A DNA stretch of 64,000 bases from an archaeon (GTDB lineage Archaea > Micrarchaeota > Micrarchaeia > Norongarragalinales > UBA97): NCBI GenBank assembly GCA_020057405.1, contig JAGVFW010000003.1:128001-192000 (forward strand). Reading direction: 5' to 3'. Position numbers and translations under genes: made by a program. This document shows, one piece after another, positions 1 through 64,000 of the stretch. The notes beneath the pieces are model-generated. The model was not told the DNA's origin and made no database searches. It saw only the letters and a list, made by a program, of their open reading frames with translations. How positions within the stretch are numbered: the stretch's first letter is position 1; every line of letters begins with the position of its first letter.

Positions 1-241
1 TGCTGCGGGCGATTAAATTAATGATGTACTTCCCGTCCCGAAGCGATATTGAAATGTCGGCGATGGCCGCAGCTTTAAGCTCAAAGCCCCTCTGCTCGTC
101 AGTGATGCGAAAGCCCGGAGGCAGTTGCAGCACTACCGTGAACGAAGACCGCTTGAGGGCCCCGGCGGTTTCCAACCGCGTCAGTTCAATGAGTGCAGCG
201 CCGCGGCTAAGGAAATGTCCTAAGAGTGCCTTGATTGGCAT
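1..241 (-). CDS. Hypothetical protein, 5' part only (runs off the window start)
   Basis: Open frame from ATG at 241 (MPIKALLGHFLSRGAALIELTRLE...) with no stop before position 1; lies 14 bp downstream of the HD-like gene on the same strand. Confidence 0.55.
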   Translation of the reverse strand, partial: MPIKALLGHFLSRGAALIELTRLETAGALKRSSFTVVLQLPPGFRITDEQRGFELKAAAIADISISLRDGKYIINLIARS

Positions 242-255
242 GTAATCCCAAAAAC

Positions 256-663
256 CTAGAATTGGCTGTGGTGGGCGCGCTTGAGTTCGAAGCACTCGCC
301 CTTGCACAAGTAGACGAAGACCGCTTCTGACTTGTCTGCAGGGAACTCTAGAGAGTCGAGGAGTTCCTTTGCCTTCTTGGCGTTTACAGCGCACTTTTGC
401 AGGAGGGGGGAAATGTCGTTTAGCTCGTGGCTTAGGATTAGAGTGTTGTCGCCCTTGCCGAGTTCGTGCAAGTAAGCGGCTGTGACGAGGACGTCGTACT
501 TGCCGCCCTGCATTGAAACGTATCGCTTCATGTTCTTGACGACTTGCATGGTGTGCAGGTAGTCGGTTTTTGAAAGTTCCTTGAAAATTCGTTGCTGCAG
601 CTTGGGTTCAAAGTCCTCATAATCGAACGAGGCCTGTTTGAATGTTTGTACACGCAGCGACAT
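256..663 (-). CDS. HD-domain-like protein (degenerate, HE instead of HD)
   Basis: DYLHTMQV...VLVTAAYLHELGK matches HD-fold motifs I/II (H...AAxLHDxGK) with D->E; only 135 aa. Confidence 0.6.
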   Translation of the reverse strand: MSLRVQTFKQASFDYEDFEPKLQQRIFKELSKTDYLHTMQVVKNMKRYVSMQGGKYDVLVTAAYLHELGKGDNTLILSHELNDISPLLQKCAVNAKKAKELLDSLEFPADKSEAVFVYLCKGECFELKRAHHSQF

Positions 664-908
664 TCAATTTTTTCCTCGACGATACAACCAAAGTGGGGTA
701 ATAGTATGTTGCGGATAGGATGCTTAAATAGCTTACCCCGTTTGCGAGGGAAAAACGCGTTTTTTCGAGCTGAAAACTCGTTTCGCTTGCCTTGAAAACA
801 TCCGCCCGTGGGCAATTATTAAGACGGACGACGACAATAACTAAGTAATAGAAACTTCAAACGACTCGTTCGCGCCTTTTTTCCGCGCAAACGCCGGAGG
901 AGATTTTC

Positions 909-2075
909 GTGGCAGTTGAATTTGAGCTTGAAGGCAACAACCTAATCGTTCGCGACCTAATCGCAGTCCAGGCAATCGACCGCGGGTTCTTCGGCTCCCC
1001 GTTCCGCGGCAGCAGAATAGAACTCCAGCTAACCCCGGAGGAGGCACTCTACCTAATTGACGTGCGCGGGGCAGTCTGCCGGGACGGCGAAGGCAACTTA
1101 GTCGGGTTTAATGACCTCGCAGAGCGCTTTGACGGCAAGAAGTTCCTCGCCCGCTACTTTTGCTACCGCGACTGGCGCGACAGGGGCATCGTGGCGCGGC
1201 CGATGTCTGAAGCCAAGGGCAATTACGGCCGCTCGCCAATGGGCAAGTACCCTTCCCAGGAGTATCAGCCGCCCAAAGTGAACGGAAAAGCGCTTTTCTT
1301 CAAGGACGACCTGATGGCAGTCATTGACGACAACGAGGTGGGCCGGCGGCTCTACGAAGAAGAGTGGTTTGGCCAGTTTGGCACGTATAAGGCGAAAAAG
1401 CACGGCCAGTTCCTAAAACTTGACGCTTACGAGACGCTATTTCTAATGCAGCACTCGCGGCTAAAGCTAAACGAGAAGGAAAAGCAGATTGTCGAGGCGG
1501 CGATTAATCGCCGGCCGGACTTCCTCGCACTCTACGAAGTTTACGAGGACTGGAGAATGCGGGGCTTTGTGCTAAAGACGGGCTTCAAGTTCGGCACGCA
1601 CTTTCGGCTCTACTTCCCGGGCGCCAAGCCGACACTGGAGGACGCCGAGTGGATGCACTCAAAGCACGTCATCCAGGTCTTTCCCCGCGACAGCAAGCTC
1701 TTAATTTCCGAGTGGGCGCGCGCCATCCGCGTGGCGCACGGCGTTCGAAAGACGTTCATTCTCGCAATCCCAGGCAAGAAGCAGCCGGGCGAGGAGAAAG
1801 TCGCCCTCGACTTCCTGCTTTACCACAGAAAGAAGGGCATCATCGAGACGCCGAAGAACGACAAGCCCAAATACGTCATGCTCGCCTTCAGCGAAGAGGA
1901 GGAAATCGGCGGGGCGGAACTGGCGAGTGCCATCGAGCAGGCAAAGGCAATGGGCCTCGACCTCATCCTGAGCATCTGCGACAGGGAAACGAGCGTCACG
2001 CACTACCGCATCAAGAGAATCGAGCTGCCGGGAAGCGGCTACGAGTACTACGAGATAGAGTGGATTCAACCTTGA
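909..2075 (+). CDS. endA: tRNA-intron endonuclease, three-unit epsilon2-like type
   Basis: PEEALYL and YxDWRxRG elements occur twice; KTGFKFGTHFRLY; catalytic Y235/H250/K281; C-terminal IEWIQP strand; 388 aa. Confidence 0.93.
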   Translation: MAVEFELEGNNLIVRDLIAVQAIDRGFFGSPFRGSRIELQLTPEEALYLIDVRGAVCRDGEGNLVGFNDLAERFDGKKFLARYFCYRDWRDRGIVARPMSEAKGNYGRSPMGKYPSQEYQPPKVNGKALFFKDDLMAVIDDNEVGRRLYEEEWFGQFGTYKAKKHGQFLKLDAYETLFLMQHSRLKLNEKEKQIVEAAINRRPDFLALYEVYEDWRMRGFVLKTGFKFGTHFRLYFPGAKPTLEDAEWMHSKHVIQVFPRDSKLLISEWARAIRVAHGVRKTFILAIPGKKQPGEEKVALDFLLYHRKKGIIETPKNDKPKYVMLAFSEEEEIGGAELASAIEQAKAMGLDLILSICDRETSVTHYRIKRIELPGSGYEYYEIEWIQP

Positions 2076-2536
2076 GCGAAACTCGCACACTTTCCTCCTT
2101 TCCCGACAAAACTGGAAAAAAGCTAGTCGTGTGCTTTAAGGGGGAAAAACCGGGCGCAGGTACAGAGTACGAGCTTTCTCCTGCTCGGCGGCCGTTTTGG
2201 ACTTTAACGCCGGGAAGGGTTATTGAGGTTGGCCACGGGTACCTTTCTACTCCTGACGGCATGCAAAGGCGGGGGAACGCTGAAGAACTGATAAGGAGAT
2301 TGCACGAGGTCGTGTTTCCGGCCCTATCTCAAAAAACAGGCCTGACCGTAATCCATCGCATGGACCTCCTTGATGCGACAAACACGCCCATGCTCAATCT
2401 TGCCAAAAAGCTTGGCTTTAAGGGAATCCTGCTTAGCTTGGGCGGCTGGAGCAAGAAGATGAGCGGAAGCCCCAAGGAGATTCCAACAACTGAAGAACAA
2501 GAAATCGTCAGCTGGCTCGAGCGTAAGCAACAGTAG
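2072..2536 (+). CDS. GNAT-like acetyltransferase, putative
   Basis: TTG start overlaps the endA stop (3' part of track ORF 1649..2536); QRRGNAEELI resembles GNAT motif A and NTPMLNLAKKLGF motif B. Confidence 0.5.
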   Translation: MSETRTLSSFPDKTGKKLVVCFKGEKPGAGTEYELSPARRPFWTLTPGRVIEVGHGYLSTPDGMQRRGNAEELIRRLHEVVFPALSQKTGLTVIHRMDLLDATNTPMLNLAKKLGFKGILLSLGGWSKKMSGSPKEIPTTEEQEIVSWLERKQQ

Positions 2537-2576
2537 GCTTGGTTCGCCTGCGCACGCGAACTCTGGTCCCGCAAGC

Positions 2577-2590
2577 GGTTTTTAACCTTT
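2577..2590 (+). promoter_or_regulatory. TATA-like box upstream of lysS (probably leaderless)
   Basis: GTTTTTAACC about 25 bp upstream of the ATG at 2610. Confidence 0.5.
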
Positions 2591-2609
2591 AGCGAGCTTA
2601 ATCATCTCA

Positions 2610-4190
2610 ATGGCCGATACTGAAAAGCAGGGAATGTTCTGGGCTGACCAGGCGGCGCGAGAAGTCGCGGACGCCCCGTCAGGAATGCACGTAGTCAGCG
2701 ATGCAAAGACTCCAAGCGGCCGCGTGCACGTCGGAAGCCTTCGGGGCGTGATTGTCCACGACGTGCTGCACAAGGGGCTCCTTGATGCGGGAAAGAAGGC
2801 TGAGTTCGTCTACCGCTTTGACGACTTTGACCCGATGGACTCGTTTCCGGCTTACTTGCCTGAGAAATTCAAGGAATACATGGGCAAGCCGCTTTGCAAC
2901 ATCCCGTCGCCAGAGCCCGGTTTCGACAGCTTCGCGCAATACTACGCAGTGGAATTCGAGACAGTCTTTGAGGCGCTTGACTGCCACCCGCGAATTGTTT
3001 GGATGTCAAAGGACTACAAGGCGGGGCTCTTCGACGACGCGATCAAAACCGCGATTGGGAAGGCGGCCGACATCAGAGAGATTAACGAGAGAATCAGCGG
3101 CGGGAAAAAGCAAGGCGATTGGCTGCCGGTACAAGTCGTGTGCGACGAGTGCGGACGCATCGGCACGACGCAGGCAACCGATTTTGACGGCGAAACTGTC
3201 GCCTACACTTGCGCGGGCGCAAAATACTCGCCAGGATGCGGTCACGCGGGCAGGAAAAGTCCCTTCAATGGCGGAAGCAAGCTCACTTGGAAGGCCCATT
3301 GGGCGGCGCAGTGGCAAGTCTACAACGTCACAGTCGAAGGCGAAGGCAAGGACCACGCGGTCATCGGCGGCTCAAGGCAAGTGTCAAACGAAATCGCGAC
3401 TAAAGTGTTCGGCTACAAGCCGCCCTACGATTTACCTTATGAGTTCTTCTTAATCGGCGGGAAAAAAATGAGCTCCTCAAAGGGCCTCGGCAGCACGGCG
3501 AAAGAAGTTTCCGAAGCGCTCCCGCCCGAGCTCCTTCGATTCCTGCTCGTGCGATACAAGCCGCGCACTGCAATCAACTTTTCGCCAGAAGGGGAGACGC
3601 TCCCAAGGCTTTACGACGATTACGACACATATGGAGAGAACTTTTTCGGAAGAAGGCATAGCCGCGACCCAGACGAACCCCGCATTTACGAGTTCTCGCA
3701 AGTCAACGGCGTGCCAAAAGACTACTACCGGCCGCAGTTCTCCTTCATCGCATACCTTTTGCAGGTTCCGCACCTCAAGTTGCGGGAAGTGATTGAGAAG
3801 CGCATCGAGCGCATGCTAACGCAGGACGAAGCTGGCGAGCTCGAGCGGCGCAGCCGCTTTGCGCGCAATTGGCTTGAGAAGTACGCGGGCGAAGAGTACA
3901 TCCTAAAAGTGCTTGACCACCCAAGCGCCCTCAAGTTGCACTCGCAACTGGCTCCCGAGCTGCAGAAGGCCTTGGCTGACTTTGGCGAGTTTTTCGAGGA
4001 AACAACGAGCGAAAACGCCCAGACTGAGTACCTAAAGCGCATGTGCGAGAGGCACGGGGTCAAACAACAGGCTTTTTACGAAGCTGCTTACAACATATTC
4101 CTAGGAAAGCCCAAGGGCCCGCGCTTGCTGCCGTTTCTAAACGCTTTGGAACGGCCTTTCGTCGCCCAGAGGCTGCGCGGAGTCGGATGA
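2610..4190 (+). CDS. lysS: Lysine--tRNA ligase, class I
   Basis: FWAD start, TPSGRVHVGSLRG (HIGH), DDFDPMD, EGEGKDH, KMSSSKG. Confidence 0.97.
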   Translation: MADTEKQGMFWADQAAREVADAPSGMHVVSDAKTPSGRVHVGSLRGVIVHDVLHKGLLDAGKKAEFVYRFDDFDPMDSFPAYLPEKFKEYMGKPLCNIPSPEPGFDSFAQYYAVEFETVFEALDCHPRIVWMSKDYKAGLFDDAIKTAIGKAADIREINERISGGKKQGDWLPVQVVCDECGRIGTTQATDFDGETVAYTCAGAKYSPGCGHAGRKSPFNGGSKLTWKAHWAAQWQVYNVTVEGEGKDHAVIGGSRQVSNEIATKVFGYKPPYDLPYEFFLIGGKKMSSSKGLGSTAKEVSEALPPELLRFLLVRYKPRTAINFSPEGETLPRLYDDYDTYGENFFGRRHSRDPDEPRIYEFSQVNGVPKDYYRPQFSFIAYLLQVPHLKLREVIEKRIERMLTQDEAGELERRSRFARNWLEKYAGEEYILKVLDHPSALKLHSQLAPELQKALADFGEFFEETTSENAQTEYLKRMCERHGVKQQAFYEAAYNIFLGKPKGPRLLPFLNALERPFVAQRLRGVG

Positions 4191-4191
4191 C

Positions 4192-5409
4192 ATGACACAA
4201 GCAGAACTCAACATAATGACTTCAGGCCATGTCGACCACGGAAAGAGCACGCTAGTCTGGTCACTCACCGGCATTTTCCCCGACACGCACAGCGAGGAAA
4301 TCAAGAGAGGCATTACCATCAAGTTAGGTTATGCCGACCTGCTCATCCGCGAGTGCCCCAAGTGCGCTGCCCCAAACAACTTCACTGCAAAGGAAAAGTG
4401 CCCCGCGTGCACAAGCGAGACAAAACCGGCACGGCGAATCAGCCTGCTTGACGCGCCCGGCCACGAGACGCTCATGGCAACAGTTGTTGCCGCAAGCAGC
4501 GTTGTCGACGGCGCCCTCTTCATCGTCGCCGCCAACGAGGAGTGCCCCCAGCCGCAGACGATGGAACACTTAATGGTGCTCGAGGCGGCTGGTGTCAAAA
4601 AAATCATCGTAGTTCAGACCAAAGTCGACCTCGTTGAGAAGCCACAGGCGGCAAAAAACCACAAGCAAATCATCGACCTGCTAAAAGGCAGCGCGTTTGA
4701 GGGCTCGCCAATCATTCCGGTAAGCGCAATCAACGGCACCAACCTTGACGTCCTCCTTTACGCAATTCAGACGCTTATCCTGACGCCAGTGCGCGACGAG
4801 GCGGCGCAGCCGCTCATGTACATCGCAAGAAGCTTCGACATCAACGTGCCCGGCACCAAGCCGACCAAGATTGGCGGGGGCGTGCTTGGCGGAAGCATCG
4901 TCCGCGGCATCCTGTCCGAAGGCGATGACATTGAAATCCTCCCAGGCTACTTGGAAGTGAGAAAGGAACGCGAGACTTACAAGCCCATCAGGACAAAAAT
5001 CACTTCACTCAACGCTGGCGGCGCTGCAAAGCAGGCGAGGCCAGGCGGTTTAGTGGGCGTTGGCACGAGCCTCGACCCCGCACTCACGCGCGCGGATGCC
5101 CTTGTCGGCAATGTCATCGGCAGGCCGGGCACGCTTCCCCCGGTAGTCAACTCCTGCAACCTTGAAATTACGCCGATGAAGAGGCAGATGGCGAAGTTTT
5201 CCGAAGGGTTTGTCGAGAACGAGCCGCTCGTCCTGGGCATCGGCACTGCAACTACGGTCGGCTTTGTGCTTGGGAAAGTCAAGGGCAATCGAAAAGCAGT
5301 TGAAGTCAAGCTCAAAAAGCCAGTTTGCGCAAAGGCGGGCGACACGTTCGCCATTCTGCGGCGCACGAATAGCCGATGGCACTTCTACGGCACGGCTAAA
5401 GTAGTCTAG
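4192..5409 (+). CDS. eif2g: Translation initiation factor 2 gamma subunit
   Basis: GHVDHGKST, HSEEIKRGITIKLGYA, CxxC..CxxC zinc ribbon, DAPGHETLM, PQPQTMEH, ARSFDIN, LDPALTRAD. Confidence 0.96.
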   Translation: MTQAELNIMTSGHVDHGKSTLVWSLTGIFPDTHSEEIKRGITIKLGYADLLIRECPKCAAPNNFTAKEKCPACTSETKPARRISLLDAPGHETLMATVVAASSVVDGALFIVAANEECPQPQTMEHLMVLEAAGVKKIIVVQTKVDLVEKPQAAKNHKQIIDLLKGSAFEGSPIIPVSAINGTNLDVLLYAIQTLILTPVRDEAAQPLMYIARSFDINVPGTKPTKIGGGVLGGSIVRGILSEGDDIEILPGYLEVRKERETYKPIRTKITSLNAGGAAKQARPGGLVGVGTSLDPALTRADALVGNVIGRPGTLPPVVNSCNLEITPMKRQMAKFSEGFVENEPLVLGIGTATTVGFVLGKVKGNRKAVEVKLKKPVCAKAGDTFAILRRTNSRWHFYGTAKVV

Positions 5410-6182
5410 CCACGACGGCGTAATTCTTTCTGATAAGGCAGCGGCTTCTTCATTCCCACCGCAACCTCGTGGATTCCTTGGGCGATTTTTTTCGCGGCCT
5501 CTGCGCTCACGAGACCGAAGTGCTTGGCAGCGTGAAGGTTGGACTCGGACAAAAGGTAACTGAAAACGTTCAGCTGGGGCGCTATCCGAGTCAAGTCTGG
5601 CTTTTTACCCGCGTAGAGCTCCCGGAGCTTTTCAAAAACGTCCTCCTTCTCCTCAGCCTCAAGGTAAAGTGGGTCTACTGCATTGACGAAGCTTGGAATT
5701 TGCTCTCTCGCGTCTGGGTGGGTTGAGCCTTTGGGCGAGGCAACTTCGACGAGGTGGTGGTTTGCCGGCAGATTGGGCAAAGAAAGAATGAAGTGGCGAC
5801 CAGGCGTTATCATTGGGCCCGTTGATTCGCCCCTCACCCGGTCCATCAGGTCTGATAAGAACTCGCCGGGAATCGACAATGTTCCGTCATGCATGCTGAA
5901 GACCAGGGTGTCGGGATGCGCTTTGACGAGCTTTTTCCAAAACGCCTTCTTTCTAGACTCGTGACCTGCCATAAATTTTTCCAGCTCCTCGATTGAAAGG
6001 GGCTCGCCTTTGCGCTCGTCCGATAGTTTCTTGGCCCGCTTGTTAAGGTCATCCTTTGCTGGCCACTTCACAATCGAAACGGCGTGGCCCAGTCGGCTTA
6101 ACTCGGACGCTATTTGCGCATGAAGGGCGGTAGAAAGGTGCTCGTTGGCGTCCTCTCCTATTGAAAGCAGTATTTTAGCCAT
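5406..6182 (-). CDS. Hypothetical protein (weak M14/AstE-like motifs)
   Basis: 258 aa ORF with ATG and an upstream TTTTTAAAT box; convergent overlap with the eif2g stop. Confidence 0.65.
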   Translation of the reverse strand: MAKILLSIGEDANEHLSTALHAQIASELSRLGHAVSIVKWPAKDDLNKRAKKLSDERKGEPLSIEELEKFMAGHESRKKAFWKKLVKAHPDTLVFSMHDGTLSIPGEFLSDLMDRVRGESTGPMITPGRHFILSLPNLPANHHLVEVASPKGSTHPDAREQIPSFVNAVDPLYLEAEEKEDVFEKLRELYAGKKPDLTRIAPQLNVFSYLLSESNLHAAKHFGLVSAEAAKKIAQGIHEVAVGMKKPLPYQKELRRRG

Positions 6183-6215
6183 GAAGAGTTTTGCCGGATG
6201 TGATTTAAAAAAAGC

Positions 6216-6863
6216 CTACTTTTCCAGCAGTTGGAGGAGCTTGCCGAAGTTTTCTTCGACTCCGCCGCCAGTGCCGCTCATGTCCTTGACCACGCCGGCA
6301 GCCTTGTAGTATGCCAGGACGGGCTCGGTGACGTCGTGGTAGACTTCTAGCCGCTTTCGGATGGCAGTGTCGCTTTCGTCACTGCGTTTGATTAAGTCGC
6401 CGCCGCACACGTCGCACTTGCCTGAGTGTTTTGGCGGCCAGTACTCGATGTTGTAGATTGCGTGGCACTTGGGGCAAGTGAAGCGCTTGACGATGCGGTT
6501 GATGATTTCCTCCTCGTCTACCTTGATGTTGACAACGGCGTCAAGCTTCCAGCCGCGCTCTCCCAAGTAGGAGTCGAAGGACTTGGCCTGCGGTGCAGTT
6601 CGGGGGTAGCCGTCCATGATGAAGCCCCGCAGGACGTCTCCGCGCTTGAAGCGCTCCTTGACGAGCGCCGTGACCACGTCGTCGCTAAGAAGCTGGCCGC
6701 TTGCGATTAAGTCCTTGACGGCGAGGCCAAGGGGAGTTCCGGAGGAAATCTCGTCGCGTGCAATCTCGCCGGTCGAGATGTGGGGTATATGGAATTTAGA
6801 GGAAAGTAGCTTGGCGTACGTGCCTTTGCCCACTCCCGGCGGGCCAAACATTACGAGCTTCAA
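6216..6863 (-). CDS. adk: Adenylate kinase (long, zinc-lid, bacterial-like type)
   Basis: GPPGVGKGT, HISTG, GFIMDGYPRT, CPKC..CDVC lid, KRSDES. Confidence 0.95.
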   Translation of the reverse strand: MKLVMFGPPGVGKGTYAKLLSSKFHIPHISTGEIARDEISSGTPLGLAVKDLIASGQLLSDDVVTALVKERFKRGDVLRGFIMDGYPRTAPQAKSFDSYLGERGWKLDAVVNIKVDEEEIINRIVKRFTCPKCHAIYNIEYWPPKHSGKCDVCGGDLIKRSDESDTAIRKRLEVYHDVTEPVLAYYKAAGVVKDMSGTGGGVEENFGKLLQLLEK

Positions 6864-6968
6864 ACCAGTTAACCCCTGAAAGCAAATTAACGGGAAACAG
6901 AAGTAGAGTTCCTAGGAAAAATAGGGTAAAGAACACTTTTAATTGTTTGTGCAGCACTAGCTAGTAGT

Positions 6969-7436
6969 ATGGCAATTGAACGCACTCTGGTGCTTGTGAA
7001 GCCCGACGCCCTCCAGCGCGAGCTGGTCGGGCAAGTCATTTCCCGCATCGAGAGGCGCGGCTTCAAGATAGTTGGCGTCAAGATGGCCCTTCTTGACCAA
7101 AAGACGCTAAAAGAGCACTACGCTCACCTGGCGGCCAAGCCCTTCTTTCCCAGAATCGCGGAGTTCATGTCAAGCGCGCCCGTAATCGCGATGGCAATTG
7201 AGGGATTTGACGCAGTCGAAGTGCTGCGAAAGATGAGTGGCGTCACCAAGAGTTCTGCTGCCGAGCCGGGAACGATTAGGGGCGACTTTGCCCTTAGCGT
7301 CATGTGCAACATCATCCACGCGAGTGACTCTAAAGAGGCTGCCGCGGCGGAACTAAAGCGCTTCTTCAAAGCCTCCGAGCTCTTCGACTGGAAGCGCGCT
7401 AATGTGGAAAACGTCTACGCTCCTGACGAGCGCTAA
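6969..7436 (+). CDS. ndk: Nucleoside diphosphate kinase
   Basis: ERTLVLVKPDA, EHYAHL, PGTIRGDF, NIIHASDS. Confidence 0.97.
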   Translation: MAIERTLVLVKPDALQRELVGQVISRIERRGFKIVGVKMALLDQKTLKEHYAHLAAKPFFPRIAEFMSSAPVIAMAIEGFDAVEVLRKMSGVTKSSAAEPGTIRGDFALSVMCNIIHASDSKEAAAAELKRFFKASELFDWKRANVENVYAPDER

Positions 7437-7439
7437 GAA

Positions 7440-8261
7440 GTGGATTCCATAACGGAATTGCTTTTTGACAACCTGTTTTTGCTGCAACTAGCTGCCACGT
7501 TCATCGTTGGTGGCGCGTGGATTACTTTTGCAACCGTTGTCGCCGACAGGCTTGGAAGCAAGCTAGGGGGGATTATCGCGGGCCTGCCTTCAACCATACT
7601 CGTGCCACTTCTTTTCATCGGCATCATACAGTCGCCGCAAGCCGCGTCGGATGCCACCACACTCATGCCAGTCATTTCAGGCATAAACACGCTTTTCCTC
7701 GCAATCTACGCGGCTTCCTCAAGCAAGAGCTTCACAAAAGGCCTTTTGACTGCATTCGGGGTCTTCTTCGTCCTCGCCATCGCCGTGGTGATTTCCGGTG
7801 CATTCACTTTCGAGCTCTCGGTTGCCGCCTACCTCGCCCTTGCAGTTGTATCCTACTTCCTAATCCAGTCGGTAAAGGACTTGCCTTCGCCCATAAGCGG
7901 AACCGGCAGGAGACACTCGAAGGGGGAAATCGGGGCGAGGTTCTTCGCAAGCGGCCTGGTCATCTCCGCGGCGGTGCTTGTCAGCAAGCTTGCGGGCCCG
8001 GTTCTGGGTGGGGTAATCTCCGACCTGCCGATTGGGAATTCGTCCACGGTAGTAATTTCATACAAGTCACGGGGACTTGAGTTTTCGCGCTCCATAGTCA
8101 AGCCCCTGATGTTTAGCGGCATTGCAAGCGTCTTTGCCTACATCGTGGTCGTGAGGTACGCCTATCCCGCACTCGGGCTCTTGTGGGGAACGCTTGTCGC
8201 CTGCCTGGCGTCAGTTGCCGGAGCGGCGTTGGTCTACTTGATGTCGGAAAAGTCCAAATAA
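7440..8261 (+). CDS. Multi-pass membrane protein (DUF3147-like duplicated unit)
   Basis: About 8 hydrophobic segments; internal repeat LGSKLGGIIAGLP / AGPVLGGVISDLP. Confidence 0.7.
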   Translation: MDSITELLFDNLFLLQLAATFIVGGAWITFATVVADRLGSKLGGIIAGLPSTILVPLLFIGIIQSPQAASDATTLMPVISGINTLFLAIYAASSSKSFTKGLLTAFGVFFVLAIAVVISGAFTFELSVAAYLALAVVSYFLIQSVKDLPSPISGTGRRHSKGEIGARFFASGLVISAAVLVSKLAGPVLGGVISDLPIGNSSTVVISYKSRGLEFSRSIVKPLMFSGIASVFAYIVVVRYAYPALGLLWGTLVACLASVAGAALVYLMSEKSK

Positions 8262-8283
8262 GCTCCAAAAGAAAAGAAGTGAG

Positions 8284-8358
8284 CGGGCCCGGGGGGATTT
8301 GGACCCCCGACATGCTGGTTAAAAGCCAGCCGCTCTGGCCAAACTGAGCTACGGGCCC
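8284..8358 (-). tRNA. tRNA-Lys(UUU), intronless, CCA not encoded
   Basis: GGGCCCG-TA-GCTC-AGTTTGGCCA-GAGC-G-GCTGG-CTTTTAA-CCAGC-ATGTC-GGGGG-TCCAAAT-CCCCC-CGGGCCC-G folds as a full cloverleaf. Confidence 0.93.
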
Positions 8359-8415
8359 GTTAGTAAATTGTGTGCGGAAAAGTTAATTAGGCGCAGTCTA
8401 CGCAATCGCTTTACA

Positions 8416-8796
8416 ATGCAACGAATAGTGCTCGACACTAGCGTGCTATTGCTGCCGGCCCAGCGGCGGCTCGACGTTTTCGTCGAGTGCGAGAGGATTG
8501 CTGAAAACTGCGAGTTCCTCGTGCTGCGTCAGACCCTCGACGAGCTGACGTCACTGGCTGCCAAGCGCGACAAGGCCGGAATCGCAGCCCGCATTGCACT
8601 AGAGCTTCTTGGGAAAAACAAGGTCGGGCAAATCGAGGCGAAGTCCAAAAAGGCAGATGAAGCGCTCGTGGAACTTGCTAGAAAGGACAGGACAATCGCT
8701 TTTGCGACAACTGACGCGCCCCTGCGCCGCAGGCTTAGGGACCTAAATGCCAGGGTGATTTGCCTGAAAGGCGAGTCGCGGCTTGACTGGTGCTAG
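8416..8796 (+). CDS. PIN-domain protein, Fcf1/Utp24-like
   Basis: ATG at 8416; IVLDTSVL, TLDEL, ADEALV, ATTDAPLRRRL. Confidence 0.8.
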   Translation: MQRIVLDTSVLLLPAQRRLDVFVECERIAENCEFLVLRQTLDELTSLAAKRDKAGIAARIALELLGKNKVGQIEAKSKKADEALVELARKDRTIAFATTDAPLRRRLRDLNARVICLKGESRLDWC

Positions 8797-9461
8797 GCCG
8801 CTGCTGCAAGCATTTTTGCCTCTTCTTCTTCGGCCCGCTTGACAAGGCGGGCTTTAGTGAGCTTTAGTGCGAAGAAGCGCTCGGCTTCCAGGCGGTTTAG
8901 CGAGTCTTGGATGAGGCGGATGTTGTCGCGGATCATGGGCTGGACGTTGTACTCGAGGGCATTCACGCGGCGGTTGGTTTTTTGGATTTCCTTTAGCAGC
9001 CGGCGCAGCGAATTCTCCGTTTCCGCAAGCTGGATGACGCCGTTTAGGGACGTTTCGAATGACTCGACTGCGTCGTCAAACTGCGCGCTTGAGCCTAAGG
9101 GCGAGTAGCCGCGCTCAAGGAGGTTGCGGCGCACGTCGATTGCGGTGATTAAGGGAATTCGCACGCCCATGATGTTCTTCGCCTTGACTTCGACTGCGGG
9201 CACAGTCCGTGCCGCAAGCGCGTTTGCCTCGACGAAGAGGTCGCCGTGCACGCTTCGGGCGATTGCGAGCTTCTTGTGGGAGAGGACCATCTGGCCGTCA
9301 ACTTGAGAGCGCAGGTCGCGGGCCTTTTTGACCACATTGAAGAACTCGATGACTAACGCGTCGCGCTTTTGCTTTAGGAGCTTGTGGCCGCGCTGGGCCA
9401 TCACTAGCCTTTGCTTTTGGTTTAGGAGTTCCATGCGCGTTGGCGCGACAGTGTCAGCCAT
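8793..9461 (-). CDS. atpD: A/V-type ATP synthase subunit D
   Basis: PTRMELL, RGHKLLKQKRDAL, KTNRRVNALEY. Confidence 0.96.
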   Translation of the reverse strand: MADTVAPTRMELLNQKQRLVMAQRGHKLLKQKRDALVIEFFNVVKKARDLRSQVDGQMVLSHKKLAIARSVHGDLFVEANALAARTVPAVEVKAKNIMGVRIPLITAIDVRRNLLERGYSPLGSSAQFDDAVESFETSLNGVIQLAETENSLRRLLKEIQKTNRRVNALEYNVQPMIRDNIRLIQDSLNRLEAERFFALKLTKARLVKRAEEEEAKMLAAAA

Positions 9462-9512
9462 TTTCGTTCACACTACTAAAAAAACGCGGGCCGTTTGCAG
9501 CCCGGATTTTCC

Positions 9513-10979
9513 CTACGCTTTGGCGGCCTCCGCTTTCTTTTCCTCGTGCTTGTGGTGGCCGTGCTCTTCCTTCTTCTCGACGCTCCTGAACTTGCGGCCG
9601 TAAGCCTCGAGGTGCTCGGGCTTGACGCGCTTGAGCTCGCCTTCTGGAATGTCGGCGAGGAGCTCCCAGCCGAGGTCGAGTGACTGCTCAATTGTGCGGT
9701 TCTCGTACTTTCCTTGCTGGACGAACTTGGACTCAAAGGCGTTTGAAAACGAGAGGAACTTCTTGTCGCGCTCCGAGAGGGCTTCCTCGCCTACGACGGC
9801 GACTAGCGAGCGCAGGTCGCGGCCTTCGGCGTAGGAGGCGTAGAGCTGGCTTGAGACTCCCGCGTGGTCTTCGCGCGTGCGCGCTGCTCCGATGCCGAGG
9901 TTCATCAAACGCGAGAGGGATGGGAGAACGTCGACGGGCGGGTACTGGTTCTTGCGGTGCAGCTCGCGCGAGAGCACGATTTGGCCTTCGGTGATGTAGC
10001 CCGTCAAGTCGGGGATGGGGTGGGTGATGTCGTCGTCAGGCATTGAGAGGATGGGCAGTTGCGTCACCGTTCCCTTCCTGCCGTGGATGCTGCCTGCGCG
10101 CTCGTAGATGCTTGCCAGGTCGGTGTAGAGGTAACCCGGGTAGCCGCGGCGGCCGGGAACTTCCTGGCGAGCCGACGAGAGTTCGCGCAAGGCGTCGGCG
10201 TAGTTTGTCATGTCAGTGAGGATGACGAGCACCTGCATGTCACGCTCGTAAGCGAGGTATTCGGCCGTCGTCAGGGCGAGGCGGGGGGTGATGATGCGCT
10301 CGATTGACGGGTCGTTTGCGAGGTTGAGGAAGAGGACTGCGCGCTCGAGTGCGCCGGTCTTCTCAAAGTCCTGCATGAAGAACGCGGCTTCGGCAAAAGT
10401 GATGCCCATTGCCGCGAAGACGACGACGAAGTCCTCCTTGTCTTCTCCGCCCTTGCCGTGGCTCGCGCCGCGGACGGTCGCCTGCCTGGCGATTTGGGCC
10501 GCCATCTCGTTGTGGGGCAGGCCGTTGCCTGAGAAAATCGGGAGCTTCTGGCCTCGGACGAGCGTGTTGAGCGCGTCAATTGTTGAAATGCCGGTTTGGA
10601 TGAAGTCATGCGGCTCTGCGCGGGCAACCGGGTTGATTGAGCTGCCGGTAATTTCGAGCTTTTCTTCTGCGATGATTGCCGGGCCCTTGTCGATTGGTTC
10701 GCCCGAGCCGTTAAACACGCGGCCGAGCATCTCGTCGCTTACTGGCATGCGCAGGATGTCGCCTGAAAATCGCACGCGCGTGAGCTTTGTGTCAAGGCCG
10801 GTGGTGTTGCCGAATACCTGCACGGCTGCCATGCCCTTGCTGGTCTCGAGCACTTGCCCGTTGCGCTTCTCGCCGTTGGGGAAAATGATTTGCACTAGCT
10901 CGTTGTACGCTGCGTTCTCGACGCCCTCGACAAAGACGATGGGGCCGAAGACTTCCCGGACTGTTTGAAATTCTTTCAT
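9513..10979 (-). CDS. atpB: A/V-type ATP synthase subunit B
   Basis: [49 protein letters not shown]. Confidence 0.98.
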
Positions 10980-10991
10980 TTTTCATCCCTC

Positions 10992-12731
10992 TTAGTTGGC
11001 AAACCACTTGTCTATTGACTTGATTGCGGCTTCAGCTTTCGCCTCGACTTCCTTCTCAGGCGTGCGCTTGAGTGAGGCAATGTCGCCCCGAACGGGCGCT
11101 TCAAGCACTTTTGATAGGGGCATGTCGACGGCGATTGCCGCGCTTGCCTTGTCGTAGAAGTGCAGGATGGTCCTTAGCATGACGTACTGCTTGCGCAGAG
11201 TGCAGTAGGCGTCAATCTCGTCGTAGCTGTTCTGCTGCAGGAAGTCCTCGCGAATCATCTTCGTTGCCTCAAGCACGAGCCGCTCCTTGTCTGGGAGCGC
11301 GTCGGGGCCGATGAGCTGGACGATGTTCTGCAGTTCAGCTTCCTTTTGCAACAGCGCCATTGCCTGGTTTCGGTGCTCAAGGAAGTCCTCGGAGACGTTG
11401 GTTTCGAACCACTCGCGGAGCTCCCCGCCGTAAAGCGAGTAGCTTTTCAGCCAGTTGATTGCGGGGTAGTGCCGCCGTCTTGAGAGGGCCGAGTCAAGGG
11501 CCCAGAAGACTTTCGTCACGCGAAGCGTGTTTTGCGAGACCGGCTCGGACAAGTCGCCACCGGGGGGCGAGACTGCACCGACGACGGTGACGCTGCCGCT
11601 GCGCTTTGGCTTGTCGCCAAGGCAGACTGCGCGGCCGGCGCGCTCGTAGAATTCCGCCAGGCGCCTGCCCAAATAGGCGGGATAGCCTTCCTCGCCCGGC
11701 ATTTCCTCCATGCGGCCTGAGATTTCGCGCATTGCTTCGGCCCACCTGGAAGTCGAGTCTGCCATGACTGCGACGTCAAGGCCCATGTCACGGAAGTACT
11801 CGGCGATTGTGATGCCCGTGTAGATGCTTGCCTCTCGGGCCGCGACAGGCATGTTTGAAGTGTTGGCAATGAGCACCGTTCGCTGCATGAGCGGCTTTTG
11901 CGTTTTCGGGTCCATGAGCTTGGGAAAGTTCTCAAGCACTTCGGCCATTTCGTTGCCGCGCTCGCCGCACCCGACGTAGACGATGATGTCGGCGTCAGAG
12001 TATTTTGCCAAGTCGGTCTGGTTGACGGTCTTGCCCGAGCCAAAAGGTCCGGGGATTGCGCCAGCCCCGCCTTTTGCGATTGGGAAGAAGGTGTCCATGA
12101 TGCGCTTGCCGGTGATGAGGGGGGGCTCGAAGTGTTTCTTTTCCTTGATTTCGCGGGGGAGGCGGACGGGCCACTTTTGCATCATCGTCACGTCTTTTCC
12201 GCCAATCTTTGCTATTGCTTGGGTGATGGTGTAGTTGCCGGCCGTGATTTCCGTAATCTTGCCGCTAATTCCTTTTGGCACCATGATTTTGTGCTCGATG
12301 TTGAATTCCGCGACTGTGCCGAGGATGTCGCCCTGCGAGACTGTGTCTCCGACTTTTGCTTTTGGCACGAACTTCCATTTCTTGGAGCGGTTTAGGGACG
12401 GCACGGTGACGCCGCGGACGATGAAGTCGCCGGACTTCTCGCGCACAGCGTCGAGGGGCCGCTGGATGCCGTCGAAAATGCCGGAAAGGAGGCCCGGCCC
12501 GAGCTCGACTGATAGGGGCGCGCCGGTGCCGTCAACGGGCTCGCCGGGGCGCAGGCCGCTTGTCTCCTCGTAAACCTGGATGGATGCCTCGTCGTTTTTC
12601 ACGGAGATGACTTCGCCTAGAAGCAGCATGTCACCTACGCGGACTAGCTCGTTGATTTGGACGCCGCGCATGCCGCCAGCGCGGATGACAGGACCCGAAA
12701 CTTTCGTGATTGAACCCATTTCAAACATCAC
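10992..12731 (-). CDS. atpA: A/V-type ATP synthase subunit A (no intein)
   Basis: [10 protein letters not shown]-loop, [30 protein letters not shown]; true start may be at 12728 or 12719. Confidence 0.98.
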
Positions 12732-12747
12732 CTTTTTGATAAAAAAA

Positions 12748-13062
12748 TTACTTGAGCTCGACGCCCATTACTTTTTTGATGAGAACGGCGATGCTCTCGC
12801 CGCCGGCGGCAACTGCCTTTTTTCCCGGCACCTCGATTACTGCCGGCTTTGCAAGAGACTGGAGCTGTTTTTGCGTCTTTTGCGATAAGGTCGACATGAC
12901 TTCCTGCGTGACTATCATGATGCCGGAGTCCGTGGCGGCAACTGCGGTTGCAACCGCTTCCTCGGCCTCTTGCGGCGTCGTCACGGTGCGCGCTTCGGTG
13001 ACGCCAGCTAGCCGAAAGCCGAGAACCGTATCAGCATCGCCAATGACGACTATTTTATCCAT
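12748..13062 (-). CDS. atpF: A/V-type ATP synthase subunit F
   Basis: [18 protein letters not shown]; IKKVMGVEL. Confidence 0.95.
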
Positions 13063-13066
13063 TTTT

Positions 13067-14086
13067 TTAACCTGCGCTTAGCACGCGCTCCCTGATTTCG
13101 TCCTTTACCTCAAACTGCGTAGCGTAAGCTATCTTGCGCAGCGAGTGGACTTCTTCGCGCTTGAGGTGGAGGAAAGCGACTGCGACTCCCATCGAGAGGA
13201 CGCCGCGGGAAAGCGTGCTTCGGGCCTTTCGAAGGAGGGCGCGCTCGAGCTCGACTTCGACATAGGGCAGGCCCTTTGCTTTTAGGAGTTCGACTAGAGG
13301 CGCGGGGGCGAGGAGCTTCTTTCGCGCAAAGACTTCAAGGGCGCCTTCAGGAGAATCCTGCAAGAGCATCTCGTTTGCCAAATACGCGCTGTTGACGGTG
13401 TAGGGGCGGAGCTTTTCTTTTGAGACGCCCGACTTCATCATCCGCAGAATCAAAAACGCGTTTGCAAAGTCCAGGCGGTCTTGAAGAAAGCCGCGCGTGA
13501 ATGCGTCCGGCGCGAATTTTAGGGCCGCGTGCAGTTCCACGTAGTACGCCCGGTCGAGTTCGGAGAGTATGATGCGGAAGTCCTTTGTCTTCTCAAAGTC
13601 CTTTTCAGCCGCGCGGACTGCCTTTGAGTAGCGGGACGCGCGAAGTATCTCAAGAGTGACTGCCAGGTCTGGGGCTGTAACCAAACGCGCAAGGAGGCCG
13701 ATGCTCTCGCGGTCAACTGGAATCAGGTTCTTCATCTCAATGGGCCTGCCCAGTGCCTTGCTGGCGACGATTTTCTTGATGTTGTTGAGCTCCCACTCGC
13801 GCATGAGGACGGCGTAGATTGGGAGGGCCGAGGGGGGAAGGAAGTTTGCGATGCGGCCGATGGTGGCGATGAGGTCGTCGTCTAGGGCGCGCTTGACTAG
13901 TTCGAGGCCCGTATATCTCGTGCTTGCGGATACGAAGGCGCCCTTGTACTCGCTTTCCTCCAGTAGCTCTACAAACTCGTCGAGCGTTCGCACGTCCATG
14001 AGCTCGCGCATGCGGTCGGGGTCAAAAAGCTTGCTCTTCATTGCTTTTAGCCGCGCGTTTGCATACGAGAAGGAAAGGTCAGCCAT
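13067..14086 (-). CDS. atpC: A/V-type ATP synthase subunit C
   Basis: Start reassigned to ATG 14086 (MADLSFSYANARLKAMKSKL); ELDRAYY; position in operon. Confidence 0.9.
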   Translation of the reverse strand: MADLSFSYANARLKAMKSKLFDPDRMRELMDVRTLDEFVELLEESEYKGAFVSASTRYTGLELVKRALDDDLIATIGRIANFLPPSALPIYAVLMREWELNNIKKIVASKALGRPIEMKNLIPVDRESIGLLARLVTAPDLAVTLEILRASRYSKAVRAAEKDFEKTKDFRIILSELDRAYYVELHAALKFAPDAFTRGFLQDRLDFANAFLILRMMKSGVSKEKLRPYTVNSAYLANEMLLQDSPEGALEVFARKKLLAPAPLVELLKAKGLPYVEVELERALLRKARSTLSRGVLSMGVAVAFLHLKREEVHSLRKIAYATQFEVKDEIRERVLSAG

Positions 14087-14807
14087 TGGCGCGCCTCTTG
14101 CTGCCCTTAGCGGGCTTCTTTGCCTTGCCGGCTTTCGCCTTGGCGGGCGTTGTCTTGAGTGTTTTTGCGGCCGCCGGCTTCTTGACCGCTTTTGCGGCCT
14201 TTGCCTTGCTTTGCGCAATGACTTGCTGCTTTCGCCGCTCTCCAAAGAGCTCGCCGTAGGCAACGCGCTTTAGCTCGACTGCATATTGCTCAAGGAGGCT
14301 CTCGAAAGTGTAGCTTGCGCGCACGCGGCCGCCTGCGTCCTGGGCCACCATGCCCCCTGTGCAGTCAAGTGCTTTTGTCTTTCCGAACTTGGCTGCCATG
14401 GACAAGTCTTCCTTGCGGCAGTAAATCACGGCGTCGCCGCCGAGTTCGGCAACCGCGTTTTTCGCCAGCTTGTTAAAGAGTTTCTCGTAGAGCTTGCGCT
14501 TTTCCCCGGCTTTTGCCGACGCGAGTTCTGCAAGCCGCTTTTGCAGCCTGCCCATCGCGGCCTGGATGACGCGCTCGCGCTCTTCAGCCATCACGCGCTT
14601 TGCTTTCAGGCGCGCGCTTGAGACTTTTCGCGCTTCGTCAACAGCTAGGGCCGCGCCCTCGACTTTGGCTGCCTCGACGATTGCGTTAGACTCATTGACT
14701 GCCTGCGTGAGGACTTCCTTGGCAGACTCGTGGGCTGAGGCTAGCACGCGCTTTTCTTCTTCGGCTGCGCTGTGGCGGAGTTCCTTTACAAGCTCTTCGA
14801 GGCCCAT
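14079..14807 (-). CDS. atpE: A/V-type ATP synthase subunit E with Lys/Ala-rich tail
   Basis: MGLEELVKEL coiled coil, GGMV...YTFESLL...ELFG, followed by ~50 aa basic tail. Confidence 0.88.
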   Translation of the reverse strand: MGLEELVKELRHSAAEEEKRVLASAHESAKEVLTQAVNESNAIVEAAKVEGAALAVDEARKVSSARLKAKRVMAEERERVIQAAMGRLQKRLAELASAKAGEKRKLYEKLFNKLAKNAVAELGGDAVIYCRKEDLSMAAKFGKTKALDCTGGMVAQDAGGRVRASYTFESLLEQYAVELKRVAYGELFGERRKQQVIAQSKAKAAKAVKKPAAAKTLKTTPAKAKAGKAKKPAKGSKRRANG

Positions 14808-14834
14808 TGGTTGCTCAAATCTCCAGTCTTTCTT

Positions 14835-15074
14835 TTACTTCGCGCCGGATATGATGAGAAAGGCGACGACGAAGCCGAGGATGACGAGCGTTTCGGGAAT
14901 TGCGAGGAACAGCAGCACAGAGCCTTCCTTGCCTTCCTTCTCCGCCATCAGGCCCATGCCTGCAGAACCGATTGCCGCTTGCGCGTAACCGGTGGCCAGG
15001 GCTGAAATGCCCAATGCGAGGCCTGCGCCGAGAGCGGCCAAACCGATACCAAGTCCTTCAACCATTTCTTCCAC
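14835..15074 (-). CDS. atpK: A/V-type ATP synthase proteolipid subunit K/c (single hairpin)
   Basis: Two Gly/Ala-rich TM helices; GYAQAAIG and IPETLVILG with the ion-binding Glu. Confidence 0.95.
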   Translation of the reverse strand: MEEMVEGLGIGLAALGAGLALGISALATGYAQAAIGSAGMGLMAEKEGKEGSVLLFLAIPETLVILGFVVAFLIISGAK

Positions 15075-15076
15075 CT

Positions 15077-16969
15077 CTAACGTGATTTGCTTAAGTTGTT
15101 CGTGTTACGCAGCGGGGCGAATGCCGCCCCGCCCCCGTGATAGAATTTCGAGAAGAACTCCACGTACTGGAGACGAAGGGATTGGATTCCGCTCTCGAAA
15201 AGGCCGAGGACGAGAGCCATGCCCTGGGCGACGATGAAGAGTGCGGCAAACGCTATGAAGGTCGCCAAGGCGGTTAGGAATGCGACTAGCTCAAAGCCAG
15301 CGGAAACGCTTGCCGAAAGCGTGGAGAATGCCGTGCCGACGGGAATCTGGTTGATGATTTGCGCCAGGATGACGCCGCTCATGCCAAGGGCCATGAGACG
15401 AAGGTATGACATGACGTTTGAGAGTAGGCTCGGGATTTCGACAACGGCCGGCACGCCTTCGAGGCGGTAGAGCGAGACTACCGCAATCAAGGCGATTGCG
15501 CCAAAAACTAGAGTAAGGGCAGGGTTGATGACGCCGACTTGCGTCAAAACGACGAGTACGAGGGACCACATGAGTGCGAGCCACGAGAGCTTGGCGTAGG
15601 CGTGCTTGCGGTCATGGTTCCAGTTGACGTAGACGCCGATGAGATAGCCGACGGTTAAGTGGATGACGCCGGCCGCAAGCGAGATGACCATCAGCGTGTT
15701 GACGCCCTCGGCGTTGCGCTCAAGCAGCCGCGGCAATGGCGTGCCGAAGATTGATTCGGCGCCGAAGAACTCGCCGTAGATGATGCCGAAGAAAATCGTC
15801 GAGACTGCGCTAAGGAACAGCATGCCGCCGATGTCTTTTAGGAACTCCGCCTTGGCTTTGAGACGAAGGTAGATGGCCATGATCACGGCGAGTGCGCCGT
15901 AGCCGATGTCGCCTAAAATCATGCCGAAGAAAATGGGGAAGGCGACGCCGATGAAGAGGGTCGGGTCGACTTCGCCGCTTTGCGGCAGGGAGAAGAAGCG
16001 CACGAGGAACTCGAAGCGGCGGATGAGGGGCGGGTTGGAAAGCATTGTTGGCGGCTGCTCGCGAACGCCGATGCGCTCGACCATCACCTTTTCGCCAGTT
16101 GCATCAGACATATCAGCCTGCATTTTGGCGAAGACTTTTTCGGGAACCCAGCCTTCGATGATTTCTACGAACGTTGAGCGGCCGAACTTGTTGGGCAACT
16201 CCGCCTTTTTGGCGTGCTCCTCAAGCTGAGTGCGCACGCGCGTGATTTGCTTGCCGTGCTTCGTTGCAAACTCTGCGAGGAACTCGGACTGCGTCTTTTG
16301 CTTCGCCTTGACGCTCTCGAGATCTGCCTTTGCCGCATCAAAGGCGGCCTGAAACGAGGCTGCAGTGGCTTTCGGCGCGGTCAGGCGGGTGCCGTGCTTT
16401 GCGAGTTCGCGCTCGGTGTCGCCGGCTTTTCGCGAGTCAACCGCGACTAGAGCGTAGTCGGCGTTGCCGTGCCTTAGCATTGCGGCGTCAAGGCGCAGCT
16501 TGCCTGCGGCGACGAGAAACTCTTTTGCATTGGAGGGCTTGAAGTAGAGAAGCGTTGCGCGATTGGTTGCGTCAAAGAGCTTGGGGTTAAGGGGCACTGC
16601 GGTAAACGGCTCGAGTTCGCGGGCGCGGCTTGCAAGCGACGACTGTTCCGAGCGCAGTTCTGAGAGCTTCTTTTCCGCCTCTGAAACGCCGGTGAGCTCA
16701 GCTTCGAGCTCGTGCGCTTCCTTTAGGAGGATATGGGCGGGAGCGAGTTCCTCAAAGGCGGCAGTTTCCTTGAGGCCGAGTGACTTTTCTGCTGCGCGAA
16801 GCGCGATGAGTGATTTTGAGAATTCCTCGAATGACGGCATTGGCAGGTCGGGAGTGCCCTGGCGCGAGCGCGTGATTTGGATTGCGCCGAATTCGTAGAG
16901 CGCGTCTACTGCCTTCTCCGTGCTTGACCTTGAGCACACGACGCGCACTTTCACCATTTTTTCAATCAT
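15077..16969 (-). CDS. atpI: A/V-type ATP synthase subunit I/a
   Basis: EGWVP, EVDPT, FFGMILGDIGYG, SYLRLMAL, LRLQYVEFFSKFY. Confidence 0.96.
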   Translation of the reverse strand: MIEKMVKVRVVCSRSSTEKAVDALYEFGAIQITRSRQGTPDLPMPSFEEFSKSLIALRAAEKSLGLKETAAFEELAPAHILLKEAHELEAELTGVSEAEKKLSELRSEQSSLASRARELEPFTAVPLNPKLFDATNRATLLYFKPSNAKEFLVAAGKLRLDAAMLRHGNADYALVAVDSRKAGDTERELAKHGTRLTAPKATAASFQAAFDAAKADLESVKAKQKTQSEFLAEFATKHGKQITRVRTQLEEHAKKAELPNKFGRSTFVEIIEGWVPEKVFAKMQADMSDATGEKVMVERIGVREQPPTMLSNPPLIRRFEFLVRFFSLPQSGEVDPTLFIGVAFPIFFGMILGDIGYGALAVIMAIYLRLKAKAEFLKDIGGMLFLSAVSTIFFGIIYGEFFGAESIFGTPLPRLLERNAEGVNTLMVISLAAGVIHLTVGYLIGVYVNWNHDRKHAYAKLSWLALMWSLVLVVLTQVGVINPALTLVFGAIALIAVVSLYRLEGVPAVVEIPSLLSNVMSYLRLMALGMSGVILAQIINQIPVGTAFSTLSASVSAGFELVAFLTALATFIAFAALFIVAQGMALVLGLFESGIQSLRLQYVEFFSKFYHGGGAAFAPLRNTNNLSKSR

Positions 16970-17337
16970 TTGGTTTCCTCGATGAGGGTCGAAAGCATTT
17001 TTGCGCTCGTTGGCTCGACTTTGGTCATTGCGACTTTGCGCATCTTCTCGGCGTCGAGCTGCGCGCGCTCGACGATTTTCTTTGCCTCGGCAAGCGTCTT
17101 TGCCTCGGCTACCTTAAGGAGGGCGGTCTTCTCGTCAACCGCTTTCTTGCGGGCGGAGGCTATGATGTCCTGGGCTTTTGCGCGGGCTTGGGCGAGCAGC
17201 TCGGCGGCCTTGGCCTTGGCCGCTTCAATGCGCTCCTGGGCTGCCTTCTCTTCCGCCATGAGGGCTTCCATTCCCTTGCTTATGCCCTCTACTCCAGTAG
17301 AAAGCGAATGAACGTGGCCGTCGCTACTCATTTTCAA
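16966..17337 (-). CDS. atpH: A/V-type ATP synthase subunit H/G
   Basis: Ala/Glu/Lys coiled coil; first gene of the operon, overlapping the atpI start; GGTGA SD upstream. Confidence 0.8.
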   Translation of the reverse strand: MKMSSDGHVHSLSTGVEGISKGMEALMAEEKAAQERIEAAKAKAAELLAQARAKAQDIIASARKKAVDEKTALLKVAEAKTLAEAKKIVERAQLDAEKMRKVAMTKVEPTSAKMLSTLIEETK

Positions 17338-17671
17338 TCACCGTACAAAATCGTATAGAGGGTGGGGCCCCCAACTGGGCCTCGCACAGCGTCGCGTGCA
17401 ACGAGGTCCTTCAAATGCCCCCAACTCCCAAAACTTTATGATAAAAAAAAAGAACAAAGGAATGTTATTGCCGCACGTATTTAAGCCATGCGGTGCCACT
17501 GCCCCTTCAAAGAAGGTCGGCGGCGGACTCGACAAAGTGTTTCGTCGCCTCTGCAGCGTCAAAGGCCATCTGGAAGATTTCCATTATCATTGACAATCAC
17601 CAATTGACCTAATAAAGTGGGAAAAGCATTTATTGGTTGCGTCTTTCGTAGTGTGGGAGGGGGGAAAGGAA

Positions 17672-18874
17672 ATGGAGGCGGCAAAGCGGCTAGACGGCAT
17701 CACTTACGCCATTCGCGACGTCATCGCGGCATCCCAGGAGCTCGAGAAGCAGGGCCGCACCATACTCAAACTCAACATAGGGGACCCCAACGCCTACGAC
17801 TTTGACACGCCCGACTACGTGAAAAAGGCGCTCCATGAGGCAATCGAGAGCAAGCTCAACGGCTATGCCGACTCGCAGGGCTTCCTGCGCCTGAGGCAAG
17901 CGATTGTGGCGCAGAACCATAGGCGCGGCTTTGACTCAACTACTGAAAACGTAGTTGTCTCAAGCGGGCTTTCGGAGGCAGTGAACTTCACTTACGCCAG
18001 CCTGCTTAACCCCGGCGACGAAGTCATGTCGCCTTCACCCACCTACCCGCAGTACGAGGCGCTGGCTAAATTCTATGGCGCGAAGAACACCTACTACGAG
18101 CTAGTCGAGGAAAACGGGTTTCTGCCCGACGTTGACGACTTAAGGAAGCACGTCACGGCCAAGACGAAGGCGATTGTCTTAATCAATCCAAACAATCCGA
18201 CTGGCAGCCTCTTGCCTGAAAAGGAAGTCAGGAAACTGCTTGACTTTGCGGGCGAGCACGGACTCGTCGTGATGGCGGACGAGATTTACAGCGAAATGGT
18301 CTTCGACGAAACTGCCGTTGCCGCAGCATCGCTTTCAAAAGACGTGCCCATTATTGCGATGAACGGCCTGTCGAAAAACTTTTTGGCACCCGGATGGCGC
18401 ATGGGCTGGGTGACGTTCTGCAACTTTCCGGACGACAACGTGAAAAAGGCGTTCATCCAGTTGTGCCGCCTGAGGCTAAGCGCGTCATACCCGGTAGAGT
18501 ATGCTTCGGCTGTTGCGCTTGAGAACACTGGCGAGTACGAGCCTGCGAAGAGACAGATGCTTGAGAAACTTCGCCGCCGGCGCGACTTGGCATTCAAGAG
18601 GCTAAATGAGATTCCGGGCATTTCGTGCGTGAAGCCGGGCGGCGCGTTCTACGCGTTTCCGCAAATCCACGACGAAAAGAACGTCTTTGCGGATGACAAG
18701 CAGTTTGTCTACGATTTGCTTGCCGAGCACGGAGTGCTGACGGTTTTTGGAAGCGGGTTTGCGGAAAAGCCGGGCAGCAAGCACTTCCGCATCGTCTTTC
18801 TACCGCCCGAAGAGACTCTTGAAAAGGCATTCGGCGAGATAGAAAAGTTCATGAGAAAAAGGGGGTTTGCATAA
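17672..18874 (+). CDS. PLP-dependent aminotransferase class I/II (alanine aminotransferase-like)
   Basis: LKLNIGDP, INPNNPTG, ADEIY, NGLSKNF..PGWRMGW, GAFYAFP, HFRIVFLP; ATG at 17672. Confidence 0.9.
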   Translation: MEAAKRLDGITYAIRDVIAASQELEKQGRTILKLNIGDPNAYDFDTPDYVKKALHEAIESKLNGYADSQGFLRLRQAIVAQNHRRGFDSTTENVVVSSGLSEAVNFTYASLLNPGDEVMSPSPTYPQYEALAKFYGAKNTYYELVEENGFLPDVDDLRKHVTAKTKAIVLINPNNPTGSLLPEKEVRKLLDFAGEHGLVVMADEIYSEMVFDETAVAAASLSKDVPIIAMNGLSKNFLAPGWRMGWVTFCNFPDDNVKKAFIQLCRLRLSASYPVEYASAVALENTGEYEPAKRQMLEKLRRRRDLAFKRLNEIPGISCVKPGGAFYAFPQIHDEKNVFADDKQFVYDLLAEHGVLTVFGSGFAEKPGSKHFRIVFLPPEETLEKAFGEIEKFMRKRGFA

Positions 18875-18920
18875 ACCCGGTTGGAAAATATTCGGTAGTG
18901 GCGATTGCAACAAAGCCGGC

Positions 18921-18937
18921 GCTAATGCCGCATTAGC
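18921..18937. promoter_or_regulatory. Perfect palindrome GCTAATGC-c-GCATTAGC upstream of the PPase gene
   Basis: 8-bp inverted repeat with 1-bp spacer in the 200-bp intergenic region. Confidence 0.4.
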
Positions 18938-19076
18938 CCGTTTTCATTACATATACAATTATAGTGCGAAATTCCGACAAAGTAATAAATAGCGGCGTGC
19001 GGTAAAGGGTATTCGCTGATTTTTTGCCGGCTTTATTCGGCTAGCTTCGTTTCATTTAATTTGGGGTGGGGTTTGG

Positions 19077-21047
19077 ATGGTTCTTTTGGCTGCAACGCAG
19101 ATCGCTTTTGCCGTAGGCGTGTTCGTACTCTTATTCGCCGCTTATCTTGTCTGGAGCATCCTTCGGTTGCCTGCTGGCAGCGCCAAAATGCAGGAAATCG
19201 CCGCCGCAATCCGCGAGGGTGCCGGCGCCTATCTCATGCGCCAGTACACCACGCTCATCCCGTTCGTCATCGTCCTTGCGGGGCTCATTTGGTTTCTCGT
19301 CGGCAGCCCGACGGCAATCGCTTTTGTCGGGGGCGTAATCTGCAGCACACTTGCAGGCTACATCGGCATGACAATCAGCGTGCGCGCCAATGTACGGACC
19401 GCGCAGGCGGCCTTTGGAGGCATCGGACCCGCGCTTAAGACCGCAAGCCGCGGGGGCGCTGTCACCGGCATGGCACTCACGGGCCTTGGCCTCATTGGCG
19501 TTTCAACGGTTTACTACTTCACCCAAGACTTGGGCGCGCTTGTGGGCTTCGGCTTTGGCGCGTCGCTTATTTCGCTTTTCGCCCGCGTTGGCGGGGGCAT
19601 TTACACCAAAGCCGCTGATGTCGGCGCTGACCTCGTCGGCAAGTTGGAGAAGGGAATTCCCGAGGACGATCCCAGAAACCCGGCAGTAATTGCTGATAAC
19701 GTGGGCGACAACGTCGGGGATTGCGCGGGCATGGCTGCTGACCTCTTCGAGTCCTACGTCGTCACCGTCATCGCCGCAATGCTGCTTGGCGCTGCAATCT
19801 CGCCTTGGCTGGTTGCACTGCCGTTAGTCATTGCTGCAATCGGGGCGCTCGCGGGCATGTTCGGCGTGTTCTTCATAACGCTAAAGCATGGCACGAATGT
19901 GATGGGCGCACTTTACAAGGGCGTTTACGCAACTGCGGCTTTTGCCCTGGTCGGCCTGTGGTCGATTCCGATGGGGCTCGAGCTTTACCTCGCCTCGGCG
20001 GTTGGCGTCTTGGCGACTGTTGCAATATTCTACATCACCGAGTATTACACTGGAAAGCAGTTTGCGCCAGTTCAGGAAATCGCTTCGGCCTCGAAAACGG
20101 GCGCCGCGACGAACCTTATTGCAGGACTTGCAGTCGGCCTTGAGAGCACTGCCCTGCCGCTGCTCTTGATTGTTGCCGCAATCGCGATTTCATTCAAGCT
20201 CGGCGGCGTCTACGGCATTGCGGTTGCCGCGGCGTCAATGCTTTCGCTTACGGGTATCGTCATCACACTTGACGCCTACGGCCCGATTACCGACAACGCC
20301 GGCGGCATTGCCCAAATGAGCAAGGCGCCAGAAAAGGTGAGGAAGGTAACCGACGCGCTTGACTCGGTTGGCAACACGACGAAGGCGACGACGAAGGGCT
20401 TTGCAATTGCAGGAGCGGCCTTGGGCGCGCTCGCGCTGTTTGCGGCCTTTGCCGAGGCAACGCACCTTACGACAGTCAACCTGCTTTCGCCCGCAGTTGT
20501 CATCGGATTGTTCATTGGCGCGGCGCTTCCGTTTGTCTTCAGCTCGTTTATCATGCGCGCTGTTGGCAGGGCGGCTTTCGAGATTGTCGAGGAAGTGCGC
20601 AGGCAGTTCCGCGAGATTAAGGGAATCATGAAAGGGACTGCAAAGCCCGACTACGCAAAGGCGGTTGACATCAGCACTCGCGCGGCACTGCGCGAACTCA
20701 TGGTGCCCGGAGCGCTCGCGGTCGTCACCCCGCTGCTTGTCGGCCTTCTCTTTGGCGCTCAAGCGCTTGCGGGCCTTCTTGCGGGCTCGATTGCAACCGG
20801 ATTTCTCATGGCGCTATTCATGAGCACCTCAGGCGGCGCCTGGGACAATGCCAAGAAGCTAATTGAGGACGGCAAATGGGGCGGGAAAGGCAGCGATGCG
20901 CACAAGGCCGCGGTTGTCGGAGACACTGTCGGCGACCCGTTCAAGGACAGCGCGGGCCCGTCGCTAAACGCGCTTATCAAGGTGCTCAACACCGTATCAC
21001 TCGTGTTCGCAAGCGCGGTGCTTGTCTACGCACTAAATCTTTTGTAG
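19077..21047 (+). CDS. hppA: Membrane-bound H+-translocating pyrophosphatase, K+-independent signature
   Basis: GGIYTKAADVGADLVGK, EDDPRNPAVIADNVGDNVGD, GPITDNAGG, GNTTKA, GDTVGDPFKD. Confidence 0.95.
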   Translation: MVLLAATQIAFAVGVFVLLFAAYLVWSILRLPAGSAKMQEIAAAIREGAGAYLMRQYTTLIPFVIVLAGLIWFLVGSPTAIAFVGGVICSTLAGYIGMTISVRANVRTAQAAFGGIGPALKTASRGGAVTGMALTGLGLIGVSTVYYFTQDLGALVGFGFGASLISLFARVGGGIYTKAADVGADLVGKLEKGIPEDDPRNPAVIADNVGDNVGDCAGMAADLFESYVVTVIAAMLLGAAISPWLVALPLVIAAIGALAGMFGVFFITLKHGTNVMGALYKGVYATAAFALVGLWSIPMGLELYLASAVGVLATVAIFYITEYYTGKQFAPVQEIASASKTGAATNLIAGLAVGLESTALPLLLIVAAIAISFKLGGVYGIAVAAASMLSLTGIVITLDAYGPITDNAGGIAQMSKAPEKVRKVTDALDSVGNTTKATTKGFAIAGAALGALALFAAFAEATHLTTVNLLSPAVVIGLFIGAALPFVFSSFIMRAVGRAAFEIVEEVRRQFREIKGIMKGTAKPDYAKAVDISTRAALRELMVPGALAVVTPLLVGLLFGAQALAGLLAGSIATGFLMALFMSTSGGAWDNAKKLIEDGKWGGKGSDAHKAAVVGDTVGDPFKDSAGPSLNALIKVLNTVSLVFASAVLVYALNLL

Positions 21048-21057
21048 GTGGAAACAA

Positions 21058-21654
21058 ATGGCTGGCAAGAACTCGAACGGAATGTTTGGTGGCATCAGCA
21101 AGACCTGGTTGGCAGTAGGTGGTGTTGCGCTAATAGTCATCATCGGCGTGCTTTGGTGGATGGGCACTTACAACGCGCTTGTTGCTAAAGACGAGGGCGT
21201 GGCGGGCCAGTGGGGCAATGTCCAGGCATCCTACCAACGCAGGTTTGACTTGATTCCTAACCTCGTTAACACGGCGAAGGGCATCATGAATGCCGAAGTT
21301 GCCTTGTTCGAGGAGTTTGCCAAGGCGCGGCAGGCGTACGCGGCTGCAGGCAGCGTGAACGACCAAGTCAAGGCTACAAACCAGCTGGAATCGACGATTT
21401 CGAAGTTCCTTTTCGTGTCGGAAAATTATCCCGAACTCAAATCGCAAGAGAACTTCCTTGAGCTGCAAGCCGAACTTGCGGGAACTGAAAACCGCATCAG
21501 CGTAGAGCGCATGCGCTTCAATGACGCCGTCAGGGACTACAATGCCTTCAAGCGCAGCTTCCCGGCGAACTTCATTGCAGGCGGCTTCCCCGACTACGAG
21601 TACTTCGAGTCAAAGGCGGGCGCTGACTCGGCACCGACCGTGACCTTCCCATGA
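21058..21654 (+). CDS. lemA: LemA family protein
   Basis: N-terminal TM, YNALV, QRRFDLIPNLV, ENYPELKS, ENRISVER..N..V..YN...FP. Confidence 0.95.
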   Translation: MAGKNSNGMFGGISKTWLAVGGVALIVIIGVLWWMGTYNALVAKDEGVAGQWGNVQASYQRRFDLIPNLVNTAKGIMNAEVALFEEFAKARQAYAAAGSVNDQVKATNQLESTISKFLFVSENYPELKSQENFLELQAELAGTENRISVERMRFNDAVRDYNAFKRSFPANFIAGGFPDYEYFESKAGADSAPTVTFP

Positions 21655-22586
21655 AAACGGCCATAGCGGCTGTTTTCCTCCTTCTTCTTTTCTCCTTCTC
21701 CTTAGCGGAGTCAGTAGACTCGCTCGCCCCAACTGGTTTTGTCAACGACTTTGCGGGCGTACTCTTGCCCAACGAAAGCGCAGCGCTTGAGCAAAAGCTT
21801 TCCGAATACGAGAAGAACTCGTCGAATGAAGTTACAGTTGTCATTGTCAACAACATGGGTGGCGACTACGTCGAGCACTATGCCGTGACTCTCTTCGAGA
21901 AGTGGGGCATTGGGAAAGAGAAGCAGGACAATGGCGTGCTCTTGCTCTTCTCCATGGAAGAGAGGGAAGTGCGCTTCGAGGTCGGCTATGGCCTTGAAGG
22001 GATGGTGACTGACGGGCGGGCCAAGCGCATCATCGAAGCACGCGTAGTGCCTAACTTCAAAAACGGCGGCTATTACACCGGCATTGATTCCGCTGTTGAC
22101 CAAGTGATTTATTTTGCCGGAGGTGGTGAGGAGCAAATTACTCCGTTGCCAGCGTGGCAGAGCGCTATCGTGGGCGCCTGGATTTTGCTTTTGCCTTTTG
22201 CTTTCGTCGGAATTTTCGCCGGCATTGCCGCGCTTGCCTACATAGGCCACAAGAACAAGGGCAAGCTACCGACACGGGGCTCGCGAATCTCGGCAGCAAT
22301 AGCGGCCCTCGGAGGCAACTTGCTCATCGTCCCGATGCTGGCGATTCTGCTTTTTGAAGTGAGCTTCATCCTCTCGATACTGCTTGCGGTTGCAAGCCTC
22401 ATTTCAATCTACCTCGCGTGGAAGTGGGGCGGCGCTGGCGTCAAGGGCGGCTCAAGCGGAGGCGGCTATTGGGGCGGTGGCTTTGGCGGAATGGGCGGCG
22501 GATTCGGCGGCGGTTCTTCCAGCGGAGGCTTTGGCGGGTTCGGCGGCGGCATGAGTGGCGGTGGCGGCGCCGGCGGAAGATGGTAG
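21651..22586 (+). CDS. TPM-domain (YgcG-like) membrane protein
   Basis: VNDFAGVL, WGIG...DNGVLL, EVGYGLEG..TD, Gly-rich tail GGFGGGMSGGGGAGGRW. Confidence 0.9.
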   Translation: MKTAIAAVFLLLLFSFSLAESVDSLAPTGFVNDFAGVLLPNESAALEQKLSEYEKNSSNEVTVVIVNNMGGDYVEHYAVTLFEKWGIGKEKQDNGVLLLFSMEEREVRFEVGYGLEGMVTDGRAKRIIEARVVPNFKNGGYYTGIDSAVDQVIYFAGGGEEQITPLPAWQSAIVGAWILLLPFAFVGIFAGIAALAYIGHKNKGKLPTRGSRISAAIAALGGNLLIVPMLAILLFEVSFILSILLAVASLISIYLAWKWGGAGVKGGSSGGGYWGGGFGGMGGGFGGGSSSGGFGGFGGGMSGGGGAGGRW

Positions 22587-22587
22587 T

Positions 22588-22839
22588 TCAGTATTCCCTA
22601 TAGACTTCGTCGCGCTTGCCGACTCGCACGAAAATTACGGTGCTTCCTTCTACGCGGTAAATAATACGATAGTGCAGAAAACGCTCGCTGTGGAAAAGCA
22701 GCTTTCCGTGCAGATGCTTTCCAAGAAAAGGGCGTTCCAGAATCCTCTTGATGCGTTTTGCTACAACTTCCTTGACCGAACCGTCAAGCTTTGCTGCCGT
22801 TCCTTTGAATTCATCGGTGTAGAACGGTTCAAACTGCAC
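22588..22839 (-). CDS. RelE/ParE-family toxin
   Basis: 83 aa basic protein; PFLGKHL.G, YRIIYRV, VGKRDEVY; GGTGA SD upstream. Confidence 0.85.
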   Translation of the reverse strand: MQFEPFYTDEFKGTAAKLDGSVKEVVAKRIKRILERPFLGKHLHGKLLFHSERFLHYRIIYRVEGSTVIFVRVGKRDEVYREY

Positions 22840-22937
22840 GTGAGCTCACCACAAAACTATCGAAGACTATAGCACCAATCCTTTCGCCAGTGGCTTGCCG
22901 GATGGTTTTTATAGTAGTTATTAGCATAGTTTTAGTT

Positions 22938-23195
22938 ATGAATATGAACATCAAGCTCATCGGTATTCCGGAACGCATCATCGAGGGCGCAATTCACGAG
23001 GGTCTGGCAAAGACTAAGACTGACGCGATTACACTTGGCCTCCTTGAGCTTGACCACAAGTACAAGCTTCTTGAAAAGCTCGAGGATGAAGAAGACATTC
23101 GCGAGGCCGACAGGATAATGGCGGAAGTGAAAAGCGGCAAGCAGAAACTCCATTCCCAAAAAGAATTCGAGAAGCAGACTGGAATCAAGTTGTGA
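22938..23195 (+). CDS. Putative RHH-type antitoxin
   Basis: ATG 22938; MNIKL...IIEGAIHEGLAKTKTDAI RHH-like N-terminus; acidic EDEED segment; adjacent to the toxin. Confidence 0.65.
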   Translation: MNMNIKLIGIPERIIEGAIHEGLAKTKTDAITLGLLELDHKYKLLEKLEDEEDIREADRIMAEVKSGKQKLHSQKEFEKQTGIKL

Positions 23196-23330
23196 GCTTT
23201 GGCGCAAACAACCGATGCGGGCGATAGGCTCCCAAACGCAAGGGGTTATAAACCTCTTGGAGGCGTAATTACTTTTGCTCTTTATTTTCTTTAGCTTTGG
23301 CTTGGGATAGGGAAAACGAGGTAAAACAAG

Positions 23331-23873
23331 ATGTACGAACTTGCAAAATTCGTTGAGAGTGTGCGCATTCCGCCCGCTCTCTTTGGGAAGAAGATGAATG
23401 ACGCTGCACTGCAGATGCTGCGCGAGCAGTACGAGCGGACGGTGCAAAAAGAGTTCGGCGTAATCGTGAGCCTGCACAACGCCAAGATTTCGGGCAAGGG
23501 CCGCATCATCCCGGGCGACGGCGCGGCTTATTTTGACGTCGAGTTCGACGCGGTTGTCTACAATCCTAAAGTGAACGAGATTATCATCGGCGAAGTGAGC
23601 GAGATTGTCGAGTTCGGCGCGTTTGTCCGCCTCGGACCCATTGACGGCCTGGTGCACGTTTCGCAGGTTGCAGATGACTTCTTCACTTACGACAAGAAGA
23701 AGCTCATTCTAGTCGGGCGCAAGAGCAAGGCGACGGTGAAGAAGGGCGACGTCGTGAAAGCCAAGATTGCGACGGTTAGCATGAAGGACAACATTCCTAA
23801 CTCTAAGATTGCGCTTACGATGAGGCCCATTGGTTTGGGCAGGGAAAAGGGAGCGGCTGTAGTAAATGTCTGA
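23331..23873 (+). CDS. rpoE1: RNA polymerase subunit E' (Rpo7)
   Basis: VRIPP, GRIIPGDGAAY, FGAFVRLGPIDGLVHVSQ, KIALTMR. Confidence 0.96.
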   Translation: MYELAKFVESVRIPPALFGKKMNDAALQMLREQYERTVQKEFGVIVSLHNAKISGKGRIIPGDGAAYFDVEFDAVVYNPKVNEIIIGEVSEIVEFGAFVRLGPIDGLVHVSQVADDFFTYDKKKLILVGRKSKATVKKGDVVKAKIATVSMKDNIPNSKIALTMRPIGLGREKGAAVVNV

Positions 23874-24048
23874 GAAAGCGTGCCGCACTTGCCGGCTCAT
23901 AGTCAGTGGCGACGTGTGCCCCACCTGCAAGGATTCGGAACTTACGAAAGCCTACGAGGGCTTCATTTTAGTGATTAACCCGGAGAGCGAGGTCGGCAAC
24001 GCGATTGCCGCCAAGACCCCCGGAAAGTACGCGCTCAAAATAAAGTGA
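23866..24048 (+). CDS. spt4: Transcription elongation factor Spt4 (RpoE'')
   Basis: KACRTC..CPTC, PESEV, PGKYALK. Confidence 0.93.
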   Translation: MSEKACRTCRLIVSGDVCPTCKDSELTKAYEGFILVINPESEVGNAIAAKTPGKYALKIK

Positions 24049-24061
24049 GAGAAGTGATAAG

Positions 24062-24358
24062 ATGAAGATTGAACTTGTTTCGGAAAAGGACAACCCCTTG
24101 CTTGAACGCAAGGAAGTCGTCGTGAAAGTCAGCGACTACGGCGCAACGCCATCGCGCACCGACTTGCTCGAGGAACTGCCCAAAATCCTCAAGGGAGCGA
24201 ACAAGGAAGGCGTCTACATTGAGAAGGTCGACCAGCACTACGGCCGCAAGCAGACTCTCGTCATGGCACACGTTTACGCCAGCAGGGAATCGCTTGAGAA
24301 GCACATCCACAAGAAGCTTTTGCGCACGAGCGGCAAGAAGAAGGCCGCTGCTGCATAA
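24062..24358 (+). CDS. rps24e: 30S ribosomal protein S24e
   Basis: NPLLERKEV, ATPSR, YG...AHVY. Confidence 0.92.
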   Translation: MKIELVSEKDNPLLERKEVVVKVSDYGATPSRTDLLEELPKILKGANKEGVYIEKVDQHYGRKQTLVMAHVYASRESLEKHIHKKLLRTSGKKKAAAA

Positions 24359-24369
24359 GGTGAAGTAAC

Positions 24370-24519
24370 ATGGCTGAGAAACCGAAGACCAAATCCTTTA
24401 AGGCTTATACTGGTGGCAAGTACTGCCCCAAGTGCGGGCCCGGCACCAAGCTCGGAGTGCACAACAACCGCTTTGCCTGCGGAAAGTGCCGCTACACCGA
24501 GATGGCAGACAAGGCGTGA
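24370..24519 (+). CDS. rps27ae: 30S ribosomal protein S27ae (not in ORF track, 49 aa)
   Basis: MAEKPKTKSFKAYTGGKYCPKCGPGTKLGVHNNRFACGKCRYTEMADKA; GGTGA SD; canonical position after rps24e. Confidence 0.93.
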   Translation: MAEKPKTKSFKAYTGGKYCPKCGPGTKLGVHNNRFACGKCRYTEMADKA

Positions 24520-24525
24520 GTCTAA

Positions 24526-25005
24526 ATGAAAATCGTTTATGCCCGGTTAGGAGTTTTGCTGCTAATCCTGGCCGCAGGCGTTTTTGCAATGCCGCTTTCA
24601 AAACCAATTGACGAGCCCTGCCCGGCTCAAATTGCTGACTTTGGTGACGGCATGATTCAAGGCTGCGCCATTGAAGTTCCCAAGCCCGACTACGTAGTGC
24701 AGTGGATTCGCATCGACCACGTCAACAACACGGGCTTCGTGCACATCCAGGCGCTAACAGTCAACATCGGCGCTGACGCGGCTCAATCATCGCAAACTAA
24801 ACTTACAGCCACTGAATACAACGGACTCGACTACTCAGTCAGCTTTGATGTCCCGCCATTGCCCCACGGCGGCTATTCGCTCCACGAGCTCTACTACAAG
24901 TGCAGCTACAAAGTCACGGTCCATGGCCTAGCCGACGCGCAGGGCAACATCGACGAGGAAAGCGAGACGAACAACGGGAATTCCGCGTCGGGCCGTTGCG
25001 CATAA
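24526..25005 (+). CDS. Secreted protein with CARDB-like C-terminal motif
   Basis: Signal peptide; ADAQGNIDEESETNN resembles the CARDB end motif; 4 Cys. Confidence 0.65.
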   Translation: MKIVYARLGVLLLILAAGVFAMPLSKPIDEPCPAQIADFGDGMIQGCAIEVPKPDYVVQWIRIDHVNNTGFVHIQALTVNIGADAAQSSQTKLTATEYNGLDYSVSFDVPPLPHGGYSLHELYYKCSYKVTVHGLADAQGNIDEESETNNGNSASGRCA

Positions 25006-25081
25006 AAACCATTAAATCCCCTCTTTCACATTAATTGTTTCGCTAGTTCTTTGAGCTAGCCCGAAGATATAAGGGCAAATT

Positions 25082-28000
25082 GTGATGCAGGAATTCGGCC
25101 AGTATGGCCGTGAGTTGGAAAAGTCAGTGCTTGCCTACTGGCAAGAAAAACAGATTCCGCAAAAACTTTCTTCTCAGCGCAAGGGCGCGAAAAAGCACGT
25201 CGTGCTTGACGGCCCGCCTTACGTCAATGCACTGCCGCACGCTGGCCATGTGCTCACGACAACGTCGAAAGACATTTGGACGCGCTTGGCGTACATGCGG
25301 GGCTTTGACGCCCACATTCAACCCGGCTTTGACTGCCACGGCCTGCCAATCGAAGTCATGGTAGAGAAAGAACTCGGAATCAAGAGCAAGCGCGAGATTC
25401 TTGAGATGGGCATCGAGAAGTTCGACGCGGCCTGCCTTGCGAAAGTCACCAACAACGAGGGCGCGTGGATGAACTACTACCGAGAGCTTGGGGCATGGCG
25501 CGCATACTTTGAGCCCTACTTCACTTACAAGCCGTCCTACATCCAAAGCGTGTGGTGGGCGTTCAAGCAATGGCACGATGCGGGCATGATTACAGAAGGC
25601 GAGCGCAGCATCCACTGGTGTTCCCACTGCGAGACGGCGCTCGCGGGTTATGAAGTGAGCGACAGCTACGCACAGCGTTCGGACCCGGGGCTTTACGTCA
25701 AGTTCAAGGTAAAGGGCGCGGAAAACGAGTTTCTCCTAGTGTATACGACCACGCCTTGGACTTTGCCGGCAAATGTCGCGATTGCGGTTAAGGGAGATGC
25801 CGAGTACGTCAAGGCGAAAGTCGGCGGCACGGTCCTCATCCTCGCTAAGGCGCTTGCGGAAAAAGTTTTGAAGGAAAAGGCCGGCGTTGACTACGAAGTC
25901 GTCTCGACAATCCGGGGAAGCGACCTTGACGGCGTGGAGTACGAACCGCTTTTCGGGTGCGCAAGCCAAAAGAAAATCGGGGAGAATCCAAAGGCCCGAC
26001 GCGTTTACTTGAGCATCCAGTTGATGTCGAGGAAAAAATACAACAAGCACGTGAAAAAAGACGAGGCTGGCGGCAAGGACGCAACCGCCGTTCTTGACGG
26101 CAAGAAAGAGGAGGGCGAACTGGCCGCTTCGGCAAGCGCTCCTTCGTCTGAATTCGAGGAGTTCGTCACACTTTCTGAAGGAACGGGTCTTGTGCACTGC
26201 GCTCCCGGCCACGGCACTACTGACTTTGTCTTTGGCAAGCACTATGGGCTGCCTGCCGCCTCGCCTGTCGACGAGCGCGGGCTCTTTACGGCGGACGTCG
26301 AGCAGTGGCAGGGGCAGTACGTCAAGAAGGCTGACAAGGAAATTTCGGCTTTTCTTGACGGCAACGGCAGCCTCTTCCACCAAGAGACGATAACGCACAG
26401 CTACCCGCTTTGCTGGCGCTGCAAGACGCCGCTTCTCTTCCGCCTTAGCCCGCAGATTTACCTTAGCATCGACGCGGTGCGCGAGAAGATGCTTGAGGCG
26501 AATGGCAAGACTCACTGGATGCCGCCGTTTGGCGAGGACGCGTTTGGCAACTGGGTCGCTGGGGCGCAGGACTGGTGCATATCACAACAGAGGTTCTGGG
26601 GCACGCCGATTCCGCTTTGGAAGTGCGGAAAGTGCGGTGCGAAAAAGGTTATCGAGAGCTTAGCCGAACTCAGGCTGTCCGCGGTGAAGGACCCGGGCGT
26701 GCTCACTGACTTGCACAGGCACGCGATTGACGGCATCGAGCTAAAGTGCGGCGAGTGCGGTTCGCCGATGAAGCGCGTGCCCGACATTTTCAACGTATGG
26801 ATTGACTCTGGCCTGGCGTTCATTGCAAGCCACGGCTATCCTTTTGCCAACAAGGAATTGGCGGAAGAGCTGATGCCCGTGAATTTGGTGTGCGAGAGCC
26901 AGGACCAAATCAGGGGTTGGTTCTATGCCCTGCAGTTCACTTCGTTTGCAACTTTCGGCCGGCCGGCGTTTAAGGAGTGCGCGGTGATGGGCTGGGTTGT
27001 CGACGAGAAGGGCGAGAAGATGAGCAAGAGCTTGGGCAACGTCGTTGACGCGCAAAAGGCAATCGATACGCTTGGCGCGGATGCGCTAAGGCTCTACTAC
27101 TGCAGCGACGTTGCGCCGTGGAATGTCCACAGGTTTTCGTTCACTAACGCGAAGGAGAGCCAACGCAACCTCAACATCCTGCTTAACACGCTCAAGTTTT
27201 ACAAAATGTACGCACCCGACGGGTTTGTGCCGGTTGAAGTGAGCGCCAAGACGGCGGGGCTTAGGCCAGAGGACAAGTGGATTCTCTCGCGGCTCAACAC
27301 TGTTGCGGGGCAGGCCAACTCGCGCCTAGACGAGTTCGAGTTCCACACTGCGGGCAGGCTGCTCGTTGACTTTGTCGTAAACGACTTTTCGCGCTGGTAT
27401 GTCAAGCTTGCCCGCGACAGGGTTGCCGTTGAGGCAGAGGAAGGAGACAGGAGGGTTTGCTTGAGTGTCATGCGACACGCGCTCTTGCAGGCAAGCAAGT
27501 TGCTTGCGCCAATCACGCCCTTTCTTAGCGAATACTCATACGGCCAGCTAAACGGAGGGCTCGAGAGCGTTCACTTTGAAAGGTACCCGAAGTCGATTGA
27601 GGGCGCTAGCGACGAGGAGCTTGAGGAGCACATGGCAATTGCGATGGCTGCCTCAGAAGCTGCGGCAAGCGCTCGTCAGGAGGCGGGCGTGAAGTTGCGC
27701 TGGCCGCTTGGCCGCCTCGTCGTCACGGGCGATGCGGGCTTGAGCAAGGCGGTCGAAGGGTTTGCATCCCTGCTCTCAACACAGGCTAATGTTCTGCAGG
27801 TGAGCTATTCGCAGGTTCCGCCTGCAGGTGGCAAGTGGGTGAGCCGCGAGATTACGGCAGGGGAAAAGACGGTGACGGTGTTGCTTGACTGCGAAATGAC
27901 TGAAGACTTGCGGATGCAGGCGCTTTTGCGCGAGCTCGTGCGCGCGGTCCAGGAGAGCCGCAAGCAAAATGGCCTCAACGTGCGCCAGAGGATTGTCGTC

Positions 28001-28186
28001 TCGGTTGCATCGCCCCAGAGCTCGGTTGCGGAATTTTTGAGGAAGAACGCCGGGCTTTTGGCGCGGGAAGTTGGCGCCGGCTCTGTCGGCATCGTCGAGG
28101 AAGCGAAGCTAGTTGGAGCGTTCTCGGCATCGGCCTCCATTGACGAGAAAGCAACGGTGAAGGCGCGCTATTCTGTTTCCGGCTAG
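25082..28186 (+). CDS. ileS: Isoleucine--tRNA ligase
   Basis: DGPPYVN..PHAGH, GFDCHGLPIE, TTTPWTLPAN, GTGLVHCAPGHG, DQIRGWF, KMSKSLGN. Confidence 0.95.
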   Translation: MMQEFGQYGRELEKSVLAYWQEKQIPQKLSSQRKGAKKHVVLDGPPYVNALPHAGHVLTTTSKDIWTRLAYMRGFDAHIQPGFDCHGLPIEVMVEKELGIKSKREILEMGIEKFDAACLAKVTNNEGAWMNYYRELGAWRAYFEPYFTYKPSYIQSVWWAFKQWHDAGMITEGERSIHWCSHCETALAGYEVSDSYAQRSDPGLYVKFKVKGAENEFLLVYTTTPWTLPANVAIAVKGDAEYVKAKVGGTVLILAKALAEKVLKEKAGVDYEVVSTIRGSDLDGVEYEPLFGCASQKKIGENPKARRVYLSIQLMSRKKYNKHVKKDEAGGKDATAVLDGKKEEGELAASASAPSSEFEEFVTLSEGTGLVHCAPGHGTTDFVFGKHYGLPAASPVDERGLFTADVEQWQGQYVKKADKEISAFLDGNGSLFHQETITHSYPLCWRCKTPLLFRLSPQIYLSIDAVREKMLEANGKTHWMPPFGEDAFGNWVAGAQDWCISQQRFWGTPIPLWKCGKCGAKKVIESLAELRLSAVKDPGVLTDLHRHAIDGIELKCGECGSPMKRVPDIFNVWIDSGLAFIASHGYPFANKELAEELMPVNLVCESQDQIRGWFYALQFTSFATFGRPAFKECAVMGWVVDEKGEKMSKSLGNVVDAQKAIDTLGADALRLYYCSDVAPWNVHRFSFTNAKESQRNLNILLNTLKFYKMYAPDGFVPVEVSAKTAGLRPEDKWILSRLNTVAGQANSRLDEFEFHTAGRLLVDFVVNDFSRWYVKLARDRVAVEAEEGDRRVCLSVMRHALLQASKLLAPITPFLSEYSYGQLNGGLESVHFERYPKSIEGASDEELEEHMAIAMAASEAAASARQEAGVKLRWPLGRLVVTGDAGLSKAVEGFASLLSTQANVLQVSYSQVPPAGGKWVSREITAGEKTVTVLLDCEMTEDLRMQALLRELVRAVQESRKQNGLNVRQRIVVSVASPQSSVAEFLRKNAGLLAREVGAGSVGIVEEAKLVGAFSASASIDEKATVKARYSVSG

Positions 28187-29916
28187 TTGTCGTAAGTGTA
28201 GCTAGTTTTCTTCTTGTAGAGGTAATACCCGCCCGCCGCTACTGCAATTAGTACGACTAGCCCGAGGATTACCAGCGGGTCTATTGAAAGACCGCCCTGT
28301 TGGGGAACGGGAGTGGCGGTAGAGGCAAGCGTGGCCTGCAGTGACGCTTCTGCTTCCTTAAGCTTGGTAATCGCGGCAGTGTAGTCGCCGCTTGAGGCCA
28401 AGCCTTCTGCAACTGAAATTATCGACTCGACGTCTGCGGTGAACAGGCGTTTTTCCTTCAGTTGGGCCAAAAGCGCCTCGACAACCTGCTTTTCGGAATC
28501 GTAGTCCTGCTTGGCTGATGGCTTGGGCGTGACTGAAGCTTGGGGGGTTGCGTTCAGTGAGGGGGTGGGTGTTGGCGTTACTGAAGGCCGGGGGGTGGGG
28601 GTCGGGATTGGCGTCGGGGCGGGCGTGGGGGATGGCGTGACGGATGGTGCCCCGCCGCTTGTCGGACCGTAGACCGTGCGCTTTGCGGTTTTGTTCATGT
28701 TGCCGGCGGAATCGCTGGCGTAGACTGCGAATGAGGCGCTTCCTGCAGTGGCGATTGTCTTGTTGGTGATGAAATAGGGGCTGCCGGCGGGGAGGTTCTG
28801 GAGTTCGGCAGTGTAGTTGATGCCGTTAAGCTCGAGTGTGACGGTGCTGCGGAATGCGTCTGAGATGCTGGTGTTGATTACTAGAGTCGTTGTCGCAAGC
28901 GTGGTGCCGTCAGCCGGCGTTTCTTGCGTGAAGGCGACGCGGGGGGCTTTTGAGTCGGTGATTAGTGAGTAATTGGTTGGAGCAAAAGCGCAGCCTGTTG
29001 CGGTGCAGGCAAGCGCGTTCCAGACGACGAGGGCTTCTGAAGGCGGGCTTGTGACTGAGACTGTGTGCGTTGAGCCCGCAAGCGTGGCATTCGAGGTCGT
29101 TGCCGCCCAGGTGCCCGAAAAGTTCGAGTAGAGCGTGAAGTTTACGGCGTTTGCTGCAGTGATTGTGAAAAGTATGGCCTGGCTTGGAGTCGAAGCGCCG
29201 CTTGAGGGGCTGACGAGTGAGACGCTAGGCAGTTCGGCAACGGTGATGAAAATGCCGGAATAGTTTGCGCAGTTGCCGGCAACGTCGCACAATTGGTGCA
29301 CCAGGTCGTAGGTGCCTGAGGGGAGGGAAGCGAAGCCAGTGCTGACTGCAGAGCCGTTTGAGACGCTGGAGTTTGCAGCGCGGGCCATTGCCGAGCCGTT
29401 TGAGTGGACTGCGAACACGGTTGTTGCCGAAACGCCGGAGAGGGCGTCGCCGGGAGTGAAGGTGACTGAAAAGCCGCCCGCCGCATTTGAGTTGTTTGAA
29501 GGTGCGGTTGAGGCGAAGTAGTTTGGCGCAGTCGAGTCTATTGTGAGGGTGTTGTTGGATGCTGCAAACGCGCTTGAGTCGTTGGTCGAGACGTTTGCGT
29601 TCCACAGAAAAGTGCCTTCAGGCATGTTGACTGAAATCGAGCTTGCGGTGAGGTCGGAAAGCGGGGAGGAGTTGGTTGAGTTGGCGGCCCAAGCTATTGC
29701 CGGAATGCCTGGGGCGAGGGAGGAGGTGTTGGTGAAGTATAGTTCTGCAGTCCAGAAGCTGCAGCATGGGTCGGCCTCGTCGGGAGTGAAGGAAAACGAC
29801 ACTGCCGAAGTTGCCTGCACCGCGCCGTTTGAAGGAGAAGACAAGCTTACGGTGACGGGGGATGCGAAAACAAGTGTTGCGAGCAGAAGGAACGCGGCGA
29901 CAAAAGAGAACCTCAA
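28183..29916 (-). CDS. Cell-surface glycoprotein, Ig-like domains, C-terminal TM anchor
   Basis: Probable TTG start 29916 (MRFSFVAAFLLLATLVFA signal peptide); many N-x-S/T; one LCDVAGNCANY repeat; PT linker; TM + KKK. Confidence 0.85.
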   Translation of the reverse strand: MRFSFVAAFLLLATLVFASPVTVSLSSPSNGAVQATSAVSFSFTPDEADPCCSFWTAELYFTNTSSLAPGIPAIAWAANSTNSSPLSDLTASSISVNMPEGTFLWNANVSTNDSSAFAASNNTLTIDSTAPNYFASTAPSNNSNAAGGFSVTFTPGDALSGVSATTVFAVHSNGSAMARAANSSVSNGSAVSTGFASLPSGTYDLVHQLCDVAGNCANYSGIFITVAELPSVSLVSPSSGASTPSQAILFTITAANAVNFTLYSNFSGTWAATTSNATLAGSTHTVSVTSPPSEALVVWNALACTATGCAFAPTNYSLITDSKAPRVAFTQETPADGTTLATTTLVINTSISDAFRSTVTLELNGINYTAELQNLPAGSPYFITNKTIATAGSASFAVYASDSAGNMNKTAKRTVYGPTSGGAPSVTPSPTPAPTPIPTPTPRPSVTPTPTPSLNATPQASVTPKPSAKQDYDSEKQVVEALLAQLKEKRLFTADVESIISVAEGLASSGDYTAAITKLKEAEASLQATLASTATPVPQQGGLSIDPLVILGLVVLIAVAAGGYYLYKKKTSYTYDN

Positions 29917-29994
29917 GACAACCAACTCCACCAGATGCTGAAACAAGAACGAAGAGTAACAATCTCGCAAGGTAATATAATTGTTTTGCAATCG

Positions 29995-30600
29995 TCAGGC
30001 AATCTGGCGTGCCAGGTCGTCGAAACCGCGGCGCTCTATTGCGCTTGCGAAAACGACCGACTCGGGCTTGTCGCGGCTGGGCGCGAACAAGTTTGACTTT
30101 GCGCGCTTGACGGACTCGGCCTTGTTTAGAACAGGCACTACTGGCTTTTCGCACGCGCTTGAAAGCAGCGCGCACGTTTTTTCGAAAAGCGCGTAGTCGC
30201 TTGCGCGGGAGGCGTCGGCGACGTAGACTACTTTGTCGGCGTGCTCAAGCACGCTTTTGCCTGCGGCGAAGAGTAGGGAATCTAGGGGCGCGCGCAAGTC
30301 GAGGAGAGTCACTTCAGTGCCGGCATCGCGCAGTTCGCGCCAGACGCGTTTATCCTCAATTGCCTCAAGCAGCGCAAGTTCGCACGCGCGTTCCTGGTTG
30401 CCGCCGGCCTTTTTTGAAAATGCTTTTGCGGGAAAATGCTTGCGGATGTCGAAGTCGGGAGAGTAGGGCGGGCGCTTTGCCGCGGGGTCGAAGTTGGCGA
30501 TTGCGCAGCTAATTCCGCGCTTTTGCAAAAACTTGCTAAAGGAAAAGCACAGCGAGCTCTTGCCCGAACCGCTCTGGCCGCAGACTGCAATCACGCGCAT
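29995..30600 (-). CDS. GPN-loop-family-like GTPase, degenerate
   Basis: GQSGSGKSS, NFDPAAKRPPYSPDFDIR, NKAE, SAIE; the GPN and DTPG motifs are replaced. Confidence 0.7.
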   Translation of the reverse strand: MRVIAVCGQSGSGKSSLCFSFSKFLQKRGISCAIANFDPAAKRPPYSPDFDIRKHFPAKAFSKKAGGNQERACELALLEAIEDKRVWRELRDAGTEVTLLDLRAPLDSLLFAAGKSVLEHADKVVYVADASRASDYALFEKTCALLSSACEKPVVPVLNKAESVKRAKSNLFAPSRDKPESVVFASAIERRGFDDLARQIA

Positions 30601-30627
30601 GGTTTCAACACCAAATCACTCGAATAC

Positions 30628-30635
30628 ATTTAAAT
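30628..30635. promoter_or_regulatory. Palindromic TATA box ATTTAAAT between divergent genes
   Basis: About 28 bp from the GTPase ATG (30600) and 39 bp from the glycoprotein ATG (30674). Confidence 0.55.
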
Positions 30636-30673
30636 ATCCGGGTTGATTAGTGTTTGCAGTGGTTCTATTGGGG

Positions 30674-33600
30674 ATGCGTTCTGGCAAAGCTACTTTATTT
30701 TTCATAGGTATTCTGTTCGTCGCGTCGGTTGCCTTCGCAACCCAATTGAATGTCCTGCTAGTCTTTCCGGCTAACAACACTAACGCAAGCGCCACTACGG
30801 TGAACTTCGTGTTCACTCCAATTAACCAGAACTCGACTTTAGGGGAGGGATTGGAAAACTTTTCTGGCGCCACAGTATGGATAACCAACACCACGGCGCT
30901 GCCTGTAGGCGTCAGCGGCCTCGTCTGGGGAGTTGCTAACAACACGAACGCTTCGGACTTGCAGAACGCAACCCAGGCGACGATAACTGCCGGGCTCTAC
31001 CAGGGCCGCTATTCTTGGAACATCAACGTTTCCACAAACGCCACTTCCAACTTTTCGCAAGCCAACTATACGTTCACCATTGACAACACCGCGCCGGGTT
31101 ACTTTGCCTCAATCCTGCCGCTAAACGGATCCAACCAATCAAGCACGGCAGTAGACATCAGCTTTGTGCCCGGAGATGGGTTTACAGGCGTTGCGAACAC
31201 CACAGTTTGGGCAACTTCAACGGGCCCGCAGACAGCAAGCTTTTCAAACACCACCTGGATTTTGAACGGCACGCCCGTGACCGGCGGTCTTGTCGGTTTG
31301 GCTGCCGGCAGGTACAACCTCACCTACCAGCTTTGCGACTTTGCCAACAACTGCGCCAACTTCACCGGAGTCTTCTTCACAATAGACAACGTCAACCCCG
31401 GCTACTTCGTTTCCGTCAGCCCGACGAACAACACCAACCAGTCAAGCCCGTTCGTCAACGTAAGCTTCGTACCCGGCGACGCCTTCACTGGCGTCACAAA
31501 CACTACCGTGTGGGCGCGTTCGGCGGGTTTTGGCGCGCACTTCACCAACACCTCAGTCACCAACGGCACTCAAGTCACCGGCGGTTTCGCAGGCCTGACT
31601 AACGACGCCTACAACCTTACTTACCAATTGTGCGACTGGGCGAACAGCTGCGCCAACTTCACCGGCGTGTTCGTCATTGTCGACAACACCAACCCCACCT
31701 ATTTGCCAATCAGCCCGACAAACAACAGCAACCAGTCCGCCAATTCCATTAACGTAAGCTTTGTTCCATTCGACGGGCTCGCCGGAGTAGCAAACACGAC
31801 GGTTTGGCTGCGCAACACTACAGGCTTCGATCGTCACTTCACCAACACGAGCATTGCCAACGCGACGCTCGTGAGCGGCGGGTTCTTGCCGTTGTCTGAA
31901 AGCGTTTACAACTTCACTTACCAGTTGTGCGACTGGCCGGGCAACTGCGCAAACTACACGGGCGTATTCACAACTATCGACTTTACTAACCCCGGCTACT
32001 TCGTGCCAGTCACGCCCGCGAACAACACCAACCAGTCAAGCGCCTTCGTCAACGTCAGCTTCGTGCCAGGGGACGCGCTCACCGGAGTCGCTAACACCAC
32101 AGTCTGGGCAAACAGCAGCGTGACGGGAATTACACGCCACTTCACCAACACGACTGTAACCAACGGCACGCTCGTCACAGGCGGGTTCGCGGGGCTGGGG
32201 GCAGCCACCTACAACTTTACTTACCAATTGTGCGACTGGGCGAACAACTGCGCAAACTACACTGACACAGTAGTTACGGTCTTAGGCGACGTTTCGCCGC
32301 CCGGCTACTTCGTCTCAGTCAAGCCGTCCGGCTATCAGGCTTCCACTTTCGTCAACGTCAGCTTCGTGCCCGGCGATGCGTTTACGGGAGTGACCAACAC
32401 TACGGTGTGGCTCGGTTTTGTGGCAAACGCGACGATATTCCGCAACTTTGACAACACTAGTGTCGTCAACGGTACGCTCGTAAACGGCGGTTTTGTCGGC
32501 GTCGGCACCGGCAACTATAGCCTGACTTACCAATTGTGTGACACTACCGGCAACTGCGCGAACTTCACCGGCGGCTCCAACGTTACTGTTGACACCAGCG
32601 CGCCGAACTACATCGTAGTCGATGCGCCAGTCAACAACAGCAACCAGTCGGCAACAGGCATTGGCTTCTACTTCACGACCGGTGACGCGTTTACTGGAGT
32701 GGACAACGTCACGGCATGGCTGTTCAACGCGACCGACACAGTTTATATCTCTACATCCTTAGCTTCCGGCGGCAACCTCAACAACACACCCTACGCTTCG
32801 AGCTTCCCAAGCGTGGGCGCGGGCCCATACAACATTACTTTCCGGTCCTGCGACTTTGCCAACAACTGCGCGAACTTGTCCACCTCGTTTGTCACAGTTG
32901 ACCCGCAGCCGCCCGGCTACTTCGTATCCATTAGCCCCACCAACAACAGCAACCAGTATGTCGGCTTCGTCAACGTAAGCTTCGTGCCAGGCGATGCACT
33001 AACCGGCGCGGCCAACACAACCGTATGGCTGCGTAACTCAACCGGCGCGTTTACCTCCAGCTTTACCAACTCAACAGTCACCAACGGCACTCAAGTCACC
33101 GGCGGTTTCGCGGGCCTGACTAACGGCGCCTACAATCTCACTTACCAGCTTTGCGACCTCGCAAACACCTGCGCCAACTTCACAGGCGTGTTCTTCACAG
33201 TCGACACCCAAGCGCCCGGCTACTTTGTCTCAGTCAAGCCATCAGGCTACCAGGCCTCCACTTTCGTCAACGTCAGCTTCGTGCCGGGAGACGCGCTAAC
33301 CGGCGTGGCCAACACCACGGTGTGGCTCGGCTTTGTGGCAAACGCGACAATCTTCAGAAGCTTTACCAACACTAGCGTTGTCAACGGCACTCTCTTGACG
33401 GGCGGTTTTGCCGCAGTTGGCACCGGCAACTATAGCCTGACTTACCAATTGTGCGACGCGGTCGGAAATTGCGCCAACATCACCGGCGGCTCCAACGTCA
33501 CAGTCGACACTGACGCGCCCAACTACGTCGTGGTCTCTGCGCCGGTCAACAACAGCAACCAGTCGAATATTACTATTAATTTCAATTACGTTGCCGGCGA

Positions 33601-36600
33601 TGCGTTTACGGGAATAGACAACCTCTCCAATTATCTTCGCAATGAATCAGGCGTCATAGCCTTCAGCGGGGCTTCTTCCTCGGGCGGCAACGCCAACAAC
33701 ACGCCCACAATTGGCTACTTTGAGAACTTGGCTGCAGGCAGGTACAATCTTACTTTCGGGGCCTGCGACTTTGCCGGCAACTGCGCAAACCTGACAACCT
33801 CGTTTGTCACAGTTGACCCGCAGCCGCCCAACTATTTCGTCTCAGTACTGCCGGGGCAGAACCACCGCAACCAGACTGCTTCGTTCATCAACGTGACTTT
33901 CGTGCCAGGCGATGCGCTTAGCATGATGGCGAACACCACGGTTTGGCTTGGCTTAACCAACGGCACGCTCCTTGGCCACTACACCAACGCAAGTGTGGAG
34001 AACGGCACGACGGTCGTAGGCGGGTTTGTTGGTTTGCCTGAAGGAAATTATCTCGTAACGCACCAATTGTGCGACCTCGCAAACAACTGCGCCAACTACT
34101 CAACGGCAGTCACAATAGACAACAGCGGGCCTGCGGGATTGTGGAGCAACCTGACCGGCCAGGGCGCCCAGCTGCAGATGATGCTTGGGCAAAACGGCGC
34201 GACTTTCACGCAATTCGTTGGGCTAAGGCGGGCAAAGCCGGTTGTCAACAACGCGACATTCATGGTCGCGCTCACTGATGCCGGGAGTGGAGTCCAGACC
34301 GTGACGGTTTCAAACGGCACGCCGGCGAGGACTGGTTTTGCGGGCCTCACGGTGGCCGCGGTTCTGCACTCGCGAACGGCAAGCGGGTCGGTATGGAACG
34401 CAACCTTAAACGTTAGCAACTTCAGCGAAGGATTCCAGAACTTCACGCTCACCGCAACTGACTTTGCGAGCAATTCGCAGTCGATGAACTTAAGCGGCAA
34501 TGGGGCGGGCGGTCTTTTCGAGACGAACTACGACTTTATGGCCGAAGCGGGCGTTCCGGGCTTGGGCGCGTTTTACGTGGACAACTACCCCACAGTCCAG
34601 GGCATCGTGTTCAGCACGCTTACTTCGAGTGCGCTTAACGGGTCGAACATCGCCACAGACGGCTATGCGGTAAACATCACGGTTCAGGAAAACGCATTCG
34701 GCCAGCCGCCGTCGTACGCGCAGTCGTTTACGGTCAACAGCCAAGGCGAGTTCTTCATCGACGTGATTGACGAACGGGCGCGCGCGAATGCCAACTCATT
34801 CGGCCAGGGCGGCCAGCCCCCGACGCTCTATAACTATATAGTACGCGTAAAGGGCCTCAACAACCAAGTGAGTTTTGCCTCGCCCAACCTGCCGCCAATG
34901 CCAATTGGCGTTCCCGGCATGGGCATTCCCGGCATGCCGGTCAGCGGAAGGAACTTGTACGTCGTGCCTGCAGAAACGCTTAACATCGCGGCGTCAAACG
35001 GCACGCACTGCACTTCGTTCTATGGAATGATTCTCGACCAGCGCAGCGGCATTCCTTACGCTTTCTTCGACAACCGCAGCGCATATACGCCAACGCCGTG
35101 CCAGTTCGTCGAGGCAATAGTGCCGGCAAACCGCAACTTCACCATCACGCTTGGCAACGAAGCCCAGGGCGGCGGCTATAGCTTCCCGGCAAGGACGGTT
35201 GCAGTCACGACCGAGAACATCAGCACCACAAACGCACAGCTTGGCCAGTATAACGGTAGCAATCTCACCGTGACAATCAACACGAGCTTCATCATCATCG
35301 AATCGGCAGGCAACTGGAGCGTGAACAATGGCACGCTGTCGTCACCGGCTGCAAGCAACTTGAGCAACGTTCAAGTCAACTACACGCGCTTCCAGATTCA
35401 GATGGTCGCCGGCCCAAGCGGATTTATCCCGCCTGCAGTGCCCATGCTCAAGCTAAACGCTGTCGAAACCAACGCAAGCGGCGGATGGAACACGAGCCTT
35501 CCGAGCGGCTCGCCTTACCTAGCGTCCGTCTTCGGCCACAGCGGGCCGACTGATTCAACCGGCAATTACTTCATGGGCTTCGTAGTCGTGCCCGGCCCGA
35601 CGTTTAACGACAATCTCGCCACTGCAGTCAACCAGAGCATCACGCTCTACCGCATGGCGGGCGTTTTCCGGGGAACTTCCGCAAGCGACCCGTTCGGGTT
35701 CAACACGAGCAAGACGCGCATCCAATTCGTTGACGATAATGGCACGCTGATTACGCAAAACCAACAGGGCCAGCAGGCCAATGACATCAACGTCGAGGTT
35801 GAGACCAACTACAGCGGCGTTCAAATGAGGCGGCAGTACCGCACGCAAGGACAGGCGTCGGTCGACGTGCCGCTGCTTGCAGGCGAGCCGGTGAAAATAA
35901 AGGTGTTTGCAGGCGGGTTCATGCCCATCCAGCGGCTCTTTTCAGGCACGCTTGTCACTGCCAACGACACGCTTAACGTCACGCTGCAAAAGCCCTCGAT
36001 GAGGCCGCCGCGCAATGGCGGGCAGGAGAACAGCTCGTTTATTAGCGGGGTGCAAATCGAGTTCGTCACTTACAACTCCACCTGCAATCGGCCCTCGCCG
36101 CCCAACTCATGCTACCTCTCGAACATAAACTCGAACTTCCGCGTCGAGGGCGGCAGCGCACAACAGTTTGACTCACAGAATTTCGTCATGGGCGGCACGC
36201 AGAACATCCTCATCAAGGACAACAACACGAACACTAGCGTACTCATCATCGGCCTGTCGATGGACCAGAGCAGCATTCCAAACATGGAGTTCGACACCAA
36301 CCCAATCCAGCAATCCCAGAACGGAAGCGCGCAGGTAAGGCGGTTCGGCAGCCTCGTCCCAAGCAACTCCATCGAGTCAGCATGGCTGGCAACGCCCTAC
36401 AACGCAAGCGCAATCAACGAGAGCCTGAACTTCAGCATCGACATCCCCTACCTTTACGACGATGACGGGAACCTCGCGTGGAACGTAAGCGCTAACACGA
36501 GTTCGCAAGTACCATCGCAATACCAGGACTATTCGGCCTATTACCCGGGCATTGCGACCAACGCCAGCTACCTCAAAGGCATCCAGTGCTTTGCGCTTAA

Positions 36601-37243
36601 CGACACTAACATTGCAAACACTTCGCGCAAGTGCCTGGTCGACACCACGCTCAACCTCATTTGGCTGCAAGTGCCGCACTTCTCCACAATAGGCGCCCAG
36701 GGTGCGGGCCAGCCGGTTACAACCGCATCAAGCAGCAGCTCGAGCAGCTCCTCAAGCTCCAACAACGGAGGCACGTACGGAGGTTACGTCGGCAGCTCAA
36801 CGCCGACGCCCGAAGCGCCGGCTGCAACACCGACGCCGGCAACTCAGGCAACGCCAGAACCGACTACTGTCGAACCGGACGTTACTCCAACACCAGCTGC
36901 AGGCACCGGAATCGACGCCGGCAAGGCCATCATGCAAGCCAATTCTCTCTTCCGACAAGCGAAAGATGCCGGAGTCTCACAGGCCACTCTTGCCGAGGCC
37001 ACGCGCCTGTTGACACTGGCGCAGCAGCTGCTTGCTGCAGGCGATGAAGCTGGCGCTGCTGCAAAGGCAAAGGAAGCGGCGGACGTGCTTACTGCGGCGA
37101 TGGCAGTGCGGCCGACGAGCCAGCCGCCTCAAGCGGCCGGCGGCATTGGAGGAGCTTGGGTCGAAATTGCGCTCATTCTCGCAGTGCTAATCGGCGCTGC
37201 GGTTATCCTCTCTACTGTGCGGAAGAACAAGCGCGGGCGCTAG
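30674..37243 (+). CDS. Large cell-surface glycoprotein (~2190 aa) with 10 tandem Ig-like repeats
   Basis: Signal peptide MRSGKATLFFIG...; ten CDxxxxCAN repeats; very dense N-x-S/T; VPHFS; poly-S and PT linker; TM + RKNKRGR. Confidence 0.92.
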   Translation: MRSGKATLFFIGILFVASVAFATQLNVLLVFPANNTNASATTVNFVFTPINQNSTLGEGLENFSGATVWITNTTALPVGVSGLVWGVANNTNASDLQNATQATITAGLYQGRYSWNINVSTNATSNFSQANYTFTIDNTAPGYFASILPLNGSNQSSTAVDISFVPGDGFTGVANTTVWATSTGPQTASFSNTTWILNGTPVTGGLVGLAAGRYNLTYQLCDFANNCANFTGVFFTIDNVNPGYFVSVSPTNNTNQSSPFVNVSFVPGDAFTGVTNTTVWARSAGFGAHFTNTSVTNGTQVTGGFAGLTNDAYNLTYQLCDWANSCANFTGVFVIVDNTNPTYLPISPTNNSNQSANSINVSFVPFDGLAGVANTTVWLRNTTGFDRHFTNTSIANATLVSGGFLPLSESVYNFTYQLCDWPGNCANYTGVFTTIDFTNPGYFVPVTPANNTNQSSAFVNVSFVPGDALTGVANTTVWANSSVTGITRHFTNTTVTNGTLVTGGFAGLGAATYNFTYQLCDWANNCANYTDTVVTVLGDVSPPGYFVSVKPSGYQASTFVNVSFVPGDAFTGVTNTTVWLGFVANATIFRNFDNTSVVNGTLVNGGFVGVGTGNYSLTYQLCDTTGNCANFTGGSNVTVDTSAPNYIVVDAPVNNSNQSATGIGFYFTTGDAFTGVDNVTAWLFNATDTVYISTSLASGGNLNNTPYASSFPSVGAGPYNITFRSCDFANNCANLSTSFVTVDPQPPGYFVSISPTNNSNQYVGFVNVSFVPGDALTGAANTTVWLRNSTGAFTSSFTNSTVTNGTQVTGGFAGLTNGAYNLTYQLCDLANTCANFTGVFFTVDTQAPGYFVSVKPSGYQASTFVNVSFVPGDALTGVANTTVWLGFVANATIFRSFTNTSVVNGTLLTGGFAAVGTGNYSLTYQLCDAVGNCANITGGSNVTVDTDAPNYVVVSAPVNNSNQSNITINFNYVAGDAFTGIDNLSNYLRNESGVIAFSGASSSGGNANNTPTIGYFENLAAGRYNLTFGACDFAGNCANLTTSFVTVDPQPPNYFVSVLPGQNHRNQTASFINVTFVPGDALSMMANTTVWLGLTNGTLLGHYTNASVENGTTVVGGFVGLPEGNYLVTHQLCDLANNCANYSTAVTIDNSGPAGLWSNLTGQGAQLQMMLGQNGATFTQFVGLRRAKPVVNNATFMVALTDAGSGVQTVTVSNGTPARTGFAGLTVAAVLHSRTASGSVWNATLNVSNFSEGFQNFTLTATDFASNSQSMNLSGNGAGGLFETNYDFMAEAGVPGLGAFYVDNYPTVQGIVFSTLTSSALNGSNIATDGYAVNITVQENAFGQPPSYAQSFTVNSQGEFFIDVIDERARANANSFGQGGQPPTLYNYIVRVKGLNNQVSFASPNLPPMPIGVPGMGIPGMPVSGRNLYVVPAETLNIAASNGTHCTSFYGMILDQRSGIPYAFFDNRSAYTPTPCQFVEAIVPANRNFTITLGNEAQGGGYSFPARTVAVTTENISTTNAQLGQYNGSNLTVTINTSFIIIESAGNWSVNNGTLSSPAASNLSNVQVNYTRFQIQMVAGPSGFIPPAVPMLKLNAVETNASGGWNTSLPSGSPYLASVFGHSGPTDSTGNYFMGFVVVPGPTFNDNLATAVNQSITLYRMAGVFRGTSASDPFGFNTSKTRIQFVDDNGTLITQNQQGQQANDINVEVETNYSGVQMRRQYRTQGQASVDVPLLAGEPVKIKVFAGGFMPIQRLFSGTLVTANDTLNVTLQKPSMRPPRNGGQENSSFISGVQIEFVTYNSTCNRPSPPNSCYLSNINSNFRVEGGSAQQFDSQNFVMGGTQNILIKDNNTNTSVLIIGLSMDQSSIPNMEFDTNPIQQSQNGSAQVRRFGSLVPSNSIESAWLATPYNASAINESLNFSIDIPYLYDDDGNLAWNVSANTSSQVPSQYQDYSAYYPGIATNASYLKGIQCFALNDTNIANTSRKCLVDTTLNLIWLQVPHFSTIGAQGAGQPVTTASSSSSSSSSSSNNGGTYGGYVGSSTPTPEAPAATPTPATQATPEPTTVEPDVTPTPAAGTGIDAGKAIMQANSLFRQAKDAGVSQATLAEATRLLTLAQQLLAAGDEAGAAAKAKEAADVLTAAMAVRPTSQPPQAAGGIGGAWVEIALILAVLIGAAVILSTVRKNKRGR
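31080..34130 (+). repeat. Ten ~300-bp coding tandem repeats with a 915-bp higher-order duplication
   Basis: CCGGCTACTT..GTCTCAGTCAAGCC at 32301 and 33216; GTCACAGTTGACCCGCAGCCGCCC at 32891 and 33806. Confidence 0.9.
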
Positions 37244-37281
37244 AAAAGAGTTAAATGGCCGAACGCTGTTGCTAAATCCCT

Positions 37282-37824
37282 ATGGACGAAGAGCGCGTGC
37301 TTGAGCGGATGGCCGGGGGGCTAAAGAAGGCTAATGTACCCCAGTTGCGCGCGCTTGGGTCGGAACTGGCCGAAGAATCTTTCCTCACAGGCTCGCCCCG
37401 GCTAGTTGAACTGGCTGCAGTAAGCTATTCGCTTGGCAAATTCCTCGAAAAGCACTACATCACCGGGAGCAAGCGCTGGAAGGCATTTGAAAAGCAGTCG
37501 GGCGAGCGGCTTGCTGAAGCGGCAAAAGCGGTCCGCGCCGGCAGGGAAGAGGACGCCGAGCGCGCGATTGACTCCGTCGTCGAGGACATCACCGAATTTA
37601 GCGAGTCGATGGGCCGCTTCCAGGTGGATGTGGTGACTAAAGCGCGCGTCAAGATTGCCACCGACGCGTATGCCCACGGCGCGTCCCTTGGCCGGGCCTG
37701 TGCCTTGGCGGGAGTCAACAAGGCGCTCGTGCTAAACTACATCGGCGTCACTACGCTTTCCGACAAGTACGAGACTCTAAGCGTGCGGGAGCGGCTTGCA
37801 AGCGCCAGGAAGGTTTTCGGATGA
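37282..37824 (+). CDS. Helical protein with C-terminal UPF0175-like HTH
   Basis: HGASLGRACALAGVNKALVLNYIG; stop overlaps the start of the PIN gene (ATGA). Confidence 0.65.
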   Translation: MDEERVLERMAGGLKKANVPQLRALGSELAEESFLTGSPRLVELAAVSYSLGKFLEKHYITGSKRWKAFEKQSGERLAEAAKAVRAGREEDAERAIDSVVEDITEFSESMGRFQVDVVTKARVKIATDAYAHGASLGRACALAGVNKALVLNYIGVTTLSDKYETLSVRERLASARKVFG

Positions 37825-38492
37825 CTGCGACCATCGTGTTTGACTCATCGACGCTCATCAGCTTCAGCGAGTCCTGCCTCGTAGGCAGCCTGCCGTTTTT
37901 GAAGGAAAAGACTGGCGCGCGGTTCCTAATCACACCCGAAGTGCGAAACGAGATTGTCAGCCGGCCCCTGCACGTCTCGCAGCACGCCTTTAGCGCCCTT
38001 AGGCTGCGCAAGCTCCTTGACGACGGCGTTTTAGAAGTGGCCGAGCCGCCAGAGGGCCTGGCGCGCGAGCTTCTCTCAATTGCCAATAGCCTCTTCATCA
38101 TTCGCGGCGGGCCTGTTGAGATACTGCAGGCGGGCGAGGCCGAGTGCGTCGCGCTCTTGGCGGCAAAAGGAGCGGGTGCGATTGCGGTTGACGAAAAAAC
38201 GACGAGGCTTTTGCTTGAGGACCCCAACTTAATGCTTGACAAGATACGAATGGAGTTCCGCTCGAAAGTCGAGATAAACGGCGAGCGGCTTAGGGAGTGG
38301 CGAAAAACGGCTGGCGCCGCGACGGTGCTGCGCTCAAGCGAGCTGCTTGCAATCGCCGCTGAGAAGGGGTACTTCAAGGACTTCGGCAAATCGGAGGGCG
38401 AGGTGCTTCACGCCGCGCTCTTCTCGCTTCGCTCGGCTGGCTGCTCGCTTACGGGAAGGGAACTCGGCGAGTACTCGCAAGTTCGGATTTAA
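37821..38492 (+). CDS. PIN-domain protein (DUF3368-like)
   Basis: IVFDSSTLI, ITPEVRNEI, QAGEAECVAL, AVDEKTTR. Confidence 0.75.
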   Translation: MTATIVFDSSTLISFSESCLVGSLPFLKEKTGARFLITPEVRNEIVSRPLHVSQHAFSALRLRKLLDDGVLEVAEPPEGLARELLSIANSLFIIRGGPVEILQAGEAECVALLAAKGAGAIAVDEKTTRLLLEDPNLMLDKIRMEFRSKVEINGERLREWRKTAGAATVLRSSELLAIAAEKGYFKDFGKSEGEVLHAALFSLRSAGCSLTGRELGEYSQVRI

Positions 38493-38529
38493 ATCGCTTT
38501 CCCGACACAATTACTTCGCAACTCCTTTA

Positions 38530-38601
38530 GGGCCTGGAGTCGGTCGGTAAGACACCGCCTTCGCAAGGCGGGGATAGCGGGTTCAATTCCCGCCGGGTCC
38601 A
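38530..38601 (+). tRNA. tRNA-Ala(CGC), intronless, atypical core
   Basis: GGGCCTG/CGGGTCC-A acceptor with G3:U70; CCGCC-TTCGCAA-GGCGG anticodon arm; GCGGG-TTCAATT-CCCGC T-arm; ATTTAAAT upstream and a T-run downstream. Confidence 0.88.
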
Positions 38602-38613
38602 CTGAACCTTTTT

Positions 38614-39507
38614 TTACTTAACGAGGGCGACGCCAATCAAGATGAGCAGCGTTCCCAGCACCTTCTGCATCAGGGTAGTGCGCTTGAGCTCCTCGTCAAG
38701 GGCCTTGGGGTAGGTCATGCCGACTAGCACTGCGAAGACGAGGACGAAGAGGGCTTGGGTCGAGAGGATTGCGGAAACGGCGGTGATGGGGCCCGTCTCT
38801 GCGGCTATGGTAATTAGGAGAAATGACGCCATGCTCGCAACTGCAAGGGCGGTTACTATTTTCGTGGTGCGGGTGCCGGCGGCGCTTGCCTCGCGTGAAA
38901 GCGTAGTGCGGCCGACAAAGGCGGCGACCACCATCATGGCAAGCACTGCGCCAAAACGCGTGTAGGAAAAGACGGTGAGGGCGTCTGCAAAGTAAAGAAG
39001 GTACTTCATTGTCACCACGTATGCTGCTGAGAAAAGCAGCGAGGCAAGCAGGTACTTCTTGGCCTTGACAAACCGCATTTCCTTGAGGCTGTGGATTGAC
39101 AGGACGATTGCGCCGGCTACAAGCAAAGCAGCGCCAAGGTATCTTACGGGTTTTAGCGTCTCGCCCAAAAACAGGAATGCGAAGGCGGCGATGAAGAGCG
39201 TGTCAAGGTAAAGAATGGGGATTACGCGCGAGACTTCCTCGGCTTTGAGTGCCTCGAAGTAGTACCATGCGTGGATTACGAAGAATGCGCCGGCGAGGAG
39301 GCCGAGAAACACGTTGACTGACGAGAGTGGGTCAAAGCCGCGGAAGAGGAGAATGGCGAGGGCGAAAGCGAGGCCGACTAGGGCGTCGATGGAGAGCATG
39401 AAGGCCACGCTTTTGGTCAGGCGCGTGACGACGTGCTTGTCAGCTACGTTGACTGCAGCCAAAATCGCGGCCGCGAGGGCAGCGGCGAGGGGCCAGAACG
39501 GAAGCAT
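38614..39507 (-). CDS. EamA/DMT family transporter
   Basis: ATG 39507; about 10 TM; YFEALKAEEVSRV, FLGE, GPITAVSAI, KVLGTLLILIG. Confidence 0.88.
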   Translation of the reverse strand: MLPFWPLAAALAAAILAAVNVADKHVVTRLTKSVAFMLSIDALVGLAFALAILLFRGFDPLSSVNVFLGLLAGAFFVIHAWYYFEALKAEEVSRVIPILYLDTLFIAAFAFLFLGETLKPVRYLGAALLVAGAIVLSIHSLKEMRFVKAKKYLLASLLFSAAYVVTMKYLLYFADALTVFSYTRFGAVLAMMVVAAFVGRTTLSREASAAGTRTTKIVTALAVASMASFLLITIAAETGPITAVSAILSTQALFVLVFAVLVGMTYPKALDEELKRTTLMQKVLGTLLILIGVALVK

Positions 39508-39570
39508 AGCATTAGAAAAACAAGTCGGGGCTATAAAGCCTTCGTGAAGCATTTCAAAGCCGTCGGCGGC

Positions 39571-40101
39571 TTGGCGGGCATTTTCTTCAAGCAAAAGCGC
39601 GACTCGCAAACAAAAGACGCCTTGCTCTTCCTCCTCCTCTTCGCGGCCTTCGCGGGCGTAGCCTATGGGGCGCTTTTGGCAACAGGCACGGCGCTTAATT
39701 TGCTTGCGGCAAAGTCAAGCGTGCTCGCGATGGGCGCACTCGGGATTGATGCAAGTGTAGTGCCTAACTCCGACTTTCCGCACATTGTCGGGGAAGTGCG
39801 CGGCACGCCCTTTGAGGCCGAAATCAACGGCCTCTGCGCCGGTGCGATTGAGCTTGCTGTTGTCTTTGGCATCGTGATGGCGAGCCGCGACAAGAGCGTT
39901 CGCGCGAGGCTGCTGGGGGCACTCGGCGGTTTTGCGGTTTTCCTCGCCTTTAACCCATTGCGCATCGCCCTTACGCTGAACGCAGTAGGCAGCTGGGCCC
40001 TGCCACTCTTGCACGACGTGCTCTTCCGTCTCTCGCTTCTCTTCGTCATCGTGGGTTACTACGCAGTGTGGTATTACTCGACCGCGAGCAAGCGTTTTTA
40101 A
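39571..40101 (+). CDS. Archaeosortase/exosortase family membrane cysteine peptidase
   Basis: EINGLCAG (Cys), FNPLRI (Arg), LLHDV (His) in a multi-TM protein; start uncertain (GTG 39544 or TTG 39571). Confidence 0.82.
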   Translation: MAGIFFKQKRDSQTKDALLFLLLFAAFAGVAYGALLATGTALNLLAAKSSVLAMGALGIDASVVPNSDFPHIVGEVRGTPFEAEINGLCAGAIELAVVFGIVMASRDKSVRARLLGALGGFAVFLAFNPLRIALTLNAVGSWALPLLHDVLFRLSLLFVIVGYYAVWYYSTASKRF

Positions 40102-40123
40102 CGAGCCCGCGCTAAGCGTTGCT

Positions 40124-42088
40124 ATGCTCAAGGGCTTCATCTCAGCGCCTCTTCTTGGAACGCTAGTTTTCCTCGGCGCTGTTGTCTTCGTCGTGCACAT
40201 CACGCAGATGGAGAAAGCCGAGGTCAGCAGCATAGTCTCCGACATTTACCACAACCGAGTAACCTCAATGCTCGAAGACTACCGCTACGACATGGGCTCG
40301 CTCTTTGCGGTTGCCCTCTCCCGCGCGATTGAACGCTATCTCTCAAGTGAATGCTGGGAAATCTTCGCGCTCAAAAACGACAATTACGCCGAGCCCGGCG
40401 GTGCCGACGGTGGCGGAATTGCGACGCGGGGCGTGCCGCCCGCGGGCTTTCCTAAAACGGGGCACGCGGACTACAACTACGACGACTTTGGCTGGTGCAG
40501 GAACACCGGCACCGGCGCTAACCCGACCTGCAGCGACGTTAGTGAGACGAACAAGCACCCAAACAACCCGAACTACGATTACCTGTGCGCCGAGAACTGC
40601 AACGGCCAGCTCGACTACTACGAGCTGCGCTACAAAAAGTGCACTGAAATAAGCGACATCATCCGCGACGGCATCTGCCCGTATGACCCCAAGTACGGCC
40701 TGACGGCGTGGCTAAACGCGACGCGAACGCCGTTTAACTTCGAGGGAGTCGGCTTCTCCCTCTCGAACCCCGAATTGGTCGAGACATACGTCTCGCAGAT
40801 TTCCTGCACGTTTAGCGGCCTGGGGACGGTCACCAACACGAACATGTTTGAGTACGACTTGGGCTCAAGCAGCGGCTCGTGCAAGGGACGCGACAACTGC
40901 AAAGTCAAGGTCGGAAACGGCTTCCTTACCTGCGCGAAAAAGGACGGCGTGCCCGACGGCACGCTTTCGGTCGGCGACGGCATCAAGAACTGCAGGCAGC
41001 TTGTGGGCGACAGCCTCTTTGACTGCAGAAACTTCGCAGAGGACTTGGGCAACCCGTACCGCTGCTGCAGCCTCTACTCGAACACTGGAGAATGCTGCGC
41101 GCAGTCCGATGGCCCGTCTAAAGGGTGCGACCAAAAGAGCCACGTCATGCCAGGCTGTGACGGGGGCAGCTTTTTCGTCGGCGTCAACGTGCTTGCAAAC
41201 GACAACGTCTACCGCAGCCTGCCGCGGGTCAACGCAACTGACAAGGGCGGAAACGAAATCCAGGGCGGCGCCCTTGGCGATCGCAACTTCACAATCCACG
41301 TCAAGTACCCGGTCTACAAGTACCTCGACGCGGCCTTCAGAACCTACATGCCAATCGCTTACGGCATTTGCGTGAATTCCGCGCACCCAGAGTACGACTT
41401 TGAGGCGCCCGTTAACATGCGCGTGCACGAAGGCCAGGGCGGCGGCACCAGGTCGTGCCCAAGCGGCAACAGCCCGCAGAGCGACTTTGAGGGAATCATC
41501 GAGGGCCTCTGCTACGGCGAGAGCTGCGGGGGCTTCAACGTCAACCCGGAGTGCCTGGGTTTAAACCCGCCGGCTTATTGCGACACGAAAGGCTTTGAAG
41601 GGAACAACAATGGCCAGCATTTCCGCACCAGGGAAAAAGCAATTGAGTATGCAAGGGCCAAATTCTTAGGCGTGTTTTTGAGCCCCGACCCGGCGGTGGG
41701 GACAAGCGTGTGCCGGCTGTTTCGGCCGCTCCTTTGCGACACTTTCGGCCTCTGCGACACGAAAATGCTCATCCGCGGCATGGGCCTGCAAAACCCTGCG
41801 GACGGAAGCGACGGCTTCTACACTCTTTGCCCGCAACCGCCGGCTAGTTGGGATTCTCCAGACTGGACCGCAATCCAAGCGAAGTTGTCAGTCGACAGCC
41901 TCTTCCGCGCTTATGACGACTGCACAAGGAATCCGAACAACCACCAGGCGTGCGCTGCGGTCAACAGCCTGTCGTTTACGATTAAGTTCGTGGACAAGAA
42001 GGCGGAGACTCTAGTGAACCCCATTGCAAACAACTTCTGCTGGCACATGCGGCCGGTGCACGTTAACCCTACCAAGTCAACGCAGTGA
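40124..42088 (+). CDS. Cys-rich extracellular protein with class III (pilin-like) signal peptide
   Basis: MLKG|FISAPLLGTLVFLGAVVFVV, long amphipathic helix, then dozens of Cys; no C-terminal anchor. Confidence 0.75.
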   Translation: MLKGFISAPLLGTLVFLGAVVFVVHITQMEKAEVSSIVSDIYHNRVTSMLEDYRYDMGSLFAVALSRAIERYLSSECWEIFALKNDNYAEPGGADGGGIATRGVPPAGFPKTGHADYNYDDFGWCRNTGTGANPTCSDVSETNKHPNNPNYDYLCAENCNGQLDYYELRYKKCTEISDIIRDGICPYDPKYGLTAWLNATRTPFNFEGVGFSLSNPELVETYVSQISCTFSGLGTVTNTNMFEYDLGSSSGSCKGRDNCKVKVGNGFLTCAKKDGVPDGTLSVGDGIKNCRQLVGDSLFDCRNFAEDLGNPYRCCSLYSNTGECCAQSDGPSKGCDQKSHVMPGCDGGSFFVGVNVLANDNVYRSLPRVNATDKGGNEIQGGALGDRNFTIHVKYPVYKYLDAAFRTYMPIAYGICVNSAHPEYDFEAPVNMRVHEGQGGGTRSCPSGNSPQSDFEGIIEGLCYGESCGGFNVNPECLGLNPPAYCDTKGFEGNNNGQHFRTREKAIEYARAKFLGVFLSPDPAVGTSVCRLFRPLLCDTFGLCDTKMLIRGMGLQNPADGSDGFYTLCPQPPASWDSPDWTAIQAKLSVDSLFRAYDDCTRNPNNHQACAAVNSLSFTIKFVDKKAETLVNPIANNFCWHMRPVHVNPTKSTQ

Positions 42089-42167
42089 CGGCCGGACACA
42101 ATCACTGCTTTTTTAAAGCAGCCTTGCCACAAGTAACTGTCTGTCTTGCAAGTGGGTAAGCGGGGTA

Positions 42168-45100
42168 ATGCGTTCAATGGGTTTGGCCGAGCAATACGAG
42201 GAGTTTCTTGACAAGCTTGATGAACAAGGTTTTCCAAGCCCAAAGATACTAGTTCCCGCACTCGCAATCTTAGCCGTTCTTGCAATAGCCTTCTTCGCCC
42301 TCCCGCTCTTGCAGGGAGTTGCCGGGGGCGGCTCGAAAAAAATACTTCTTGAAGTCCAGGACGCGGGCGGAACTAAAGTCTCCGGCGCTAAGGTAACACT
42401 CCTAACGATTGACGGCACGAAAGTCGATTCAACGGTAACCGACTCAAGCGGCGTTGCCTCTTTTGCCTCCGCACCTGCAAAGGAACTGCAGGTGACTGTC
42501 GAGGCGCCCACCTACAAGGCAGGGTTAATCACGCTTTCCTTCGATAGCCTTGGCGATACGGTCACACTCGAGTCCGACAACGCGCTTGCCAAAGTAAGCC
42601 GCGTGCAGGTTGCAGTCATCGACGAGGCCAGCTTCCCTGTTGCCGGCGCCGCAGTGCGCTTAACTACGTCAGCAGGCGACCGCTCTAGCGTCACCGACGC
42701 TACAGGCATTGCAGAATTCCCGTTTGAAACGCTTCCCGACTCCGCAAGCTTAACTGCGCAGCGCACAAGCTATGACGACGGGGTACTGCAGGGCGTTACC
42801 AAGCTCGAGCTCCAAGGCGCCGCTGACACGCCCATCAGAATCATCCTCAAGAAGCCGGCGCCAACCCCGGCGGCAACTGCAACAGTTCGCGTCACCATCC
42901 TCTCGCCAACTGGCGCCCCCGTAACCGGCGTCCTCGTTTCTCTCGTTGACAGCGCGGGTTCAACTGCGGGAAGCATGCAATCAACGCAGGGAGCGGCAGT
43001 GTTTGACAGCATGGTCCAAGGCAAGACTTACTTCGTGCGCGTGAACGACCCCAAGGGGGCATTCGAGGCGTTTGACGGCCCTGCCTTTACAGTCGACGCC
43101 AACTACAAGGAACTTCAAGTGCAGCTAAAGCGAAAGGCCGCCGAGAAAGTCTACGGCATTGCCGTCGGAATTGAGAACGCAAGAGGCGACCCCATTCCCG
43201 AAGCACAAGTGTCGTTATACTCGCGGGCGACAAACGCCCTCGTTGACACGAAATTCACTGACGAGAACGGCGCCGCGCTCTTTGACGCAACAGCCACCGA
43301 AAGCTACTACGTCACCGCATTCAAGGAAAGCTACTTGCCGGGATTCAAGGCGTCCGCAAAGACGGGAGACAGCATTACACTCACACTTGAAGAACAGGCT
43401 GCGGGCAACTTCGCAGACGCGATAGTGACTGTAACGCAGGACGGCAATCCCGCTTCGGGCGCTGTTGTGTCGCTCGTCGTGCGCGGAGGCTCGCGAAACG
43501 GCTTTTTCCTCGGCCTGCCGACTCTTTACGCCGGTCCCGACGGCATTGCGAGAACGATAGTGCCACGCAAGCTTGACTCTGCTGACTACAAGCTCGCTGC
43601 CTACGCGACTTTGGCCGAAAAGACGGGCGAGAGCGACGCTGTTGCAGTAGGGCAGGAGGGAGCGAAACTGCAGGTCGCTCTAAAGGCGCCCCAAGCATTT
43701 GTTGAGGCAATAGTCACCGACAAGCTCTCCGGCCGCAACGTCTCAAGCGCACTTGCGCAGGCCTTTGCCAACGGCTCTGTCGCCGGCAGCTGCATCACAG
43801 ACGCCCGGGGTGACTGCACGATGACGCTTGAAGCCGGCCGACAGTATACCTTTACTATCGGCGCGCCCGGCTACATTGACTCGACTACCGTCCCCCGGAC
43901 GCTGGCCGCCAACGAGCACTCGGCAATCAACGCCGCGCTCTATTCCGAGGCCGACTTGAAGGGGGCGAAAGCCGAGTTTCTTGGCGTCTTTGACGCTGGC
44001 GAAAACCGCGTTCTTGAAATCGACAACGCGCAAAGCTATCGTGCGCGCTTCCTTCTCTCCGCCCAGCAAGGCAACACGCTTGCCGGCATTCACTTCCGCG
44101 TTGGCAGCGGCACTGACACCGCGCACAACGAGGCGTTCATCACTAAAATCAACGCGCCCGGCGCGACCATGGTAGGCTACGGCCCGGCCCTTGCGGCGCA
44201 AGGCTGCGACGTGCAGGCGAACTCTTCAAACCAGGACGTGCTTGCAAAGTGGGCTGAAGCGGCCTACCCCGCGGGAATCACTTCAAGCAAGCAAATCGAG
44301 TTCACTTTCCGCGTAAAAAACGACGTGCCGGCAGGCACGCACGTTCCAATCGAATACCGCGCTTACGCTTACAAGACGGGCTTGCCGATGCTATCGCCCC
44401 TTGACAAGACCAAGGCAGCGGAACTGCTAAACAAGGCGCAGGGAAATGCCCAAATCACTGCCGCAGACTATTGCGGTGCTGCAAGGGACAACGCCGACCT
44501 GCGCCTCACTAGCCGGCCCCTTGCCTGCGACTCGACCGGCCTGTGCACGCGCTTCTCTTTCGCCAGCACCACGGGCTTAAGCGGCGGCAACGGGTTCCCC
44601 ATCGAGCTTGGCAAGGAATTCTCGCTGCAGTTTACCATAATCTCCCCGCAGGGAATAGACTACACTGGCATTTCCACCGCAAACGCGCAAGTGCTCGGCT
44701 TTGACTACAACACCACCGCGGCATTTAGCGGCACTCCGCTTTCTTCACTAAAGCTGGCAACAGAGACAACCGGCGAGCAGGCCCTTGCAATCAGCGCCTC
44801 GCCCGGGGAGCGGGTTGACGGCACTGTGCGCATGAAGGCAACGCAGCCCGGCGTGCGCGCGCCAGTTGACTTCTTCATCCACGTGCCCGGCGGCGATGCC
44901 AGGCGCGCGCCACTCTTCGTGCGCGTCACTGGCACTAACGCGTTTACGCCCACCACGCAATTTTCCGAATTAATCCTCGGCGTTGACACTAACGAGCGCA
45001 TTACGATAGTTGACAAGCTGGGCAAGCCCGTTACCGACGCGACTTTAACACTCACCGAGTGCAGCGGCTCGCCCCTTGGAGGCAACGAAATCATCATTGC

Positions 45101-48100
45101 GGGAGACGGGTCGACCAACCGAGGCAGAAGCGGCGTTTACCTCATTTCACTTAAGCCATCGGCCATGGGAAGGATGGGAGTGCGGCTAGAGCACACGGAC
45201 TTTGACACTTTCGAGTCCTGCGGCATCACCGTAATCGCAGGCAATTTCATCACAGTAGACCCTGACACCGCCGACTTCTCCGGCAGCTCGACGCCCCAGC
45301 AAGTGCTGCCCATTCACATTGCCTCGACACTGCCGATGCAGTCGCGCGTGAGCACCGCAGTTCGCTGCAGCGTCGGCGGCTCTTACGTTCCAAGCTCTCT
45401 CCTCTCAGTCGAGCCCGCACAATTCACGCTCGATGCATCCGACCGCGATGTTTCGATCAAGCTCACCGAGGGGGGGCGCGCGCAAACCGAGTGCGTCGTT
45501 GTCTTCACGGGCACTGCAGGCAGCGTGAGGACTGTTGCAACGGTCTTTGCAACAATAAACGTCACGTCGCCTCCGACTGCGCAGGAAACCTATCCGCCCG
45601 TCCCCTCAAGCATCAGGCTTGCGGTAGACGACACGGGCGTAGCGCAGGCGTTCTACTACATTGGCGACTTGGGCGAAGTGCGCGGCTGCCGCTTTGCACC
45701 ATCAGGAACCAACCCCATTGACGAGACTGCAATCCAGATGCAGTGCGGCGGGCAAGTACTCTCACTCGCTGTTGCATACAACTTTGCGACCCAATGCCTT
45801 CCCTCGTCCGGCGCGACTGGCCGGATTTTCGTCTCAAGGACAGTCAATGGCTTGCCACAAGCTGACGCCGCAATCGGGCTCGTCTTGACTCCCGGAAGCG
45901 GCGCCAACATTTGCAGCGGGACAAGCGCGACCCCAACGCCAACTCCCGAAGGCGGGGCGACTCCGACTCCTGTTCCAACCGGTTCGCCAAGCCCGACTCC
46001 AAACGGCTATCCGCAATTGCCCTCGCGCGTTGACTTGTTCCTAGACGACTTCGCTTTTGCTGAAAGCTATTATTCCCTTAGCCCTGTTGACGGCCCCATT
46101 TCGGGGTGCGAACTTCGCGCGACGGGGAGCGGCACTGACTCAATAGTGAACTTCGTGCGCATTGACAGCGACGCTTGCGCAAACGGGTTCCTTCACGTCA
46201 TTGCCGACTATAGCGGCTTCCCGGTGCCCCCCGGCCTCTACAAGTCGCTTAAGCAGACTGCGCAAGTGCGGCTTCTGCGCGCAGGACAAACTGCAGTCAC
46301 GCGCGAGCTGTCAATAAGTGCCAGTCGCATGACCGACATTCCGGCAGACGCGCCACGTTGTGGCGACGGAGTGTGTGATTCCGAGCGCGGTGAAGATGGC
46401 GCTTCATGCAGTGCCGATTGCCCGCTTGTCTCAAGCTGCACTGACGGTATCCGCAACGGCGCCGAGGACGGCGTTGACTGCGGCGGAGGCTGCGCAAAGA
46501 ACTGCACTTTCTCGGGCTATCCTGCGCTTCCGGCAACGGTTTCCTTGCGGCTTAACGACGAGGGCCTGGCGCGAAAGACTTACAGCCTCAAGCCAGTGAT
46601 GGACGCCGGCTGCAAGCCCGCATCGTGTGAAGTGCGCGCGTCGTACCTTGACTCGCAAAACCCGCTCACCGCGATTCCAAACTTTGTCTCAGTTGACTCC
46701 GGCCAATGCGCTTTGGGATTGGCGCAAGTGAGTGCGGACTACGGCACGTTCCAGAACCTCTACCGCACTTACGTTGGCATGGGCTCGCTTTACGTGCAGT
46801 GCGAGGATGGCTCTTTCGTGACGCGGCCGCTTCGAGTGTCGGCAGCTGACATGGCAAGCCTGCCTGAGGACCCCGCGACTTGCACTGACCGCATCAAGAA
46901 CCAGCACGAGGAGAATGTCGACTGCGGCGGCCCGTGCAACGCGTGCCCCGCGGCACCCACGTGCACGGATGGAGTCAAGAACGGCAACGAGACTGGCGTT
47001 GACTGCGGCAGCCAGTGCGGCATTTGCGCCGAGAGTCTTTATGAGGCGCTGCCAAACGAAATCAAGCTTTACTTGAACAACGACAGGTTTGCCGAATCGA
47101 CTTACCACACCAAACTATTGTCGGTCAAGCCCGTCACTTGCTCGCAGTTGCGTCCTGCCGGGTTCTTCGAGGACCAGGAACCGTCAACGCTGATTACAAA
47201 TTACGTCCAGCTTGACTGCAGCGGCGGCATCGTGCACGTCACCGCGGATTACGCAGGCTTCCCGACTGAATTATTGTGGCGCGGCCTTTCCCACGGAGGC
47301 AGCTTCCAGGTGAGCTTCGAGCCCATTGCCGGTAGCGGTGCGGTAGGCGGAGTTTCTTCAGGCGTCCAGCCCGGGCCCATGCTAAAGAAAACAATCCGCG
47401 TGATTGTGAGTGCGTCTAATGTTGACGGCGCGCAAATGACTCAGCCCGTCACCGGCATTGACTCGCTTCCAAACTCGATTGTCCTAAACGTTTACTCGCA
47501 GCAAAGCACTCAGCCCGGCCAGTTCGGCGGCGGAAGCGCGTTTGGCATTGACACGGGCAACCAGCGGACGGTGAAAGTCAAGTTCTTGCGCGAACCCGAT
47601 TGCACTCTACAGGGCTTCCTTGGGGCTGGTGCGGGCGGCCAGTTCGGCGGCGGCATTCCGGGCATGCCTTACGGCGCGCCACAAATCGCGTTCCAGCCGC
47701 AATCCTACTGGCAGGGCGCCCCACTGGCAGATGCAGCGGCAATACTCTACCCCGCAAGCGTTCCCCAGTCTTGCAGGGTTCCGGACGTGCTTACTAACCC
47801 CGAACTTTGTCCCGTTTGCCAGCAATACTTGCCCGGATTCAACTACTTTGAGCCCGGCGCCTTCTCCAAACAGTCAATGCAGGAACAGCGGCCGGCTCTG
47901 CAAACACAATACCCGTGGGTTGCAGGCGGCAATCCCGGCTACAACAGCTTCCAGCAGCCCTACGGCGGCTATTCCGGCTACGCTGGCCAGTCGCAACTTG
48001 GTTATGGCAGCAGCCAGGGCAGCTTTGCCGGAATGCAGCAGCAAGTCAATCCAGTTGCAATAGGCTTCCCAACCGGCCTGCCCCCAGGATGCCAGTTGCC

Positions 48101-50129
48101 CTACGTTTGCAGCAACCCGCAAGCTTGCCAGCTGAGTTACTGCAACGCACTCGTTGTCGGCGGCAAGGCGGCCCTGCAGGCGGCCGGAGCGCAAGTGAGC
48201 ATGCAGCCGACGGTAAGCTGCAGCAGGGACGAAATTACGGTTGTCGCAAACTACTTGGGCACCACGCCAACTAGCGGCTTTACGCAAACCAACACGCTCA
48301 AAGTAAGTGAGACCACACCCTCAGGTAAGGTGCGCACAAAGAATGTTCAAGTGCTCATCAACGTCTTAAGCTCATTTAGTTCCAACAGCATTCCGACACA
48401 GTCGTTCCAGCCAATGTGGTGCAGCCAACCCATTGCGGGACTGCAAAGGGGCCAAGTAATCCGCGTCACTGACTATGACACTGACAAGACGGGCGTGCCA
48501 AAGTCGATTGAAATCAAGCTCAACCCGATTACCATGAAGGGCGAGTACTCGACCGTGATTCCGGTCAAGTCGCCCGACGGCTCGCGTGTGCCCCTTTTGT
48601 GCGACAAGAGCCAAATGAGCCTCAGGGGCGGGCCTGACGTGCAACTTGATTGCGGCGATTCAGGCGCGCTGCACTTCGTCCTAGACTATTCGGGCACTAG
48701 CGTTGCGGGCCAGTGGCAGTCCGCGCCCGACTTCCCGCAAAGCATTTCCGATTCAGGCACTTTCCGCATCAAGCTCACTTCAGCCGGCCCAACCCTCGAA
48801 TTCCCCGTTGCAGTCAAAGTCGTCCCAGATGACTTCGCGCCATGGCAGATTGCGCTAATGGTTGACGCAAAGACTGGCAAGGCCGTTAGCAGCGAGTTCA
48901 AGTCGAGCACTAAGCTCTCGACGACGATGCTCAAGTCCATCATGGCCGCCGCGACAAGCATTAGCGCTTCCGCAAACGGCAATTCGTTCTTCATCGACGC
49001 AGCGTTCAAGAAGGGCGACGACTTGAGCAAGGCGAAGGGCACGGCGTTTATCGCCACGCGGCCCAAGCGTGAAATCGCAATCTACGCAGCGCAAGTGCCC
49101 AACAAGATGACTGTTACGCTTGCCAAGAGCGGAGATTCAATCACGATTGCGCCAAATGGCTGTAGCGACGGTGCCACCAAGTGGGACCCCGAAGGCGACA
49201 GCGACACTTGCGCATACCGCTTCTACCCCAAGGCAACGTCGTTCTCGCTGCCGGTTGGGTGCAGGCTTGACGCCAAGACCAGCGTGTCTGCAAGGCCTAG
49301 TGGCGATCAGTTCGCAACCGACGTGATTCTCTTTGACACAGGCGGCCCCACCTGCAACGCGGGCAAAGGCATCTTCCTCAAGCTCGACCCGCAGGCAGTT
49401 GCCGAAATCATGGCGCAAAACGCCGCGACGCCATTCGAGTTACTCAAGCTGCCGTTCCAAGTTACGCTGCAGGTTGGCGACGACCCGGCAACCGCATCGT
49501 CTTACACCATCCACGGCATGGCACTCGGTCCCAAGGCAAGCGCTTACTCAACAGCAGCTGATGCGGAAATGACACTCAAGGCACCCCTTGGCACCGCCGA
49601 CTTTGACGAGGAGACGGGCACTGCAAAGGCGACGCTTGCCGCGCCCTCAAAGAGGACTGCGGCACCCAGCCCCATAAAGGCGGGCGCCAACCGCTATGTC
49701 GGAGTCAAGTTCCCCAAGATTGTTGACGCAGGTGCGACGGGCACCAGCACTGCCGGCCTGCGCGTTGCAACCGAGGACGGCACCACGCTCTTCGCTTGGG
49801 GCAGCTTCAAGTGCGCTTCTGACGACAAGGGCTGCAAGCCACTGAAGCTGGAAGAGGACATCGGCCCCGATGGTATACACTACTTCAAAGTGCCGTTTGG
49901 CAAGGCCGCAAAGTATACTGTAGAGTCGACGGCACGCATTAGCGGCAAGAAACTTTCCGCAAAGGTAGACGTGCCGACCGACAGCGACGCCAATGTCGAG
50001 AAGCAGAAACCACCGGCAACAACGCCAGTCAAGAACTTAAACGGGCAGTCGGTAGCACCAAACACGCCGCCAGCGAAAACAACGACGGCTAAGGGCAAAA
50101 AGCCACTCAACGTAATAGGATTCGGATAG
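42168..50129 (+). CDS. Giant surface protein (2653 aa), carboxypeptidase-regulatory-like beta domains plus Cys-rich repeats
   Basis: N-terminal TM; repeated V.GA.V.L...TD..G.A.F units; DG..NG.E.GVDCG repeats; Q/G/Y-rich segment. Confidence 0.9.
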
Positions 50130-50131
50130 AA

Positions 50132-51331
50132 ATGAGAAAACTTTTCGCGCTGACTGCTTTCCTTGCGATTGCGGCAATAGTGTCAGCCGCGTCAATCACT
50201 ATTGACTCTGCCACTTACGACAAGGACAAGGCGGTCGGGTCAAAGAGCGCAAACCAAGTAATAGGGTTTGTGGAAATTCCCGAAGAACAGATTTCCATCG
50301 CTGGATTTTTGCTCGACAGCAGCGGCAACTCGCTTAAAACCACGGCGGCACAGGCCTTTGACGGCGCCAAGGGAAAGTTCGCAAAAGTAACGGTTAACGT
50401 CGGCGATTCCAGCAAAAAATCGAAACTCAAGCTCCAGGGGGGCGCGGAATACGAGAGCATGGTTGAACTAAAATTCGGCACTGGCGAGGCAACCGGCACC
50501 GGCAACAACTACGCAGTAAAGAAGGTAATTGGCGTGTTTGCCGGAGAAAGCGGCCGAAGCCAAATTTCAGCGGCTCCCGCGGGCACTAAAGTAGTTATTT
50601 GGATGGAATTTGACTCGAATGTCGTCAAGGACGGCGGCAAGGTAAACATGAAATTCAATTTCGGGGGCGACAACCTGGATGCAATCGTGGGCGGGAAAGA
50701 CACGGCCATAATCAGCAGCAACACATTTGACGTTCCCGTGCGCAAGGACAGGGCTTCAGGAATGCTTTACGGAATCGGGACTTGGACGCTGCCGGAACTG
50801 AGCAAATACGACTACCAGAACACATGGATTGCAGCGATAGAAACGAAAATTTCAGAAGGCTCATGGACGCCATTCACCATCTTGCCCAAAGGAAAGTACG
50901 GCAAGAGCATCTACTTGGGCAACGGCGAGGCACTCCTTGCCCAAAACAGCTTACTGGCAATGAATGTCAACGGAAGGACACGCAAATTCAAGCTCCTTCA
51001 GCACGGCAACGTATTTACAAATGGGGCAATCGGCACTGCAATAAAAGTATTCGACGAAAAAGGCAGCCAATACGACTGCGACGCTTCGGTATTCAGCGGC
51101 GAACTTCTCCTAGAGCCCGGGGAAACGAAACCCTGCTGGGACGACAAGGCGCACCTTAAGGTAAAAGACATTGGCGGAGCCTATTGCGACGGGGCGGTAT
51201 TCACCCAAGGCTCGGTTGTCACAGGAAAAATTATCTTAAACCTAGTTACGTTTGGCATGGGCTCTTGGATACCCATCTACCGGTCCTGCGACTACTACGA
51301 AGGCAGGTTCAAGATAATCCCCGTAGGCTGA
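50132..51331 (+). CDS. Secreted hypothetical protein (399 aa)
   Basis: Signal peptide MRKLFALTAFLAIAAIVSA; starts 2 bp after the giant gene's stop. Confidence 0.8.
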   Translation: MRKLFALTAFLAIAAIVSAASITIDSATYDKDKAVGSKSANQVIGFVEIPEEQISIAGFLLDSSGNSLKTTAAQAFDGAKGKFAKVTVNVGDSSKKSKLKLQGGAEYESMVELKFGTGEATGTGNNYAVKKVIGVFAGESGRSQISAAPAGTKVVIWMEFDSNVVKDGGKVNMKFNFGGDNLDAIVGGKDTAIISSNTFDVPVRKDRASGMLYGIGTWTLPELSKYDYQNTWIAAIETKISEGSWTPFTILPKGKYGKSIYLGNGEALLAQNSLLAMNVNGRTRKFKLLQHGNVFTNGAIGTAIKVFDEKGSQYDCDASVFSGELLLEPGETKPCWDDKAHLKVKDIGGAYCDGAVFTQGSVVTGKIILNLVTFGMGSWIPIYRSCDYYEGRFKIIPVG

Positions 51332-51401
51332 GCTCGGCAATTCGAGTACGCCCCACCAAATTCTTTTTAAACTGCCGAGTGGCTAATTAAAGCGGTTGTA
51401 G

Positions 51402-54400
51402 ATGGGGGAAGGCGAGCAATCAGAAGGCTCTGGCGGCATTTACCACCAGCTTGAGGACAAGTATTACGACTTGTGCGACTGGCTGGTAGAGAAGGGAATG
51501 CCCGTCTACCAGTATTGGGTTGAGCCCATTGAGAAAAATGGCGTCCCCAGCTTTCCAATCAGCGTAATTATTCTCTTCGCGCTTCTTTTCGCAATCGGTT
51601 TTGGCCTCGGCGCATTTGGCGGGGTCGGCAACATATTCGCTCCCCAGACGGCGTCACTTGACGTCTCAGTCCTTGCAGATGGCGCTGCCGTCGCGGGAGC
51701 GCAAGTGAGCCTCACTATAGACGGCGGCAAGACGTTTACAGCCACTACCGACAGCGGCGGCACGGTTTCCTTCTCGGGCCTGCCCAAGGGCGCGCGCGGC
51801 GTCATCGAAGTCACTAAAGACGGTTATGGCGTGCTAAAGCGCGCGGTAGTCATCGGCGAGCCGGTCACGGCAAGCCTTCAGGCGTCTGAAGTCACTCCCC
51901 CGCCAAGCCAAAGGACCGTAGTCACTTTCGTTGACGAAAAGACGCAGACGCCCCTCGATGGCGTCAAAGTCGTTTACCGCGACTCGAAGCTCGGCGTGCA
52001 GGAGCTCGCGAGCTCTGCCGACGGCAAGGCGGAACTGCCGGTCTCTGACGACACGGTCACGATTTTCGTCTCCTACGACAACTACAAGCCCACACGCGAA
52101 GTCATTACGGCGGGGAGCACGAACAAAATCGTCTTCCTTACGGCAGTGACATCGCCCCCGCCCGAAGGCTGCACTGGAGTTAACTGCCCGCAGCCAAAGG
52201 CAAGCGTTGCAGTCACTGTCGTTGACCCGGACGGCAATCCCGTTGACGGCCTCGTGCAGCTCTTCGAGTCCGGCAACACGGCTGGGCCCAAGTCGGCCCG
52301 CACTGCAAACGGCGTCGCCCTCTTTGAGGACGCAAAAGCTGCTGGCGTCACCGTCTACGCGGTTTTCACTCCAGACGACACTGCTACTTTCGGCAACGCG
52401 CAAAGCGAGTCCCTCACCCTAGCCGAGGGCTCAAACGATTTGGTCGTCACTGTTGCGACAAGGCCGCTTGAAGGCACGATAAAGATTGACTTGACGGTTC
52501 AGGACGATGCCGGGAGCAAGATTAGCGGGGCACGCGTCATGCTCTTTCTTGCCGGCAGCACCGACCCGGTCTCAATCCAGGAGACTAACGAACTTGGAAT
52601 CGCTTCATTTGAGGCGGCCTCAAATGTCGAGAAAGTCGCAATTGCCTACTCCCCCGGACTTCTTCCAAGCGACAAGCTCTTGATGCAGTCAACGAGCCAG
52701 TACGGCACGCTAGTCCTCAAGAAACCGATTGCCGGAAACAGCGGGAAAGTGAAGGTCGCGGTTACCGACACTGACGGCCACACGCAAGTCGCCGGGGCGG
52801 ATGTGGAGTTGCGCTACTTTGAGGACAACTACCCGCTCGGCATGCCACCAATCCAGACTAACGAAGTGGGCGAGGCACTCTTTGAGCTCGTGCCCCCAGA
52901 CAAGCGCTTCATTGCAGTAGCTTCATACGGCGCGCAGAGGGGTAAGAGCGCCGGCTTTACGGGCTCTGCAGGCAACACGGTCAACGTGCCCGTCAAGCTC
53001 GACAAGGCCCGCGGCGACATCGCGATTCTAGTGCGCGACCCCATCTCGCACAACCCGATTGCTAACGCGAACGCAACTGCCACGGTCCAACGCAATCCTG
53101 CCGGCCAGTGCGCCACTAACGGCCAGGGCACTTGCGTCATCAAGAACGTCGAGGCAAACACTGCAGTCACTCTCTCGGTAAACGCCCCCGGCTATGTCGT
53201 CAAGACCATCGACGGCCTCTCGGTCCCCGCACTTGGAATCCTAAGTGTCATCATTGAGGACGACCTCGTGCCCGCAGCGCTTGCAAACGAGAGCCGCCTG
53301 CACGTGGCACTCTACGACCCAAGCTGCGGCACACCCATTGCCTCAAGCGCGATTGAAAAGGGCAGGACTTACTGCGTGCGCGTTGACTTCAACCTGCCGA
53401 CAGCGCAGGCAAATCCGGTTGGCTTTAACGTTAGGATAAACGGCGATGGCACGGCTGACGCCGACTTCGCCTCAGTCACTTACTTCCAGGACCTCGACGT
53501 TTTGCGCCTGACTCCAGACAAGCTAACAATAAAGCGCTCAAACGACTACGCCACAGCTGCCGGCTATTCGTGCGACGACGCGCACAGAAAGAGCGCGAAC
53601 AAGCCGATTAAGTGGGTCAACTACGAGTTCCAAAACGTGCAGGGCAACAAGGCCATTCTCCTAAAAGTTTTTGTCAAGCCATCGGCGCAAAACGGCGACA
53701 AGCTTTCACTCAACTACTTTAGCTACGCAGCCCGGGACGGCCGCTTCTACCGCGTGCCGCAGGATGCCGTGCTTAGCACTCAACGGTCCACCGCAGCACG
53801 CGACTGGTGCCAGGCGACTTCAAGCACTGCGGAGTACACCATTGCGGACGGCACGGTTGCTTACTCCAAGGACGGCGCCCTCGGAATCAGCTTCTCGCAA
53901 GCAAAGGACGGCCCCCGCGCGTCATCGCTTGCAACGCAGCCCGGCAACGGCTTTTTTGTCCACTTTTCGGGCCGCCTCTTTAGCGCCCCGACCGCGCCCT
54001 TCATCAACGTCTACTTCGCCGACCCCGCGGGCAACAAGCGCGCCTACGCCCTCTTCAATGAATTTTCCTACAGCATCGGCGGCATCAGCCTGGCCGCAAG
54101 CCGCATTGACTTCCAGTCGCCAACGCCCAGTCCCTCTCCCGATCCGACGCCCACGCCAACCCCATCACCAACTGCAACGCCCTCCCCAACGCCTAATGCT
54201 ACGGCAACTCCGTCGCCGACTCCACCGCCCGGGCCAACCAACCTCACAGTCACCGTAACCACCTGCTCAAGCGGCTCGCCACTTGCTGGCGCAACAGTCA
54301 ATGCTGGCAACGACATCCGCAACACTGATTCCCACGGCGTCGCGTTCTTCCCGGCAATGGCCCCCGGCCAAGTGCAGCTCTCGATTAGCGCAACGAATTA

Positions 54401-57400
54401 CGTCACCCGCGGTGCTGGAGTGCAAATCAACCAAGGACAGGCCAACACTTTCTCCACTTGCCTCAACAGGCAAGGCGAGACTGGCGGAGGCGGGGGCGAG
54501 ACCGTCGGCGGCGGGCCCATCAACAACTTAAGCGAGTACCGCATCAACATCGACCCTGCTGCAATCCCAGTCCGTGACGGAGTGTGGGAAGTCGCAGGAT
54601 GGCTTCGCGCAACAGCCGCAGTTCCAATTCCCGCAGGCCGGGTGTTCGCCGAGTTTGGCGACGACGGTAGGCCCGACAACCAAGTTGTCGTGCGCAGCAA
54701 CGCCTCAATCCGCATTTACGGCACTGGTCAACTAGTCATCGAAGCGACGCCGGTGCAAATCTACGCAGGCACTGACACGCGCGTTGTCGTCGTCATCAGG
54801 ACTGCACAAGGCGCACCCGTAACCAACACCATCTTGAGTGTAAACAACATTGACGGCACCGACTCGCCGTTTGGCAGCCAATACAGCAACGGCGACGTCC
54901 AACTCGTCGGCGATAACACGCGCGACCGCGGGCAGGACGGCAGGTACGTCTTTACACTTAGGCCGCTTCGCTCGGGCACATTTACATTTGCAGCGGGCGG
55001 CAACTATGACCCGCGCTTTGCCTCCGGGGTCCTCTTAGAGAATGTCGTGCACCACAACTTCGCGGAAGCGACGCCAGCGTCACTATCGCTTGGCTGCACT
55101 GCGCAAACGCTTAGCGTGCGCAACTCACTCGACTACTCAAGCGCCCCGATACAGGTTTTCGTCCGCGAAAGCTGCGTGACCGTGACGGGTGCGACTTGCG
55201 GCACGGTAAACGGCAACACCAACTGCTCTTTTGTCCTCGAACCCCTGGCGGAAAAGACTCTCACGATAACGCCAAAGTTCTCCGGCGACTGCCCGATCGT
55301 CGTTTCCTCAAATCCGGCGCCGCTTCTGCAGTCCAGCCAAACGGTTGGCACTTCAATCGACTGCGCGCAGCTGGAGAGCTCCTGCGCCATCTCTTTTGAC
55401 AAGGACTTTGTGACAGGCGGAGCGCAGGGAACGGTGCGGGCAACCGCGACTTTCGCCAACCTGCGGCCAAGCGACCCTGCAACCAACATCAGCTGCGATT
55501 ACCCTGATGCCGAGGGCACGCGCGTTGGCATTTCCGGCGGAGTAGCCCGCCGCCAGTGCACTTACGCCGAAGTCGGCGGCTTTACTGAATTCACCGTCCA
55601 CGCGGTAAGCGACGGCGGAGTCGAGTGCAGCCAAACGATTACGGTCCTCCCGCCCTCTTCAGTGCCAACTTGCTCCCTAACGTCAAGGCCAATCAATGGA
55701 ACGACGATTGCGCGGCTTAGCGCGGACTTCTTCAACCTGCCAACTTCAATCCAGAAAGCGTTCTTCTTCTGCACGCCCAACGACGACCCCCACGAGGTTG
55801 ACGTCACCCCAAGCGAGGGCGTCGCAAGCGCTACTTTCGACTGCGACTACGCGACGCAAAACGGCGGGCTCTTCAACGCAAGCGCCGCGGCCGGCACTGC
55901 ATTCTGCTTTAACCCGAATGTGCGGCTAACACCACAGGACTCTTGCGCCTTGGGCGGCGAGCAACTGCGGTTCGGCAACTGCTCTACTTCAGCGTCGTGG
56001 CTGCGCTGCGACGAGTCGCCCTCAAACCCTGCAATTGCGCAAGACGCCGCCTGCTGCAGCGAAGTGCTAGGCAGCGGCAGGGTGCTAAAGAACAGCCCAT
56101 CAGTCCACTGCGGTCCAGTCAACCCGCCCCAAGGCAAGTGCGATGACGGAATTGCAAGCCCCGGCGAATGCGGCAGCAACGGGGCGGCGCCACTGCCCTT
56201 GCGCTGCGGCAATGACTTTACGTTTGCAACCGACGGCGCTTGCTGCGCCGAGGTGCTCGGCTACACTTACGACGCCAGCAGGCACGCGTGCATCAAGCCG
56301 TCAACTGCAGGCAAGTGCGTCGTTACCGATGGTACCACTAATGTCGTCACCGACTACGGCGTGTGCTCAACCGTTTACTCTGGCCAGAAATGCGAGGGCG
56401 ACGCCTCCGCACCTGCACTCAAGGGCGAGAACGCCTGCTGCCCGCAGGGACAAGTCTACAACGACAACGCAAAGAAGTGCGTGCCGTCAAACCAGGGCTC
56501 AAGCTCTTGCAGCAGCTTTGCCGACCCCGGCCGCTCAAACTGCTTGAGGCCAAACGCAGTCGGCGTGCCTGCACCATTCCAGTGCTCTGACAGCACGCTA
56601 CAGCAGGAGGGCGCCTGCTGCACCAACATTGTCTCTAACGGCAAGAAGTTCCGCCAGAGCACTGACGGGAACTATTGCGTTGAAATCCCGGCTAATGAGC
56701 TTACACCCGACTGCACGCTAAATGTCACGTCATACACGCGGGGTAGCGTGAGCGAACAGGGTAGCTTAAACGCGACGCTAGTTGCGCTAAACGGCTTTGG
56801 CGGCGGTAGCGGCAAGTTCGACTACTCGTGCGACCGTGGCGTGGCGCAAACGCGCACTCAAACATTTACTATTTCCAACACCCCAGGCGTGACGAAAGGA
56901 CTGCAGTTTAACTGCGACTACCCGCGCCAGTGGCTCGACTATTCAGTAATGCCGGCCACTGCAGCGATTGTAAGCAACAACGAACGCCAGGCCAGCATTG
57001 CCTGCACCTTGGGCGGCCCTGCCGATGTCATCCGCGACGGAGTGATTATCGTGCGGGGCACGAGCGGTGCCAACCTAACGTTCACTGCAAAAGCTTTTGC
57101 CGGCTCGACAGACTGGACGCAACTGACAGAGCGCCTCTTAGGTCCGCTCTCTAGCGTGACGCTCAAGGTGAAGGCGACGTCGCTGCCAACTGGCGTTACC
57201 TCGAGTCAAGTGCACCTTACTTTCGTCTGCGACTCGAGCGAAGAAGAGTCGCAGCAGCAAATGACGGCCTCGCGGACCGAGCAAAACACTTGGACTGGCT
57301 TCTGCAGCTACGCTTCAGCGCGGGGCACGGCCTTCCCGGCAACCCATTCCGCCCGCGCGTTCTACCAAATCGAGGCGACCAACCAAAGCGGCACTTTCAT

Positions 57401-60400
57401 CATACCACCAGTGCCCGCAGGCATCAACGCGGGCTTCCCGCCAATACTAGAGTACGACGCTCCCGTTGCAGCAGGCTTTGCTGAATTCTCTGGCCTGCCT
57501 TACGACGTGCTTCATGCTGCCACTCCACAAGACCAGTCAATGAAGGTAGGGCTTAGCGCGCTTTTCACCGGCCTGCCGCCCTCAATCAACGCTCAATTCA
57601 CTACCGACTGCGGCAACGGCGGACAGACGGTTCAGGCAAGCGCCCTTGCAAGCACTGATGGGAAGGCGACTGCGAAGTTCAACTGCACTTACTCCTCGGG
57701 AACTCCCCAGGACTTCACGGTAAAGGCGCGCTTTGACTACAAGGGGCTTAGCGGCAACCGCATTCTCGCGGCGAATGCAGAAAACACGGGTTCGGTTGCT
57801 TACGCCCCGTCGGGCTCGAATGCCGCGTGCACGTTTGACACCCTGCCGGCGCAAATCATTGCGGGCGACCCCAACTTGAACAACTTCCAGCCCATAGCCC
57901 GCGTGCTTGGCCTGGTGAAGGCACCCAAGTCAGTGCGCATCGACTGCGGCAATGGCGCTCAGGTTGACGCCCGCCTCGAGAACATCGCAGGCGAGGGCCA
58001 GTCGGTTGCAGTGAAGGCAACCGCGAGGACGGCTTGCCGCTACGACTTTAGCTTCCTGCAGGAGGGAGGCACTCAAGTGCAATTCAAGGACGCTCAGCTG
58101 GCAGTGTTTGTCGACGGCGGCGACTGCGAAGTTGCAGGCGGCAGCGAAGTGCACGTCGTTTCCGACAACAACACTCCGACCCTTGCGCTTGCGGGTTTTG
58201 AAGTGACGCCGGCGACTGGCGACCAACTCAACCAGGACGGCAGCGTAAAGACGCCCGGCACTAATGCGGTTGCAAGCTTCACCCCAACCGCAACGGCCGC
58301 ACACGCAATCGCGGACGCGACTTTCAGCGCGAAGATTGACTGCGGCACTGGGAGCACAACCGCGGGAAGCCCGACGACAGTGCAACTGCCTGACGACGGC
58401 AGCGGAACCGTGTTTGCAGCTGATGGCCAAAGCAAGTGCGAGTACAAGCCAGTTGTCGCGGACGCGCAACGCAAGATTACCGTTTCACTCTACCGCACTG
58501 CAGGTTCCAAGACGAACAAGGTCGGTTCTGTGCAAAACACGTTCACGCAAGTCAAGACGCCTGCGCAGGGCGCGGAGTTCCAAGCCTGCAACAACCCGAT
58601 GATGATGATGCTCATGTTTGGGCAAATGAGCGGCGAGGTAGGAGTTGACCAGGGTGTCGAGAACTCCGAGCGCGCGGCCCTGCTTCGGGCCCAGGCGCAA
58701 AAGCTTGCAGACCAAGGGAAAGCCATCGTGCTCAATGCAGACGGCTTTGCAACGAGCCCTGCTGCAACGAGCCGCACGGCTTACTTGTCTTCAGTAATCG
58801 GTTCTTTCGCCACCGAACCCGTTCCGGTCGTCAACCTAGTGCCATCAGCCAACCCCATAACTTTCGACGTCAACGTCCCTGGCGACGGCGCGTCCTGCCT
58901 TACGCCGTCAATCTACGGCGGCACTCCCAACGGGCAGTCAAGTGTAAAGCTTAAGACCGGGCAGACCGCAGCGGTTGCCTTCAGAATCAACCCCGCCGGC
59001 TGCCAAAACATCGCCCAAATCGGAGTCGAGATACGCGCCCAGGTCTCTGGCTCTCCACGCAGTTCAATCATCATCGTCAGCATAGTCAAGCTTAATGGCC
59101 TTGACGCGTACAAGTCGGTCACCGCACCCGGCAACACGGCGGTTCAATTGAGGACAAAAGCTGCAAACCCGCAGGAGCCGTTCGTCATCAACGCCCAGTA
59201 CCAGCCGCTTGCAAGGGACGCGTTCCCGCAGGGCGTGACTTCAGCGATAGTGCCGTTTGATGCGGCGAAACTCGAGAAGCTCGTGGCGTTTGACGTGGTG
59301 GGCAACTCGCTGTCTTCCGACCCGAACGCTGCCCTTGGCTGCAGCGGCAAGGACTTCTGCACGCCCAAGCAGGCGCAAGCCGCGGCCGACAAGCTGGCAG
59401 GCGAAATCGCCGCCGCAATCGGCCCGGTTTCGTCCAAGCGCACTGACTCGGTTCCCCAAGACACGTACATGCGCGCGCTCGCCGACGAGCTTTACAAGCA
59501 AAACTCTGTTTTCGGCAACCAAGTCCAGCAAAACGGCGGTCTTCAGGGCGGACTCTTCAGCAGCCCGCTCGGGCTCTTGGCAATGGGCGGGTTTGGCGGC
59601 AACACGGGCGGTTCGCAAGCCTGCGCCGCGATGATGCAGTGCACAATAATGATGAAGCAGCTGCTCAAGAACAACGCCGCCCTCGGCCCCGACGCACAGG
59701 CGCTTCCACTCATCTTCTGCTCTGACAAGAAAGTGCAGGAATCGCTCTCAAAGGGCGACTCGAGCCAGTTCACCAACCTGTTCATACTCTCGTCGCTTTC
59801 CAACCGGGTCCAGCAGCAAAAGGGGACGATCAAGACCGGCGGCGGTTACGTGATAATGCGCGGACAGGGCCAGGGCGCACAATCCAACTACCCGCTTTCG
59901 ATTCCAATACGCGTTTCGCAAACCAAGGACAGCGAGTCTTCAATGCAGCAAATCACCTGCGACATCAGAAGCGAACTTGACGTCAAATGCAGCCCCAAGC
60001 CTATTACGAACGGGCGCGTCGGCCAGCCGTTCCTCGACTCAAGCGGCATCGTGCAGTTTGATGAAGGCAAGCGCAACCTCTACACAATGAACAAGTACGG
60101 CGCGACCGACGCAGCGGACTGCCACTACCACTGGAGCTCCAACAACCTAGTTGACGACACTAGCGGCTGCAACATACCCGCCGTGCTAACTGCAGTCAAT
60201 GGCCTGTGCTCGGACAAGCCAAACGGCGTGTGCGCGGCCCTTGTGATGAGCGAAGGCAAGCTCTACCGCGGCCTCGTCTCTGGGCAGGGATTCCCAATAC
60301 CTATCGACTATGTCAATGCCGGCACCGGCTTCAAACGCAACACCGAGATGACCGACGACCTCAAGGCGTTCCTCCTTGATGAAGCAAACGCGGGCACCGC

Positions 60401-61571
60401 CATCAAGCAACTGCTTGACGCCAATCCCGGCTGCGCAGCCAAGGCAGGCACCGACGCTAACGGCGTGGCAATCGCCTGCGGAAAGGACAAACTCAAATTC
60501 AACCCGGCTGTCCTGCAGCAACAACAACCGCAGCCACCGAAGGACTACCTCGTAGGGGGATTGCCCGACCTCAACGATAAAGGCATCAAACTCACACTAC
60601 AGGGAAGCGCGCTGCAGCTTCACGCAGTCCAGTTCGGGTTCCTGCCGGACGAAGGCGGGTTGATACACTTGCAAGTCAGCAGCAACAAGTTAAAACTCTC
60701 GATTCCAGGCTATGATCCGACGTTCTGTGCAACGGACAAGGCAGGAGAATACACCGAGGATAACTGCATTGTAACCTTCAGTGAAGTGTTCAGCCCGAGC
60801 AGCCTCTGGGTGCAGATGCCGCGTGGCAACAAAGTCGACGTCGTCATGGCATACGCAGGCTACAATGGCGGCGAGTACGCAGGCAAATCCGACACCCTGA
60901 CGCTCCAACCGCCAACCACCGCAACTTTCACCGTAACGCCGGCCACATATAACTCGGCAACTGAAACGCCATTCACCATCACCCGCAATGGATACCGCGG
61001 GAAAATCACGGCAGTCGGCATGCGCGGTACGACCGAAGCATCAACTTTGAACGTCGATTCAAACACCTACAAACTCGCTCCGGAAGGCTACTCTAGCGTG
61101 GTGTTCAAAGACGAGTTCGGAAAAGCTGTCACGGTTACCCAAACGGCGCCAGACACTTGCCAAGCGTTATTCAACAAACCAACTGTCGAAGTCAAGGCCG
61201 CCCTGATTGCCACGCAAGTGCCCGGCAGCGTGCGCGTGGAAGTCAACGGCAAGATAACCATTGCGCGAAACCCCAGCCTAGCGCCAGGCCAGAACGTTAT
61301 AGTCAAGAAAGCTGAATTTCAAGCCTACCTATCGAGCAACGACAAACAATTGAGTGGAAACAACGTAGTAGTGGACGCAAACACTCCGCTTGTAATCCCC
61401 ATCGAACCCGAGCCAGGCTGGCATTTCGTAGACATTACCAGAAGCGATTGCAACGGGGCAGGCAAGCCGTTCCTGAGGATTAACTACGACGATGACTTTA
61501 TCGGGGGCGAGAAGACCTACACTTGCTACAACGACGCCTGCGACAAGCCACCCGCCGAGCCCACGACTTAG
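51402..61571 (+). CDS. Giant surface protein (3389 aa), paralog of 42168..50129
   Basis: N-terminal LEDKYYDLCDWL..KGMP + TM; carboxypeptidase-regulatory-like repeats; PT linker; Cys-rich and PKD-like repeats. Confidence 0.9.
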   Translation: MGEGEQSEGSGGIYHQLEDKYYDLCDWLVEKGMPVYQYWVEPIEKNGVPSFPISVIILFALLFAIGFGLGAFGGVGNIFAPQTASLDVSVLADGAAVAGAQVSLTIDGGKTFTATTDSGGTVSFSGLPKGARGVIEVTKDGYGVLKRAVVIGEPVTASLQASEVTPPPSQRTVVTFVDEKTQTPLDGVKVVYRDSKLGVQELASSADGKAELPVSDDTVTIFVSYDNYKPTREVITAGSTNKIVFLTAVTSPPPEGCTGVNCPQPKASVAVTVVDPDGNPVDGLVQLFESGNTAGPKSARTANGVALFEDAKAAGVTVYAVFTPDDTATFGNAQSESLTLAEGSNDLVVTVATRPLEGTIKIDLTVQDDAGSKISGARVMLFLAGSTDPVSIQETNELGIASFEAASNVEKVAIAYSPGLLPSDKLLMQSTSQYGTLVLKKPIAGNSGKVKVAVTDTDGHTQVAGADVELRYFEDNYPLGMPPIQTNEVGEALFELVPPDKRFIAVASYGAQRGKSAGFTGSAGNTVNVPVKLDKARGDIAILVRDPISHNPIANANATATVQRNPAGQCATNGQGTCVIKNVEANTAVTLSVNAPGYVVKTIDGLSVPALGILSVIIEDDLVPAALANESRLHVALYDPSCGTPIASSAIEKGRTYCVRVDFNLPTAQANPVGFNVRINGDGTADADFASVTYFQDLDVLRLTPDKLTIKRSNDYATAAGYSCDDAHRKSANKPIKWVNYEFQNVQGNKAILLKVFVKPSAQNGDKLSLNYFSYAARDGRFYRVPQDAVLSTQRSTAARDWCQATSSTAEYTIADGTVAYSKDGALGISFSQAKDGPRASSLATQPGNGFFVHFSGRLFSAPTAPFINVYFADPAGNKRAYALFNEFSYSIGGISLAASRIDFQSPTPSPSPDPTPTPTPSPTATPSPTPNATATPSPTPPPGPTNLTVTVTTCSSGSPLAGATVNAGNDIRNTDSHGVAFFPAMAPGQVQLSISATNYVTRGAGVQINQGQANTFSTCLNRQGETGGGGGETVGGGPINNLSEYRINIDPAAIPVRDGVWEVAGWLRATAAVPIPAGRVFAEFGDDGRPDNQVVVRSNASIRIYGTGQLVIEATPVQIYAGTDTRVVVVIRTAQGAPVTNTILSVNNIDGTDSPFGSQYSNGDVQLVGDNTRDRGQDGRYVFTLRPLRSGTFTFAAGGNYDPRFASGVLLENVVHHNFAEATPASLSLGCTAQTLSVRNSLDYSSAPIQVFVRESCVTVTGATCGTVNGNTNCSFVLEPLAEKTLTITPKFSGDCPIVVSSNPAPLLQSSQTVGTSIDCAQLESSCAISFDKDFVTGGAQGTVRATATFANLRPSDPATNISCDYPDAEGTRVGISGGVARRQCTYAEVGGFTEFTVHAVSDGGVECSQTITVLPPSSVPTCSLTSRPINGTTIARLSADFFNLPTSIQKAFFFCTPNDDPHEVDVTPSEGVASATFDCDYATQNGGLFNASAAAGTAFCFNPNVRLTPQDSCALGGEQLRFGNCSTSASWLRCDESPSNPAIAQDAACCSEVLGSGRVLKNSPSVHCGPVNPPQGKCDDGIASPGECGSNGAAPLPLRCGNDFTFATDGACCAEVLGYTYDASRHACIKPSTAGKCVVTDGTTNVVTDYGVCSTVYSGQKCEGDASAPALKGENACCPQGQVYNDNAKKCVPSNQGSSSCSSFADPGRSNCLRPNAVGVPAPFQCSDSTLQQEGACCTNIVSNGKKFRQSTDGNYCVEIPANELTPDCTLNVTSYTRGSVSEQGSLNATLVALNGFGGGSGKFDYSCDRGVAQTRTQTFTISNTPGVTKGLQFNCDYPRQWLDYSVMPATAAIVSNNERQASIACTLGGPADVIRDGVIIVRGTSGANLTFTAKAFAGSTDWTQLTERLLGPLSSVTLKVKATSLPTGVTSSQVHLTFVCDSSEEESQQQMTASRTEQNTWTGFCSYASARGTAFPATHSARAFYQIEATNQSGTFIIPPVPAGINAGFPPILEYDAPVAAGFAEFSGLPYDVLHAATPQDQSMKVGLSALFTGLPPSINAQFTTDCGNGGQTVQASALASTDGKATAKFNCTYSSGTPQDFTVKARFDYKGLSGNRILAANAENTGSVAYAPSGSNAACTFDTLPAQIIAGDPNLNNFQPIARVLGLVKAPKSVRIDCGNGAQVDARLENIAGEGQSVAVKATARTACRYDFSFLQEGGTQVQFKDAQLAVFVDGGDCEVAGGSEVHVVSDNNTPTLALAGFEVTPATGDQLNQDGSVKTPGTNAVASFTPTATAAHAIADATFSAKIDCGTGSTTAGSPTTVQLPDDGSGTVFAADGQSKCEYKPVVADAQRKITVSLYRTAGSKTNKVGSVQNTFTQVKTPAQGAEFQACNNPMMMMLMFGQMSGEVGVDQGVENSERAALLRAQAQKLADQGKAIVLNADGFATSPAATSRTAYLSSVIGSFATEPVPVVNLVPSANPITFDVNVPGDGASCLTPSIYGGTPNGQSSVKLKTGQTAAVAFRINPAGCQNIAQIGVEIRAQVSGSPRSSIIIVSIVKLNGLDAYKSVTAPGNTAVQLRTKAANPQEPFVINAQYQPLARDAFPQGVTSAIVPFDAAKLEKLVAFDVVGNSLSSDPNAALGCSGKDFCTPKQAQAAADKLAGEIAAAIGPVSSKRTDSVPQDTYMRALADELYKQNSVFGNQVQQNGGLQGGLFSSPLGLLAMGGFGGNTGGSQACAAMMQCTIMMKQLLKNNAALGPDAQALPLIFCSDKKVQESLSKGDSSQFTNLFILSSLSNRVQQQKGTIKTGGGYVIMRGQGQGAQSNYPLSIPIRVSQTKDSESSMQQITCDIRSELDVKCSPKPITNGRVGQPFLDSSGIVQFDEGKRNLYTMNKYGATDAADCHYHWSSNNLVDDTSGCNIPAVLTAVNGLCSDKPNGVCAALVMSEGKLYRGLVSGQGFPIPIDYVNAGTGFKRNTEMTDDLKAFLLDEANAGTAIKQLLDANPGCAAKAGTDANGVAIACGKDKLKFNPAVLQQQQPQPPKDYLVGGLPDLNDKGIKLTLQGSALQLHAVQFGFLPDEGGLIHLQVSSNKLKLSIPGYDPTFCATDKAGEYTEDNCIVTFSEVFSPSSLWVQMPRGNKVDVVMAYAGYNGGEYAGKSDTLTLQPPTTATFTVTPATYNSATETPFTITRNGYRGKITAVGMRGTTEASTLNVDSNTYKLAPEGYSSVVFKDEFGKAVTVTQTAPDTCQALFNKPTVEVKAALIATQVPGSVRVEVNGKITIARNPSLAPGQNVIVKKAEFQAYLSSNDKQLSGNNVVVDANTPLVIPIEPEPGWHFVDITRSDCNGAGKPFLRINYDDDFIGGEKTYTCYNDACDKPPAEPTT

Positions 61572-61647
61572 CAACCACGAATTGCCGCCTTCCGCCGCCT
61601 TAAAAACGCTTTTCCTACATAAGTAATTCAAGCTGTTTTGGTGGATT

Positions 61648-62760
61648 TTGTTGGATATTCCGAACCCGTATCTTGGCAGGGACTACCGCGTTTACATGGT
61701 AGTGCCCGTAGTGCTAATGCTCATCGCGGCATACTTCGTGCTCGTTAACCCCGGCCTAGAGCAGGGAATCGACTTGAAGGGCGGCCTTCTTATCACGCTT
61801 CAGACAAGCAAGCCCGTCGACACTCCGGCACTGCAGGCGGCGCTCTTGAAGTACTCAAGCAGCGTTGAAATCCGCACGATTAGCACTCCAAGCGGAGGCA
61901 CTGGCGTTGAAATCGAGCTTGAAAACAATCCCGAGCTAGAGCAGGCGGAAGCCGACGTAAAGTCGCTTTTAGAGCTTGACAGGACGCTTACCGACGCCGA
62001 GCTTGCAATAGCGGCGCAAAACGGCACTGGCGACACCAGCCGCGTGACTGCCCTCAAGACCCAGATTTTCGCCCAAAGCAAGGCAATACTCGCATCAATC
62101 CGCTCGCAGGCCGTTGTAGGCGACGACGCGCACGAGACAGTCCAGGTTGTTGCCGACGAGCAGGCCGCTGCAAAGGCAGCCTACCGCGAGACCCTCATTA
62201 GCGAAGTGAAGCGGCTAACGGGCACGAGCGACCTGAGCTTCCGCGAAGTCGGCTCGTCGCTCTCCAAGTTCTTCCTCACAAAGACGCGCGAAATCGTCCT
62301 ACTCGCCTTCGCCCTCTCGGCAATAGTCATCTTCCTCGTCTTCCGCTCGATTGCCCCAAGCATTGCAGTCATCTTCGGCGCGGTTGCCGACGTGACGATT
62401 ACGATGGGAGTAATGGCCCTCGTCGGCATTCCCCTCACGCTTGCAACTATCGCCACCCTCTTAATGCTCATCGGCTTTTCACTCGACACCGACGTCATGC
62501 TTACCATGCGCGTGATTAAGCGAAAGGAAGGCACGGCAGAAGAGCGGGCGTTTGAGGCACTCAAGACCGGATTTCTCATGAACCTGACGACCATAGGCGC
62601 GTTTGGGGCGCTCTACATCGTCGCCCAGTGGCTTCAAATCAGCACGTACGCCCAAATCGGGAGCGTGGCGCTCATCGGCGGCTTTGCAGACTTCATCGCC
62701 ACCTGGATGTTCAACGCTGCGCTCATCCTTTGGTGGCACAATAGGGGGCTAAAGAAATGA
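61648..62760 (+). CDS. secF: Protein translocase subunit SecF
   Basis: GIDLKGG, VGSSLS, FRS, LLMLIGFSLDTDVMLT. Confidence 0.92.
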   Translation: MLDIPNPYLGRDYRVYMVVPVVLMLIAAYFVLVNPGLEQGIDLKGGLLITLQTSKPVDTPALQAALLKYSSSVEIRTISTPSGGTGVEIELENNPELEQAEADVKSLLELDRTLTDAELAIAAQNGTGDTSRVTALKTQIFAQSKAILASIRSQAVVGDDAHETVQVVADEQAAAKAAYRETLISEVKRLTGTSDLSFREVGSSLSKFFLTKTREIVLLAFALSAIVIFLVFRSIAPSIAVIFGAVADVTITMGVMALVGIPLTLATIATLLMLIGFSLDTDVMLTMRVIKRKEGTAEERAFEALKTGFLMNLTTIGAFGALYIVAQWLQISTYAQIGSVALIGGFADFIATWMFNAALILWWHNRGLKK

Positions 62761-64000
62761 ACTACGCCGGCCTCCTTGGCAACAGGCGCATCCAAATTGT
62801 CATCTTAGTCGCGCTAGTGTCGCTAGCCGCGGTCTTGCTTCGCGACTTAAATCCCTCAACGCTTGACGTCAACCTAGGCATCGAGTTTGTCGGCGGAGTG
62901 AGGATTCCGGTCATGCTCGAGCACAGCATCGATGCAGTGGCTATGGACCAAATGGTCGAGACGGTAAAGACGCGCATCAACAAGTACGGCCTCTCACAGG
63001 CGGTCGTGCGGCCGGTTGGCGACAGCGAAATACTCGTTGAAATCCCGCAGGCAGATGACAGCGTGATAAAGAGCGTCGAGACGCTCCTAAAGGACCAAGG
63101 CAAGTTTGAGGCAGTGATTGACGGCAAGCTCGCGCTTGCTGGGAGCGACATTCTTGCAAACGCAGTAGGCGGGGCCAGCAACGAAGGCGTCACGAGCACG
63201 GCTGGTGGCGGTGTTGGCTGGTACATTGGCTTTGCCGCATCGCGGCCCGGTGCCGAGCGGTTTGCCGCGGCGGCGACTGGAAAGGCATACTACCCGGTCT
63301 ACATGTTCCTCGACAGGCCCTCAAACGCGTCGATTTTGTTTGACAACGCTTGGCTCAACAACACTTCAGACTCGGCCCGCATCATGGGAGCAATGCAAAA
63401 AGCGGTTGCCAAGCAGGGCGACGACCTCGAAATACTCTCGCCATCCGACTTTTCCAACAACACGCCGGCGTCATTGGCCACGAAAACCGTTTTCGTCGCA
63501 GACAAGGACCTTGCAACCGACCACCCCGACATCTACCGCAAGCTACAGCAACTGGGCTTCAATGAAACGCCGTCAACAAGCGGCAAGCGCTTGATTCTTT
63601 TCGAGCGGGCTGACATGATTCCCCTCACTTACGTCAGCGAACAGTCCGAGATGATTGTGAATGACTGGCGCGCAATTGGCCTGCTTTCTGGCCCGACCCT
63701 CTCCCCCGGCCTTGCAAACGGGTTTGTCTCGCAGTTCTACCAGGTGAATGGAGGCGCCCGCGGCAACACGCCCGACGAGCAGAAGAAGAATGCTATTGCT
63801 GAAATCAAGCACTTAAAGACGGTCATCAGCGGCGGGAGGCTGCCGGTTAGCACGTTTATCGGCTCAAGCTACACTGTCGCCCCGTCACTCGGCAAGCAGT
63901 TCCTCAACTACAGCGCAATCGGCGTGCTCCTCAGCGTCGCCATAGTCGCCGGTCTAATCGTCCTGCGCTACAGGAAAGTCCTCCTCGCCGTGCCCATCGT
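62757..64000 (+). CDS. secD: Protein translocase subunit SecD, truncated by the window end
   Basis: ATG overlaps the secF stop; NLGIEFVGGVRI, RINKYGL, GKFEA, SGGRLPV, VAPSLG; frame open to the window end. Confidence 0.9.
   Translation, partial: MNYAGLLGNRRIQIVILVALVSLAAVLLRDLNPSTLDVNLGIEFVGGVRIPVMLEHSIDAVAMDQMVETVKTRINKYGLSQAVVRPVGDSEILVEIPQADDSVIKSVETLLKDQGKFEAVIDGKLALAGSDILANAVGGASNEGVTSTAGGGVGWYIGFAASRPGAERFAAAATGKAYYPVYMFLDRPSNASILFDNAWLNNTSDSARIMGAMQKAVAKQGDDLEILSPSDFSNNTPASLATKTVFVADKDLATDHPDIYRKLQQLGFNETPSTSGKRLILFERADMIPLTYVSEQSEMIVNDWRAIGLLSGPTLSPGLANGFVSQFYQVNGGARGNTPDEQKKNAIAEIKHLKTVISGGRLPVSTFIGSSYTVAPSLGKQFLNYSAIGVLLSVAIVAGLIVLRYRKVLLAVPI

Follow-up and report, generated by a model that had tools for sequence, protein, structure and literature searches.

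The 64,000-nt stretch analysed here (hereafter the window) closes on about 24 kb of plus-strand genes for exported or membrane proteins, among them a small archaeosortase-like enzyme, a Cys-rich pilin-like protein, two giant surface proteins and the Sec components SecF and SecD. Do these genes build one machine, and what might it do? An earlier note on this DNA had taken the whole 24 kb for a single apparatus; comparison across the archaeal order to which the genome belongs divides it into three parts instead, namely a core cassette, a family-specific addition and a housekeeping block headed by secFD. Our preferred explanation, which as a whole we consider probable though well short of certain, is that positions 39571-50129 hold a cassette that occurs across the order and is accessory to a type IV pilus-like system, that the genes for a 399-aa orphan and a 3389-aa giant are a family-specific addition that brings one more copy of the giant family, and that secF-secD is general export machinery heading a separate housekeeping block, its adjacency to the giants being a matter of lineage-specific gene order.

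The list of open reading frames (ORFs) and their translations confirm that the genes listed in the earlier note are real, correctly placed and co-oriented on the + strand. The features are as follows.

30650..37243, + strand: surface protein of glycoprotein type, 2197 aa, rich in sequons, C-terminal TM helix followed by a basic tail (context)
39532..39537, + strand: TATA-like box upstream of the ArtMini gene (pattern scan of intergenic stretches; consensus match only)
39571..40101, + strand: mini-archaeosortase (ArtMini), 176 aa, TTG start; unnamed exosortase/archaeosortase subfamily
40124..42088, + strand: Cys-rich type-IV-pilin-like protein, 654 aa (leader and N-terminus, Cys columns, model)
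42168..50129, + strand: giant surface protein, 2653 aa, short-form N-terminal anchor motif
50132..51331, + strand: orphan secreted protein, 399 aa, Sec-type signal peptide
51402..61571, + strand: giant surface protein, 3389 aa, long-form N-terminal anchor motif with VPSFP just before the TM helix
61648..62760, + strand: SecF (PF02355, 80.7 bits; PF07549)
62757..64000, + strand: SecD, running past the window end, 551 aa in the genome (PF21760, NCBIfam SecD models)

The program-listed ORF for ArtMini opens at 39433, but it overlaps a minus-strand EamA gene. The ArtMini and pilin-like genes are separated by 22 nt and the 2653-aa giant and the 399-aa gene by 2 nt, while secF and secD overlap by 4 nt. 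The pattern scan placed more TATA-like boxes, again by consensus only, at 42112 and 51366. Together with the box at 39532 and the gene spacing, these agree with the earlier description of a cluster rather than one operon. Two of its labels hold in part. The "sortase-family" peptidase is a real gene, but its correct label is the exosortase/archaeosortase family, which is unrelated to sortases; paralogy between the giants (26% identity, E 5e-29) is confined to the first ~880 residues, beyond which they are unrelated.

Conservation and genomic setting of the cassette

ArtMini was found in 65 of the 68 genomes of the order and in none of 266 sampled genomes outside it. The N-anchored type of giant likewise occurs in 65/68 and the pilin-like protein in 62/68, and the N-terminal motif of the giants is present in all 34 order genomes of the phylum sample and, weakly, in 1 of the 266 outside. 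Conserved linkage had been set beforehand as a test by which the earlier reading could be refuted, and the archaeosortase-like, pilin-like and N-anchored giant genes proved to be linked: the pilin-like gene follows ArtMini at a distance of at most 2 kb in 40 of 65 genomes (30 within 300 nt, 10 at 301-2000 nt), and a giant follows the pilin-like gene in 37 of 62, both figures being hand tallies that include related and hence non-independent genomes. Since many of the contigs are short, a gene scored as lying on another contig often has an unresolved position. In family f2 the three cassette genes are dispersed.

The surroundings of the cassette point to type IV pili. The genome encodes a prepilin peptidase, a T2SSE ATPase, a T2SSF platform protein and small pilins, the same machine parts as those of archaeal type IV pili; this pilus machine lies on another contig (C8), as does a 1,671-aa protein whose C-terminal tag is described below. 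Orthologs of the C8 ATPase occur in 66/68 genomes and lie within 6 kb of ArtMini in 18 of them, never doing so in families f1 (0/7), f2 (0/11) and f5 (0/6). In genome G113 the ArtMini ORF opens 1 nt after the end of the platform-gene ORF. The earlier note could match the locus to no named system, an opinion that has to be revised, for in relatives it flanks the type IV pilus machine. What sets the present genome apart from archaeal type IV pili is that its pilin-like gene lies outside the pilus locus. Here two giants stand in tandem, and the locus sits away from the pilus machine and abuts secFD. A search of openly accessible articles, supplementary files aside, brought up no account of a Micrarchaeota archaeosortase encoded within a pilus or giant-protein cluster.

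The pilin-like protein, the giants and the 399-aa orphan

The N-terminus of the pilin-like protein follows the class III signal peptide pattern, with a short basic leader, Gly or Ala at -1 and a hydrophobic helix. In all 13 aligned sequences [KR][GA] followed by F-[IV]-[AS]-A-P-L-[IL]-G-T is conserved, and the Cys columns are invariant; the protein of the window has 32 Cys. In its structural model a single helix spans residues 3-75 and is followed by a globular head. The protein thus resembles archaeal type IV pilins in its class III signal-like start and its long N-terminal helix, whereas the Cys-rich head of this 654-aa protein has no family or fold match: Pfam and NCBIfam, including their curated pilin models, gave no match to the protein at E <= 0.01, and Foldseek searches of the PDB with the model gave no fold match (best E-value 0.13). 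We propose that the protein would start out as a prepilin; after its trimming by the prepilin peptidase, the pilus ATPase and platform would assemble it as a large-headed minor or tip pilin.

In the 2653-aa giant an N-terminal motif is followed by a TM helix, Pfam recognizes CarboxypepD_reg in five stretches, and across families its orthologs can be aligned up to about residue 1140. C-terminal or internal membrane helices are absent from the window's giants, as they are from its pilin-like and 399-aa proteins, and the giants have no C-terminal sorting signal, no internal repeats at E <= 1e-4 (self-BLAST) and no similarity to the upstream 2197-aa glycoprotein; three orthologs of the 2653-aa giant carry weak Gly/Ala-rich hydrophobic stretches near the C-terminus. 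Sequons are modestly depleted in the two giants (7 and 17 found, 13.1 and 28.4 expected, respectively), and the 2197-aa glycoprotein has 133 N-x-S/T sites where shuffled sequences predict 44.7. One might speculate that the [KR]G ahead of the helix in the giants resembles a class III (prepilin) signal; Pro at +2, as in their N-terminal motif, is atypical for such a signal. Long-form giants also have PS[FW]P and a helix at the N-terminus, an observation of which our preferred explanation makes no use.

In the preferred explanation the 2653-aa giant would be held by its N-terminal helix and act as a fibre for contact or adhesion, projecting a conserved stalk of beta-sandwich domains and a distal part that evolves fast; the cassette may have a role in host attachment. 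Compared by described features, the proteins of the locus do not correspond to the Micrarchaeota S-layer protein that has been characterised. In the accessible part of the preprint that describes it (bioRxiv 10.1101/2021.04.28.441871), that protein, SLP_Mh, is about 100 kDa, heavily glycosylated and equipped with S-layer domains, whereas the giants, at 2653 and 3389 aa, are sequon-depleted and have no S-layer domain match.

The 399-aa protein, previously taken for a secreted partner, is an orphan: it has one homolog among 1.84 billion representatives, no Pfam or NCBIfam match, no paralog in the genome and no match in the loci of 10 relatives. At the position of its gene, genome G225 has four unrelated secreted proteins without a Pfam family.

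ArtMini and its candidate substrate

The assignment of ArtMini to the exosortase/archaeosortase family (TIGR04178/PF09721 signature), to which ArtA of Haloferax volcanii also belongs, comes from TIGR04178. This model scored 23.1 bits against the 176-aa protein, at a cut-off of 23, and 25 bits, over the cut-off, in the genome search (22.4 bits with the over-long 222-aa ORF), and it matches all 30 ArtMini orthologs (best E 6.7e-12). PF09721 gave no match to ArtMini of this genome in the Pfam search. Residues C89, N128, R131, H148 and R153 are invariant in the 30 sequences. The AlphaFold2 model has a pLDDT of 91.9; a PDB fold search with it returned no match (best E 0.38), and a profile search of PDB sequences returned 0 matches. 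By the positive-inside rule, in our own reading of the alignment and model, the conserved Cys and Arg are predicted to lie at the outer membrane face, where ArtMini would act as a membrane cysteine transpeptidase-type enzyme.

A conserved Cys and Arg are common to ArtMini and ArtA, likened here by residue type; the accessible part of PMC6098224 describes conserved residues as important in ArtA. ArtMini differs from ArtA in having only 176 aa, a minimal helix core, and in scoring far below the cut-off of the ArtA model TIGR04125, which weakly matches 5/30 orthologs. It also lies far below every subfamily cut-off of the ArtA-ArtF, pacearchaeosortase and heimdallarchaeosortase models, and we therefore regard it as an unnamed subfamily. 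The best-scoring named subfamilies are ArtB, ArtD and ArtE (TIGR04144, TIGR04175 and TIGR04124), enzymes of similar size, which match 13, 24 and 7 of the 30 orthologs, respectively, at E <= 0.01; against their cut-offs of 125-150 bits ArtMini of the window scores 20-22, and no listed score comes near a cut-off. The cognate signals of these small archaeosortases, VPXXXP-CTERM and PIP-CTERM by name, differ from the tag described next.

Which protein might ArtMini process? The 1,671-aa protein of the C8 pilus cluster ends in [LI]PS[WF]P, a membrane helix and a basic tail, and is found in 63/68 genomes of the order and in 0/266 outside it, a distribution like that of ArtMini. Motif, helix and at least two basic residues are present at all 30 tag loci, 27 of which have the strict form P[SA][WFVI]P and 23 a 19-residue spacer. 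In eight genomes the tag protein lies within about 13 kb of the ATPase. None of the curated -CTERM models in NCBIfam (PGF-CTERM, PEF-CTERM, MYXO-CTERM and others) reached its cut-off on the tag, the only -CTERM match being MYXO-CTERM, whose 14 bits (cut-off 20) came from the helix and the basic stretch; that NCBIfam release has no entry for the tag.

As with ArtA, then, the candidate substrate combines a motif, a membrane helix and a basic tail, but the motif is [LI]PS[WF]P and not PGF, there is apparently one substrate per genome, and the ArtMini gene is tied to a pilus cluster and to pilin-like and giant genes, not to an S-layer glycoprotein. The tag protein would be ArtMini's likeliest substrate, the giants having no such tail. 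ArtMini would most likely cut the 1,671-aa protein at [LI]PS[WF]P with its membrane helix and basic tail and, by analogy with ArtA, might then re-anchor it. The genome also encodes a second archaeosortase, which occurs in 32 of 34 genomes inside the order, with weak matches in 4/266 outside. In favour of ArtMini, genomes G077 and G192 contain it and the tag protein and gave no match for the second enzyme. Profiling ArtMini, the tag, the second archaeosortase and the N-terminal motif did not separate the two archaeosortases, and since the second enzyme is nearly as order-restricted, phylogenetic profiles cannot assign the enzyme that cuts the tag.

A different role for ArtMini, which we think unlikely but better placed than the other alternatives, is that it acts on the cassette proteins themselves: it would read [ILV]PS[FW]P and a helix both at the N-terminus of the long-form giants and on the C-terminal tag, and then release the giants, re-anchor them or couple them to the pilin-like protein, sortase-like, as in Gram-positive pili. 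The tight linkage of the ArtMini, pilin-like and giant genes would fit such a role, as would the equal restriction of the N-terminal motif, the tag and ArtMini to the order, and the accessible part of PMC6098224, including a title in its reference list, indicates that a tripartite signal need not be C-terminal to be processed by an archaeosortase. In the 372,678 residues of the genome's ORFs PS[FW]P turns up just four times, in three giants and the tag protein, always just before a hydrophobic helix; by a rough estimate, however, this count is near the expectation from composition, and only two of the occurrences are independent because the three giants are paralogs. Topology argues against the idea as well. 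The motif of the giants is preceded by basic residues and an acidic N-terminal segment without a signal peptide, so their PS[FW]P should face the cytoplasm, whereas the conserved residues of ArtMini map, in our own reading by the positive-inside rule, to the outer face. Moreover, the short-form giant that actually follows the ArtMini and pilin-like genes is without PS[FW]P. In its fullest form the proposal would make ArtMini a pilus-dedicated sorting enzyme and [ILV]PS[FW]P before a membrane helix a new signal, marking the C-terminus of a pilus-cluster protein and the N-terminal anchors of the giants; ArtMini, alone or with the pilus machine, would load, release or covalently couple giant adhesins on a type IV pilus-like filament with the Cys-rich pilin as its cap. 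We give this long odds. If true, this would give archaea a counterpart to pili built by sortases, and the symbionts their organ of cell contact.

Less likely again is that ArtMini acts on the glycoproteins encoded upstream at 30650-37243 and 28183-29991, which are rich in sequons and carry a C-terminal helix; the locus would then be an S-layer or glycoprotein anchoring unit and not a pilus accessory. Such glycoproteins lie 2-3 kb upstream of ArtMini in G000, G329 and G225, and their tails combine a small-residue "GG[FIL]"-like stretch, which we take to be loosely similar to PGF-CTERM, with a helix and basic residues. Against this, the tails are poorly conserved even among close relatives and match no -CTERM model, and among the fetched loci the neighbourhood is found only in f1; the f3/f4 relatives G056, G145, G077 and G113 have LeuRS and/or the pilus ATPase and platform upstream. 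The second archaeosortase, beside CarS, is an equally good candidate enzyme for these tails.

The secFD block and the significance of the cassette

The Pfam families SecD_SecF_C, Sec_GG and SecD_1st score 80.7, 26.3 and 33 bits, all above cut-off, archaeal NCBIfam models are matched too, and the genes themselves are ordinary archaeal secF and secD, unusual only in their family-specific position behind a giant gene. In four of the five resolvable genomes of family f1 (G000, G329, G225 and G332) a giant immediately precedes secF, in the last three an ortholog of the 3389-aa protein. Outside f1, where 57 genomes match both genes, secF and ArtMini share a contig in 4, at distances of 19 to 228 kb. 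Past the window end the block continues with SppA, CarS (CDP-archaeol synthase) and the second archaeosortase; the order secFD, 181-aa gene, CarS, second archaeosortase is repeated in G056 and G148, and in 14 of 33 genomes no more than 6 kb separate secF from the second archaeosortase. It is plausible that very large exported proteins profit from SecDF, and the earlier note had counted secFD as a component of the apparatus; the rarity of a shared contig outside f1 and the block's own content correct that first reading, making secFD a neighbour and not a component. Least probable of the explanations we weighed is accordingly a single surface or host-attachment apparatus with secFD as dedicated exporter of the giants and the archaeosortase as their processing enzyme: co-orientation, the export or membrane character of every product and the giant directly ahead of secF in those four genomes speak for it, but single-copy secF (66/68 genomes) never adjoins the cassette outside f1 and keeps conserved neighbours of its own, the giants have no C-terminal sorting signal, and separate TATA-like boxes and T-runs split the region.

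Under the preferred explanation of a pilus-linked accessory cassette, the locus supplies several candidates: an unnamed archaeosortase subfamily, a new sorting signal, a pilin with a novel head and a fast-evolving giant family with a unique anchor. Cryo-tomography of a cultured Micrarchaeon has recorded thin pilus-like filaments on the symbiont, with no genes named in the accessible part of the report (PMC11329633). If ArtMini truly serves the pilus system, archaeosortase sorting would be joined to type IV pili, two routes that are handled separately in the accessible part of PMC6098224. The cassette thereby offers concrete, order-wide candidates for how DPANN archaea such as Micrarchaeota may hold their hosts.

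Architecture and conservation of the enzyme, pilin-like and giant genes

The archaeal genome under study (G000; 1.22 Mb in 17 contigs, 90.6% complete), whose contig C6 supplies the window at 128001-192000, carries eight co-oriented reading frames between window position 39571 and the window end; the list of the earlier note, which names seven, was confirmed from the open reading frames and their translations. The named members of this array are, in order:

39571-40101: membrane protein of 176 aa, first of the array (the mini-archaeosortase)
40124-42088: Cys-rich protein of 654 aa (the pilin-like protein)
42168-50129: giant protein of 2653 aa (the short-form giant)
between the two giants: secreted protein of 399 aa
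51402-61571: giant protein of 3389 aa (the long-form giant)
last of the array, to the window end: SecF, then SecD

TATA-like boxes and T-runs divide the region into at least three or four units, comprising the enzyme and pilin-like gene, a giant with the 399-aa gene, the second giant, and secF-secD. The rest of the window encodes archaeal housekeeping proteins (V-type ATPase subunits, an aIF2-gamma-like protein, class I aminoacyl-tRNA synthetases), and one window protein has a close homolog labelled Candidatus Micrarchaeota archaeon. Just upstream of the array, between a glycoprotein gene and the enzyme gene, an overlapping pair of genes of 180 and 223 aa without clear family occupies 37282-38492; a similar pair sits in the same place in G329, a relative of the same genus.

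Judged by its sequence, the 176-aa protein is an archaeosortase family member that stands outside every named subfamily. It scores 23.1 bits against the exosortase/archaeosortase signature model (cut-off 23; 25 bits in the genome search), all 30 aligned orthologs match this signature, and none of the named archaeosortase subfamily models came near its cut-off. Cys89, Asn128, Arg131, His148 and Arg153 are invariant in the ortholog alignment. An AlphaFold2 model was obtained with a pLDDT of 91.9, for which PDB fold and sequence-profile searches found no similar solved structure. The N-terminus, the 104-115 loop and the C-terminus carry basic residues, and by the positive-inside rule we read alignment and model as predicting that the conserved residues lie on the outward side of the membrane. 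The gene is present in 65 of the 68 genomes of the order, including all 22 high-quality ones, and with the G000 enzyme as query it was found in none of 266 sampled genomes from other orders of the phylum.

The pilin-like gene is present in 62 of the 68 genomes, and its product had only 8 relatives in a search of 5.8 billion proteins. In all 13 aligned sequences the N-terminus retains [KR][GA] followed by F-[IV]-[AS]-A-P-L-[IL]-G-T and a hydrophobic stretch, and several Cys columns are also conserved. The predicted structure (pLDDT 68, pTM 0.72) consists of one helix (residues 3-75) and a globular head without a match in Pfam or among PDB folds. Both a prepilin peptidase and several T2SSE ATPases are encoded in the genome.

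Linkage was assessed among related genomes from gene-hit coordinates, with a manual count for the pilin-like/giant pair. Of 65 enzyme-bearing genomes, 30 have the pilin-like gene starting no more than 300 nt downstream of the enzyme gene, and another 10 have it at 301-2000 nt; the two lie on different contigs in 20 (including all 11 of family f2) and 3.5 kb apart in one, and four have no pilin-like match. In 37 of the 62 genomes with a pilin-like gene, that gene is followed by the short-motif giant that matched best. Across 40 kb in each of 10 relatives, the triad of enzyme, pilin-like gene and giant was intact in seven and absent in three, all of family f2. In G329 (loci L059 and L060) the short-form giant directly follows the enzyme gene, while the pilin-like gene is found on a separate contig, in convergent orientation to another giant bearing the N-terminal motif and two genes downstream of it. 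The earlier note had proposed a single surface or host-attachment apparatus that included secFD; on the note's own test, conserved linkage, the three triad genes (40/65 and 37/62) hold up across the order, and we regard the proposal as correct in half.

Similarity between the two window giants (26% identity, E 5e-29) is limited to the first ~880 residues, a region of repeated CarboxypepD_reg-type beta-sandwich domains; the rest of each matched no family. In both, an acidic segment without a signal peptide comes first, then [KR]G, a motif rich in Pro and a single membrane helix. The motif reads ...LEEKG-[IVF]-P-x-P-[RK] in the 2653-aa protein and is duplicated, ending G-[IV]-P-S-F-P, in the 3389-aa protein. 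It occurs on 5 large ORFs in G000, in all 34 genomes of the order in the phylum sample (1 to 7 matches each) and, weakly, in one of 266 outside it. The short-form giant can be aligned across families only over its first ~1140 residues, and identity to G329 is 66% for the enzyme, 60% for SecF, 48% for the N-terminal part of the short-form giant, 42-47% for the pilin-like protein and 33% for the distal part of the long-form giant. The giants carry moderately fewer N-glycosylation sequons than expected (7 versus 13.1 and 17 versus 28.4), and the upstream 2197-aa glycoprotein at 30650-37243 carries far more (133 N-x-S/T versus 44.7 expected). The giants fit exposed, fast-evolving contact proteins, a contact role that we infer. 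Three relatives (G086, G145, G077) have short-form orthologs with a Gly/Ala-rich, weakly hydrophobic segment some 60-590 residues ahead of the C-terminus; the window protein has none.

The secFD genes and a second archaeosortase

The inclusion of secFD in the apparatus was not borne out. A long-motif giant immediately precedes secF in G000, G329, G225 and G332 and not in G331, while this adjacency could not be judged in G328 and G330; it is confined to family f1, to which G000 belongs. Outside f1, 57 genomes have both enzyme and secF matches, on the same contig in only four (19, 23, 52 and 228 kb apart). The region beyond the window end contains, in order:

end of SecD
165-aa gene
181-aa gene
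G000:C6:193506-195604 (locus L066, 3506-5604; 1.5-3.6 kb past the window end): SppA-type signal peptide peptidase (peptidase S49, minus strand), then CDP-archaeol synthase (CarS), then the second archaeosortase

The last two genes are separated by one base. The second archaeosortase (194 aa) scores 37.6 bits against PF09721, above the Pfam cut-off. In 14 of 33 genomes it is found no more than 6 kb from secF, and G056 and G148 repeat the arrangement secFD, 181-aa gene, CarS, second archaeosortase. Since secF has one copy in each of 66 of the 68 genomes, keeps recurrent neighbours of its own and outside f1 lies far from the enzyme or on another contig, we assign secFD to a housekeeping block that, with SppA, CarS and the second archaeosortase, makes a compact unit for export, signal-peptide clearance, lipid synthesis and sorting.

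Two related glycoprotein-type surface proteins (30650-37243, plus strand; 28183-29991, minus strand), each with a coiled-coil-like segment, Pro-rich linker, C-terminal helix and basic tail, are possible substrates of the second archaeosortase. In G136 (G136:C6:4376-8534) 3 kb separates the genes of the two archaeosortases; in G131, G172 and G125 (f2) they are ~14-18 kb apart and neither adjoins secF.

A pilus cluster and a candidate substrate

In four relatives (G056, G145, G077, G113) the enzyme gene is closely preceded by genes for a T2SSE ATPase of ~750 aa and a T2SSF-like platform, with LeuRS in between in three. Their G000 orthologs (68% identity for the ATPase, about 50% for the platform) are on contig C8, preceded by a LeuRS fragment and followed by six small pilins. 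The ATPase ortholog, found in 66 of the 68 genomes, sits no more than 6 kb from the enzyme in 18 of them (f3, 10; f4, 6; f6, 1; f10, 1); there is no such case among 7 genomes of f1, 11 of f2 and 6 of f5. In many relatives the ATPase match is split near query residues 481-486 or 542 inside a single 940-1,790-aa open frame (for example G077:C20:39240-43001 and G141:C7:177060-180881), which suggests intein-like insertions at two sites; the 754-aa G000 copy has no split.

This pilus cluster also encodes the following protein:

G000:C8:12347-17362 (locus L079): tag protein, 1,671 aa (orthologs 1,300-1,700 aa)

It matched no family and is present in 63 of 68 genomes of the order and none of 266 outside it; in 8 genomes the ATPase is no more than ~13 kb away. 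In G000 it ends in a textbook tripartite signal of [LI]PS[WF]P, helix and basic tail. Each of the 30 loci examined across the order ends in [LIMV]-P/T/A-[SA]-[WFVI]-[PS], a run of hydrophobic residues and two or more Lys/Arg; 27 have the strict P[SA][WFVI]P, and 23 share a motif-to-Arg distance of exactly 19 residues. No curated -CTERM model scored above cut-off, leaving the signal uncatalogued. Because of this conserved signal, the shared distribution and the pilus-cluster placement, and since no C-terminal helix was found in the giants or the pilin-like protein, the tag protein is the likeliest candidate substrate of the mini-archaeosortase, a pairing to which we give about an even chance. 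The second archaeosortase, whose distribution is almost the same, could cut the tag instead; only G077 and G192, where enzyme and tag protein are present and the second archaeosortase has no match, favour the mini-archaeosortase.

The 372,678 residues of G000 ORFs contain PS[FW]P four times, always just ahead of a hydrophobic helix: in the C-terminal signal of the tag protein and in the N-terminal anchors of three long-form giants:

window 51546-51560: VPSFP of the 3389-aa giant
G000:C4:35397-43469: second giant with the element
G000:C6:91519-94842: third giant with the element

Flanking charges suggest opposite membrane orientations in the giants and the tag protein, and the recurrence may be due to chance or may reflect a recognition element common to both.

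In our literature searches and in passages of PMC6098224, PMC11329633 and bioRxiv 10.1101/2021.04.28.441871 we found no description of such a cassette. As predicted from its genes, the system resembles ArtA/PGF-CTERM sorting and an archaeal type IV pilus combined; its enzyme is an archaeosortase of no named subfamily, and its tag is absent from catalogues. The triad at its core is genuine and conserved, and seems to be an unpublished variation on known systems.
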